Shown here one piece after another: positions 1 to 64,000 of a stretch of 64,000 nt of DNA. Below the pieces are notes generated by a model. That model saw nothing but the letters and a program-made list of their open reading frames with translations, made no database searches and was not told the DNA's origin. Within the stretch, counting starts at the first letter, position 1, and the number at the start of each line of letters is the position of its first letter. Source of the DNA: Eledone cirrhosa (taxonomy: Eukaryota); NCBI GenBank assembly GCA_964016885.1, contig CAXHJY010000704.1, positions 1 to 64,000 on the forward strand. Direction: 5' to 3'. The position numbers were made by a program, and so were the translations under genes.

Positions 1-571
1 AATTAGCCTCAGCGAGATTTGAACTCAGAACATATAGGGCTGTAACTAAACACCACAAAGCATTTTGTCTAATGTTCTAATGATTCTGCCAATCCACCAC
101 CCTCAACATAACAATAATAATCTTTTCTTTTCTTTTACTGCCACCAGAACAATAGATGAGGTACTATGGGGACACATTTACAGAGAAATCAGATGAATGA
201 AAGAAAGAAAAAAAATGATGACATAGAAAGTATAGAAATGTTGAGGAGGGTTATGAGAATAAAGAACTATCACCTACATTCAATCAAGGAAACCATACAG
301 ATCCAGTATTACCATGACTACCAAAAATCAATGCCCCCTTCCATCTGTCATCCCCAAGCCTATAGACTCCCACCATTTATTAAACCTTTCATTATCATAT
401 TTCTATTAAAATACTCTAATGTGTTTAATTTAATTTCAGAAATAATGAAACATTTAGAGGAATTGAATAAAATAACTAAGTTTTTCATTAGTAATCTGAT
501 ATTTAGAACATTATTAAAAAATATTTTCTAAAATATAATTATGATGAAAGGTTTTTAAAAAGTCTAGTCAC

Positions 572-745
572 TCTAGTCTAAAATCTATCTCAAGCCAGGA
601 GGCTCATCAGGCCAGTGCTTATCCTGGTTCATGGAATGAAGAGAACGAGAGTACAAGACTCCCCCTGGACAGAACACTAGTCCATCACAGGGTTAAACCT
701 CGAGATATTGCCGGTACTCATTTTCAGCTGAGTATATTGAAGCAA
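572..745 (-). mobile_element. tRNA-derived SINE fragment (CORE-type body, GATGGACTAG..GTCCAGGGGGAGT 3' domain)
   Basis: Same sequence recurs at 3755-4075 and 4425-4680; minus strand reads ..CAATATACTCAGCTGAAAAATGAGTACC..GATGGACTAGTGTTCTGTCCAGGGGGAGT. Confidence 0.65.
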
Positions 746-1489
746 AATAGTTAATAAACAGGAACATGTGAACTTCTTGGCTAATTCTTGGATTTATTCA
801 TCAGACAGAGTCACTGTCATTCTACATTATTTTTGCCAATATAATTGCTTTTGTGTGTATTCAGTTAAGTCTAGTTCTTTTACTCAAATTAGTAACAGAA
901 TCAAAACTATTGCTTTAAAAAAAAATTTCCTTTAAATTTTTATTGTTCTTGTTTGTGCAAAAAGTTATCTTAGTTGTTGTTGTTCTTGTTATTACAAATG
1001 CTATCATCCACATTTTGTTGTCCGACCTTTGCCAATACTGCCAATCCACCGCCCTCAAATTTAAAAACAATGATAAAGATGGTTTCTAATTTAGGCAAAA
1101 GGCCAGTATTTGTGAGAGAGAGAGTAACATTGATTAAATCAGCCCCAGTACTTGACTGGTACTTCAGTTTATTGACTCTATAAGGATGAATGAAATACAC
1201 AGTTAGCCTCAGCATGATTTTAATTCAGAATACAAAGAACATTTTGTCTGATTCCTTGACAATAATTTATCAGCAATATAACTGGGATCACATGAAGCTC
1301 ATAGAAGAGATTGCTACAACACAAATAACATTGTCACTACTAAATAGGTAATGAAGGGGCTTCTGTAAGATTTACTGAACTGCTAGAAATACCAGACAAA
1401 TTTTTCATAAATTATATTCTAGCATCTTAAAACTGGAAGTATACATTCAATAATGTAGGTTGCCATGAGAAGGCGCACCAGTCCACACT

Positions 1490-1780
1490 GTAAAAGGTTG
1501 TGTTGGCGACATGATAAAAAGTGCTCATCCCACATTGTAAAGTGGTCGTATAGGTGTCATGACAAAAAACACCCAGTCCACACTGTAAAGTGGTCATGTA
1601 GGTGTCACGACAAAAGGCACCCAGTACACACTGTAAATGTGGTGGGTGTTAGGAAGTGGATCCAGCTGTAGAAACCAAGCCAAGATCAATTCTGTATGAG
1701 CAAAACATGGTCATCCGAAACAGGACAACTTGTCTAAGCCATAGAATGGAAAATGGAATTTAAACAGTGATGATGATGGA
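1490..1780 (+). mobile_element. RTE LINE 3' UTR fragment with about three 48-bp units and (GAT)n tail
   Basis: Matches the 3' UTR of the intact copy at 21680-21985 (CACACTGTAAA units, GTTAGGAAG..ATCCAGCTGTAGAAA, GATGATGAT end). Confidence 0.8.
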
Positions 1781-1984
1781 TATATGATGACTATAGAAAA
1801 TAGCCTAATTGATCAAGACTGACCTGCACTAAACAAGTACATGATAATAACTAAATATAGGTAGATTTATCTAAAATATATTATTGCAGAGATGTTCCTA
1901 AATTTTGTGAAGCTATTTCAAATCTTATTAAGGCGGATGCAGCTTTTCAATCCAAACATGATTAATATTGAGGCAAGCCAGAGC

Positions 1985-2200
1985 ACAATGGCCAGTGTGT
2001 GTCACAGGCCAGTGTCTGCAGAAATGCCTTTGCAGTTTTACCCATGGAGCGTAGCTGAAACACCACCCCAACCTAGAGTCTATCACCCTCTCCCTTACTC
2101 CTCTCTTTCTTCCATTGCCTAATAATCCTTATTCTTTCCCTCCTTTTCTTCTCATTTATGGCATTTATAGTCCTTTCTTTTACTTTCCTATACAGCCATA
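1985..2200 (+). mobile_element. 3' end relic of a CRE-like RLE retrotransposon
   Basis: Similar to 41370-41580 (..GCAGAAATGC..AGCTGAAAC..CTCATTTATGGCATTTATA..). Confidence 0.45.
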
Positions 2201-2367
2201 TCTGCCCTTCTTTATCTCTGACCCCATTTTTTTCATTATTTATATAATTAATTATGAAAAGTTGGTTGAGTCTGAATCAAGCTTGTATGAGCAGACCAAT
2301 GATCAAATGTGTACCATCTCATCTTTTATTTTAGCAGTGCAACATATCAGTCTTTCTACTTTTAAAA

Positions 2368-2850
2368 CATCATCATCATTGTTTTTACGTCTGATTTTCC
2401 ATGCTTGCATGGGTTGGAGGGATCCTTCTCAGCATAGCATCTCTCCATTCGTCGCGTTCCTTCGTCATCTACTCTGTGAGTCTCAGTGATTGAGGTCATC
2501 TCTCACTACCTCTGCCCAAGTCTTTCTTAGTCTACTGCTACTGCAGCATTCTTCTGCTGGGATTTCCTGGCACTTCTTCCCCCAGTGATAATCAACCATG
2601 TGCCTCACATGCCCATACAAATGCAGTCTTCTCTCTTGCACACCATCTCCGATTCCTCTTAAACCCAGCTTCTCTCTCAACTCACATTTACACTGCACAT
2701 GATTGCTTCATTTCTCTCCAGTCTATGCATGTCCTCTGCAGCTGCAGCCGCATCCCATGTTTGAACATCCAACGAAACATGGTTCCTTCATTTCTCTCCA
2801 GTATACACATATCCTCTGCAGTCACAGCCCATGTATCATTACCATACACA
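2368..2850 (-). mobile_element. Degenerate RTE LINE 3' fragment (older subfamily C)
   Basis: ORF 2483..2698 LREKLGLRGIGDGVQERRLHLYGHV..RKTWAEVVRDDL; (CAT)n tail at 2368. Confidence 0.85.
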
Positions 2851-3754
2851 ATCGCTCTCTGTACACAGTAGGGTATAATTTAAAGGAGATTTGGGTGTTA
2901 TTTCTAGCAGTTCATGCAACTGTGTAGGGGGTCTTTTGTAGTCTCATCAATACAATGGTTGTAGTTATTTGAACTGATAAACATGTGACCCAGTAATTCA
3001 GCACCTTAAATCCATAAACTTTAGGCTTTGTATTTACATGGATACATCTTTAATTATAACTATTTGTAATTATATTTAAATTATTTCTGTAATAGGTTTC
3101 ATTGTTTCTTTTGCTCTTAGAATAAACTAATTTGGCATATGGAAAGATTAGCCAAAGCTTCTCTCTATGGTGATAAGAATAAACCCAACCACACAAACCA
3201 TTAACAATAGAAGACAATCAAGGAAACCAAAATAAACTTGGTCCAATACCAAATGGGAATAACAACAACAAAAAACATTATAATAATAATAATAATAACA
3301 ACAACAACCCGCCCTAATAATAATAAACATATAAATAAATAAAAGCAACAACTCAAAACCAAAGAGAAAATTGACAATGGTATTAAAGGACATAGCGAGG
3401 ATCATAGTGCTTTATACCTTCTAAAGAACTAGAAATATACCTTGGAAATGTAACAACACAACCAACACCATAACTACATACAAACATTTTTTTTTTTTCG
3501 TTGCTTGGTGATGAAATCACAAAAACCATTGAAGAATAAAGACTTATGGAAAACAAAAATATAGAGAAAATGGAGATGTTCAGAAAAGAAATGAAATAAA
3601 TATAACTGGAATGAATATTGTAATATGAATTTACTTTGAGAAAGTTTTGCATAACTATTATCATCCTTTTACTGCACAACTGAGTGTGGTTCTGTGTACC
3701 TTTAGTATGAGCAGGGTTGGGCTTTGTTTTTGTAATTTTTCTACTGTATTGATA

Positions 3755-4075
3755 GTCTAACTAAAAAGTCTGTCTCAAGCCAGAAGGTTTGTCAGGCTGG
3801 TGCTTATCTCTGTTTCATGGTGTGAAGTGACTGAGAGTCAAGACTCCCTATTGAACAGAACACCAGTCTATCACAAGATTAAGTACTATTACTGGTACTC
3901 ATGTTCAGATAAGTATACGGGAATGACATGAAATGAAGTGTTTTCCTCAAGAACTCAACACACAGCCCAGGAATCAAACACACGATATTATGATCCACTA
4001 AGCAACGCACCTCTATGTATTGACAGTACTCTGTATTTTGTTCAAGAGCACAACACACAATCCAGTGTTAAGTGT
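3755..4075 (-). mobile_element. tRNA-derived CORE-type SINE, same family as 572-745
   Basis: Shared 3' domain and GAAATGAAGTG..TCAAGA core with 572-745 and 4425-4680. Confidence 0.6.
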
Positions 4076-4109
4076 TATTTTCTCTATACATGTAAGTTAT
4101 GTCGGTTTG

Positions 4110-4420
4110 ATTATGCATTGTTTTTAATCTCAGCATTCTGGTTATCTCTATTTCGAGATCTTTATATTTGGATAATTTCTCCATTTCTTTTGGGATTGAT
4201 ATTTTGATCAAGAAACATCTTTCCTGGTGGTCCTTGACAACAATATCAAGCCAATTACTCTTTATTTCCTTGTCGTCTGTGAGTATTGGCTTATCCCAAA
4301 ATAGGGTCATTTTGTCATTCTGTGCCACATTTATCTGGTGTAGGTTTATATCACCTCTTCTATGTTGGTATTCCGTAATTGTGGCATAATGCCAGGATAT
4401 GAGGACTCCAGCTATCATGT
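4110..4420 (-). mobile_element. R4/Dong-clade non-LTR retrotransposon, restriction-like endonuclease fragment
   Basis: LFWDKPILTD-KEIKSNWLDIVVKD..CFLIKISIP..KEMEKLSKYKDLEIEITRM fits the R4/Dong RLE pattern (WD..I.TD..I..NRPDIVV..K..KY.DL..EI.RMW). Confidence 0.8.
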
Positions 4421-4424
4421 CGAA

Positions 4425-4680
4425 GTCGAAATCTAAAGCCAGGAGGCTCGTCAGGCCAGTGCGTATCCCGGTTCTGTGGCATTAAGCAACTGAAAGTTCA
4501 AAACTTCCCCCTGGACAGGACACCCCCGGCTATTGCTGGTACTCACCAGCTGAGTATACTGGAGCAATGTGAAATGAAGTATTTTGTTCAAGAGCACAAC
4601 ACACAATCCAGCCCAGAAATCAAACTTACGATATTATGATTGTAAGTCCAACACCCTAACCCTTAAGCCACACACTCTGT
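4425..4680 (-). mobile_element. tRNA-derived CORE-type SINE, near full length
   Basis: Minus strand starts GTGTGTGGCTTAAGGGTTAGGGTGTTGGAC (A box region), then TGTGTTGTGCTCTTGAACAAAATACTTCATTTCAC core. Confidence 0.7.
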
Positions 4681-5155
4681 CGTGCTTGTGTATATATTCT
4701 TTCTTGGTTAAGAATGTGAGTTGGAGACAATGTAATTGTTTATTTTTTCTTAATATCCACATATTCTGTAGTGACTTATAGTATAGTTTCCTCATATGAT
4801 TTCGTAGCTTCTATTTAAAAGGTTTTTATCTTATGTCATAAACATTCTTTCAACCGTCAGCCAGTGCAGAGAAGTTGTTTTTATTCACTTCTAATTTGTT
4901 TAGTTTCCTTGGATATTGACCATATAAGGGATTTTATCAGTAACATTTTGAAATGTGTGTATCCCAAATCAAATAACCACACTAATAACAGTTGAAAAAA
5001 TCCAGTAAAGTATTCCTGGGGATGGTACTTTATCTGATTTTCTCAACTTTTATTTATACGTAAATAAGACCATTATTGTTCCAACCAGTCTATTCACTAT
5101 CAATAACTACCCTAAATATAAATACACATACATACACTATAAACGTATATATATA

Positions 5156-5461
5156 TGGCTTAGTGGTTAGAGCATTGGAATTGCAATTGAAAGGTTGTGA
5201 GTTTGATTCTCGGACCAGATGATGCTTTATTTCACGTTGCTCCAGTTTACACAGCTGTAGAAATGAGTTGCAACGTCACTGGTGTCAAGCTGTATCGACA
5301 ATAGATTTTTTCTTGGACATCATCGGTGGCATGGAGAGGGGAGGCTGGTATGCATGGGTGACAGCTAGTCTTCCACAGACGCAACTTGCTCACACTTGTG
5401 CCTCTGAGGGAAATTTTCTAGGTGCAAATCACATGGTCATTTGTGACCGAAGAGAGTCTTT
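5156..5461 (+). mobile_element. tRNA-derived CORE-type SINE (second tail type)
   Basis: A box TGGCTTAGTGG, degenerate B box GAGTTTGATTC; full-length homologue at 37308-37632, tail fragment at 45478-45600; lies between TA runs. Confidence 0.8.
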
Positions 5462-5470
5462 GATATATAT

Positions 5471-5660
5471 ATAGGAACTAGTAGGACCCCGACGGCTGAG
5501 CTCAAGCCGTTTCAACGGCTAATTCTGGAATTAGCCGTCGAAACGGCTTGAGCTCAGCCGTCGGGGTCCTACTTGTTCCTATTACCCACTCTACTACCCT
5601 ATGTATTGAGTACTTTGGTGCGTTATGGTCCACCTGGTTCCTTACCACATTTCCTTCGTT
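5471..5660 (+). mobile_element. Penelope-like pLTR remnant: 112-bp palindrome containing the 3' half of a hammerhead ribozyme
   Basis: 5471-5525 is the reverse complement of 5528-5582 (2 mismatches); right arm GAAA-CGGCT-tgagctc-AGCCG-TC; tail 5587-5640 resembles the reverse complement of 57142-57200. Confidence 0.7.
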
Positions 5661-5681
5661 ATATATATATATATATATATA

Positions 5682-5852
5682 TCATCATCATCATCATCAT
5701 CATCATCATCGTTTAACGTCCATGTTCCACGCTTGCATGGGTTTGGATGGGAGTTTTCCCACTTGAGGCAAGATTGGTTGTCTTGCTCGCATAGGACTGT
5801 CTGGCGGGTTTTCTACAGCTGGATGCCCTTCCTAACACCAACCACATTTACA

Positions 5853-5853
<1 letters not shown>
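5682..5853 (-). mobile_element. RTE subfamily B 3' tail inserted in (TA)n
   Basis: Matches the 3' end of 9432-12662; TA runs on both sides. Confidence 0.85.
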
Positions 5854-5887
<34 letters not shown>

Positions 5888-6436
5888 AACAAGCAGGTAG
5901 GACCAGTGATTGACTATTATTATTACAGTCACCTTGGCAGGATTTGAAATCTTTTATGGCCCGTTACGTTCTGAGTTTGAATCCCACCAAGGTTAACTTT
6001 GCCTTTCATCCTTACAGGGGTCAATAAAATAAAGTACCAGTAATGCACTGGGTAATTGCTGACCTTGTGTCAAAAGTAGAAACAGTTATTTACAGTCACC
6101 TGAGTTGGAATGCACAGATTTTTTCAATATTTCCTAAGTAAAATGCTTTGTTTAAATTCTAACTACAGGTCATCTAAATGTAGGGAATTAGTAGCCCACA
6201 GTTCATTATCATAGTAACATATGCTCTTGTGTGGCATCCAAAAGATGCAGGGTTTGATTCCTTACATAGGCTGCTGTCCACATTTTTCCATCTCCAGTCG
6301 TATGTTACCCGATTTATCCAACTATTATTTATAATGTTCGACTATTATTATTATGGTCATTTGCACTGGGATGCACACATTTCAAATTTTCTCAATGCTT
6401 CTTCCATTGTATATACACACACACACACACACATAT

Positions 6437-8352
6437 TCTGGCTTGGTTTCTATAGCTGGATGCTTTTCCTAATGTCAACCTCATTCACAGTGGGTGCTTT
6501 TTGTCATGACACATACACGATCACATTAGAGTGTGGGCCGGAAACTTTTGTCATGACATCTACATAACCAATTTACAGTGAGGGCTGGGTGCTTTTTTGT
6601 CATGTCACCTCCACAAAAACTTTCAGTGTGGGCTGCACTTTTTTTGTCATGTTGCCATCATGACCACTTTACAGAGTGGGCTGGGAACTTTGATGGGAGA
6701 GGTGTGAGGACTGAGAAGGTGGGTATATGGACATGTGTGAGGAGCAGTGTTAGGATGGGAGAGGTAAATGGAAGGGGTGGTGAAAGTGGAGTTGGTGTAT
6801 ACTAGATATATACTTCAGCCTGTGCTTATAGAAGGTGTGTGGAATGGGGTGGTGGAAGTGAATGTAGTGCATACTATATGTATGCTTCAGCCTGTGAACA
6901 AGGTAAGGCAGGTCTTTTGTATTACTGTATAATGCCACAGATCCCAGTCCTATGACAACACCTTTAAGAGGTGCAATTGTGCAAGGTCAGCTTTTATCAC
7001 CTCATCCCAAGTTTTCCTACTCCATAGCTCAGCACCTTTTTTATACAGCTGTCATCCTTCATAAACATCATATGTCCATACCAATGCAATCTCCTCTCCT
7101 GCACACTGCATCTGATTCCTCTTATGCCTAGTTTCTCTCTCAGTTCATTTATACTTTGCCATTCACATATATTAATATTTCACATCCATCGAAGCATGCA
7201 AGCTTCATTTTTTCCAATCTTTGCAAGTCCACTGCACACAGTGGCCAGGCCTTTCTACCATGCAACATTGCTGTTTGTATACACACATCATACAATCTGC
7301 CTTTCATTTTGAGGGGTAGTAGCTCCCTGAACTTCTTCCATCCTGTTCTCACTTTGGTTACTATACTTTCGGAACACCCACCTCTGTTGCTAATTTGGTC
7401 ACACAAGTAGCAGAAGTTGTCAACTGCTTCTACCAAACCTTCCCAGAATTTGATAGCACTTGTTTCCTATGGTCATTTGCTGTTTACTGCTCTTGTGCAA
7501 AAGCTACATGTAAAAACCTACATTTTTAGCTAAACTACCTGAGCTCCCTCTACATTTCTTGTGTACCCATAGTTTGCATTTGGGACAGAGGATGGAATTT
7601 CTACCTACACCTTTCCTACACACTGAGTAAGGCCATTTCCCTGAGGGGATCATAGCTCTGTTTTCCATTCTACTTACAAGAACCTTAGTCTTTGTCAGGT
7701 TGACTTTAAGACCCTTTGTTTGTAGGCCATGCTTCCAGGTTTGGAATTTCTTCTCTAATTCCGCCATAGACTCAGCTATAAGTCTAAGAACATCCTTGTA
7801 CAGGAGTTCCCATGAGCAGCCAGTCTTAAACACCTCTGTTATAGCTTGCAGAATGATAATAAACAGAAGCGGGCTAAGACCAGAGCTCTAGTGGATGCCA
7901 ACCTGCATGCTCAATTCCTCGCTATAATCATTGTTAACCATAACTTTGCTGACTGCTCCTCTATACATGGTTTGTACAACTTTCACAAGCCAGTCATCTA
8001 TTCCAAGTTTTCTAAGAGCCCATCAGATTATGGTACAGGGGACTCTGTCAAAGGCTTTCTCCAGATCAACAAATGCCAGATAGAGCAGCTTACGTTTGTT
8101 TAGCTTGGTGCTTTTCCTGTAGCTGCTTCACAAGGAAGAGAACATCTGTGGTGCTTTTGCTTGGCACAAATCTGAATTGCATCTCATCTAGATTAACCCA
8201 GTCAACTGTGCTATAACTCTTTCATGACCTGGTCCATCAACTTGATGCCTCTATAGTTTCCTCTATCTAGTGCATCCCCTTTACCATTGTGGTAGTTGAC
8301 AATGATGGTGCTGCGCCAATCATTTGGTATGACACCATTTAACATTACTTGG
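6437..8352 (-). mobile_element. Degenerate 5'-truncated RTE LINE with 48-bp 3' UTR array
   Basis: ORFs 7504..7833 and 7149..7436 match the RT, PHD-like and C-terminal regions of the intact ORF, with stops and frameshifts; 48-bp units at about 6480-6680. Confidence 0.9.
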
Positions 8353-9431
8353 TGCTCTATACGCACACACACACACACACACACATATATATTGTATGTG
8401 TGTGAGGTGTGTGTGTTTATACATAATTATATATTTAGATCCATACCATAGTTCCATTTATGTATTTGTGTGGTTATTTGACAGTAGTGATATTTGATGG
8501 ATATGAAGCAAAATTAGAAATAAAATAGACTCTGCACACATTGCAACAAATGTGCATTGAGCACTTCAATATTTATGTACAACACACATTTCCTACACAG
8601 ACACATACATGCTGACACATACAAACACACACACACACACATACACTATATGCTGCAATGTCAAGCAATCATTGTGACCACACAATGGGAGAAAGCATAT
8701 AAGATGATTACAGAGAGAATTGACTTAATAAGTAGGTGAGGACATTGTAATACCGTAGAAAAAAGATAACAAGAACACAAGGTCTATTGTTGTGTTAATA
8801 ATCTAAGAAGTATTGATTGAACAGTAGGGATTTTCTGTCAAATTAACGACTGTTCTTAAATTATAGGATGTTCTTCTAATACATACTCTGGAGTTACTTA
8901 GATATCTTGCTTCTTGTTAGTTTTTTTCTTTACCTGACATTACAATCTAATTAATAAGGTGTTGTTGCAACAGATGTATAAGATCTTGAGCTAGTTGATT
9001 TCTGTGTATTATCAGTAACTCGGTAAGTCTGGAGAAGTGGAAGAGAAGGAGGAGGAACAGTGTCTGTTCTTTATACTCATACTGATTTCAGACTTTCGGC
9101 TGTGGCCATGCTGGGGCACTGCCTTCAAGAGTTTAGTCAATTATATCAACCACTGTATTTAACTGGTACTTATTGTTCGATCTCAGAAGGAAGAATGGCA
9201 AATTCAACCTGAGTGGGATTTGAATTCAATATATAAAGGGATGTAACCAAATATCACGTGATATTCTCTTAGACCTTTTACCCAATCTCTCCACCCCATG
9301 GTTTAGTACTTTCCTGTCAATTTCCATAGCAACATCAATGGATTTTTAAAATTCACTGACACTCGACTCACATGATATATGTCTGTTATGGATCTAATAA
9401 ATTCAATTTAATCTATACAACTAATCCATGT

Positions 9432-12400
9432 CATCATGATCATCAACGTTTAACGTCCGTGTTCCACGCTTGCATGGGTTTGGACGGGGGTAGTCCCACT
9501 TGAGGCAAGAGTGATTGTCTTGCTCGCATAGGACTGTCTGGCAGGTTTTCTACAGTTGGAAGCCCTTCCTAACACCAACCACATTTACAGTGTGGGGCTG
9601 GGAGGTTTTTACCGTGTTGCCTACACGGCCACATTACAGCGTGGACTGTGTGTTTTTTTGTCGTGACACCTACACGATCTCATTTGTTTCGGCCTGGATG
9701 GTGTGGCACCAACATAACTTTACATAGAACGGGGTGGTGTGGATGGGGTGGGGGTGGTGGGATGGGGTGTATTTTGTTAGAGATGCCTACTGACTGTAGT
9801 AGGTTTTACTATGTATTTAGGTAAGGCGGGTCTTCTCTATTACTGAGTACCGCCAAAGGTCTCGGTCCAGTGACATTGTCTTGGAGAGGTGTAAGTGTGT
9901 GAGGTCGGAGTTTATCAGCGCGTCCCAGGTTTTTCTAGGTCTGCCTATTCCGTGGCTACCGTCTATCTTTATTGCCCTGCATTTTGTTATACAGCTATCG
10001 ACTTTCATGCGCATCATGTGTCCATACCAACGTAGCCTTCTCTCGAGTAAACAACATCTGATCCCTCTTATTTCTAATTTTTTCCTTAGTTCGTTTATGC
10101 TTTGCCGTTCACGTATATTACTATTACACATCCAGCGGAGCATGCAAGCTTCGTTCCTCTCTAGTCTGCGTATATCCTCGGCACACAATGCCCAGGTCTC
10201 ACTGCCATGCAACATTGCTGTTCGTATGCAGGCATCATACAACCTGCCTTTCATTTTTAGGGAGAACCCTTTAGCAGCTAATATTGGTATAAGCTCTCTG
10301 AACTTTTTCCATCCAGTTCTGACTCTAGCTACCGTACTTTCAGAGCACCCTCCCCACTGCTGATTTTGTCACCCAGGTAACGGAAGCTGTCCACTATTTC
10401 TATAGAGCCCTCTGCGCAGTTGTAAGAGCTAGTATTTTGTGGGCACTTGCTGCTACTTATTGCACCAGAGCACCGGCCACATGTAAAATCTATGTTCTTA
10501 GTTAGCTTACCTGTGATCCCACTACATCTTTTATGCACCCATACTTTGCATTTGGGACATAAAATGGAGTTTCTACCTACGCCTTTCCTACACACTGAGC
10601 ATGGCCATTTCCCGGAAGGGACAGCCGCCTTATTTTCTTTCCTACAAACTAGAACTTTAGTCTTAGCCATGTTAATTTTAAGGCCTTTTGATTCTAGGCC
10701 GTGCTTCCATGTTTGGAATTTCTTCTCTAGCTCGGCCATTGATTCAGCTATGAGTGTTAGGTCGTCTGCGTATAGGAGTTCCCATGGGCAGCCGGTCTTG
10801 AACTCCTCTGTTATAGCCTGAAGGGCAATAATAAATAGTAGGGGGCTGAGAACAGAGCCCTGATGGACGCCAACTTTTATGCTAAACTCTTCACTATATT
10901 CGTTGTTAATTCTAACCTTGCTGACTGTTTCTTTATACATGGCTTGTATAGCTCTCACAAGCCATTCGTCGACACCTAGTTTTCTAAGGGCCCACCAGAT
11001 AATGGAACGGGGGACTCTGTCGAAGGCTTTCTCCAAGTCGACAAAAGCTAAGTATAGGGGTTTACCTTTAGCTAGGTAGTTGTCGTACAATGAAAAGAGC
11101 ATCTGTGGTACTTTTGCCTGACACAAACCCGAACTGCATTTCATCTAGGTCAATTCTCTCTCTGATTAGTTGCGCTATTACTTTTTCCGTGACCTTCATG
11201 ACCTGGTCGATTAATTTAATGCCTCTATAGTTACTCCTATCTAGGGCATCTCCTTTACCCTTATAACAGTTAACGATGATGCTGCTATGCCAGTCCTTCG
11301 GAACAACCCCATTCTGTACGACTTGGTTAACTATCCAGGTGACCATGGTGTGTCCCACCGTGCCAGATGCCTTCAGCATCTCAGCAACTATTTCCGAAGG
11401 CCCAGCCGCCTTACCCGTCTTCATATCCTTGATTGCCTTACTTATTATACTACCCTCGACTAACACTGCTGGTCCCTCTATTGGGTCGATGTGGGGGAGA
11501 CTGTCTTTCTCCCATTTATTCTCCTCATTTAGTAGCCTGTCATAGCGACACTTCCAAGCTACCTTCTTATCAGCGTCGGTGATGGCAAGTACGCCGTCAT
11601 CATTAAGTACACACTTCTCCCCGACAATATCACGGTTTTCCTTGACACATTGCCTAGCAATCCTGAACACCTCACGTTTTTGCTCCTCGCGTTGTAGAAC
11701 ATGCTTGAACTTTCTTTCCTCTGCTTCCCTTCTTGCGAAGTACACTTGTCTCCTAGCTTCTCTCCTGGCCACTTGATAGTCTTCTCTACTTCCCCCATCC
11801 CGCCATACTCTCCAAGCCTGCTTTTTGGCCTTAATTGACCCCTCCACCTTACTGTTCCACCACCATGTTACTCTCCTCCTGCCTACAGGCCTGCTCCAGC
11901 CACAGACTTCGTCTGCCGCCATCAGCAGGTTTGCTTTCAGAAATTCCCACTGTCCCTCTATATTGTCCGACTCTAAATGCTCTTCCTTACTGTCAAAAGC
12001 ATCAAGTAATAAGCTTTGAAATTTATTTCTGGCTGTGGGGTCCTTTAGCTTCCATATTTTTCTCCTGAGGATAGTCCTCTTCTGCTGTCGAGTACGTCTC
12101 GTCCTGACTATGAGGTCGCTAATTATCAGTCTATGTTGGGAGGTGCATTCTTCATGGGGGAGGGATTTAGTGTTTACAACAGACACTCTGTCACGTCTTC
12201 TGGTAAGGATATAATCTACCTGGCTTGTGTGTTCCCCGGATCTATAGGTGATCAGGTGATTGTCACGTTTTTTGAAGTTAGTGTTACAGATAGTTAGGTT
12301 ATTTGCGTCACAGAATTCCAGGATTCTGGAGCCTTCGTCATTTCTAGTACCAAACCCATAGCCTCCATGGATTTCGTCGTAGCCGTCACAATGTTGTCCA

Positions 12401-12662
12401 ACGTGACCATTTAGGTCGCCTGCAATAATTATATAGTCACTGTCGGTTATTTGGGAGGTAGTGAGCATCAGTGTCTCATAGAATCTGTCTTTTATAGTGC
12501 CGGGCAGTCCGGATTGGGGTGCGTACGCAGATATTACTGTTACCGTAGTTCTATTGAGGACAAGTCTTATTTTAATTATTCTGTCGTTCACTCTATTTAC
12601 GTCTATTATCTTATCTGCCCACTTTTCTGCTACCATGATTCCTACTCCACCCAGCCCATCGT
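9432..12662 (-). mobile_element. RTE LINE subfamily B, 5'-truncated and frameshifted
   Basis: ORFs 11068..12705, 10329..11144 and 9817..10254 together give APE (GDLNGH, SQVDYI), RT (QGSVLSP, YADD) and the C-terminus; (CAT)n tail. Confidence 0.95.
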
Positions 12663-12857
12663 TGTGTATGTGTGTTAAATTAAGTGATTTTGTCTCTGGC
12701 TGCAAATTTGTCCTGGTGTGAAGGTAAAAAAAATGTTGAATTTGGTTAGGATTACGATAACTCTAGAAAAATCAGCACAATGCAAATTAGAAAAACGGAA
12801 GTGATCCCAATTTTTTGGCTCAGTGAGAGACAAAACATCCATTTATACTTATTTACA

Positions 12858-13200
12858 TTTTACAGTGTGGACTGGGCCCTTTTGTCATGTCACTTACATG
12901 ACCACTATATAGTGGTCATGGAGGTGTCACAACAAATGCGCCCACTCCACTCAGTAAAGTCTCAACAAAAATTGCCCAGTCCACACTGTAGAGTGGTCAT
13001 GTAGGCGTCACAACAGAAAGCACCCAACACACACTGCAGCAAATGTGGTTTGCATTAGGTAGGACATCCAGCTGTAGAAACCAAGCCAAAATCAGTTCTG
13101 TATGAATGAATCATGGTCCCTCAACCTGATCTCTCACAAAGGGACAGCCCGACCTACCCATGCTAGCATGGAAGATGGACGTTAAACGATAATGATGATA
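12858..13200 (+). mobile_element. RTE 3' UTR fragment with an inverted first unit
   Basis: 48-bp units plus terminal ..CCCATGCTAGCATGGAAGATGGACGTTAAACGAT; perfect 24-bp palindrome at 12897-12920. Confidence 0.75.
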
Positions 13201-14702
13201 CATTCTGTAGTGAGATTAAAATTGGGTGCACTTAAAATATAATTTCATATAATCAAAAAAAGTATGCATATTTTTTCTTTAAATTGATGAAAATATATCT
13301 GATAATTAAACTGGGATGATCAACAAAGCCAGATGAAATATTTCTACACATGCAGTGTTTGGTGACCTATACAATAAACACATGATAAATACACCCAGTA
13401 CAAGCTGTAAAATGGCTAGTGATAGAAAGGGCATCCTGCCATAAAAAACTTGCCAAACAAAGAGCCAGGAGGATCCTTCAACCATGTCAAGAACATGACA
13501 GCTGCCCTAGCGTTGGTGATAGGAAGGGTATCCATCCATAGAAATTTTGCCTAACAAAAGGGTCAGGAGAACCTTCAGTTGTATCAATGACAACCTCTCC
13601 TGTGCACTTTGTGGAGTGTCGACTGTACATAATGTGAGACACAAATCCCTGGCCTGCCTGTGAGATCAGTGGCTCTGGTTCAGTAGTGACTTGGTCTATG
13701 TAGACCCATCCAACCCTTGCTAGCAGGGAAAATGGATGTTAAAACAATAACGATGATGCAATGTATTGATGTTATTCCAGGTTAGTTCTAAACAAGCAGA
13801 AATAGGATTTAAGGTATTCCATCCATTGCCATGCTATCAGTTTTGTTTCCGAGGGCCACATCATCCAATGAGTCTTTTTTTAAAGATGGTAGAATGTCAT
13901 TTATAGGAGATTTAGCTGCTATTTCTAACAGATTGAGTAATCACATAGATTTACCTAACTCCAGGTCAGCCTTAAATAAGCAAATATACCTGAAGACATT
14001 ACATTCATGACTACCTTGCCTTTTATTCAGCTACACGTTATCACATGACTAATTGTGTTCTTTTAGGGAGATTTGGTTGCTATTTCTAGCAGATTGAATG
14101 ACCAGACACATGTTCCAATATTAGCTATTCTTGTAATATTTTATAATATAATATTTTATATGAAGAAAGATGGAAGCAATATGATTTGCCTAGTGGTTAC
14201 AATACAATAGCCATTTCAACATTTGAACTCAAGAATTCGTGACCAGGAGTTGGGTACATTGCAAGCTCTGAATATATTATTTCAGAAGAGAAAATAACTT
14301 TCTGACTTTGACAAGCTAAACTGGTTTGCAGCCAGTTACTTCACACCTCTGTTGCTGATAAAATAGTTACAAAGAAATGATATGAAGCAAATATTATTCA
14401 GGAATAGATAGAAAAATTAATATTAATTCAATTAGAATCTAAATTAAATGAAATTAAATTTAAACAAACTATGGTCAGGACTTTAAAATTCTAATCAGGT
14501 GTGACATTGTTCTGTAAAACAGTGTAAATACAAAAGCTGCAGGCCTAAAAATAACACAGTCTGTTCACATAGCAGCAGTAATGATTGTGGGGGAAAAAAC
14601 CCAGAGCAAAACAGTTTTATCTTAGATGATCAGTTTTAAAGAATAAGGCAATGGTGTATAAGATGACTGATGATAACAATGATGGTAATAATAATAATAA
14701 TA

Positions 14703-15140
14703 ATTTCTACTATAGGTACAAGGCCAGCAATTTTGGGGGAAGAAGAAAGTCAATTAAATCAACCCCAGTGCATTACTGGTACTTTATTTTATCAACCCCG
14801 TAAGGATGAAAGGCAAAGCTAACCTTGGCAAGATTTAAACTCAGAATGTAAAGGGCCATAACTCTATGTCACTAAGTATGTTGTCCGATGCTCTGCCGAT
14901 TCTGGTAATCCACCGCCCTATAATAATAATGATTTCTACTATAGGTACAAGGCCAGCTATTTGGGAAGAGGGGGTTGATTAAATCAATTTCAGTGCATTA
15001 CTGGTACTTTATTTTATAGATCCCGTAAGGATGAAAGGCAAAGTTAATTTTGGCGGGATTTCAACTTTGAGCGTAAAGGGCCATAACTCTACACTGCAAA
15101 GCATGTTGCCTGATGCTTTACTAATACTGCTACCACACGG
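14703..15140 (-). mobile_element. Two tandem tRNA-derived SINEs (Meta-domain-like family)
   Basis: Two copies (about 14703-14920 and 14932-15140) of the reverse complement of 38124-38318, with conserved TTTGCCTTTCATCCTTACGGG..ATAAAATAAA..GTACCAG. Confidence 0.75.
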
Positions 15141-15771
15141 CCAGCAGGTTGATTGTTTCTACTCGTGGCACAAGGCCAGTAATTACCTCAAAGCACCAGT
15201 AATGCACTGGAGTAATTGCTGGCCTTGTGCCACAAATAGAAATCAATTCTTATGGAGGTTGGTGGATTGCCAGAGTTGGTAGAGCTTTGGACAAGATTTT
15301 AGTGCAGTTCTGGCTGTTCAAACCTTGTCAAGTTCAACTTTGCTTTTCACTCTTATGGGGGTCAATAAAATAAAGTGCCAGTAACAAACTAACCTCTACC
15401 CTTCAAACTGCTGGCCATGTGGTAGCTGTATCTGTAGTGCCTCAGGTAACATGCCCTCCATAATAATAATAATAATAATAATAATATGTGTAATAACACA
15501 GTTAAGAGAAAGACAGGAGTTTATAACAGAGACAAAGGCAGAAATGACTTGTTGATAATGTCAAAAATAACTTTTTTCTCTCCTAATACAAGCTACAAAT
15601 TTATATTGTAGAAGCATAGTTGACCAAATAGACACTCTTTCATCATCACCCATCATTAGATTTGATGGGTTCTTCTCAGCACAGTGTATCTCCATTCACC
15701 GTGTTTCTTCCTTATCTCCTCTGTGAGTCTCAGCAATTTGAGGTCAGCTTTCACCACCTCTGTCCAGATCA

Positions 15772-16065
15772 TTCTGTGTCTGAAGGGAAGATGTTTTATA
15801 ACTCTTCCAATCAATGCAGTGATAAAAGTCAAAGTTGACTGCAGGCACTGTTTGAACGTAAAAGACCAAGGGATGTAACTACATTCTACAAGGCAGTATA
15901 TGTACCACAATCTTCCTTGTGTCACTCTATTGTTTATATCTGAATAGAAAACAGACACAAAATGAATACTTAAGTGCTTGTGTAATCCTGAGCAGACACA
16001 AACAACTCTTCACACCTTGCACCCTTGACCTAGTAAAACCTAAAAGACATGATACCTGAAGAAGG
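15772..16065 (+). mobile_element. Penelope-like 3' fragment (GIY-YIG C-terminus and UTR)
   Basis: LCLKGRCFITLPINAVIKVKVDCRH aligns with LCITEAYYITL..PINDRTEVTISCQH of ORF 28268..29122; ends near CTGAAGA (possible start of a hammerhead core). Confidence 0.45.
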
Positions 16066-16329
16066 AAAGAGATAGGATTTTGATTTTATAGGGTGCTCAG
16101 AAAGATGAAAAGCAAGATTTGAACTCAGAATGTGAAGAGCTAAAACAAACACCACAAAGCATTTTGTTTAGCACACTAACAATTTCACCAATCCAACCTC
16201 TCACATTGGCAATTAGGCAGTCGCTTTTTTAATATGTTCTGAGTTCAATACCTGTGAAAATCAAGTTTGCTTGTCATTCTTCAAGGATTGACGAACAAAA
16301 CATTGTTTGGTTCAGTTTTGATAAAATAC

Positions 16330-16620
16330 ACACACGTGTATGAATGGAGAAAATCAAAATATTGGAGTTTGGCTGGGAGAACCTTGCTCTGGATTGCCTT
16401 TCTTGAAGGAAGACAGTGCACGATGGAAGGTGAGAATTTGAAAGAAACTGCACATGAACAGCTGAAGCAGTCTGCTTGTAAGGGCCTTTAAGTCAGTTTG
16501 CTAGGCATGCAGGTTGATTTAACTTGTAAACAATGTAACCAGTTATGTCTAAGTAAGGCAGGCCATAGAAGTCATCAAAGAAGAGACATGCAAAAAAAAC
16601 CTGTCAAGTCTGCAAAGTAT
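16330..16620 (+). mobile_element. Relic C-terminus of a different RTE-type LINE (Zn knuckle)
   Basis: Reads LTCKQCNQLCLSKAGHRSHQRR, matching the RTE C-terminal CxxC..C.S..GL.SH.R motif. Confidence 0.55.
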
Positions 16621-18343
16621 GGCATTACTGTTTAAAGGGAGTGTGAAACAGAATGTGCCTCTGTTAGTAGACAAAAACATTATATGCTGCATCTGTGCAA
16701 AAGTGTGTTTATCCCTAATGGGAGTAAAAAGCCACGTCCATGTTGCTTATACTTAAGAGGAGAGTCAAGCAGTAGCATTGTTCGAAATTGAGTTGCGATC
16801 ATCATCATGTATGTATGTATGTACATATGAATACACATATGCATGTATGAATGTATGTATGTATGTATGAATGTCGGGTCACTCTTGAGTGCTGCTGGTA
16901 ACATGTACAACCTGTCGCATGGTCGGCTCATCCGTGACCAAACCGGCAGCCCCACCAAGTTTACTTGGTGAGGAGGGTGATTTGGGACACCCTGCAGGAC
17001 AAAAAACAAAACCTGTCAAAGGGCAGAACTCATAAGAGTCAATGGCCAACGAAAAATGTGTAAATATGTATATACACATGTACATATGTATATGTATGTG
17101 TGCATATGTATGTATATGCACGGGGACATAGAAATAGTCAGGCTGGATACCCGATCGCGCAGTTAAACCACTGGAAGTGAAGGACCCCTAGCCTTTGTCA
17201 GGGCATTCTTCTAGGGGAAGGCAACTCAGGAAACTGGGATAACTCTGATATAAAACCTGCAGTTCAGTAGTTACTGATGATGTTGATCCTTTCTTCTTTT
17301 GGGTTATAGCTACTGTCGCTCAGAGAGTGAGATTGGCTCAGTGCACAGTCATTCCTCCCTTTAAAAAAAATCTTCACGCTCAGGCATTGCACAATAGAAT
17401 TAATTAACAATTACTAATAATGGTATATCGTGCAATGGCCATACTCGATAACAAGGGGGCAGCCATCATGTACGAATGCATGTATGTACGAATGAATGAA
17501 GGCATGTATGTATGTATGAATAAATGAATGCATGCATGTATATTATATGAACAATTTGATCGCAACATGCTTTAAGAACTTTGCCTAAAAACATTGTAAT
17601 GAGAGGGCCTGCTTGACCTGCCAATAGTAGCAGTAACTAAATTACCTCTGAAATCAAAAATTTTACTAAAGAAGGACATGATGTACAATGTACTCATAGA
17701 TGTAAAAAAAGATTAGCTCTTTATGACTGGACATAATTTTGATCACAATTCTACTCAATAAAAGTTTCTATAAAATTTTTCTAATGTGCTGGTCAAACCT
17801 TATATGAAAATTACACTAGAGCTCAATATACCCTTGTTGTTGTTGTTACAATTCCTGTAAGCCTTGATAGAACAGATCTATGACCAAAGATGTGACCATC
17901 GGCCATTTCCTTTTCCCCTTCATACATATTATTTGTAGGATTTCTTTACTGAATGAGTTTTTCCATTTTCTAAGAGGGCAAAATGTGATTCATGAAATAT
18001 TTTGCTCCTGTCTATAGCAAGTTGAGGAGCTCTGTAGAGGTGTACACTTGTGGAAGTATTTAGAATCAGTTAATATATATCAGGATGAAGCTACAATATT
18101 AAATTCATACAATTGATTTCATACATTCCATATATATATATATATATGTAGGAGGTGAGTTTTATTGTAGTACAATAAAGCAATGCAGATATCGGATAAA
18201 AAGCACTCTACAGTTTGTAGGACTGGAGTATACATAATATATAAGATCAAAAGATGGTTAAAAGAGTTCCAAACTACTTTTCATATGTTGATTTAAAACT
18301 GCACTATTCACAAGTGTTTTTTAACCTTCATATCATGTCTTCC

Positions 18344-18414
18344 TATTTTATCTGATGAAAACACAAATGTTATTGCATGATGATATTTGTTTTTGAAATG
18401 CGCATAATAAAATA
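18344..18414 (+). ncRNA. Minimal type I hammerhead ribozyme (Penelope pLTR type), intact core
   Basis: TATTTTAT-CTGATGA-[stem II ACAAATGTTATT/GATGATATTTGT]-GAAA-TGCGCA-TA-ATAAAATA: 8-bp stem I, palindromic loop III, cleavage predicted after 18406. Confidence 0.85.
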
Positions 18415-18444
18415 CATGGAACTCTTTTAACCATCTTTAGATCT

Positions 18445-18500
<56 letters not shown>

Positions 18501-18504
<4 letters not shown>

Positions 18505-21500
18505 CGTTAGGGATGGATGAGCTGGGAATACACGAGCAACTCTGAATCAATAGATGAAATATGAATCTGCGAGCTACCAAGCACCCACGTGAAGCGCCAA
18601 CCCAGAGACCCTCCCCTACGAGTGTCGACAAATGCCCAAAACTCCGAGTTGGTACCATCAATGTAGGCTCAATGAAAGGAAGAGCAGGAGAAATCGTAGA
18701 AATGCTAGAGCGAAAGGAAGTTGATGTATGCTGTGTGCAAGAGACTAGATGGAGAGGAGGGTCTGCTAGAGTCCTTGTAGGAAAAAGCCAGTGCTACAAA
18801 TTTTTCTGGGTGGGAAATGACGATGGGATGGGTGGTGTAGGTATACTATTAGCTGACAAGTGGGTAGATAAAGTAATCTCAGTGTACAGGGTAAATGCAA
18901 GAATCATTAAACTCAGACTAGTCCTGAATAAGACAATTACCACAATAATATCAGCTTACGCACCCCAATCGGGGCTGCCAGACGAACTTAAGGATAGGTT
19001 TTACGAGTCCCTAATACACACTACTGCTCTAACAGACGACAAGGACTTCCTAATCATTGCAGGAGATTTTAACGGACACGTAGGTAAACACTGCGACGGC
19101 TTCAATAGAGTACATGGAGGCCATGGAGTTGGCACAAGGAATGAGGAAGGATTCAGACTTCTAGAATTCTGCGACGCCAATGACATGTCGATATGTAACA
19201 CAAACTTTAAAAAACCCGACAACCACCTGATCACCTATAGATCAGGGGAGCACTCTAGTCAGTTAGATTTTATCCTCATCAGAGGACGTGACAGATGGAC
19301 GGTCGTAAACACAAAAGCCTTCCCTAGTGAGGAATGTACATCCCAACATAGCTTAGTTGTCAGCGACCTCACGGTCAGAACTAGACGAGCCCTGAAACAG
19401 AGGCCAACCTGGAGAAGAAAGATCTGGAAGCTGAAAGTCCCCTCAACCAGTAACAGATTTAAAGATATTTTACTCAACGCCTACGACAGTAAAGAAGAAC
19501 AGATAGAGACATTTAACGTAGAAGAGAACTGGGAGTTCCTAAAAAATAACTTACTAGAGGCGACGGATGAGGTTTGTGGCTGGAGTAAGACCTCAAGCAG
19601 GAGGAGAGTGACTTGGTGGTGGAACAATAAGGTAGATGAAGCAGTCAAGGCCAAGAGACAGGCATGGAAAGAATGGAAGAACGGGGGGAGCAGGGTACAT
19701 TACATAGAGACCAAGAGGGAAGCTAGGCGACAAGTATACTTAGCTAGGAGGGAAGCAGAGGATAGAAAATTCAAGCATGTTTTACAACGTGAGGACCAGA
19801 AACAGGAGGTATTCAAGATTGCGAGGCAGTGTGTCAGAGATAGTTGTGATGTCATTGGAGAGAAGTGTATCCGGAATGATAAAGGTGAGCTTGCCCTCAC
19901 AAGTGCTGAGAAGAAAGATGCATGGAAGAGTCATTATGATAGATTACTAAATGAGGAGAATGCATGGGAAGAAGAGACCCTACCCCACGTAGACCCTATA
20001 GAGGGACCAGCAGTACAAGTCAGCGGCAGCGTAGTAAGTAAGGCAATCAGAGATATGAAGATAGGGAAGGCAACCGGTCCATCGGGTATAGCTGCCGAGA
20101 TGCTGAAGGCATCTGGGTCTGTAGGTCACACTATAACCACACGTATCGTTAACCAGGTAATACTAGAGGGGGCCATACCAAAAGATTGGTGCAGTAGCAT
20201 CATTGTCAACTGCTACAAAGGTAAAGGCGATGCACTAGATAGAGGAAACTATAGAGGTATAAAGTTGATGGACCAGGTCATGAAAGTAACAGAAAGAGTT
20301 ATAGCACAGCTGATTAGGGACCGGGTGAATATAGACGAGATGCAATTTGGGTTTGTTCCAGGGAAAGGCACCACTGATGCGCTCTTCCTTGTGAGGCAAT
20401 TACAGGAAAAGTACCTAGCTAAAAGTAAGCCACTCTACTTGGCATTTGTCGACCTTGAGAAAGCCTTTGACAGAGTTCCACGTGCAGTAATCTGGTGGGC
20501 TCTTAGAAAACTAGGAGTAGATGAATGGCTTGTGAAAGCGGTACAAGCCATGTATAGGGGAGCAGTCAGCAAAGTTAGGATTGGCAATGAGTATAGCGAG
20601 GAATTTAGCGTACAGGTTGGGGTCCACCAGGGCTCTGTTCTTAGCCCTCTCCTGTTCATCATAGTCCTGCAGGCAATAACGGAGGAGTTTAAGACCGGAT
20701 GCCCATGGGAACTCCTGTATGCTGATGACCTCGCACTCATAGCTGAATCTATGGTAGAACTAGAGAATAAATTCCAAACCTGGAAGCAGGGACTAGAGAG
20801 AAAGGGCCTCAAAGTCAACATGACAAAGACTAAGGTCCTTATAAGTAGACGAGAAAACAGAACCCAGATCCCCTCAGGGAAATGGCCTTGCTCAGTATGT
20901 AGGAAAGGTGTAGGTAGGAACTCCATTCTTTGCCCCAAATGCAAACAATGGGTACACAAGAGATGTAGCGGGATCTCAGGAAGCTTAATTAAGAATGTAG
21001 GATTCACATGCAGCAGCTGTGCTGAAACAGCAAGCAAACAGCCACAGGAAACAAGTACCACCAATCTCTGGGAGGGCCCTGTAGAAACAGTAGACAGCTT
21101 CTGCTACCTAGGTGACCGAATTAGCAACGGAGGTGGGTGCTCAGAAAGTACAATAACTAGGGTAAGAACGGGATGGAAGAAGTTTAGGGAACTACTACCA
21201 CTGCTAGCTGCAAAAGGCTTCTCCCTCAGAATGAAAGGCAGACTGTATGATGCGTGTATCCGAACAGCGATGTTGCATGGTAGTGAGACCTGGGCGCTGA
21301 AGGTGGAAGACTTACGTAGATTAGAGAGAAACGAAGCCTGCATGCTCCGATGGATGTGTAACAGTAATATACGTGAACGACAAAGCATAAATGAATTGAG
21401 AGAGAGACTGAGCATAAGAGGAATCAAATGCTGCGTGCAGGAGAGGCGGTTACGCTGGTATGGACATGTGATGCGTATGAAGGATGACAGCTGCATAAAA

Positions 21501-21981
21501 AGGTGCAGAGCACTAGAAGTTGATGGAAACCGCGGAGTGGGGAGACCCAAGATGACTTGGGATGAGGTGATAAAAGCCGACCTTACCCAACTACACCTCT
21601 CAAAGTCAATGAGACACGACCGTGACTTCTGGCGTCACGCAGTAATACAGGGTACCCGACCTCCCATGGGTACATGCTGAAGCATATAAACAATATGCCC
21701 CCCCCCCCACCGCAAGGTGGTCGTGGAGGTGCCACGGCAAAAAAGCACCCAGCCCACACTGTAAAGTGGACGTGTAGGCGCCACGAAAAAGCACCCAGCA
21801 CTCACTGTAAATGAGGTTGGTGTTAGGAAGGGCATCCAGCTGTAGAAATCAAGCCAGATCAGTTCCTGTATGAGCAAGGCATGGTCAGCCGACCAGACAC
21901 TGCCCACAACAGGACAACCCGTCTAACCCATGCTAGCGTGGAAGAACGGACGTAAAACGGTGATGATGATGATGATGATGA

Positions 21982-21985
<4 letters not shown>
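18501..21985 (+). mobile_element. Apparently complete RTE-clade LINE, subfamily A
   Basis: Short 5' leader, single uninterrupted ORF, 3' UTR, (GAT)n tail; flanked by (TA)n on both sides. Confidence 0.95.
18561..21680 (+). CDS. RTE LINE polyprotein: APE endonuclease, reverse transcriptase and internal PHD-like zinc finger (1039 aa)
   Basis: VGTINVG, CVQETRW, GDFNGH, SQLDFI, SQHSLV (APE); YRGIKL, QFGF, FVDLEKAFD, GVHQGSVLSP, YADD, FCYLG (RT); RRLRWYGHV..GRPKMTW (RTE C-terminus). Confidence 0.97.
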   Translation: MNLRATKHPREAPTQRPSPTSVDKCPKLRVGTINVGSMKGRAGEIVEMLERKEVDVCCVQETRWRGGSARVLVGKSQCYKFFWVGNDDGMGGVGILLADKWVDKVISVYRVNARIIKLRLVLNKTITTIISAYAPQSGLPDELKDRFYESLIHTTALTDDKDFLIIAGDFNGHVGKHCDGFNRVHGGHGVGTRNEEGFRLLEFCDANDMSICNTNFKKPDNHLITYRSGEHSSQLDFILIRGRDRWTVVNTKAFPSEECTSQHSLVVSDLTVRTRRALKQRPTWRRKIWKLKVPSTSNRFKDILLNAYDSKEEQIETFNVEENWEFLKNNLLEATDEVCGWSKTSSRRRVTWWWNNKVDEAVKAKRQAWKEWKNGGSRVHYIETKREARRQVYLARREAEDRKFKHVLQREDQKQEVFKIARQCVRDSCDVIGEKCIRNDKGELALTSAEKKDAWKSHYDRLLNEENAWEEETLPHVDPIEGPAVQVSGSVVSKAIRDMKIGKATGPSGIAAEMLKASGSVGHTITTRIVNQVILEGAIPKDWCSSIIVNCYKGKGDALDRGNYRGIKLMDQVMKVTERVIAQLIRDRVNIDEMQFGFVPGKGTTDALFLVRQLQEKYLAKSKPLYLAFVDLEKAFDRVPRAVIWWALRKLGVDEWLVKAVQAMYRGAVSKVRIGNEYSEEFSVQVGVHQGSVLSPLLFIIVLQAITEEFKTGCPWELLYADDLALIAESMVELENKFQTWKQGLERKGLKVNMTKTKVLISRRENRTQIPSGKWPCSVCRKGVGRNSILCPKCKQWVHKRCSGISGSLIKNVGFTCSSCAETASKQPQETSTTNLWEGPVETVDSFCYLGDRISNGGGCSESTITRVRTGWKKFRELLPLLAAKGFSLRMKGRLYDACIRTAMLHGSETWALKVEDLRRLERNEACMLRWMCNSNIRERQSINELRERLSIRGIKCCVQERRLRWYGHVMRMKDDSCIKRCRALEVDGNRGVGRPKMTWDEVIKADLTQLHLSKSMRHDRDFWRHAVIQGTRPPMGTC

Positions 21986-22016
<31 letters not shown>

Positions 22017-22160
22017 TAGATAGATAGATATATATAAGCAATGAGTTATTTAATTTGTTGGTTATTCAACAAATTTAGTTTATAACAAATTAGAAGCACT
22101 CTTCTGGAATATAATATCAATAATATTAATAAATGGAAACTATCTTTATAAAACCATATT

Positions 22161-22222
22161 TATTTTATTATATATATTTCAAAGGTACCAACATTTTTGG
22201 TATGCTCTCATCAGATAAAATA
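22161..22222 (-). ncRNA. Minimal type I hammerhead ribozyme, intact core
   Basis: Minus strand TATTTTAT-CTGATGA-gagcaTACCAAaaatgTTGGTAccttt-GAAA-TATATA-TA-ATAAAATA. Confidence 0.8.
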
Positions 22223-22378
22223 TAAAAGTTGTTTTACAGATAGTGACATATTCAAAACAAGAACTTATCGTTTTGAGTTCTGTTTGAATATTCAAACAGA
22301 ATATTCAAAATATTCAAACAGAACTCAAAACAATAAATTCTTGTTTTGAATATGTCACTATCTGTAAAACAACTTTTA

Positions 22379-22440
22379 TATTTTATCTGATAAGAGCGTA
22401 TCAAAAATGTTGGTACCCTTGAAATATATATAATAAAATA
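22379..22440 (+). ncRNA. Mirror hammerhead copy with G8A core mutation (likely inactive)
   Basis: TATTTTAT-CTGATAA-..-GAAA-TATATA-TA-ATAAAATA. Confidence 0.7.
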
Positions 22441-22492
22441 AATATGGTTTTATAAAGATAGTTTCCATTTATTAATATTATTGATATATATA

Positions 22493-22542
<50 letters not shown>

Positions 22543-22879
22543 TGTTTCTACTTTTTGGCATTACTGGTACTTTATTTTATCGAACCTATGAGTTTATAGT
22601 GTTCACTATTTTCATTGGTAAGTTGAGAAAAACTCAATCCACTATATATATGTATACCATTTATGTTATGTTGTTTACCAATGAGTAGAACTGATTGTTC
22701 TGATTAATAAACGATGATGCAATAAATTAAAGCACTAAACGTTATGCAAATCATCCATCATAGGTGTAGTATCCCAAAGCTGGTGCAGGGACGGAGTTAA
22801 GTATTCATTTAAAAGCAAGAGAAAGCTAGATTGGAAACATTCTTTAAAGTTTTAATTTTGCGAAACACTATACATATTT

Positions 22880-22944
22880 CAATGGCCCAGTTTCATCATC
22901 TGATCATGATACAATACTTAGGTGATTTCATCAGGGGTTCATTG
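22880..22944 (-). ncRNA. Degenerate hammerhead motif (stem III deleted)
   Basis: Minus strand CAATGaaCCC-CTGATGA-aATCAcCT..AGaTGAT-GAAA-ct-GGGcCATTG. Confidence 0.45.
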
Positions 22945-23090
22945 TGAAATTAGTTATATACAATAACACGATTATGGCAAACACAACAAGAGGGTAGCAG
23001 TTAGATTTGGTTCGGGGATGGCTCACCAATTTGGAGTTATTGTAACGGCAAGCCATCCCTGAATGAGTGTGTGTGTGTATGTATATATAC

Positions 23091-23134
<44 letters not shown>

Positions 23135-23138
<4 letters not shown>

Positions 23139-23442
23139 GAATGTATATATAGTGTATTTTGCAATACACTGTATGCTGAATTAAAAGCATTTTGAAGACC
23201 ATACGCTATTGTTTTAAAGTAACGACATTGTCGCTTACTTAAATTTTCGGCAGACAGGGGGAGATAAGTTGACAGCGCTGTTTCGTTCTTTTTGGTACTT
23301 ATCAAAACTCACTACTCTCCCCGTCTGCGAAAATTTAAGTAAGCAACAATGTCGCTACTTTAAAACAATAGCATATGGTCTTCAAAATGCTTTTAATTAA
23401 GCATAGAGTGTATTGCAAAATACACTAAATATACTTTCATAT
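23135..23442. repeat. About 308-bp fold-back with a degenerate hammerhead at its apex
   Basis: Arms about 23135-23263 and 23315-23442; minus-strand centre TGAGTT-TTGATAA-GTAC..GAAC-GAAA-CAGCGCTG-TC-AACTTA; TA runs on both sides. Confidence 0.8.
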
Positions 23443-23486
23443 ATATATATATATCGCAATTTCAGAGCACCAATTCTAATATATGT

Positions 23487-26400
23487 CATCATCATCATCA
23501 TCATCAACGTTTAACGTCCGTGTTCCACGCTTGCATGGGTTTGGACGGGGGTAGTCCCACTTGAGGCAAGAGTGATTGTCTTGCTCGCATAGGACTGTCT
23601 GGCAGGTTTTCTACAGTTGGATGCCCTTCCTAACACCAGCCACATTTACAGTGTGGGTCTGGGAGGTTTTTACCGTGTTGCCTACATGGCCACATTACAG
23701 CGTGGACTGTGTGTTTTTTTGTCGTGACACCTACACGATCTCATTTGTTTCGGCCTGGATGGCGCGGCACCAACATAACTTTACATAGAACGGGGTGGTG
23801 TGGATGGGGTGGGGGTGGTGGGGGTGGGACGGGGTGTATTTTGTTAGAGATGCCTACTGGCTGGAGTAGGTTTTACTATATATTTAGGTAAGGCGGGTCT
23901 TCTCTGTTACTGAGTACCGCCAAAGGTCTCGGTCCAGTGACATTGTCTTGGAGAGGTGTAAGTGTGTGAGGTCGGAGTTTATCAGCTCGTCCCAGGTTTT
24001 TCTAGGTCTGCCTATTCCGTGGCTACCGTCTATCTTTATTGCCCTGCACTTTGTTATACAGCTATCGACTTTCATGCGCATCACGTGTCCATACCAACGT
24101 AGCCTTCTCTCGAGTAAACAACATCTGATCCCTCTTATCTCTAATTTTTTTCCTTAGTGCGTTTATGCTTTGCCGTTCACGTATATTACTGTTACACATC
24201 CAGCGGAGCATGCAAGCTTCGTTCCTCTCTAGTCTGCGTATATCCTCTGCACACAATGCCCAGGTCTCACTGCCATGCAACATTGCTGTTCGTATGCAGG
24301 CATCGTACAACCTGCCTTTCATTTTTAGGGAGAACCCTTTAGCAGCTAATAGTGGTATAAGCTCTCTGAACTTTTTCCATCCAGTTCTGACTCTAGCTAC
24401 TGTACTTTCAGAGCACCCTCCCCCACTGCTGATTTTATCGCACAGGTAACGGAAGCTGTCCACTATTTCTATAGAACCCTCTGCGCAATTGAAAGAGCTA
24501 GTATTTTGTGGGCACTTGCTGCTACTTATTGCACCAGAACACCGGCCACATGTAAAATCTATGTTCTTAGTTAGCTTACCTGTGATCCCACTACATCTTT
24601 TATGCACCCATACTTTGCATTTAGGACATAAAATGGAGTTTCTACCTACGCCTTTCCTACACACCGAGCACGACCATTTCCCAGAAGGGACCGCCGCCTT
24701 GTTTTCTTTCCTACAAACTAGAACTTTGGTCTTAGCCAGGTTAATTTTAAGTCCTTTTGACTCTAGGCCATGCTTCCATGTTAGAATTTCTTCTCTAGCT
24801 CGGCCATTGATTCCACTATGAGTCTCAGGTCGTCTGCGTATAGGAGTTCCCATGGGCGGCCGGTCTTGAACTCCTCTGTTATAGCCTGAAGGGCAATAAT
24901 AAATAGTAGGGGGCTGAGAACAGAGCCCTGATGGACGCCAACTTTTACGCTAAACTCTTCACTATATTCGTTGTTAATTCTAACCTTGCTGACTGTTTCT
25001 TTATACATGGCTTGTATAGCCCTCACAAGCCATTCGTCAACGCCTAGTTTTCTAAGAGCCCACCAGATAATAGAGCGGGGGACTCTGTCGAAGGCTTTCT
25101 CCAAGTCGACTAAAGCTAAGTAGAGGGGTTTACCTTTAGCTAGGTACTTCTCCTGTAGTTGTCGTACTATGAAAAGAGCGTCTGTGGTACTTTTGCCTGA
25201 CACAAACCCGAACTGCATTTCATCTAGGTCAATTCTCTCTCTGATTAGTTGCGCTATTACTTTTTCCGTGACCTTCATGACCTGGTCGATTAATTTAATG
25301 CCTCTATAGTTATTCCTATCTAGGGCGTCTCCTTTACCCTTATAACAGTTAACGATGATGCTGCTATGCCAGTCCTTCGGAACAACCCCATTCTGTACGA
25401 CTTGGTTAACTATGCGGGTGACCATGGTGTGTCCCACCGTGCCAGATGCCTTCAGCATCTCAGCAACTATTTCCGAAGGCCCAGCCGCTTAACCCGTCTT
25501 CATATCCTTGATTGCCTTACTTATTATACTCCCCTCGACTAACACTGCTGGTCCCTCTATTGGGTCGATATGGGGGAGACTGTCTTTCTCCCATTTATTC
25601 TCCTCATTTAGTAGCCTTTCATAGTGACACTTCCAAGCTACCTTCTTATCAGCGTCGGTGATGGCAAGTGTGCCATCATCGTTTAGTACACACTTCTCCC
25701 CGACAATATCACGGTTTTCCTTGACGCATTGCCTAGCAATCCTGAACACCTCACGTTTTTGGTCCTCGCGTTGTAGAACATGCTTGAACTTTCTTTCCTC
25801 TGCTTCCCTTCTTGCTAAGTACACTTGTCTCCTAGCTTCCCTCCTGGCCACTTGATAGTCTTTTCTACTTCCCCCATCCCGCCATACTTTCCAAGCCTGC
25901 TTTTTGGCCTTAATTGACCCCTCCACTTTACTGTTCCACCACCATGTTACTCTCCTCCTGCCTACAGGCCTGCTCCAGCCACAGACTTCGTCTGTCTCCA
26001 TCAGCAGGTTTGCTTTCAGAAATTCCCACTGTCCCTCTATATTGTCCGACTGTAAATGTTCTTCCTTACTGTCGAAAGCATCAAGTAATATGCTTTGAAA
26101 TTTATTTCTGGCTGTGGGGTCCTTAGCTTCCATATTTTTCTCCTGAGGATAGTCCTCTTCTGCTGTCGAGTACGTCTCGTCCTGACTATGAGGTCGCTAA
26201 TTATCAGTCTATGTTGGGAGGTGCATTCTTCATGGGGGAGGGATTTAGAGTTTACGACAGACACTCTGTCACGTCTTCTGGTAATGATATAATCTACCTG
26301 GCTTGTGTGTTCCCCGGATCTATAGGTGATCAGGTGATTGTCACGTTTTTTGAAATTAGTGTTACAGATAGTTAGGTTATTTGCATCACAGAATTCCAGG

Positions 26401-27125
26401 ATTCTGGAGCCTTCCTCATTTCTAGTACCAAACCCATAGCCTCCATGGATTTCGTCGTAGCCGTCACAATGTTGTCCAACGTGACCATTTAGGTCGCCTG
26501 CAATAATTATATAGTCACTGTCGGATATTTGGGAGGTAGTTAGCATCAGTGTCTCATAGAATCTGTCTTTTATAGTGCCGGGCAGTCCGGATTGGGGTGC
26601 GTACGCAGATATTACTGTCACCGTAGTTCTATTGAGGACAAGTCGTATTTTAATTATTCTGTCGTTCACTCTATTTACGTCTATTATCTTATCTGCCCAC
26701 TTTTCTGCTACCATGATTCCTACTCCACCCAGCCCATTGTCATTTCCCACCCATAAAAGCTTATAACATCGTTTTTTACCCTCAATGAATCTAGCAGACC
26801 CACCCCTCCACCTGGTCTCTTGAATACAACAAACATCGACCTCCTTACGTTCAAGCATTTCTACAACCTCGTTAGCGCAACCCTTTAGGGTGCCTACATT
26901 TATGGTACCAACTCTGAAGTTTTGGATTGCGTTTGGAGGGTGGGGGCGGTGGGGGGCGGGGGGAGATGGGGTTATGTTAGCCATCCGCGGACGAAACAAA
27001 GAGGAGTGCTCGCATTCTCGTCCACGAGGTGAATTTGACTTTAACTTTGGCATTTTCGCTCTGAGCGTCCAGATTTTTCTCTCCCTTCCACTCTCCAGGA
27101 TTCCGCAGTCCATCCATCCATCATA
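23487..27125 (-). mobile_element. RTE LINE subfamily B, near full length, broken by frameshifts and a stop
   Basis: ORFs 26037..27149, 25489..26133, 24781..25458, 24062..24853 and 23884..24084 are collinear with the 1039-aa protein; (CAT)n tail. Confidence 0.95.
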
Positions 27126-27810
27126 TATCGAAGGCAACCAGGCAAGCAATAGTATAGGCCTCTGGCTTATGATTGGTCTGCGTAATAATAATAATGGTGA
27201 TGCGTGGGGGGGGGGGGGGGGGCTCTGGCTTATGATCGGTCCACGTATTAAGAATGGTGGTGTGTGGGCGCGGGTGGGAGGGGTGTGGGGTAGCTAGCTG
27301 GAAGGTTATGATTGTTTAACAAGCGATTAACAAAAAGCAAAAATGCAAGATTTGTTCTGTTCAATACGACAAAAACAACCGTATTTAACATAAATAACAA
27401 AAAAATACAGATTTCGGATTTTGCGAGATTGGATGTTTGGACTAGGTACGAAATTGAAGCGTGGAGTAGATAGAAAAATGTGTACGTTACGATTACATGG
27501 GTACACCGTAGTAGGAACCAGCACTGAATTGAAGCAGCAATGAATTGGCGAAAAGTGATTAAACATGAAGGGGAATTTATCTTATATATATATATATGTA
27601 GCTAAGAGAGAGGGGGAGGGGGAGAGAGAGTGTGGCTGACCGCAGTCCCTCGTGAAGTAGATGGAGGGTGACGGGTGCCTGGGTGCCTGGGTGTAGAAGC
27701 GGGATTTTTGACTTTCGAAGTAGCATAATATATATTTAAAGGAATTTATAAGAAGTAGAATGGGAAGGATTTTGTTTTGTTTTGAGAATATGTATATATA
27801 TATATATATG

Positions 27811-27872
<62 letters not shown>

Positions 27873-27875
<3 letters not shown>

Positions 27876-27935
27876 TCATCATCATCATCAACGTTTAACG
27901 TCCGTGTTCCACGCTTGCATGGGTTTGGACGGGGG
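27873..27935 (-). mobile_element. 63-bp RTE-B terminal stub inside (TA)n
   Basis: (CAT)n-CAACGTTTAACGTCCGTGTTCCACGCTTGCATGGGTTTGGACGGGGG, identical to the end of 23487-27125. Confidence 0.85.
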
Positions 27936-27966
<31 letters not shown>

Positions 27967-28293
27967 TTCAAGAGTAACCAATCTTAAAGAGAGAGATGGA
28001 GATAGGAGAGGAGATATGAGAGGAGAGATTGGTGAGTTAGTTAGAAGCCAAAGCGTAAAGGCATGTGCTCAATGTGCAATATGCAGTAGAAAGCAGCTAG
28101 GTGGCTGGGTTCATGCAGAAGTTAGGCGCGCAGAGCTGGAAATATTCATTAGTTAAGCACAACAAGACCACAAATTTCACAAGGAAGACATTATTAAAAG
28201 ATTGTCAACATATTTTAGTTTGATGTAAGGAATGTAGAGAATAATAATAATAATATTAATAATAATAATGTCCGTTTACAATTGTTTCGCTAC

Positions 28294-29122
28294 CAACTCC
28301 ACTAGAACCCCTAGAAGGAATAGACCTAGAAATATCACCTGGCTTAACCCCCCATTCTCATCTAATCTAGCCACTAATATCCCCAAATGCTTCTTCTCTA
28401 TCCTATCTAAACACTTCCCTCCCAACCATAGATATTACAAACTCTTTAATAAAAATAACATTAAAATCTCATTCTCCACTACACCTAACCTAGCTAGCCA
28501 CATCGCGTTCAGTAACCATCATAAGCTAAGACAGTATAACTCCCACACCGCGGTACCACCACCCCTATCAAATACACCACGCCACTACACCAATAATTAC
28601 TCTAGTAGCACACCTCCCCCATCTAATCCTTCTAGCACGGACCTACCGCTTAGGTTAAACAACCCTACTCTCACTAACCGCAGAAGCAACTGCAACTGCC
28701 GTTACCCCAATGCATGCCCATTAAATGGACACTGCCTGACACCCAACATAGTCTATAGGTGCACGGTTAAGACTGCTTCGAATACCAGCTCTTATATCGG
28801 GTCTACCTCTAACCCTTTTAAGGTACGCTATAATGCGTACTCTTTTTCCTTCCAAGACCCTAGCAACAGATGTTCGACATCGCTAGCTAGGCTCATTAAA
28901 AACCTTAAATTAAACAACGTTCAACACTCACTAAAATGGGATATCGTGGCTGGGGCTCAACCGTTCAATGGACGAAGAAAATCTTGTGATCTCTGTATTA
29001 CAGAAGCATATTACATAACTCTATCACAACCTCTACCGATTAACGATAGAACGGAAGTAACTATTAGCTGTCAACATCGAAGGGCTAATTCCTTCGCCAA
29101 TAGAAATTTTGACCCAACTTAG
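28294..29122 (+). pseudogene. Penelope-like ORF C-terminus: linker, Cys-rich region and GIY-YIG endonuclease
   Basis: RNITWLNPPFS..KHFPPNHRYYKLFNKNNIKISFS; CNCR..CPLNGHCL..NIVYRC..SYIGST..FKVRY; CDLCITE..INDRTE..CQH. The annotated ATG at 28268 comes from the inverted repeat. Confidence 0.88.
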
Positions 29123-29517
29123 TCATGTAGCCCCATTTTTACTTGTAGCTAATAAGTTAAATTGCTATGAACAACTCGATAATTATAAGTTACCTCCCCT
29201 ACATTGTCTCTCAATTAAAAAAAAATGTTTAAATTAGCACTTAACTATAAACACCCACAATTTCTAATCTCTCGAGAAGTTACTTCCCCTGAAACCACCC
29301 TCTAATTAGTAAGGTAAATATGCCCTTTGGCAGCCATCTTGTTACCAATAGGCAGATCTCACACAATGCAGCCTCGACAGATGAATACTGCTTGATTATG
29401 GCTGACAACTGATGCAACCAGGACACCATAGTAAAAACCAATATATGGAACATTATATTATGTAACATTATCTTATTAATTTAATCTATATTCCTTTGAA
29501 GTTCCGATGAGCCGCTC

Positions 29518-32500
29518 TCATCATCATCATCATCATCACCGTTTTACGTCCGTTCTTCCACGCTAGCATGGGTTAGACGGGTTGTCCTGTTGTGGGCAGT
29601 GTCTGGTCGGCTGACCATGCCTTGCTCATACAGGAACTGATCTGGCTTGATTTCTACAGCTGGATGCCCTTCCTAACACCAACCTCATTTACAGTGAGTG
29701 CTGGGTGCTTTTTCGTGGCGCCTACACGTCCACTTTACAGTGTGGGCTGGGTGCTTTTTTGCCGTGGCACCTCCACGGCCACCTTGCGGTGGAGGGGGGG
29801 GGGCATATTGTTTATATGCTTCAGCATGTACCCATGGGAGGTCGGGTACCCTGTATTACTGCGTGACGCCAGAAGTCACGGTCGTGTGTCATTGACTTTG
29901 AGAGGTGTAGTTGGGTAAGGTCGGCTTTTATCACCTCATCCCAAGTCATCTTGGGTCTCCCCACTCCGCGGTTTCCATCAACTTCTAGTGCTCTGCACCT
30001 TTTTATGCAGCTGTCATCCTTCATACGCATCACATGTCCATACCAGCGTAACCGCCTCTCCTGCACGCAGCATTTGATTCCTCTTATGCTCAGTCTCTCT
30101 CTCAATTCCTTTATGCTTTGTCGTTCACGTATATTACTGTTACACATCCATCGGAGCATGCAGGCTTCGTTTCTCTCTAATCTACGTAAGTCTTCCACCT
30201 TCAGCGCCCAGGTCTCACTACCATGCAACATCGCTGTTCGGATACACGCATCATACAGTCTGCCTTTCATTCTGAGGGAGAAGCCTTTTGCAGCTAGCAG
30301 TGGTAGTAGTTCCCTAAACTTCTTCCATCCCGTTCTTACCCTAGTTATTGTACTTTCTGAGCACCCACCTCCGTTGCTAATTCGGTCACCTAGGTAGCAG
30401 AAGCTGTCTACTGTTTCTACAGGGCCCTCCCAGAGATTGGTGGTACTTGTTTCCTGTGGCTGTTTGCTTGCTGTTTCAGCACAGCTGCTGCATGTGAATC
30501 CTACATTCTTAATTAAGCTTCCTGAGATCCCGCTACATCTCTTGTGTACCCATTGTTTGCATTTGGGGCAAAGAATGGAGTTCCTACCTACACCTTTCCT
30601 ACATACTGAGCAAGGCCATTTCCCTGAGGGGATCTGGGTTCTGTTTTCTCGTCTACTTATAAGGACCTTAGTCTTTGTCATGTTGACTTTGAGGCCCTTT
30701 CTCTCTAGTCCCTGCTTCCAGGTTTGGAATTTATTCTCTAGTTCTACCATAGATTCAGCTATGAGTGCGAGGTCATCAGCATACAGGAGTTCCCATGGGC
30801 ATCCGGTCTTAAACTCCTCCGTTATTGCCTGCAGGACTATGATGAACAGGAGAGGGCTAAGAACAGAGCCCTGGTGGACCCCAACCTGTACGCTAAATTC
30901 CTCGCTATACTCATTGCCAATCCTAACTTTGCTGACTGCTCCCCTATACATGGCTTGTACCGCTTTCACAAGCCATTCATCTACTCCTAGTTTTCTAAGA
31001 GCCCACCAGATTACTGCACGTGGAACTCTGTCAAAGGCTTTCTCAAGGTCGACAAATGCCAAGTAGAGTGGCTTACTTTTAGCTAGGTACTTTTCCTGTA
31101 ATTGCCTCACAAGGAAGAGCGCATCAGTGGTGCCTTTCCCTGGAACAAACCCAAATTGCATCTCGTCTATATTCACCCGGTCCCTAATCAGCTGTGCTAT
31201 AACTCTTTCTGTTACTTTCATGACCTGGTCCATCAACTTTATACCTCTATAGTTTCCTCTATCTAGTGCATCGCCTTTACCTTTGTAGCAGTTGACAATG
31301 ATGCTACTGCACCAATCTTTTGGTATGGCCCCCTCTAGTATTACCTGGTTAACGATACGTGTGGTTATAGTGTGACCTACAGACCCAGATGCCTTCAGCA
31401 TCTCGGCAGCTATACCCGATGGACCGGTTGCCTTCCCTATCTTCATATCTCTGATTGCCTTACTTACTACGCTGCCGCTGACTTGTACTGCTGGTCCCTC
31501 TATAGGGTCTACGTGGGGTAGGGTCTCTTCTTCCCATGCATTCTCCTCATTTAGTAATCTATCATAATGACTCTTCCATGCATCTTTCTTCTCAGCACTT
31601 GTGAGGGCAAGCTCACCTTTATCATTCCGGATACACTTCTCTCCAATGACATCACAACTATCTCTGACACACTGCCTCGCAATCTTGAATACCTCCTGTT
31701 TCTGGTCCTCACGTTGTAAAACATGCTTGAATTTTCTATCCTCTGCTTCCCTCCTAGCTAAGTATACTTGTCGCCTAGCTTCCCTCTTGGTCTCTATGTA
31801 ATGTACCCTGCTCCCCCCGTTCTTCCATTCTTTCCATGCCTGTCTCTTGGCCTTGACTGCTTCATCTACCTTATTGTTCCACCACCAAGTCACTCTCCTC
31901 CTGCTTGAGGTCTTACTCCAGCCACAAACCTCATCCGTCGCCTCTAGTAAGTTATTTTTTAGGAACTCCCAGTTCTCTTCTACGTTAAATGTCTCTATCT
32001 GTTCTTCTTTACTGTCGTAGGCGTTGAGTAAAATATCTTTAAATCTGTTACTGGTTGAGGGGACTTTCAGCTTCCAGATCTTTCTTCTCCAGGTTGGCCT
32101 CTGTTTCAGGGCTCGTCTAGTTCTGACCGTGAGGTCGCTGACAACTAAGCTATGTTGGGATGTACATTCCTCACTAGGGAAGGCTTTTGTGTTTACGACC
32201 GTCCATCTGTCACGTCCTCTGATGAGGATAAAATCTAACTGACTAGAGTGCTCCCCTGATCTATAGGTGATCAGGTGGTTGTCGGGTTTTTTAAAGTTTG
32301 TGTTACATATCGACATGTCATTGGCGTCGCAGAATTCTAGAAGTCTGAATCCTTCCTCATTCCTTGTGCCAACTCCATGGCCTCCATGTACTCTATTGAA
32401 GCCGTCGCAGTGTTTACCTACGTGTCCGTTAAAATCTCCTGCAATGATTAGGAAGTCCTTGTCGTCTGTTAGAGCAGTAGTGTGTATTAGGGACTCGTAA

Positions 32501-32805
32501 AACCTATCCTTAAGTTCGTCTGGCAGCCCCGATTGGGGTGCGTAAGCTGATATTATTGTGGTAATTGTCTTATTCAGGACTAGTCTGAGTTTAATGATTC
32601 TTGCATTTATCCTGTACACTGAGATTACTTTATCTACCCACTTGTCAGCTAATAGTATACCTACACCACCCATCCCATCGTCATTTCCCACCCAGAAAAA
32701 TTTGTAGCACTGGCTTTTTCCTACAAGGACTCTAGCAGACCCTCCTCTCCATCTAGTCTCTTGCACACAGCATACATCAACTTCCTTTCGCTCTAGCATT
32801 TCTAC
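29518..32805 (-). mobile_element. RTE LINE subfamily A, 5'-truncated, near-identical to 18501-21985
   Basis: 992-aa open frame 29821..32799 equals residues 48-1039 of the intact copy; three substitutions seen; (CAT)n tail at 29518. Confidence 0.96.
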
Positions 32806-32955
32806 CCTGTCTTTAACCTAATTCATTCAATCTGAAAATATTGAAGAGATAAGACACTTTGCCATTCTTCTCTGCTAAAATGTACCACTAGAGCTGATTC
32901 AAATTTTCCCAGCCAGCCATCCACCTAATCTACGAAGGTATTTTAGCCTACATAT

Positions 32956-33250
32956 TGTCGTTAATATTATGATGTTCCCTGCTGTATTAGCGTTAAATTT
33001 TCCCTGCTGTATTAGCGATAAATTTTCGAGGGTTTCTCTTAGTAGCTTTTTCATGTCGTTAATATTATGATGTTCCCTGCTGTATTAGCGTTAAATTTTC
33101 CCTGCTGTATTAGCGATAAATTTTCGAGGGTTTCTCTTAGTAGCTTTTTCATGTCGTTAATATTATGATGTTCCCTGCTGTATTAGCGTTAAATTTTCCC
33201 TGCTGTATTAGCGATACATTTTCGAGGGTTTCTCTTAGTAGCTTTTTTCA
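32956..33250. repeat. 3 x 98-bp tandem repeat with internal 26-27-bp sub-repeat
   Basis: TGTCGTTAATATTATGATG at 32956, 33054 and 33152; TTCCCTGCTGTATTAGCG twice per unit. Confidence 0.9.
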
Positions 33251-33717
33251 TGACGTTATTATTGTTAATTTTACTGATGTAGTATTAACTTATTAACTTG
33301 GATATTTACCATGCGGTATTCTAATCCTATTGTATCTCTCTCAGTTATTTACCATGCGACCCTCAGTTCCTACCCCCCCCCCCCTCTATGCACTTCTTTA
33401 AGGCTTACTACCCTGTCTTTAACCTAATTCATTCAATCTGAAAATATTGAAGAGATAAGACACTTTGCCATTCTTTTAAATATGTTAATTATCTTTTAAA
33501 TATGTTAATTATTTTCAACTGAACCAGATCAATTATATATAGTCATCTGATCCAGAAATATTATATGGAGTAGCGAAACAATTGTAAACGGACATTGTTA
33601 TTATTAATATTATTATTATTATTATTCTCTACATACCTTACATCAAACTAAAATATGTTGACAATCTTTTAATAATGCCTTCCTTGTGAAATTTGTGGTC
33701 TTGTTTTGCTTAACTAA

Positions 33718-33761
<44 letters not shown>

Positions 33762-34003
33762 TACACACCTCTTCTTTATATTCTTATATCTACAGGTTTC
33801 TGCCTTCTCTATTTTCAGAATTTGCTGTAGTCTATGTTTTATACATTTTATACATTATACAGTTTGCAATACAATATAGTATTAATTCAATAAAATGCAA
33901 AAGAGAATTAGTGGTAAAACAAAAAAATACAAAACTACACAGAAAGCATTAGTCAAAAGGTTAACAGATTTTTCTGTAACTTTACCATCTCATATCAACT
34001 TAC

Positions 34004-34087
34004 CAGTAATGTGCTGTACTTTCTTCAGGTTATAACCACCAATTCCAATCAATTTATTCCGGTTTGCAATTGGCACTTCCAATTTTT
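34004..34087 (-). CDS. PNPT1: Internal coding exon of mitochondrial polynucleotide phosphorylase (PNPase), KH domain
   Basis: Acceptor ..AATACTTTCAG| and donor |GTAAGT; 84 nt, phase 1-1; translates (E)KLEVPIANRNKLIGIGGYNLKKVQHIT(G), versus human PNPT1 recalled as [29 protein letters not shown]. Confidence 0.85.
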
Positions 34088-34750
34088 CTGAAAGTATTTT
34101 AAAGAATTATTAAACAGATGGTGATGACAGCTTGAAACACAGAAGGTAATTTCTAAAAGGATTGTTTAAGTATAGGAACCTATAGAGCCTATCTCATAGT
34201 ATTTTAGGTTTCGCCAAAGACACCTGATACTAATATAGGCTTAATGTCTAATGAGGCTAATAAATTGTAAAATTATACGCTACATAAATACACATGTACA
34301 AACTTAGATACACATACATGACTGTACACTCTGTACACACATGGCTGCAAATATATTCATACATAAATATGCCGCCTGTGTATATACATGCAAATATATG
34401 GATTGCAATGTTTTAAAAAAGTATACATTTGTATACATTACAAAATGCTTGTATGTAAATGTACACACAAAGACATGTAGATACAAATACAATAAAGAAT
34501 TGAAAGATGTTTAAAAACACATAGAAAGAAACAAAAATTAATTTAAAAAGACATACAATACTATTCATGCATAGTCCTGTAACTCATGAAGAAAACATAG
34601 GAGCGTCGTATTGATATACAGTATTTCTAGGACTTTTTAAACCTGGCTGAGCCCATCTCCTCTCCAGATTTGAATACAGCAGAATTCTTTCAGAGGAAGA
34701 ATAGATAGATAGATAGCTCTCTCTCTTTCTCTCTCTATATATATATATAT

Positions 34751-35425
34751 TTCGTTTCTGAATTTGTTTAGCAAGATTCCTTATCTGAAAACGTGTGTTG
34801 AAACCGATATTGTTATACTTTGGGAGGGTCATGTTGCCAATAAGAAACACATGCACCAGTTGTTTTCACTTCAATTTATTATAAATTTCTGGTTGCTTGG
34901 TTGGTTCTATAACTGGATGGTCGTTCATATATTGTCAAAGTTCTTTCGTCACACATTATGTGACATCTCTAGTGAATGGGGATTCCTTTCTTTATTTTTT
35001 ATTTTGTGCCTCTCCTTTGTTCTGCCCTACGCCATCTTGTTTGTGTGCTTAGTTTGCACATGTGTTAAATCCAGGTGTCTGTATGTGTTTTTATTTGTTT
35101 ATTTACTTGTTTATTTATTTGTTTATTTACATGTTACTAGTTGGTTGTTTGTTCTATGTGTGTGTTTTCATTTTGTCCTTAATTATAAGTTGTGATGTTG
35201 CTATTCCATTCATGTTTTTTATTTAATTTTGATTGGAGTTCATTTATGTTTATTGCCTGTGATTTGTCTAAACATTGCGTCTTTTCTGTGTGTAGATTCT
35301 ATTTTTATCTCTATGTTCTCTAATTTGCCCTTATGTTCTATTTTAGCATGTTGGTGGAGTATTGATGAGTCTTTCCTATCTCGGAGTTCTCGCCAGTGTT
35401 CATTTAATCGTTCTCCTATGCTAAT
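34751..35425 (-). mobile_element. Penelope-like element family 2, 3' fragment with pLTR
   Basis: Near-identical to 38738-39345; encodes SIGERLNEH..; 3' end abuts (TA)n. Confidence 0.85.
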
Positions 35426-35834
35426 ACTCTTCTCCTAATACTCAATAGACTATATCAATGCACTTAACTAATGATTGACCTATTGGAACTCTATAACCAG
35501 CAAAACTATTATTTAAAAATAAAGATTCATTTTCATTCATTTCATTTTACGTCCACTTTTCCCTGCTTGCAAGGGTGGGGCGGGAACTGATTCTGGCTTG
35601 ATTTCTACACCTGGATGCCCTTAGATTAAAGATTACATTAAATAATAAAGATTAGATTAAATACAGTAATTTTACCATTAAACATCTCACACAAACCCTA
35701 AATTTCACATATTCCTCTTCCATCACAAATTCGTATCCTGTTATTAATATGGAGGAGAAATAAAAACAAAAACAACAAAACATATATGAATGCGATTTTT
35801 TTTACAAATACCATTGAATTACAACAGTATTTTA

Positions 35835-36180
35835 TCATCATCATTTGTCTATTTTCCATGCAAGCATGGGTTAGGCAGGTTATCCTGTTTGAAGTAGGAT
35901 GGGTCACGTAACTGTGTCTTGCTCATACAGAACTGTTTTTAGCTTTGTGTCTATGGCTGGATGCCCTTCCTAATGCCAACCACATTTACAGTCTGTGTTG
36001 GGTGCTTTTTTTCGTGACACCTACATAACCACTTTACAGTGTGTATTTGTTGTGACACCTACTTGGCCACTTTACAGTGTGGGTTGGGTGCTTTTCATTG
36101 TGACACCTGCACGGCCACTTTACAGTGTGGGCTGGGTGCTTTTTGTTGTGGCACCAAAACGACGACTTTACAGTGTAGTA
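35835..36180 (-). mobile_element. RTE 3' UTR fragment with about four 48-bp units
   Basis: Repeated CCACTTTACAGTGTGGG.TGGGTGCTTTT units and (CAT)n end. Confidence 0.8.
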
Positions 36181-36749
36181 GAGATAAATATTTTTTCAAA
36201 AGAATATTGCATGCAACGTTTGTGAATTTTGTTATATTTCACTATTGTAGTTAACCTATTTCTAAGTTTTGTATTGTGAAGTTTTAATGTGAACAATCAC
36301 ATGCACATATAATCTAACAAGTCAGTCTGTATGGTGTTGTCTAGAAATATTTCTCCACCTCCTTTGAGTTCTTTCTCCCTGATTGGCAACTATTCTCAAT
36401 TATATTAATGGCTATTGCAATGGTATTTCTGTGGTCAAATGTCTTGGCAACTATCACCATTTCTCAAACCAAGAACAATTAACAAACACATTGAATATTT
36501 TCTCCTCTTGCTGACTTGTAGTTTTCCTTTATGAGTTTTAGTTACAGATTCTAACAGTCTTAAAGTACAGAAATATCTAATCTGTGCCAAATATTGCAGA
36601 GTAGATGTAACATTACTATTATCAATGACATGGGAGGGGGGAGTCCCATATCACTCATTATCATTGCTTGCATGTAGAGCAAAGAATATATATTCTTTGT
36701 AATTAAACATGCTTAGGTATTAGGGATCTATGTCTGTCTGATAAGGAGG

Positions 36750-37040
36750 ATTTATTAATCAGAGTGCTGACTACAAGCAATAGTAGTATTAATCCAAGGA
36801 CTGTAAGTTTATTCTTTATTAATTTATTAATCAGAGTGCTGACTACAAGCAATGGTAGTACTAATCCAAGGACTGTAAGTTCATTTTTTATTAATGATGC
36901 TAGATTGAATGGTAGTACTAATTCAGGGACTGTAAGTTCATTCTTTATTAGTTTATTAATTAGAGTGCTGGCTTCAAGCAATGGTAGTACTAATCCAAGG
37001 ACTATAAATTAATTCTTTATTAATGATGCTAGATTCAGAT
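36750..37040. repeat. Compound minisatellite (72-bp and about 57-bp units)
   Basis: TTTATTAATCAGAGTGCTGACTACAAGCAAT at 36751 and 36823; AAT.GTAGTA.TAAT.CA.GGACT.TAA four times. Confidence 0.85.
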
Positions 37041-37307
37041 ATATCATTTTTTCCATCTTAGTTATATTTTCTACTTGGCTGATATATAGTTAACACCTCT
37101 CACTAGCAATATATTTTTATTTTATATTCAAGCAAAGGAAACTCTTTGAAAGCAAAAGCAAAGCTAGGTTCTCATAAATCTAAAAAAAGACTAATCTCTT
37201 ATGTTGCTGCTGTGCTCATAATAAAAGTTATTAATTTTTTGTAAAGTTAATGTGAGGTTATGTGTATGAGTTCATTAAAAAAATGTATAAGTATTATATG
37301 AGTGAAA

Positions 37308-37632
37308 GGGCTTAGTGGTTAGAGCATTGAGCTCGCAATCGTAAGGTTGTAAGTTCGAATGTTGGACCAGGTGGTGCATTGTGTTCTTCAGCAAAACACT
37401 TTATTTCATGTTGCTTCAGTTTAGTCAGCTGTAGAAATGAGTTGTGATGTCACTGGTGCCAAGCTGTATCAAAAATTGCTTTTCCCTTGGACAACATCGG
37501 TGACATGGAGAGGGGAGACTGGTATGCATGGGCGACTGCTGGTCTTCCACAAACACACCTTGCCCAAGGTTGTGGCCACGGAGGAGAACTTTCTAGGTGT
37601 AAAGTGATAGTCATTCATGGCTGAAAGAGTCC
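37308..37632 (+). mobile_element. tRNA-derived CORE-type SINE
   Basis: GGCTTAGTGG A box, AGTTCGAAT B box, TGTGTTCTTCAGCAAAACACTTTATTTCA core; homologous to 5156-5461. Confidence 0.8.
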
Positions 37633-38123
37633 TACGATATGATATCTGTTTGTTTTTCTATCAACTAACTTTATTGTATTTCACTTTAGCAAAATAAGTA
37701 TTTTTTTTTTTTTATTTAATAATTGGCTGTAATAGTGTGTGTTTATTTATATGTATGTAGCTTTGTATTTCAGTATCTTTGTTTTTCATGGTTGATCCTG
37801 ATTTGGCAGCTGAACTTCATCCCATCTCTTTATCTGTATTCTATAAATATCTTTTCTATGATGATTGTTCTGTTGAACATTCTTCTTTGTTCTTCCTCTT
37901 AAGTTTGCTAATCAAGTGATTAATTCTCATCCTGTCACTGTGGTTGCTCCCTATTGTAAGAAGAATTTCTACTCCACTAGTTTCATTCTATGAATGTCTA
38001 TCTAATGGAACTCTCTTCCTTCTTGTTTCCACAATGGATATGATCTTAATTCTTTTAAATCTTCTGTTGATCATTTTTCTGACTTTAGGGGCAGTGTCTT
38101 ATTATCATTATTATTTCTTTCTA

Positions 38124-38318
38124 GGACGGTGGATTGGCAGTATTGGTAGGGGGTTGGACGCCATGCTTTGACACATAGTTACGACCCTTGCCATTCTGAG
38201 TTCAAATCCCGCCGAGGTTAACTTTGCCTTTCATCCTTACGGGGTTGATAAAATAAAGTACCAGTAATACACTGGGATAATTGCTGGCCTTGTGCCAAAA
38301 GTAGAAACAATTATTATT
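38124..38318 (+). mobile_element. tRNA-derived SINE (Meta-domain-like), full length with probable TSD
   Basis: A box TGGCAGTATTGG, B box GAGTTCAAATCCC, (ATT)n tail; ATTATTATTTCTTT at both flanks. Further decayed copies near 1, 1075, 5960, 9090, 15255, 16100, 38480, 43190, 43700, 48300 and 50750. Confidence 0.8.
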
Positions 38319-38631
38319 TCTTTTTCTAATGTGACTCTTTATTTCTGTAACTCCCATCAAATTAAGTGGCTGTTTCATGTCTGCTGTATTGCCACCTTTT
38401 AGGTTGTGACTTCAATAAATAAAATAAAAATTGTTGATGTGTTTGCGTTGGATTATTTTGGGGGTTTGTATAAGTGTTTTGGTAGCAAATTGGTAGAGTT
38501 GTTAGAGGGTCAGATAGAATGTTTTCCAGTATTTGTTCCAACTCTAGGTTCAAATTACACTGAAGTCAACTTTGACTTTCATCCATTTAAGTTTGATAAA
38601 AAAGTACTACTCTATTACGATTCTTCCTCTT

Positions 38632-38687
<56 letters not shown>

Positions 38688-38695
38688 GATGATGA

Positions 38696-38730
<35 letters not shown>

Positions 38731-38737
38731 GTGTATA

Positions 38738-40280
38738 TATTGTTATACTTTGGGCGGGTCATGTTGCCAATAAGAAACACACGCACCAGTTGTTTTCACT
38801 TCAATTTATTATAAATTTCCGGTTGGTTGGTTGGTTCTATAACGGGATGGTTGTTCATATATTGTCAAAGTTCTTTCGTCACACATTCTGTGACCTCTTC
38901 AGTGACTGGGGATTCTTTTCTTTATTTTTTATTTTGTGCCTCTCCTTTGTTTTTGTGTGTGTTGTGTGCTTAGTTTGCGCATGTGTTACATCCGGGTGTC
39001 TGTGTGTGTTTTTATTTGTTTAGTTATTTGTTTATTTATTTGTTTATTTACATGTTACTAGTTGGTTGTTTGTTCTATGTGTGTGTGTTTTCATTTTGTC
39101 CTTAATTATAAGTTGTGATGTTGCTATTCCATTCATGTTTTCTATTTAATTTTGGTTGGAGTTCATTTATGTTTATTGCCTCTGTGATTTGTCTAAACAT
39201 TGCGTCTTTTCTGTGTGTAGATTCTATTTTTATCTCTATGTTCTCTAATTTACCCTTATGTTCTATTTTAGCATGTTGGTGGAGTACAGATGATTCTTTT
39301 CTATCTTGAAGCTCTTGCCAGTGTTCATTTATCCATTCTCCTATACTACGAGCTGTCTCACCTATGTACACTATATTCTTATCTGTACATTGTCCTTCAG
39401 TACATCTTATGCTATATACTACATTTCTAGTTTTACAGTTAATATGGGGGCTTAGTTTACAGATTATACATTTCTTATCTATACAGGGAGGTCTTTGAAA
39501 AGGGTATGTATTGCTAATAAGTGTTTTTATGGAGGTACCTGGTCTTTCTACTATTTTAATATTGAGTTTATGTTTATCTAGGGCCCTTCTAAATTTGTAA
39601 GCTAATTCACCTCTAGGAGTTGTATTGATGAACATTACACTCTGGTATTTATTGCTATAATACCATGAGTTTATTCTATTAACCTTATTCCTAGTTCTTT
39701 CTATTCTATTCCAAAATTTGCTCCTATACAAGGGGCAGGTCCCATTTGTATCATTATTTCCCATTTTTTCCCATTTTTTTCTGGCTCCTCTATATACTCT
39801 ATATACTCTGATGTTATCTCTCTGATTGTAACCAGAGAACTGCATATGGTGGATGAAGTGTTGTATGTGTATCTCTAGTTCTTTGGGGTTGCACATGCGG
39901 GACACGTTTCTCATCACCCATACCAAATCCGCAATCAGTATGTTGATTTTGGTGTGGTCCGAAACAGCTGAGTTTCGGTGGATCAGATATTTGGAAGACA
40001 TGGGTTTGGCATAATGGGAATGGAGGATTTGTTTTTTGTTATGAATGGTTTCTAACCAGAGCTCTGTGTCTAGTACAGGTAATCGATGGTTGGGGTGTTT
40101 GCTTTGGTAGTCTATAGTAACTCTAATACTCTGGTGGATGGAGTTAGCTATTTGCTGGATGCTTTCCATGGTGTTTTTCTCTAATTCCTGACTGTTCTCT
40201 AGTGGGGGTGTTTTTACTACGATGTTTATATCATCAACGTAGCGGGAGTACATTATCAGGGATAAGAGGTTGCTGCTCAA
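38738..40280 (-). mobile_element. Penelope-like element family 2, 5'-truncated (RT C-half and GIY-YIG, ORF 39102..40280)
   Basis: YSRYVDDIN, LPVLDTEL, HYAKPM (PLE RT); CIICK..CKTRNVVYSIRC..VYIGETARSIGEWINEH..RQITEA..LN (GIY-YIG, with the conserved Arg changed to Trp). Confidence 0.92.
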
Positions 40281-41184
40281 ATTCAGAAATGAAATATATA
40301 TATATATATATATATATAAAGAGAATTAAGTCAAATTTTTTTGTCAGTCCACCTTTTCTAGAATTTTAAGAAAAGCAAATGTAAGAACACACTTCTATGG
40401 GAACACATGCATTCTGAACCATGAGCCCTCATACAGCATATTAGTACTTTCTCTCTATGATCACAAATCTTCTTACTGACAATATTAATGAACAGATCAG
40501 ATACTTTAATCAATAGTATATATGTAGATTCAGTAAATTTTGAAATTTCAGTTATTTTTCTTTGTACTTCTTCATTTTAAACCATCTCCCATAGCTCTCA
40601 ATCATGAAAGGAAAAACAGCAATATGAAGTCAACATTGAAACATAATTACTTTAAAAGAAACTGGAAAAAAGTTGACAAAGATAACTTTCAGACTCTTCA
40701 GAAATTGATTGGAAGCAATATTCTACATATTAAACTACAAAATATTGATTTATCTTTCAATAATTTATAAGATACTATCAATCATCATCTTAGACTATGT
40801 GTAAATTTATATATATTTTTAAATGGAAACAATGACCTAAGCAAAGATATTGAAACTGATATTAATTTTTTTTTTCCAATTTCTTATTGAAAAGAGGTAG
40901 ATACAACTGCCATAACCTTTGAAGGCCACCTCATGAGTAATGAGATTAATGTGGCTGATGTTCAGTAAGAACTTTTGTAGAGAAATTTCAGCAGAAAGGG
41001 ATTCCAAAGAGCTCTAGCTCAGGGAAGGAATAATTTGGCAGGATTTCAAACATGTTAGACATATAATGAGGATGAATGGATGAGTGGAGGGTGCACTGTA
41101 TGGCTTTGAAGGAGGTAAATATAAAATTTGCTATTTTAGAGGAGCAAACGCCAATAAAGTAGTTAACTAGAAAAAAAAAATAGT

Positions 41185-41590
41185 ACCACAGCTTGCAATG
41201 CAGAGAGCAGGAAGACAAACAAATACTGGAGCTTGTCCAGCCAATTCCTCTTTGCACCAGTCACCATTGAGACCTCAGGCATCCTCGGACCCTGTACAGC
41301 TGACCTCCTCGATAAAGTCAAATTGATAAAAACCCATCTGAGGAAGGAGCCCCACAAGGTGGCATGGCTGTTGCAGCGTGTCGCTGGCCATTGTCCGCAG
41401 AAATGCTTTTTCCATTTTGTCTAGAGTGCGCAGCTGAAACCACACTCTCACATTGGTGTAGAATCTGTCATCCTCTCCCCTTCCCTATTTTTTTTCTTCC
41501 TTTGTCTAGTAGTCCTTGCTCTTCCCCTACTTTTCCTCTCATTTATGGCATTTATACTCCTTTCCAATGCTGCTTTCTTTTTCTATATTT
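41185..41590 (+). mobile_element. CRE-like RLE non-LTR retrotransposon 3' end
   Basis: KTNKYWSLSSQFLFAPVTIETSGILGP..WLLQRV, then after a frameshift LAIVRRNAFSI; fits K..KY..F.P..ET.G..G..LQR.S.A..RGNA. Confidence 0.65.
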
Positions 41591-42357
41591 TTAACCAAAT
41601 AAAGTGAATGAGGTTCAAAGAAAAACATGTCTTTGAACCAGTGTGTTGGTGAGTTTTTGCAAATGTGTTGGCTGTCCTGTTTCTTGAATGAGGTCAAAGA
41701 TGTTTGCTTGTGTAGCAGCAGTAAAACTCAGAGACATAAATATTACTTTATTATGGATTACATTGAAATTTGGCAATATTATATATGTGAGGTCACTATG
41801 ACAATGTCAGAGATTGTATGACATTAGATGTTGATTTTGAGGGATTTAGTGATATAATTCCTACTGTGAGTGTTTGGGTTTGATGTATATGGAAATTATT
41901 GGCTTCTAAATGTAATTAATATTAGAAACTCGCAAGATAGTATATAATCTTATAGATATCTGATAACGAAAGGATTTCTACAGTGCCAGACACTGATAAT
42001 TTCTTTATTCTGTTAGCGGGTATCATGGTTGGATTTTCTTCTTATGTGTCTGTATACAATATCTAATATATAACTAATCCATTTCTTGATATAAATACAC
42101 AGTACACAGGTAAGCAATACAAGTATCACAATTAGATATGTATGCATACATTCAGACAAGTATATGCTGAAGATATAAAATATCTTCTTCTTCTTCTCCC
42201 ACTTATTCCTGAGATTGTCATGGGGACATATCCTCAAACACTCCTTCCAGCAGATCCTGTCAGAAGCAACCATCTCCAACTGATCCAGCTGGATCCTCAA
42301 GCAAAACCAAGCTTATGGATGTTATCCAACCATCCTGGATCTCCTGTTGGCTGGTTT

Positions 42358-42399
<42 letters not shown>

Positions 42400-42400
42400 A

Positions 42401-42870
42401 ACTAGAAGTCGATGGAAACCGCGGAGTGGGGAGACCCAAGATGACCTGGGATGAGGTGATAAAAGCCGACCTTACCCAATTACACCTCTCGAAGGCGATG
42501 ACACACGACCGTGACCACTGGCGTCACGCAGTAATACAGAATACCCGCCCTCCCATGGGTACAAGCTGAAGCATATAGACAATATGCCCCCACACCCTCC
42601 CACTGCAAGGTGGTCGTGGAGGTGCCACGGCAAAAAAGCACCCAGCCCACACTGTAAAGTAGACGTGTAGGCGCCACGAAAAAGCACCCAGCACTCACTG
42701 TAAATGAGGTTGGTGTTAGGAAGGGCATCCAGCTGTAGAAATCAAGCCAAATCAGTTCCTGTATGAGCAAGGTATGGTCAGCCGACCAGACACTGCCCAC
42801 AACAGGACAACCCGTCTAACCCATGCTAGCGTGGAAGAACGGACGTAAAACGGTGATGATGATGATGATA
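42401..42870 (+). mobile_element. RTE subfamily A 3' fragment
   Basis: LEVDGNRGVGRPKMTWDEVIKADL.. plus full 3' UTR; starts right after a TA run. Confidence 0.92.
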
Positions 42871-44219
42871 TAAAATATCAGTGGTAAAAATTCTACTAAG
42901 AAAAGGATGTAGATCCTCATCCACAAACAAAACACTAGATGAAAAAGTTACAAAATTATTTTTTAAAAAAACACTCATCAAAAATGGATGTTCAAACAAA
43001 TTAATAAATCAATTTATGTATGTATAAACCTGTAACTCATGACGAAGTCATAGGTGTACCATATTGACATACAACATTTCTTGGGGCCTGATGGAGCCCA
43101 TCTCCTCTCGAGATCTGAGAACAGCAGATTTCATCCAGATAGGAATAGAGAGGATAAGAAAGGAAATAAAAAAGAGATATAGATGAAGAATCAACCCCAG
43201 TACTAGACTGGTACTTTTTTTATCAACTTTGAAAGGATGAAAGGCAAAGCTGGCCTTGATGGGATATGAACTCAGAGAACAAAGAGCCCAAACAAATACC
43301 ACAAAGCATTCTACCTAACATTCAAACAATTCTGCCAATTCACCACCTTAAATCAATCTATACAAATCAACAAATAAAACAGGCACCATACCAGTCTATA
43401 AGCTGTAATTAAGAATGTCATGATGAAAATTAAAAGAGTGTTTGTTGTTTCTTGCACCAGGTCTATCATCATTGTCATTCCAGTCAAAATGATCCCATCT
43501 TTATATCAGGCATAACCCCATCCAATAAGGAAAATGTGTCAGCTACTTCTAGTAGATCAAGTAATCACATAGTCTCCTTTATTAGTTGAATTTATTTACT
43601 TGCCAGGAAAGTTGCAAAAGCAACTTCATAGTGTTCTTGACTTCACTGACATGGTAAAGTTAGTAGTAGTAGTAGTAGTAGTAACAGTAATAATAATTTC
43701 TAATGGCATAAGGCTATATGCATTTTTTGTAGAGAACGCCATCAATTAAACTAATTCCAGTGTATTACTGGTACTTATTTGAGCAAACTTTGTAGGATGA
43801 AAGGAAAAGTCAAGCCACATGAGAATTGAAATCTAAATGTGAACAGAAAGGGCTAAATACCACAAACACTCTACTGGTTCTGTTAGTCATCCTCTTCCTA
43901 AATCATTAATTTACTATTAATGATCCTTAAAAGAGTATTATATAGCGGAAAGAAATTAGGGTAAGTAATTAATTGAAAACTCTGCAATCATCCAAATGTG
44001 CCTGATGCTATTAATAGAATTGAACTAATGTCAAGAACATTTAGAAATTTCTAAAGCTGTCAATGATATTCATAAGATCACAAACTATAATTAAGAGACC
44101 TCATCAAATTGAAACTGTTTCCATGCTTCTACTAACAAAAACAAAAGCAAAAGAAAAATAGATGTTAAGTCCTCTATCTCATCTTAAAAACAAAAACAAT
44201 TGCTGATGCTTATTTTATA

Positions 44220-45230
44220 TTAAGACAAACTGATCCCAATAGGATTTGATTTTAGAAGTTAGGAGGACAACATTGACATACTGTCATGCATTTAGTTAAA
44301 CTCTGAAACAATGTAACTAGTGAGAGTACTGAAATTCTGTCTCTAATAGATTCTATCACGGCATTTCTTCACTGGATATTTTCCAAATAACCTGAAAGTG
44401 ACATAAGTCATCACAAAGCTTAAGAAATATTCCACTTTAGACCATTAAAACCACTGACCAATTTCCTTCTTTTCAACTATTGACAAAATGATTGTACAAA
44501 CTGACAAAATATTGGAAAAGTAAATGTATAATCAGATTTTCTGAGAAATTTTAAGTGCATTCATCCATTTCAGTATTCTTCCAATATTTTAACCAAGATA
44601 ATGAAATGTTTTAAGGATTTTACTTATGGTCACATAGCATAAGTTGCTGTATCCTTCTAAACAACATAGATCACAGTTTTCTCTTGCTTAAACTAATATA
44701 GCATTCATAGCCCATACAAAATATAGCTGAAATCTTTCTTTGTAAACTCAGTAGTTCTCTATTGTAGGGTTTAAATCTTATAGCAACCCACTTAACAGTG
44801 ATATCCCATAAGGATTCATTCTTGGACTACTCTTGTTTAAAGTTTTCATTAATAACCTCTATTTCATTGAGAAATTCTTCAACCAACATCATTTTGTAGA
44901 TGACACAATCTATTACTTTTGGATAAGTCTCAAATCTATTAGGAAAAGAATTAACAGAGCTCTTAAACTACTATGCCATTAGTTAAATGGAATAAAATTT
45001 CCCTTAATGTGAGTAAAACAGAATATATCTTATTTCATGGCTGGTCTAATGCTATAAATTATCATTTGAACATAAAAATCAATGGTAAGAAATTACACCC
45101 TACTATCAAATATCTTACAATCTTTCTGAATATAAACTGCATATAAATGTGATGTCTCTAAAATTTTTCAAAGTTAACTGGTGGACTTGCCAATTCTAGA
45201 CAGCATCTGATCACTAACTTATTTTCTATT
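44220..45230 (+). mobile_element. Highly degenerate CR1/L2-group LINE RT relic
   Basis: Recognisable pieces GYFPNNLKVT, PISLLSTIDK, GFILGLLLF..FINNL, HFVDDT among many stops. Confidence 0.6.
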
Positions 45231-48200
45231 GTCTATTAAACTTTGTTCTTGCTCTAATGTAGTTTTCTTTGTTTTTAACTGAATTTAGGTTATTATTATT
45301 GTATTTTTATAAATACTGGGAAATGTAGACAACCAAATAAATTGCAATAACAATGCATTTAAAAAAATATTAATAATGATAAACTGTAATATTACATACT
45401 CAACAGTAAAAACTGTAATATTACATATACAACAGTAAAAATTGTATTACCCATATAATTACAATAACATATTGTAGGAGCCATTTGGTCATGAATGACC
45501 ATGATTTTTGCACCGAGAAAGATCCCTTCTAAGACCCAAGCCTGAGCAAGGTGTGTTTGTGGAAGACCAGCAGTCACCTATGCACGCCAGTCTCCCCTTT
45601 TGAAAAACATGCAGACGTACAAGAGTACAATATGTCCATCAATAATTAAGCGTTACATTCAATTGTGTGAGGATTCTAGAGAATAAATACTGTTTCTAAC
45701 GATTGGAAAAATAATAATATTTACAGAAGCAGCAATAATATTTAAAGGATTCTACAAATCTAAAATTTGAATTATAGCTGATCAAAATGCTAGTTTATCA
45801 GAAAGGTGAATGAAAAAGTTGATGATTGATATGCCATTATCAGTACTGTGTAGAATCTCATTGGCCAAGTCTATCAGTTGTAAATGAATAGATAACATTT
45901 AGATGTTAAAATTCAGCTATTTAATCAGTAGAGACAATGAGAAATTAACAGATATTTTATTGGCTTGCAGTGCTAAGTTCAAATTTTCAGTAGGTTTTAT
46001 CCTATAAGAGAAAATATCATTGAACAAACAACCCAATGGCTGAAAACTGAGATGAGCTCCAATATACTACAACAATTTTCAATAAGGAGATGTGGGAGAG
46101 GTAGAGAGAGAGAAAAAGGAAATAGGAAAAATTTAAGCAAATGCTTTCATATTGAAATTGATATTTTATAACCAGTTGTCAACTTCCTTAACTATTTGGC
46201 TATCTCACTGCAAAATAAATATAATTCATAAGAAAAAAAAACAAAAAAACAGACACAAGATAGAAAGATGGGGGTGCAAAGTAAATGAAGAGAAGCCAAT
46301 TCAATAGAGCAGCTATTTTTGATAACAACCATGAAGAATGACAGCAAGTTAACATTTTTGAGAACATCATGTTGTTTCTTTTTAAGGAAACTACATGAAG
46401 ATGCAATAAGTTCAGAATACTATTAACACTGTCAAGTGCAGAACTGCTACAAGTGCCAATATTGTATCTTAATATAATAGCAGTTTTTTTCCCTCTCCAG
46501 TTTTTCTTCATTAATCATGTTGTCAAAGAGATAAAGGAAAGAAAAATAAAGCTCTGATTAAATGAGACTAAATTATTGGACTGGAGAGGTTTTCTTTTAT
46601 TAAATTGGGTCTTTTACTGTAGATAAAGTTTCAAGCTTGATTCTTGAAAGGGGTTAGAAAAGAAGGTGGTGGGTATATAATTAATCAAATTGTTTTATCA
46701 AATAACCATCAGAATCAGCTTGGAATCTTCTAAATAACTGACAATAACATTTATCATTCATGGGAATAAATTTCAATGCACATTTACCAAGTGATAGTGA
46801 GGGGTGAAATGAAGAAGCTAAACAAACCTCTATCTGAAAGTAAGCAGTGAAAAGTCAATTATTGCTACAGCTTAAACAGCAGACCTCCCACACTCATATC
46901 TCAGTTGTCTTTTTATGTAAATCTGACAAGCACTGCAAGGGTAGGATAGTTATTCAATAACAGAGCTCAGGATAGACTGAACTGTAACACTTAATGTCTA
47001 GCCTTCTAAAAGTTAATGCAGTAAACACCTTGATATGAATGACCAGCTAGTAACTTGGCTCAAAGAAACTATTTCCCAATCTTAGTCTAAAACAAGTCTG
47101 AAATAAGCAATAAAAAACATCACCAAACAAAATTGCATCCACCATGACTGCCAATGCCTATGCTCTCTCTCATGTCAAGGGAGGCCACTGCATTTATACA
47201 TTTTCCATTACATCAATACAATGGTTCTATAGCTATCCAAGAATTGATAATATTGTGTTTCTATATTGGCACCAATGGCTCACATATCCGATATGGTAAC
47301 ACCTCATGCTGAAAGTCTGTTGGACAAAGAGCTAACTAGAAACAAGAAACAGATTGAAGTGGCATTCATAGAAATTATTGCAACAACAAAAACGAAACAA
47401 TAGCCACAGCTACCACCACCTACACTATTCTAATGACATTCTAGCCATGGCCACCCCGTTTTCTTATGGGTATCAACCTACAACTATATCATCAAATGTG
47501 TTCTTTGTTTCTCCTTACAAGAAGGCTAGTTTTGTGATTGTGTACAAAAACATCTATACCTCAAAGTCAGTGTTTACATTTAATTATATATGTACTGAAA
47601 TTGACATGATCAACTGAACTGTTGAAGACAGTACCTCAGCAAGGCTGTGGTTCAATGACTGAAACCAATAAAATAATATTAGCATCCTTTTTTTCTTTGT
47701 TGCTATGGAAACAGCAGCTAATCATCATCATCATCGTTTTTACATGTTTCTCCACACTTACCAAATATTTTTTAATTACATCCTATTGTCTTAAATAAAG
47801 AGAAGTCCTAGGTATCCATAAAAAGATGGGGATGGTCACATCTGGAATGCCTTTGATCATAAATTTGTTTGATCAGGATTGCATTCATTTCTTGAGGCAA
47901 TCAACATGTCGCGGAAGAGAAGCCTTCAAATGTGAATGTTAATCTAAGCTAGGTACAAATTCAGCTTATCTACATTATAAAATGTATACATTACACAAAA
48001 TTAAAGTATTACTTTCTAGCATATACAAAACACATTGGATTTAAAGCCATCAGGAAATTAGATTATGTAATATTCATGGCTTTCTTAGGGATATTTCTTT
48101 TTACTATTTAATCAGGAAGGGAGACACCATACTCATGAGCTTTTTCGGGGCCTCTGGGAATGGTGAGTAGGAAGAGAGAACGTATTCTTAAGCTACACAC

Positions 48201-48480
48201 CTGGACTGAATGCTTGTAACAGAGTGAACTTTACTAAAAGTATCCAATGACCAGGTAGTGATATTAAATTGAGCAACAAACTAAGTCTACCATCCAAATA
48301 GGCTACAGTGGGATTTGAAGGCAGAATACAAAGAGATGGATTAAATACCACAAGGCATCAAAAGGATGAAAGGTAAAGTTGATCTCAGCAGGATTTAATG
48401 CTCTAACAACTCAGTTAATTCCCCATTTTGAACAAATTAGTTGTTTTCTTCATTAGTCAGCCAAACAAATTGAAACTGTT

Positions 48481-48732
48481 TTACCCTCTTGACACCAAAT
48501 TGCCTGAAACTGCTACTGGTTCTATGACACAAAACTATTTGTTTTTAAATGTTTATATTTAACTAAAAATACCTTTCATCACAATTTTATGTAAGAACCT
48601 TAGTAAATTATGTTTCAAACCCCAGATTAATAATGAGGATGTTAGTTATATTACAAAATCTTTACAAATTCCTGATTATTTGAAAATCATATGCAGTGTC
48701 TTTTATTAGAAATATGATAATAAAAGAGTTAA
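48481..48732. mobile_element. Possible decayed piggyBac-type MITE
   Basis: Ends TTACCCTCTTGACACC and TGATAATAAAAGAGTTAA resemble TTAA-CCCTTT..AAAGGG-TTAA termini. Confidence 0.35.
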
Positions 48733-51700
48733 TTTCTATCAGTCAGTCAGTTGGTAAGAAGAGTTATGGGTGTTCCTTAGGGGTGAAAAGTAATAGCCGT
48801 ATGAGTAAGGGATTGAACGTATGGCCTCATGGTTAAGCATGTTTCTATGATAAGGTTTAATTTTCAGGTTGAGTGCTTGCTCAGTTGTTAAGTGGGGTTT
48901 CACAGTCAAGAAGAAAGTTCTAGAAGGTTGCAGTTTTAGGGAGAATGGACTAAGCAAAATCATTAGCAAGTCAGACACATTAACAGAGATAGGGGAAGAA
49001 AGTTGGGTAAAACAAATAGTTTTATGTAGAGATGAATAAATGGAAGCTATTACAACTAAGAATTGACACCATAACATGGACTCAACACACAAGGAACTGA
49101 AATTCACTCTGTGGCTTTCACCATTCTTAATATTTAAAATAAATCATCATTATCACCATTTAATGTCCATTTTTCCATGCTAATGTGGGTGAGACAAGTT
49201 GCTCTGTTGTGAGACATGCCAGGTCAGATGACCATGTTTTGCTCATACAGAACTGATTTTAGCTTGGTTTCTACGACTGGATGCCCTACTTAACACCAAT
49301 CACATTTGCAGTAAAATTTTACTTTCAGTCAGGAAAGAAAATGCCAGAGTTTTGGCAATGTAAAAGCTGGGTCACTTTTAAGTGAAGAATTTTAATCAAA
49401 TGTTTCTAGTCAACAGTTCATATTGTATCATCAGCAGGGCATTGGGTTCATGTGTAAGGCACACAACAATGAACAAACAAGTCTACTTCAGTTACTACAG
49501 GGTTTTACAGATCACTGGGGGAAGCAGCAGGAGCATTCTGAAATAATTTCTTACATTGGCAGATCGTTGGAAGCATTTGGCAATTACGTGAAACTGATAC
49601 GTGTTTTGCTGGCTTACAGTTCTGAGTTCAAGTTCACTCATGGGATTTTACTTTCGTTTCTTTCATTGCTATTCCAAAGTCGGCTTCAAAAGGAATAGCT
49701 AAACAGCATTTTATAACTTAAAGTAGAAACCACATGACTCACTCTACAGAATCATTAGAAAGTTATTAAACAAAAGAAATATATGAGAGGGGGTGGTAGA
49801 AGAAGGAAAGCTTACAAAAAGAAAAAAAATGATACAAAAACCCGATAATGATAAAAATAATATATTAAAAGTAAATCTGAAACCAGAATATTATTAGTAA
49901 TGCAGAGTAAAGCTGTCCAATACTATATAATTAGATGATCAATCAACTCTGCAGATATACTTTTGGTCCAGCTGATTGGATGAAAATAAAATAAACAAAT
50001 GGTTTCTCCCTTGACAGTTCTCCCTATGGATTTTCTCTAAACCACACAAAAGCATCAGGAGCTTGTGTCATGAATAAACTTGCACAGATGTAATCCCACA
50101 GTTCTAAATAAACATTCATGCAGACGAGGCAAAATAGGAGGAAAGGAGGAGGCCATGAAAGCTATTGATTGGCTATCTGAACCATTAGTTTAGCAAATTG
50201 TTTCTGGTGGTGGTGGTGGTGGCTGGTGTGATGGGAGAGAATGTAGTATTGTGATGGTAGTATCAGGGGTGATAGCTGTGGTTGTAGTGATCATGTCAGG
50301 GAAGAATTACATTATATTAGATCTGCAAACATTACACTGTGGACCACTCTAAAACTATCAAGTGTGTGAGTGTGTGTGGTATGACAAACATGACAAATAC
50401 ATGTACCTACTTGCAAAGTACATTGGTTGAATATTTATATAGTTATTTTAAATTCAGTATCAAAACTACTGCAAAATGAAGTTGTTGGTATTTCAGATAC
50501 ACCCCAATGTAGTTCTAACCCTTCAACAGACCTTGCTGTTGTACAGGACTGCAGCTTAGTTCTAATTTTCCAATTGTTGCTTTTGTTTAGCCCCACATCA
50601 ACCCTGATTGAGCAGATCTATGATCAAAGGTGCTCCAACAATAGCCAACCAGTCTTTTTTATATATGTAGATTTTTAAAAAAATCAAAAAACAAATCACC
50701 GAAAATATTCTAAATAATTAAAAAATTATCATAACAATGATAATTATGATTTCTAATTTAGGCTCAATGTCCACTGTTTAACAGGGTAAGGGGAAAGTTA
50801 ATTAAATTGCCTCTAGTATTTCACTAGAACCATATTGACCATGGAGAGATAAAAGGTAAAATTGACCTCAGTGGATATTTGAATTAAGAATATAAAGAGT
50901 TATAAGAAATACCCCAAAATATTTGTCCAACACTCTAATGAGTCTACCAGTCTACCACCATCAACAACCACAATGACAATGATATATTTTTATTCTCAGA
51001 ATGCAGAAAATAAGTTTGTAGCTTAGAAAATTTGAAAAAATACACCTAGAAACAGAAAAAAGTAGCTAATGGCCACTATGAAGAATCTGTCTATAGGAGT
51101 ATTTTACTCAATTTTCTTAGCTCCTGAAATTTAGATATATTTTACAGCAAGATACCCATTATTAATGATATTTTTTTTTACTATCTTTGTTACTTGAAAG
51201 AGAGTGCAGGGATTTATTATATTGTCATTTGTAGGCATGAAAGATGAACTGATTTAATCTGAGCAGGATTAGAACTCACAATAACAGGAAGGAAAGTAAC
51301 TTTTATTAGTGTAAAATATCTAATCTAGCGACATACATTTCCCATGTATGGAATGGTTTGTTTTTACATTGGAGTTTTTATAGCTAAATAATCCTTCCTG
51401 ATGATAAAATCTTAATCATGAAGAAGAAGCAGAGTTATGTGTGCTGCCCAAGATCACAATACTATGGGAGCAAAAAGATCTGAATTTATGATCATGTAGT
51501 GAGTAGTCCAACTTAGCTAAAAACAAAACCACCAATTTAAAATAATTTCTACTTAAATTAAAATCATCCAACATACCCTGTTAAATATACAGAAAAAGAA
51601 AGCAGTATTAGAAAGGACTATAAATGCCATAAATGAGAGGAAAAGGAGGAGAGGAGCAAAAACTACTAGACAAAGAAAGAAAGAGGGGGAAGGGGAGAGG

Positions 51701-52744
51701 AAGACTGACTCTACACCTAAGTCAGAGCAGTGTTTTTCGGATGTGCCTCATGGAGAAAGAAAATGATTAAATTATTATCTTAGTAGAGAATTACTTAATG
51801 ATTTTAGTAAATCCATTACAATTCTTCAATTAATTGAAATGGATCTCTTTTTTTATAAAAAATAGTCAAAAAAAGGTTAAAATATCAATCTCTGAAATTC
51901 AAAGCATTGATAAACTCCTAACAAACTGCATCTATAACCCAGTTTCAATTCCTAGGTGAAACCATTTCTTTTCATGTCCATCACATCCTGTGTCCATACC
52001 AATGCAGTCTTTTTTCTTGCACACTGCTGCTAATTCCTATTAAATCCAGTAATCCAGTAGTTGAGAAAAGCTATGACTCAGAGGAAGCTAATCAAATGAA
52101 GTGTTCAATCAGTAATGCGCCATTTACTGCCCTTAGGAAAGGAATGAATATCACAACATGCCAGATCCTATTCATTGAAGACATTGTGTCTGTATAATAA
52201 ATCAAGAAAATTGATATGTCAATTTAATGTTTTCTCTAGTTTAGATGTATCAAATAAAGTAGTATGCCTTGCATCAGTCTAAATTTATAAACTTGGGTCA
52301 GTATTTGAGCATTTTAGCAAGAAAGCTATAACATCCCCACTTCTCTCTCGTTCAAGGATATTTATCAAAGTGAGTGATGGAGTAGAATTCCTAGGCAACA
52401 GAAACAGAGGGGAGAAAAAAAGTTCATCGATTTATCAATATTTTTTCCCTAAAAATGCTAGAATATAAAAACAAATTCAGCAACATACAGGAACATTGTC
52501 AGACAACTGTGATGGTTCACTGGAAGTATTTGATACATTCTGTTATTTATGTAACATAATCAGTGTGGCAAATAATAATAATTATTATTATATACATATA
52601 TATTTTATATATATATATATATATGTATATACACACACACACACACATATATACATACATACATACATACATACATATGTATATATATATATACACACAC
52701 ACATATATATATATATGCTTCATATCTAGTTATAATAGTTACAC

Positions 52745-53030
52745 TATCTCTCCACACATCATGTTCCTTCGTCATCTCCTCTGTGAGTTTCAGCAATTCG
52801 ACATCTGTTCTCACCACATCCATCCAAGTTTTCTTTGGTCTTCCTCTATTGCAGGTTTTTCTGCTGAGATTTTCTGGCACTTCTTCATCCAGCAATCATC
52901 ATCCTTGCACATCACATGTTCATACCAATGCAATGTTTTCTCTTGCACACTACCTCTGATTCTTATTATATCCAGTAGTTGAGGAAACCTATGACCCAGG
53001 GGAAGCCAATAAAATGAAGTGTTCAATCAG
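52745..53030 (-). mobile_element. RTE subfamily C 3' fragment (shorter duplicate at about 51975-52112)
   Basis: NRGRPKKTWMDVVRTD; RIRGSVQEKTLHWYEHVM. Confidence 0.8.
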
Positions 53031-53754
53031 TGGTTCAAATCATAAGGAAGAAAGCTGTTCTAAGATCTAGCTCTTGAAGCATATGAAACAGCTTTAGTGC
53101 TATATCCATTACAGCGCAGTCTCAGCTATTATATATCAAACCAACACCATTTAACTGCAGGAAATCTATTGAATATCAACTTGGATATTAATCACATTCA
53201 ATTAGAGACACTGTATCTAGGTTAGAAAAGGTACACCATATCCCTGTGTTGTAAGAAGTAATTAAAAAGGGCTAGTGCCAGTAGAACATCTGGCTATAAA
53301 ACATTGTCTCAAAAAAGGAACCCATGATGAGTATGGAGCCTGCCATGAGTCCTGCCCAGATAACCCCAGCTTTAGCAGAAAAAAATGACCTGATAACATT
53401 TGTGTTTATGTGTTCATTGGTTATCCTAATCCTCCAGACCACAAGACAAACTGTATATATAATATATATAAGTATAAAGGATGATGTGCTCAAGTACAAA
53501 AATGCTATAAAGATAGCTTATAAAATAAGGTAAAGACCCTAAAAAGAAGTGGCCATTAGCTGCTATGAGGAACTGAACCCCATATCTTCCAGATACTAGG
53601 GTTCAATTCCCCATAGCAGCTGATGGCAACTTCTTTTTCCATTTTTTTTTTAGGGTCTTCATCCTTCATCCATGTCCCTACACCTCCTCCCTTCTCCAGA
53701 TAAGTGCCCTAAATCTACCTCACCAATCCCCATGTACCTCTTCTACCCCATCCC

Positions 53755-54177
53755 CCAGTCCACACTGTAAAGTAGTCACTTTGGTACGATGACAGAAAGC
53801 ATCCTGTCCACACTGTAAAGTGGTAGTGCAGGTGACATGATAAAAAGCAGCCAGTTTACACAGTAAAGTGGTCATGAAGGCATCATGACAAAAAGCACCC
53901 CGTTCACACTGTAAAGTAGTAGTGTAGGTTACAACACAATAAGCACCCAATCCACACAGTAAAGTGGTCATGTAGGTGTCACGACAACAGGCACCGAGTC
54001 CACACTTTGAATAAGGTTGGTGTTAGGAAGGGCATCCAGCCCTAAAAATCAAGCAAGAAACAGTTCTGTATGAGCAAGACATGGTCATCTGATCTCACTT
54101 GTCTCACAACAGGACAACTCATCTAGGACAACGCCATGCTAGCGTAGAAAAATGGACATTAAATTATGATGATGATA
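53755..54177 (+). mobile_element. RTE 3' UTR with about five to six 48-bp units
   Basis: CACAC/GTAAAGT repeated every 48 bp from 53761 to 54001, then the conserved terminal block and (GAT)n. Confidence 0.85.
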
Positions 54178-54502
54178 CATGAAATGTTCCTTTATTTTTG
54201 AAAGCTGCCACAATGCATATATTAACTAAAATATGGTGGAAGAAATCAGGTAAATTACTCTCAGAGATGTCTAAAAGTACACAAATGGAGAAATAGTTAT
54301 CAAAGCCATCTGGCATACAGCAGATACACAGGTCGATTCCCACAGGCATCTCTGCCTAACTTTTCCCCATCTTTAAGAATGATTTACTCAATTTATTCGA
54401 CTATTTTATAGTTAATGTGTTGCATTACGCAACTTTTTATAAGAAAAGCAAATAAATTTCAAATTTTCAAACTTGTCCAATATCTTTGTAAACGTCTCAG
54501 TT

Positions 54503-54504
<2 letters not shown>

Positions 54505-54546
<42 letters not shown>

Positions 54547-54578
54547 TATATATATATATACACATACATATAAAACAT

Positions 54579-54647
<69 letters not shown>

Positions 54648-54648
54648 T

Positions 54649-54723
<75 letters not shown>

Positions 54724-54726
54724 CAT

Positions 54727-54763
<37 letters not shown>

Positions 54764-54822
54764 TATATACATACATATATATATATATACATATATATAT
54801 ACATACATATATATATACATAC

Positions 54823-54879
<57 letters not shown>

Positions 54880-54992
54880 CATATATATATATACATACAT
54901 ATACATACATATATATATACATACATATATATATATACATACATATATATACACATATATATATACATACATATATATACATATATACATAT

Positions 54993-55037
<45 letters not shown>
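54505..55037. repeat. Compound (TA)n/(TACA)n microsatellite
   Basis: About 530 bp of TA/TACA repeats. Confidence 0.97.
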
Positions 55038-55042
<5 letters not shown>

Positions 55043-55332
55043 ATATTACAAGACACAAAAATAATTGCTTTATCTATAAAATCCATTCTAATTGTTTCTG
55101 TTTTTTGGGGGGGTTTGTTACATTTTTGTATTTTCTGGTATCTTCTGAAGTTGTTTTCTGAAAACTAGTCTTTCTTATCCAATTAAAATATAATTTAATT
55201 TAACTACACACTACTTTCTAACCAATTATAAAGCTCTTGATTATATCAGATTGTTGTTGTTGTTGTTGATGATGTTCGTATTATTTATAGTATCATCATT
55301 GTAGTTCTTGTTATTGTTGTTTCATATGTGAA

Positions 55333-55371
<39 letters not shown>

Positions 55372-55374
<3 letters not shown>

Positions 55375-57109
55375 AAGAGACAGGCATGGAAAGACTGGGA
55401 AAATGGCGGTAGCTAAGAAAGTTGATAGTTTTAGGGTCAAAGATGCAATCAAGGAGATGAAGAATAGTAAAGCTGTGCGACCATCAGAATTAGTTGCTCA
55501 GATGCTAAAAACATTGAGAAAGGTAGGAGTCAAACTAGTAACCCTTATAGTAAATCAAGTAATACAGGATGGAGTCATACCCAATGATTGGCACAGCAGT
55601 ACAATCATTAACTGCTACAAGAGCAATGGTGATGCCCTAGAAAGGAGTAACTACAGAGGAATAAAACTAATGGACAAAGTTATGAAAGTGACCAAAAGAA
55701 TTATAGCACAGCTAATTAGGGAAAAAGTCAAAATAGATGAGATGTAACTTGGTTTCACGCCTGGAAAAAGTACTATGGATGCATTTTTCTTAGTGACACA
55801 ACTACAAGAGAAGTTCCTAGCCAAAAATAAACCACTTTTGTTGAGCTAGAGAAAGCCTTTGACAGAGTACCCCAATCTCTTATCTGGTAGTCCTTAAGGA
55901 AATTAGGTGTAAAAGAATGGTTTGTAAGAGCTGCAGAAGTTATGTACAGAGGAGCTGTCAGTAAAGTGAGAGTAGGAAATGAGTTTAGTGAGGAATTCAA
56001 GGTACAGGTAGGAGTTCATCAAGGTTCAGTTCTTAGCTCACTGCTGTTCATCATAGTTTTTCAGGCCATAACAGGAGTTTAAAAAAGGCTGCTCATGGGA
56101 GATTCTCTATGCAGATGATTTGGTCCTTATAGCTGAAACCAAAAATAAAGCTAGAAAATAAATTTCGATTATGGAATCTGAATTTGGAATCAAAAGACAT
56201 GAGGGTAAACTTGGCGAAAACTGAAGTGCTAGTGAGAAGGAGAGAAGATTGGACTCAGATTCCTTCAGGATAGTTGCCATGCTCAATATGCAGAAAACGA
56301 GTAGGCATAAACTCCATACAATGTACACGATGGAAATCTTGGGTAAACAAAAGATGTAGTGGGATATAAGGTAGACTAACAGGAAGGGAGAACTTTGCTT
56401 GGAGAAAATGCATAGGAGAAATTGAGAGAAAGACAGCTAATGATATAAAACTTTTCCAGTCACAAGAAGAATCCACAGATGTGGCTGATAGCTTCTGCTA
56501 TTTAGGTGAGTTAATTAGCAGTGGAAGAGGGTGCACCAAAAATATAATAGATAGAATAAGGATAGGATGGAAGAAGTTTAGAGAACTGCTCCCACTGCTG
56601 ACAACAAAAGTGTTCTCCCTATATGCAAAAGCAAGGCTGTATGATGCCTGCGTGTGGTGTTCAATGCTACATAGTAGTGAAACACAGGCTGTGACCGCAG
56701 AGGATATACGTAGACTGGAGAGAAATGAAGCAACCATGTTTCATTGGATGTGCAATAAAAACATGAGAGAAAAACAGAGCTTGGACGAGCTGAGAAAGAA
56801 GCTGGGCTTAAGAGGAATCCGAGATGGTGTGCAAGAGAGAAGACTGCATTGGTATGGACATCTGATGCACATGGACAATGACCGATGGGGGTAGAAAAGC
56901 CAGCAAATCCCAGTGGAAGGAAGCTGCAATAGAGGACAACCAAGAACGACCTGGGCAGAGGTTGTGAGAGCGGACCTCAAATCACTAAGACTGGCAGAGG
57001 AGATGATGAAGGACTACCAGATAACAGACAAGTGGAGAGATGCCGTGCTGAGTAGGACCCTTCCAACCCATGCAAGCATGGAAAAGTGGCTCGAAAAACG
57101 ATGATGATG

Positions 57110-57110
<1 letters not shown>
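55372..57110 (+). mobile_element. Degenerate RTE LINE subfamily C
   Basis: ORFs 55403..55747, 56481..56894 and 56913..57104; many stops; between TA runs; (GAT)n tail directly after the ORF end. Confidence 0.9.
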
Positions 57111-57141
<31 letters not shown>

Positions 57142-57223
57142 AGCCCAGGTTGAATCGGGGGTAACCATAATAAGTAAGGTACTCAATACATAGTAGAGTA
57201 TATACAATATTTAATATAGAAAT

Positions 57224-57274
57224 GGCTTCTACAGGACTAGAACTGTTTCATTCAAAGGAAATCATCAGGAAAAC
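57224..57274 (-). ncRNA. Type I hammerhead ribozyme with true stem III, in a 135-bp pLTR remnant (57142-57276)
   Basis: Minus strand TTTC-CTGATGA-tTTCctttGAAt-GAAA-CAG-ttctagtc-CTG-TA-GAAG (GUA site). Confidence 0.7.
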
Positions 57275-57289
57275 TTATATATATTTATA

Positions 57290-57352
<63 letters not shown>

Positions 57353-57377
57353 TGTATGTATATATATATATGTGTGT

Positions 57378-59968
57378 GTAAGGAAGAGCAATTAGAGTCG
57401 TACGATATAGAGGAACAGTGGGAATTCCTGAAAGCTAACCTGCTGAAAGCGGCAGATGAAGTCTGTGGCTGGAGTAGGCCTATAGGCAGGAGGAGAGTAA
57501 CGTGGTGGTGGAACAGTAAGGTGGAGGAGTCAATTAAGGCCAAAATGCAGGCTTGGAGAGTATGGCGGGATGGGGGAAGTAGAGAAGACTATCAAGTGGC
57601 CAGGAGGGAAGCTAGGAGACAAGTGTATTTCGCAAGAAGGGAAGCAGAGGAAAGAAAGTTCAAGCATGTTCTACAACGCGAGGACCAAAAACGTGAGGTG
57701 TTCAGGATTGCTAGGCAATGTGTCAAGGAAAACCGTGATATTGTCGGGGAGAAGTGTGTCCTTAATGATGATGGTGTACTTGCCATCACTGACGCTGTTA
57801 AGAAGGTAGCTTGGAAGTGTCACGACAAAAGGCTACTAAATGAGGAGAATAAATGGGAGAAAGACAGTCTCCCCCACATCGATCCAATAGAGGGACCAGC
57901 AGTGCTAGTTGAAGGTAGTATAATAAGTAAGGCAATCAAAGATATGAAGATGGGTAAGGCAGCTGGGCCTTCGGAAATAGTTGCTGAAATGCTGAAAGCA
58001 TCTGGAACGATGGGACACACTATGGTCACCCGGATAGTAAACAAAGTCATACAGAATGGGGTCGTTCCGAAGGACTGGCGTAGCAGCATCATCATTAACT
58101 GCTACAAGGGTAAAGGAGATGCCCTAGATAAGGGTAACTATAGAGGCATTAAATTAATCAACCAGGTCATGAAGGTCACAGAAAGAGTAATAGCGCAACT
58201 AATCAGAGAGCGAATTGATCTAGATGAAATGCAGTTCGGGTTTGTGTCAGGTAAAAGTACCACAGACGCTCTTTTCATTGTACGACAACTACAGGAGAAG
58301 TACCTAGCTAAAAGTAAACCCCTATACTTAGCTTTTGTTGACTTGGAGAAAGCCTTTGACAGAGTCCCCCGCTCCATTATCTGGTGGGCTCTTAGAAAAC
58401 TAGGTGTTGATGAATGGCTTGTGAGAGCTATACAAGCCATGTATAAAGAAACAGACAGCAAGGTTAGAATTAACAACGAATATAGTGAAGAGTTTACCGT
58501 AAAAGTTGGTGTTCATCAGGGCTCCGTTCTTAGCCCCCTACTATTTATTATTGCCCTTCAGGCTATAACAGAGGAGTTCAAGACCGGCTGCCCATGGGAA
58601 CTCCTATACGCAGATGATCTAACGCTCATAGCTGAATCAATGGCTGAACTAGAGAAGAAATTCCAAACATGGAAGCATGGCCTAGAATCAAAAGGCCTTA
58701 AAGTTAACTTGTCTAAGACTAAAGTTCTAGTTTGTAGGAAGGATAATAGGGCACTGGTCCCATCTGGGAAATGGCCATGCTCAGTGTGTAGGAAAGGAGT
58801 AGGCAGAAACTCCATTTTATGTGAGAAATGCAAAGTATGGGTGCATAAAAGATGTAGTGGGATCACAGGTAAGCTAACTAAGAATATAGATTTTATATGT
58901 GGCCGGTGCTCTGGTGCAATAAGTAGCAGCAAGTGCCCACAAAATACTAGCTCATTTCATTGCACAGATGGTTCTATAGAAATAGTGGACAGCTTCTGTT
59001 ACCTGGGTGACAAAATCAGCAGTGGGGGAGGGTGCTCTGAAAGTACAGTAGCTAGAGTCAGAACGGGATGGAAAAAGTTCAGAGAGCTTATACCACTATT
59101 GGCCGCTAAAGGGTTCTCTCTAAAAATGAAAGGCAGGCTGTATGATGCCTGCATCCGAACAGTAATGTTACATGGCAGTGAGACCTGGGCATTGAGTGCA
59201 GAGGATATACGCAGACCGGAAAGGAACGAAGCTTGTATGCTCCGCTGGATGTGTAATAGTAATATACGTGAACGGCAAAGCATAAACGAACTGAGAAATT
59301 AGGAATAAGAGGGATCAGATGTTGTTTACTTGAGAGAAGACTACGTTGGTACGGTCACGTGATGCGCATGCAAGACGACAGCTGTATAAAAAAGTGCAGG
59401 GCAATAAAAATAGACGGTAGCCACGGAGTAGGCAGACCCAGAAAAACCTGGGACGACTTGATAAATTCCAACCTCACACACTTACATCTCTCCAAGACAA
59501 TGTCACTGGACCGAGATCTTTGGCGCTACACCGTAATACAGAAGACCCACCTTGCCTAAGTACAAAGCGAAACCTACAGTCAGTAGGCACCTCTAACAAA
59601 AATACCCCCCCGTCCCACTACCCCCCCCCCTACCCCCCACCCCCCACCCACCCCTTCAATGTGAAGTTATGTTGGTATCACAACATCCAGTCCGAAACAA
59701 ATGAGGTCGTGTAGGTGTCACGACAAAAAAAAAAACACACAGTCCACGCTGTAATGTGGCTGTGTAGGTAACACGGTAAAAACCTCCCAGTCCACACTGT
59801 AAACGTGGTTGGTGTTAGGAAGGGCATCCAGCCGTAGAAAACCTGCCAGACAGTCCTATACGAGCAAGACAACCAATCTTGCCTCAAGTTAGAAAACTGC
59901 TGTCCAAACCCATGCAAGCGTGGAAGATGGACGTTAAACGATGATGATGATGATGATGATGATGATGA
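57378..59968 (+). mobile_element. RTE LINE subfamily B, 5'-truncated
   Basis: ORF 57356..59302 (RT and PHD-like finger), frameshift, ORF 59359..59559, 3' UTR and (GAT)n. Confidence 0.95.
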
Positions 59969-60004
59969 TACACATACACATATATATATCTTAAGCTTTC
60001 CTGA

Positions 60005-61093
60005 GGACAGTGCAAGCTATGTAGAGGGTGCTGTCAGTAAAGTGAAAGTAGGAATGGAGTTTAGTGAGGAATTCCAGATACAAGTAGGAATACATCAGGG
60101 TTCGGTCCTCAGCCCGCTTTTGTTCATTATAGTCCTCCAAGCCATAACAGAGGAGTTTAAGACTGGCTGCCCAGTTTAAGAGGACTGAGAGTAAATCTAG
60201 CTAAGACAAAAGTGTTGATAAGTAGGAAAGAGGACAAAACTCTGATTCCATCAGGGAAATGGCCATGTTCAATATGTAGGAAAGGAGTTGGCATAAATTC
60301 TATAAAATGTACACAGTGCAGATCTTGGGTACACAAGAGATGTAGTGGGATAGCAGACAAGCTAACAGGTAGGGAAAACTATATAGCAGTAGATGTACAG
60401 GGAAATTTGATAGTAGAAGTCGCAGTGATAGACACATTTTTCAAATGCCGGTAGGACCTATAGAAGGGGTTGATAGCTTCCGGTACCTAGGTGATCAGAT
60501 TAGTAAGAGAGGAAGGAGTTCCGAGGCCATAGTATCTAGAATAAGGATGGGTTGGAAGAAGTTTAGGGAGCTACTTCTTATATTGACAAAGAAGGGTTTC
60601 TCTCTACGAACAAAAAGTCGGTTAGATGATGCCTGTGTGAGATGCGCGGTGATGTTGCATGGTAATGAGACATAGGCAGCAATTGTGGAAGATATGCGAT
60701 GGCTGGAGAGAAGTGAAGCAAGCATGCTCAGTTGGATGTGCAATGTCAATGTGCGTGAACGACCAAGCATAGACAAGTTGAGAGAGAAACTGTGTATAAG
60801 AGGGATTGGCTGTAGTGTGCAGGAGAGAAGACTGCATTGGTATGGACATGTGATGTGCATGGAGGATGACCGGTGGGTGAAGAAGTGTCATGAAATCCCA
60901 GAAGAAGGAAGACGCAGTCAAGGAAGACCACGAAAAACATGGGCGGATGTGGTGAGAGCAGATCTCAGATTGCTGAAGTTCACGGAGGAGATGACAAGGG
61001 ACCATGGCGAATGGAGAGATGCCGTGCTTAATAGGACCTGTCCTACCCTTGCAAGCAGAGAAAAGTGGATGTAAATGATGATGATGATGATGA
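60005..61093 (+). mobile_element. Degenerate RTE LINE (subfamily C-like)
   Basis: ORFs 60212..60454, 60445..60675 and 60685..61074; (GAT)n then (AT)n. Confidence 0.9.
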
Positions 61094-61891
61094 TATATAT
61101 ATATTGTCCTGGGCATCATATTAAACTGCATCCAGTGGCAAGGCTCCAGTTTCGGAGTTCAGGAGTTGTGGGAAATGTGGAGTTGCATGTTAGTTGTCAT
61201 CACTTTGATGTCTATACTGGCAAGGAGCAATAGTACTTGTTAGGGCCCCATTATTGGTTAAATAATTACCTTACTCGAGTGGCGCCAGTAAGGTATTATC
61301 AGCCATTGAAAAGAAAAGAATATATACATTCTAAAAAGTTCAAATATCCACTTTTAAATCGGTTATTCACCCTACAACTGTTTTTGAACTTATTATTTCT
61401 GTATTTTAAACAAAACAGAGAGAGACAGACATTTTTTCAGGTAGATCTCATTGATAAATAAAAATGGCAGAGGCAGAGATAAAAATATAACAACAAAAAG
61501 AAGTGATGGAAAATAGCCAACATCGATATTATATATACATTTATTTTTAAAAAAAAAAAAATTGCTGCTGTTACAACTATTACCAATGCTACAACTAACA
61601 ATAATAATAACAACAACAATTAATAACTCAGTGAAATTGCAGACTTGTCTTGAATAGAAATAATGTGTTTATTTACCACTTATGTCACTCAATCTACATA
61701 TACAGTTGATTTACATTAACTTCTCTGTTCCTTTCACCAGACCAACCATTGTTATCACCACCAGCATCATTGTGTAAATTATATAGATGATAATGATAAA
61801 GGTATGAACAGGATGCTGATTCATAAAGTTGTTGCTTAGTTTTAGGTTCAGAGTCTTAAGGCAGAAGAAAAATTAATCATTTCTTGTTTAA

Positions 61892-62109
61892 CCCTTTAAC
61901 ATTACTCAATATATACTATTGTATTTTCATGGTAAACACTTTACCTCACATCATTATCTCACATAATATAGAAACTATGATATTTTGATAATATTTATTT
62001 TGAGAACAATACCTTAAAATCAGTATGAGTGGTCAGTTACAGCTGGTTTGAAAAGAAACATGTGAGAGAATTCTGGTCGGATGATATGGTCGGTTTAAAT
62101 GCTAAAGGG
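61892..62109. mobile_element. piggyBac-type non-autonomous MITE
   Basis: TTAA|CCCTTTAACATT ... AATGCTAAAGGG|TTAA: TTAA target duplication, CCC/GGG termini, 12-bp TIR with one mismatch. Confidence 0.75.
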
Positions 62110-62879
62110 TTAAGTGACCATTATACAGAATGTGGAGGACTTAATTTCTTGGGTTGTGGAAGTCTTAGCCAGATACTCAGTTTGACAACACTACCTAACC
62201 CATGAGTGGTTTTAGCAGAGTCTATTCAGTCACAAGAACTAAGCAAAGGGCTCTGATTTGAGACTACTTTCCTCCAACTTTCCCTTCCACCAGTCTTGGA
62301 CACACATGATTAAAAAAAAAAATTAGATTATAATTCAGGCAGACTAGGCATTCTCTGTTGACAAAAATTATTTCAATAGCATCATTATTTTATGACTGCT
62401 TTTCCATGCTGGCATTGGCTGGTTGGAGACCGAGTTAGTACTAAACTGGAGCTACTGTCATCTGAGACAAGCTGAGGACCATGTGTCATTTACATACATA
62501 CATTTCAGTTTCAAGCATGGTTTTTACAGCTGGATGCCATTCCTAGTATCTACCACTATACAAAGTGAATTAATTACATTTTATTGAGGAACCAGAACTA
62601 AAGAAGCTGTCCTTTTCTTGACACAACTGAAGAATCTTCTCAACTTATTTTGGCATGGTTTGTAATATTAAAATCAAAAGTGAATTGAATTAATGTGAGG
62701 AGGAGGCAGAGCTAATGAACTTTGCAAAGTCTCTGAGATTGATGAAGAGGTATATGTCATTGCAGAAGGAAGCAAACCATCAAAGTATTAAGTTGTCCTT
62801 AGACCAGTGACCTAGTCTCATTACTAGATTTAGAATAGACTCAGCTTGCAGCAGCTAAGGGCCAGGTGGTGGCATTTAA

Positions 62880-64000
62880 GTGAGTGATGGATTAGATCAA
62901 CTACCCAAGAGCAGGTACAATCTGAGTGATGGGTTAGATTGACTACCCTAGAGCAGGTACAATCTGAGTGAAGGGTTACATTAACTACCCAAGAGCAGGT
63001 ACAATCTGAGTGATGGGTTAGATTGACTACCCTAGAGCAGGTACAATCTGAGTGAAGGGTTACATTAACTACCCAAGAGCAGGTACAATCTGAGTGATGG
63101 GTTACATTAACTACCCAAGAGCAGGTACAATCTGAGTGAAGGGTTAGATTGACTACCCAAGAGCAGGTACAATCTGAGTGATGGGTTAGATTGACTACCC
63201 TAGAGCAGGTACAATCTGAGTGATGGGTTAGATTGACTACCCTAGAGCAGGTACAATCTGAGTGAAGGGTTACATTAACTACCCAAGAGCAGGTACAATC
63301 TGAGTGATGGGTTAGATTGACTACCCTAGAGCAGGTACAATCTGAGTGATGGGTTAGATTGACTACCCTAGAGCAGGTACAATCTGAGTGATGGGTTAGA
63401 TTAACTACCCAAGAGCAGGTACAATCTGAGTGATGGGTTAGATTGACTACCCTAGAGCAGGTACAATCTGAGTGATGGGTTAGATTGACTACCCTAGAGC
63501 AGGTACAATCTGAGTGAAGGGTTACATTAACTACCCAAGAGCAGGTACAATCTGAGTGATGGGTTAGATTGACTACCCTAGAGCAGGTACAATCTGAGTG
63601 ATGGGTTAGATTGACTACCCTAGAGCAGGTACAATCTGAGTGATGGGTTAGATTAACTACCCAAGAGCAGGTACAATCTGAGTGATGGGTTAGATTGACT
63701 ACCCAAGAGCAGGTACAATCTGAGTGATGGGTTAGATTGACTACCCTAGAGCAGGTACAATCTGAGTGATGGGTTAGATTAACTACCCAAGAGCAGGTAC
63801 AATCTGAGTGATGGGTTAGATTGACTACCCAAGAGCAGGTACAATCTGAGTGATGGGTTAGATTGACTACCCTAGAGCAGGTACAATTTGAGTGATGGGC
63901 TAGATTCACTACCCAAGAGCAGATACAATCTGAGTGAAGGGTTACATTAACTACCCAAGAGCAGGTACAATCTGAGTGATGGGTTAGATTGACTACCCTA
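62880..64000. repeat. 42-bp tandem satellite, about 27 copies, running off the window end
   Basis: Unit TGAGTGATGGGTTAGATTGACTACCC(T/A)AGAGCAGGTACAATC, variant ..GAAGGGTTACATTAAC.. Confidence 0.97.

What the first reader, a model, noticed from the sequence alone, without database searches (positions are those of the whole stretch)
5471..57276. Series of hammerhead-bearing fold-back mini-elements with one shared architecture
Seen: hammerhead motifs (CTGATGA..GAAA..TH) or halves at 5528-5568, 18344-18414, 22161-22222, 22379-22440, 22880-22944, 23265-23311, 29501/33568 and 57224-57274, from several distinct sequence families. Five loci share one layout: an inverted copy of the 3' tail joined to a 5'-truncated sense copy, embedded in (TA)n. 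Known: Penelope-like elements carry minimal type I hammerheads in their pLTRs and often have inverted pLTR pieces. Inference: these 130-370-bp non-coding units are either very short PLE insertions or a non-autonomous ribozyme-hairpin class mobilised by the GIY-YIG PLEs. In three loci the inversion point falls in or beside the ribozyme stems, suggesting structure-directed fold-back during reverse transcription.
Basis: partly seen in the sequence, partly recalled or inferred. Interest (0 to 1): 0.78.

Follow-up and report, generated by a model that had tools for sequence, protein, structure and literature searches.

The report
Head-to-head stubs of Penelope-like retrotransposons
The small hammerhead-bearing palindromes are real and are short two-armed insertions of a known class of jumping gene (Penelope-like elements); their arms likely come from two separate priming events and mostly stop at what is probably the element's transcription start, not at the ribozyme stems.

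Summary
Five head-to-head units and two single arms sit in (TA)n, each from a different multicopy family (77-2467 first-look candidates). Families A, B and F are pseudo-LTR ends of RT + GIY-YIG Penelope-like elements, and kilobase insertions show the same layout. Family E is a 310-nt head-to-tail repeat like non-LTR retrozymes. No coding parent was found for C, D or G.

Each unit pairs an arm with a long 3' end and an arm with a fixed short 3' end (the PLE 'tail'). The short arm often reaches further 5' (12:0 in B), which one folded-back cDNA cannot produce, so two primings are inferred.

5' ends pile at a family-specific point: inside loop II in A, at stem I in G, and 106-192 nt upstream of the cleavage site in B, C, D and X. 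Where a parent is known this is the A of a TCA motif, sometimes preceded by an extra G, so it is probably the RNA start (untested). Junctions vary between copies, so this is not a self-copying hairpin class.

The architecture is published, and earlier notes of this scan found it in other genomes.

The parts
5471..5529 (-). Unit A, short-end arm (element coordinates -39..+20 relative to the hammerhead cleavage site)
   Evidence: 96.6% to long copy L022
5528..5660 (+). Unit A, long-end arm (-35..+98): 3' half of the hammerhead plus 78-nt tail; junction inside loop II
   Evidence: family; full-length parents L241-L244
18148..18271 (-). Unit B, long-end arm (+10..+134), no hammerhead
   Evidence: family
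18271..18458 (+). Unit B, short-end arm (-136..+51) with intact minimal type I hammerhead at 18344-18414
   Evidence: GIY-YIG remnant upstream in long copies
22036..22290 (-). Unit C, long-end arm (-122..+143) with intact hammerhead at 22161-22222
   Evidence: family
22311..22492 (+). Unit C, short-end arm (-122..+59), hammerhead at 22379-22440 with one core change; 20-nt junction spacer at 22291-22310
22643..23065 (-). Family D single arm (-197..about +227), older family, hammerhead about 22865-22944 with one stem I mismatch
23134..23320 (-). Unit E, short-end arm with hammerhead at 23264-23312 (TTGATAA core); family is a 310-nt head-to-tail repeat
23316..23480 (+). Unit E, long-end arm (about +6..+168), no hammerhead
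27954..28293 (-). Unit F, long-end arm (-17..+311); starts in stem II
28290..29518 (+). Unit F, short-end arm part 1 (-1333..-98): GIY-YIG frame 28238-29122, 3' UTR and 5' half of the hammerhead
29518..33493 (-). RTE LINE and adjoining sequence inserted into loop II of the F hammerhead (secondary insertion, not part of the unit)
33494..33724 (+). Unit F, short-end arm part 2 (-96..+135): 3' half of the hammerhead and short end
57131..57269 (-). Family G single long-end arm (about -43..+99) with degenerate hammerhead 57224-57274

Best explanation
These units are short head-to-head insertions of the hammerhead-bearing pseudo-LTR of Penelope-like retroelements, likely made when both sides of a cut (TA)n target each prime reverse transcription near the 5' end of the element RNA and the two short cDNAs are joined.

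Shown here:
(1) Arms are pLTR sequence, and in full-length family A copies the tail runs straight into the RT/GIY-YIG frame.
(2) One arm ends at a fixed long 3' end and the other at a fixed short 3' end.
(3) Each arm often holds sequence the other lacks.
(4) 5' ends pile at one family-specific site.
(5) Junctions differ between copies, while the two arms of a unit share variants.

Inferred:
(a) The two 3' ends are the two internal RT start sites described in vitro for an anole PLE.
(b) The pile-up site is the capped transcription start (initiator-like TCA, extra G), so stubs are complete copies of the RNA leader in the 5' pLTR, and long copies come from priming in the 3' pLTR.
(c) Both cDNAs usually come from one RNA or one source locus.
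(d) The cDNAs are joined through 1-5 nt microhomology or added bases. Whether one cDNA first folds on itself is unresolved.
(e) The hammerhead is a passenger that was mostly uncleaved on the copied RNA.
Family E is likely a non-autonomous tandem or circular RNA using the same machinery.
For: Parents. L241-L244 show a 5' pLTR continuing into the ORF and a second pLTR about 2.8-3.5 kb downstream. Long B copies have a GIY-YIG remnant about 1 kb upstream. F carries GIY-YIG in the window. Kilobase head-to-head pairs with one long and one short end occur at L121, L122, L244, L245, L246, L248, L249 (A) and L226 (B).

Short end fixed in 31 of 33 (A), 17 of 20 (B), 11 of 17 (C) and 12 of 16 (G) inverted arms. 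In 25 G loci chosen without regard to the tail, 21 have two arms; exactly one arm is long in 19 and none has two long arms.

Short arm further 5' versus long arm further 5' (5 nt or more): A 7:7, B 12:0, C 8:5, G 7:5; also in 4 of 5 window units.

Pile-up. 20 of 21 A long arms reaching -30 stop by -46; 13 of 14 B and 7 of 8 C short arms reaching -119 stop by -128. The A of TCA is at -124 in B and C and -45 in A. Two families examined after the idea was formed also fit: X, 6 arm ends at -104..-113 with TCA A at -107; D, 12 of 20 long-query arms at -184..-198 with TCA A at -192. About 9-16% of positions lie within 2 nt of a TCA by chance.

G before the start A in 14 of 28 arms (A 8/10, p 0.014; B 4/12, p 0.005; C 2/6, p 0.47).

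Variants shared by both arms: 19, 34 and 13 against shuffled means of 2.4, 6.4 and 1.1. Only 5 of 217 arms start within 2 nt of the cleavage site. E 5' ends are scattered over 2-409 nt.

Papers. PMC11167929 (parts 1-2 of 4 read): two internal RT start sites bound the tail, both strands are cut and extended, AT-rich target, uncleaved RNA is the main substrate. PMC2377424 and PMC8557442 (passages): the Penelope start site lies in the pLTR.
Against: No transcript start was observed.

The extra-G signal is modest: at least 3 of the 14 G's could come from the partner arm, A drops to p 0.056 without its two ambiguous cases, and C is not significant.

F shows no clear pile-up in 29 loci. The G boundary is set by my reference, since no parent was found. 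X and D queries were not tail-only, and 11 of 20 X arms pass the site.

Shared variants could also come from later gene conversion between arms, and single-arm differences are 2-4 times more numerous than shared ones. Some short junctions may be later deletions of longer palindromes.

The one mixed-family join I tested (L018) has two long ends and breaks the long+short rule.

Loci are the best-scoring 20-30 of up to 2467 candidates, so they favour young copies. Short-end positions are uncertain by up to about 10 nt because the element is TA-like there. Pfam and PDB searches did not recognise the parent proteins; the PLE call rests on reading motifs and on similarity among the elements.
Confidence: 0.62

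Rival explanations
1. Self-priming on an antisense RNA, the published reading of head-to-head PLE palindromes. An antisense transcript folds at its 3' end, is copied into a hairpin, and the endonuclease trims one arm to give the short end.
For: Proposed in PMC3846280 (Discussion read). It predicts arms with shared variants, and could give the 12:0 bias in B if the loop-bearing arm is the trimmed one. PMC8557442 ascribes the tail to EN-mediated resolution (passages).
Against: It does not predict a sense-strand TCA or an extra G at the pile-up. Single arms joined straight to (TA)n start at the same site (L024, L242, L073, L083). The in vitro system uses sense RNA with start sites at the tail borders. 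Arms can differ by more than 1 kb (unit F, L122).
Confidence: 0.17
2. One reading: a single cDNA stalls at a ribozyme stem, folds back and copies itself.
For: In A the pile-up is in loop II and in G at the start of stem I. 3 of 29 A arms join at the stem III palindrome. Arms share variants.
Against: B, C, D and X pile up well upstream of stem I. In 34 sampled units the tail-less arm extends further 5' than the tail-bearing arm, so neither can be a full copy of the other. A junctions do not keep the whole loop II as a stem II fold-back would.
Confidence: 0.08
3. A non-autonomous hairpin element class, transcribed and moved as a whole palindrome, or a MITE-like fold-back DNA element.
For: Fixed outer ends and high copy numbers. 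A few short junctions recur (L003/L005/L042). No coding parent was found for C, D or G. In C all 13 shared variants are private to one unit, which fits many source loci.
Against: Junctions differ in nearly all copies, and the recurring one sits on different subfamily backgrounds. Arms have unequal outer ends. The same ends flank kilobase coding insertions.
Confidence: 0.08
4. The pile-up is an RT arrest site (U-run or hairpin) or an RNA processing site rather than a transcription start; the rest of the two-priming model stands.
For: A, B and C have a T-run just before the TCA, and A junctions show A/T stutter (L021, L026). C has a hairpin at that end.
Against: X and D have the TCA without a T-run. 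The extra G is unexplained. Long copies pass the site.
Confidence: 0.15

Closest known systems
Insertion units of endonuclease-positive Penelope-like elements (pLTR, adjacent inverted 5'-truncated copy, tail at one end); PMC3846280 (passages and Discussion), PMC8557442 (passages), PMC2377424 (passages)
   Same: Head-to-head inverted copy, tail on one arm, hammerhead in the pLTR, (TA)n targets, partial tandems, C-terminal GIY-YIG parents with a Cys motif in the linker (Neptune/Nematis type).
   Different: Most units here are 130-460 bp stubs. Tails are about 30-180 nt rather than 30-40 nt. 5' ends show a sharp family-specific pile-up that the passages I read do not describe.
Anolis Poseidon (PAc) in vitro TPRT, PMC11167929 (parts 1-2 of 4 read)
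   Same: Two internal RT start sites bounding the tail, both target strands extended, uncleaved RNA used.
   Different: A different PLE clade. The parts I read do not address inverted products. Here 3 or more nt of TA-like microhomology lie at the priming ends.
Metazoan non-LTR retrozymes, PMC7229834 (passages), bioRxiv 10.64898/2026.07.22.740005 (part 1 and passages)
   Same: Family E: 310-nt non-coding head-to-tail monomer with a type I hammerhead and no fixed 5' end.
   Different: E copies are mostly partial tandems joined head-to-head with PLE-style long and short ends, and the ribozyme is minimal with a TTGATAA core. A, B, C, D, F and G are not tandem monomers.
LINE-1 twin priming (recalled, not read)
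   Same: Two target strands prime reverse transcription and yield an inversion.
   Different: In twin priming the two parts do not overlap. Here both arms copy the same RNA region.

Membership tests
EN+ Penelope-like element insertion | Parent with PLE-type RT and C-terminal GIY-YIG endonuclease | tested here: met
   Met for A (RT YRDD motif + GIY-YIG), F and B (GIY-YIG remnant) by motif reading and tblastn. Not found for C, D, E, G. Pfam and PDB gave no hit.
EN+ Penelope-like element insertion | pLTRs from partial tandems, 5' pLTR running into the ORF | tested here: met
   L241-L244; family A only
EN+ Penelope-like element insertion | Adjacent inverted 5'-truncated copy with the tail on one end only | tested here: met
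   tails mostly longer than the published 30-40 nt
EN+ Penelope-like element insertion | Minimal type I hammerhead motif in the pLTR | tested here: met
   Sequence-level only:
EN+ Penelope-like element insertion | Hammerhead self-cleavage (monomer, dimer or protein-assisted) | not testable with these tools
   Cofolding favours dimers over two monomers for all 8 motifs tried, but no shuffle control was run and this is not activity
EN+ Penelope-like element insertion | AT-rich or microsatellite target; target-site duplication | tested here: inconclusive
   (TA)n flanks are the rule; a duplication cannot be read inside a microsatellite and no empty allele was obtained
Neptune clade of PLEs | Phylogenetic placement of the RT | not tested
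   Only the linker Cys motif, shared by Neptune and Nematis (PMC8557442 passage), was seen; no tree built
Non-LTR retrozyme (family E) | 150-450 bp head-to-tail monomers, at least two with a hammerhead | tested here: inconclusive
   310-nt monomer; 2 of 30 arms are long enough to hold a second hammerhead (inferred from length); no long array seen
Non-LTR retrozyme (family E) | Expressed linear and circular monomer RNA | not testable with these tools
MITE / fold-back DNA element or self-copying hairpin | Copies share the same internal junction and symmetric termini | tested here: not met
   Junctions vary and outer ends are unequal

The most novel reading that the evidence does not exclude
Thousands of these stubs are a genomic record of the unsolved PLE insertion step. 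One RT-endonuclease dimer primes from both target strands at two start sites on a single capped, uncleaved sense RNA, runs both cDNAs to the cap and joins them. This would explain the inverted pLTR and the one-sided tail together and replace the antisense self-priming model. In family A the transcription start would cut through the hammerhead, so only the downstream copy could self-cleave.
Probability: 0.4. Interest if true: 0.62.

Novelty: new member of a known kind. Interest (0 to 1): 0.36.

Why it matters
How PLEs form their inverted and tailed insertions is described as undefined in PMC8557442 (passage). This genome holds thousands of candidate miniature products from at least seven families, with a long-plus-short end rule, arm asymmetry and sharp 5' boundaries. 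These separate the competing models and give exact positions to test by CAGE and in vitro. The elements themselves are an expected kind of repeat, not a new class.

Tried and rejected
Rfam gave no hammerhead match up to E = 1; its 40 matches are sub-threshold miRNA/snoRNA models, the best of them on TA repeats.

Pfam found 0 families for 5 PLE proteins and PDB 0 matches for 1.

Run search for family A: no RNA holder listed; this is no evidence on expression. Laying four contig sets on 21950-23480 gave no empty allele or molecule starts.

Pattern search for a G parent: 25 hits, none sharing upstream sequence. tblastn found no PLE frame in the extended C copies L124-L126 or in L127.

The mixed-family join L018 was tested as support for the long+short rule and failed (two long ends).

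One search had a boundary bug and was redone; a pattern printed nothing and was fixed. Rows dropped before counts: flank duplicates L045, L080, L106, L148, L195, loci fetched twice, and L109 (alignment failed). In C, long-arm ends of -133 to -142 (L091, L095, L110) are probably alignment run-over into the inverted arm. MFE folds of the motifs were not treated as evidence.

Literature searches listed no paper whose title or abstract start describes a start-site pile-up or two-primer origin of PLE palindromes. The library lacks most subscription papers; the original PLE hammerhead and hammerhead-dimer papers are recalled, not read. No supplements were opened, and those of PMC11167929 (Figs S1-S2) may bear on this.
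Full report
Setting. The window is contig C731 of a 3.0-Gb genome, 38% GC, dominated by RTE LINEs and (TA)n runs. The taxon was not determined; my guess of a cephalopod comes from recall only.

Observation. Four short-range palindromes are highly significant and a fifth, larger unit lies at 27954-33724. I label the families A (5471), B (18148), C (22036), D (22643), E (23134), F (27954) and G (57131). Positions below are relative to the predicted cleavage site.

Families. Own-genome searches returned 481 and 436 first-look candidates for A, 77 for B, 1752 for C, 1267 for D, 1259 for E, 1361 for F and 2467 for G. These are candidates, not copy numbers. Only the best 40 were scored and 20-30 loci read per search.

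Parents. An RT fragment from a long A copy has 28,464 candidates genome-wide. Four of the 12 regions fetched around long frames (L241-L244) are full-length: the 5' pLTR tail continues into the reading frame and a second pLTR follows. [quoted passage not shown] Three long B copies have a GIY-YIG remnant about 1 kb upstream, and F carries one in the window. Long C copies share at least 660 nt of upstream sequence with no frame found. D has copies reaching further upstream, which were not searched for a frame. G has no parent among 30 + 25 loci. E is a 310-nt head-to-tail monomer.

Two 3' ends. Inverted arms end at a fixed short position in 31 of 33 (A, +20), 17 of 20 (B, about +52), 11 of 17 (C, +59) and 12 of 16 (G, about +31) cases. 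Partner arms end at +98, +133, +143 and about +95. Those queries required the tail, so I used the 25 G pattern hits as a tail-independent set: 21 have two arms, 19 have exactly one long arm, and none has two. Kilobase insertions obey the same rule. This is the PLE tail, whose borders are the two RT start sites in vitro, with both target strands extended (PMC11167929). One mixed-family join, L018, has two long ends and does not fit.

Why one fold-back is not enough. If one cDNA folded and copied itself, the tail-bearing arm would always reach at least as far 5' as the other. Instead the tail-less arm reaches 5 nt or more further in 7, 12, 8 and 7 units of A, B, C and G, against 7, 0, 5 and 5 the other way and 16, 7, 2 and 3 within 5 nt. 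In the window this holds for A (4 nt), B, E and F. Each arm then has sequence the other lacks, so two templated starts are needed (inference). Arms share variants far above shuffled pairs (19, 34, 13 against 2.4, 6.4, 1.1), pointing to one source per unit or to later conversion. Junctions show overlaps in 36 of 70 units, 1 blunt join and extra bases in 33. Whether the join is between two cDNA ends, or by one cDNA folding and handing over to the other, cannot be told from sequence.

The 5' boundary. 20 of 21 A long arms that reach -30 stop by -46; 13 of 14 B and 7 of 8 C short arms that reach -119 stop by -128. In the parents these sites are the A of TCA (-124 in B and C; -45 in A, with a second A at -41). 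D and a further family X, examined afterwards, pile at -184..-198 (12 of 20; TCA A at -192) and -104..-113 (6 arm ends; TCA A at -107), although 11 of 20 X arms pass it. The chance of lying within 2 nt of a TCA is 9-16% per family. A G precedes the start A in 14 of 28 arms without templated extension, significant in A and B, not in C, and weakened by ambiguous cases. That an extra G marks a copied cap is recalled knowledge. Penelope's start site and initiator lie in the pLTR (PMC2377424, PMC8557442 passages), and an initiator-like TCACT is noted in rotifer pLTRs (PMC3846280). I therefore read the boundary as the RNA start; this is untested. F has no clear boundary, E has none, and the G boundary is reference-limited.

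The ribozyme. The boundary falls in loop II in A and at the start of stem I in G, but well upstream in B, C, D and X, so stems do not set it. Only 5 of 217 arms begin within 2 nt of the cleavage site, in line with uncleaved RNA being the main substrate in vitro. Most full-length A copies and family E use a TTGANAA core; that this is a functional U3-A8 variant is recalled, not tested.

Comparison. The inverted truncated copy, one-sided tail, pLTR hammerhead and microsatellite targeting are published. The published explanation of head-to-head palindromes is self-priming on an antisense template; it remains a rival. Earlier notes of this scan report palindromic PLE stubs and a sharp start near the hammerhead in other genomes; none exists for this genome. 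They are unchecked and were seen after my reading was formed.

Verdict. Real feature, known kind, with an unusually clean dataset for an open mechanistic question. Confidence that these are PLE-derived insertion stubs is about 0.9; confidence in the full two-priming and start-site mechanism is about 0.6. Interest 0.36.

Noticed in passing
A related fragment with a decayed motif lies at about 34920-35434.
   Followed up: partly
window 18689-21707 and 29794-32812: Two RTE LINE copies in opposite orientation differ at only 6 of 3019 bases; one has an open 1040-aa frame and abuts unit B, the other splits the F hammerhead.
   Followed up: partly
tails of A (window about 5585-5615), B, C, G: Just downstream of the short end each family has an ACTC...GAGT inverted pair; A and G share a longer motif there, hinting that G is moved by A-type machinery. 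No folding test was run.
   Followed up: no
L008, L018, L259: Head-to-head joins between different elements: an A arm with an inverted LINE-like 3' end, an A arm with another PLE family (X, 351 candidates), and a G arm with a C-like arm.
   Followed up: partly
L002, L005, L006, L028, L110, L114, L244: Units of different families are nested side by side in the same (TA)n runs, so each insertion seems to seed targets for the next.
   Followed up: no
L243 about 3680-3700: A TATA-like stretch lies about 29 nt upstream of the -41 site in family A, overlapping the 5' strand of stem II; no equivalent was obvious in B or C.
   Followed up: no
window 12859-12958 and 53541-53638: Two further imperfect palindromes of about 100 bp without a hammerhead motif.
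   Followed up: no
window 4833-4946 (-): Fifth hit of the hammerhead descriptor, with a long loop; may be chance.
   Followed up: no
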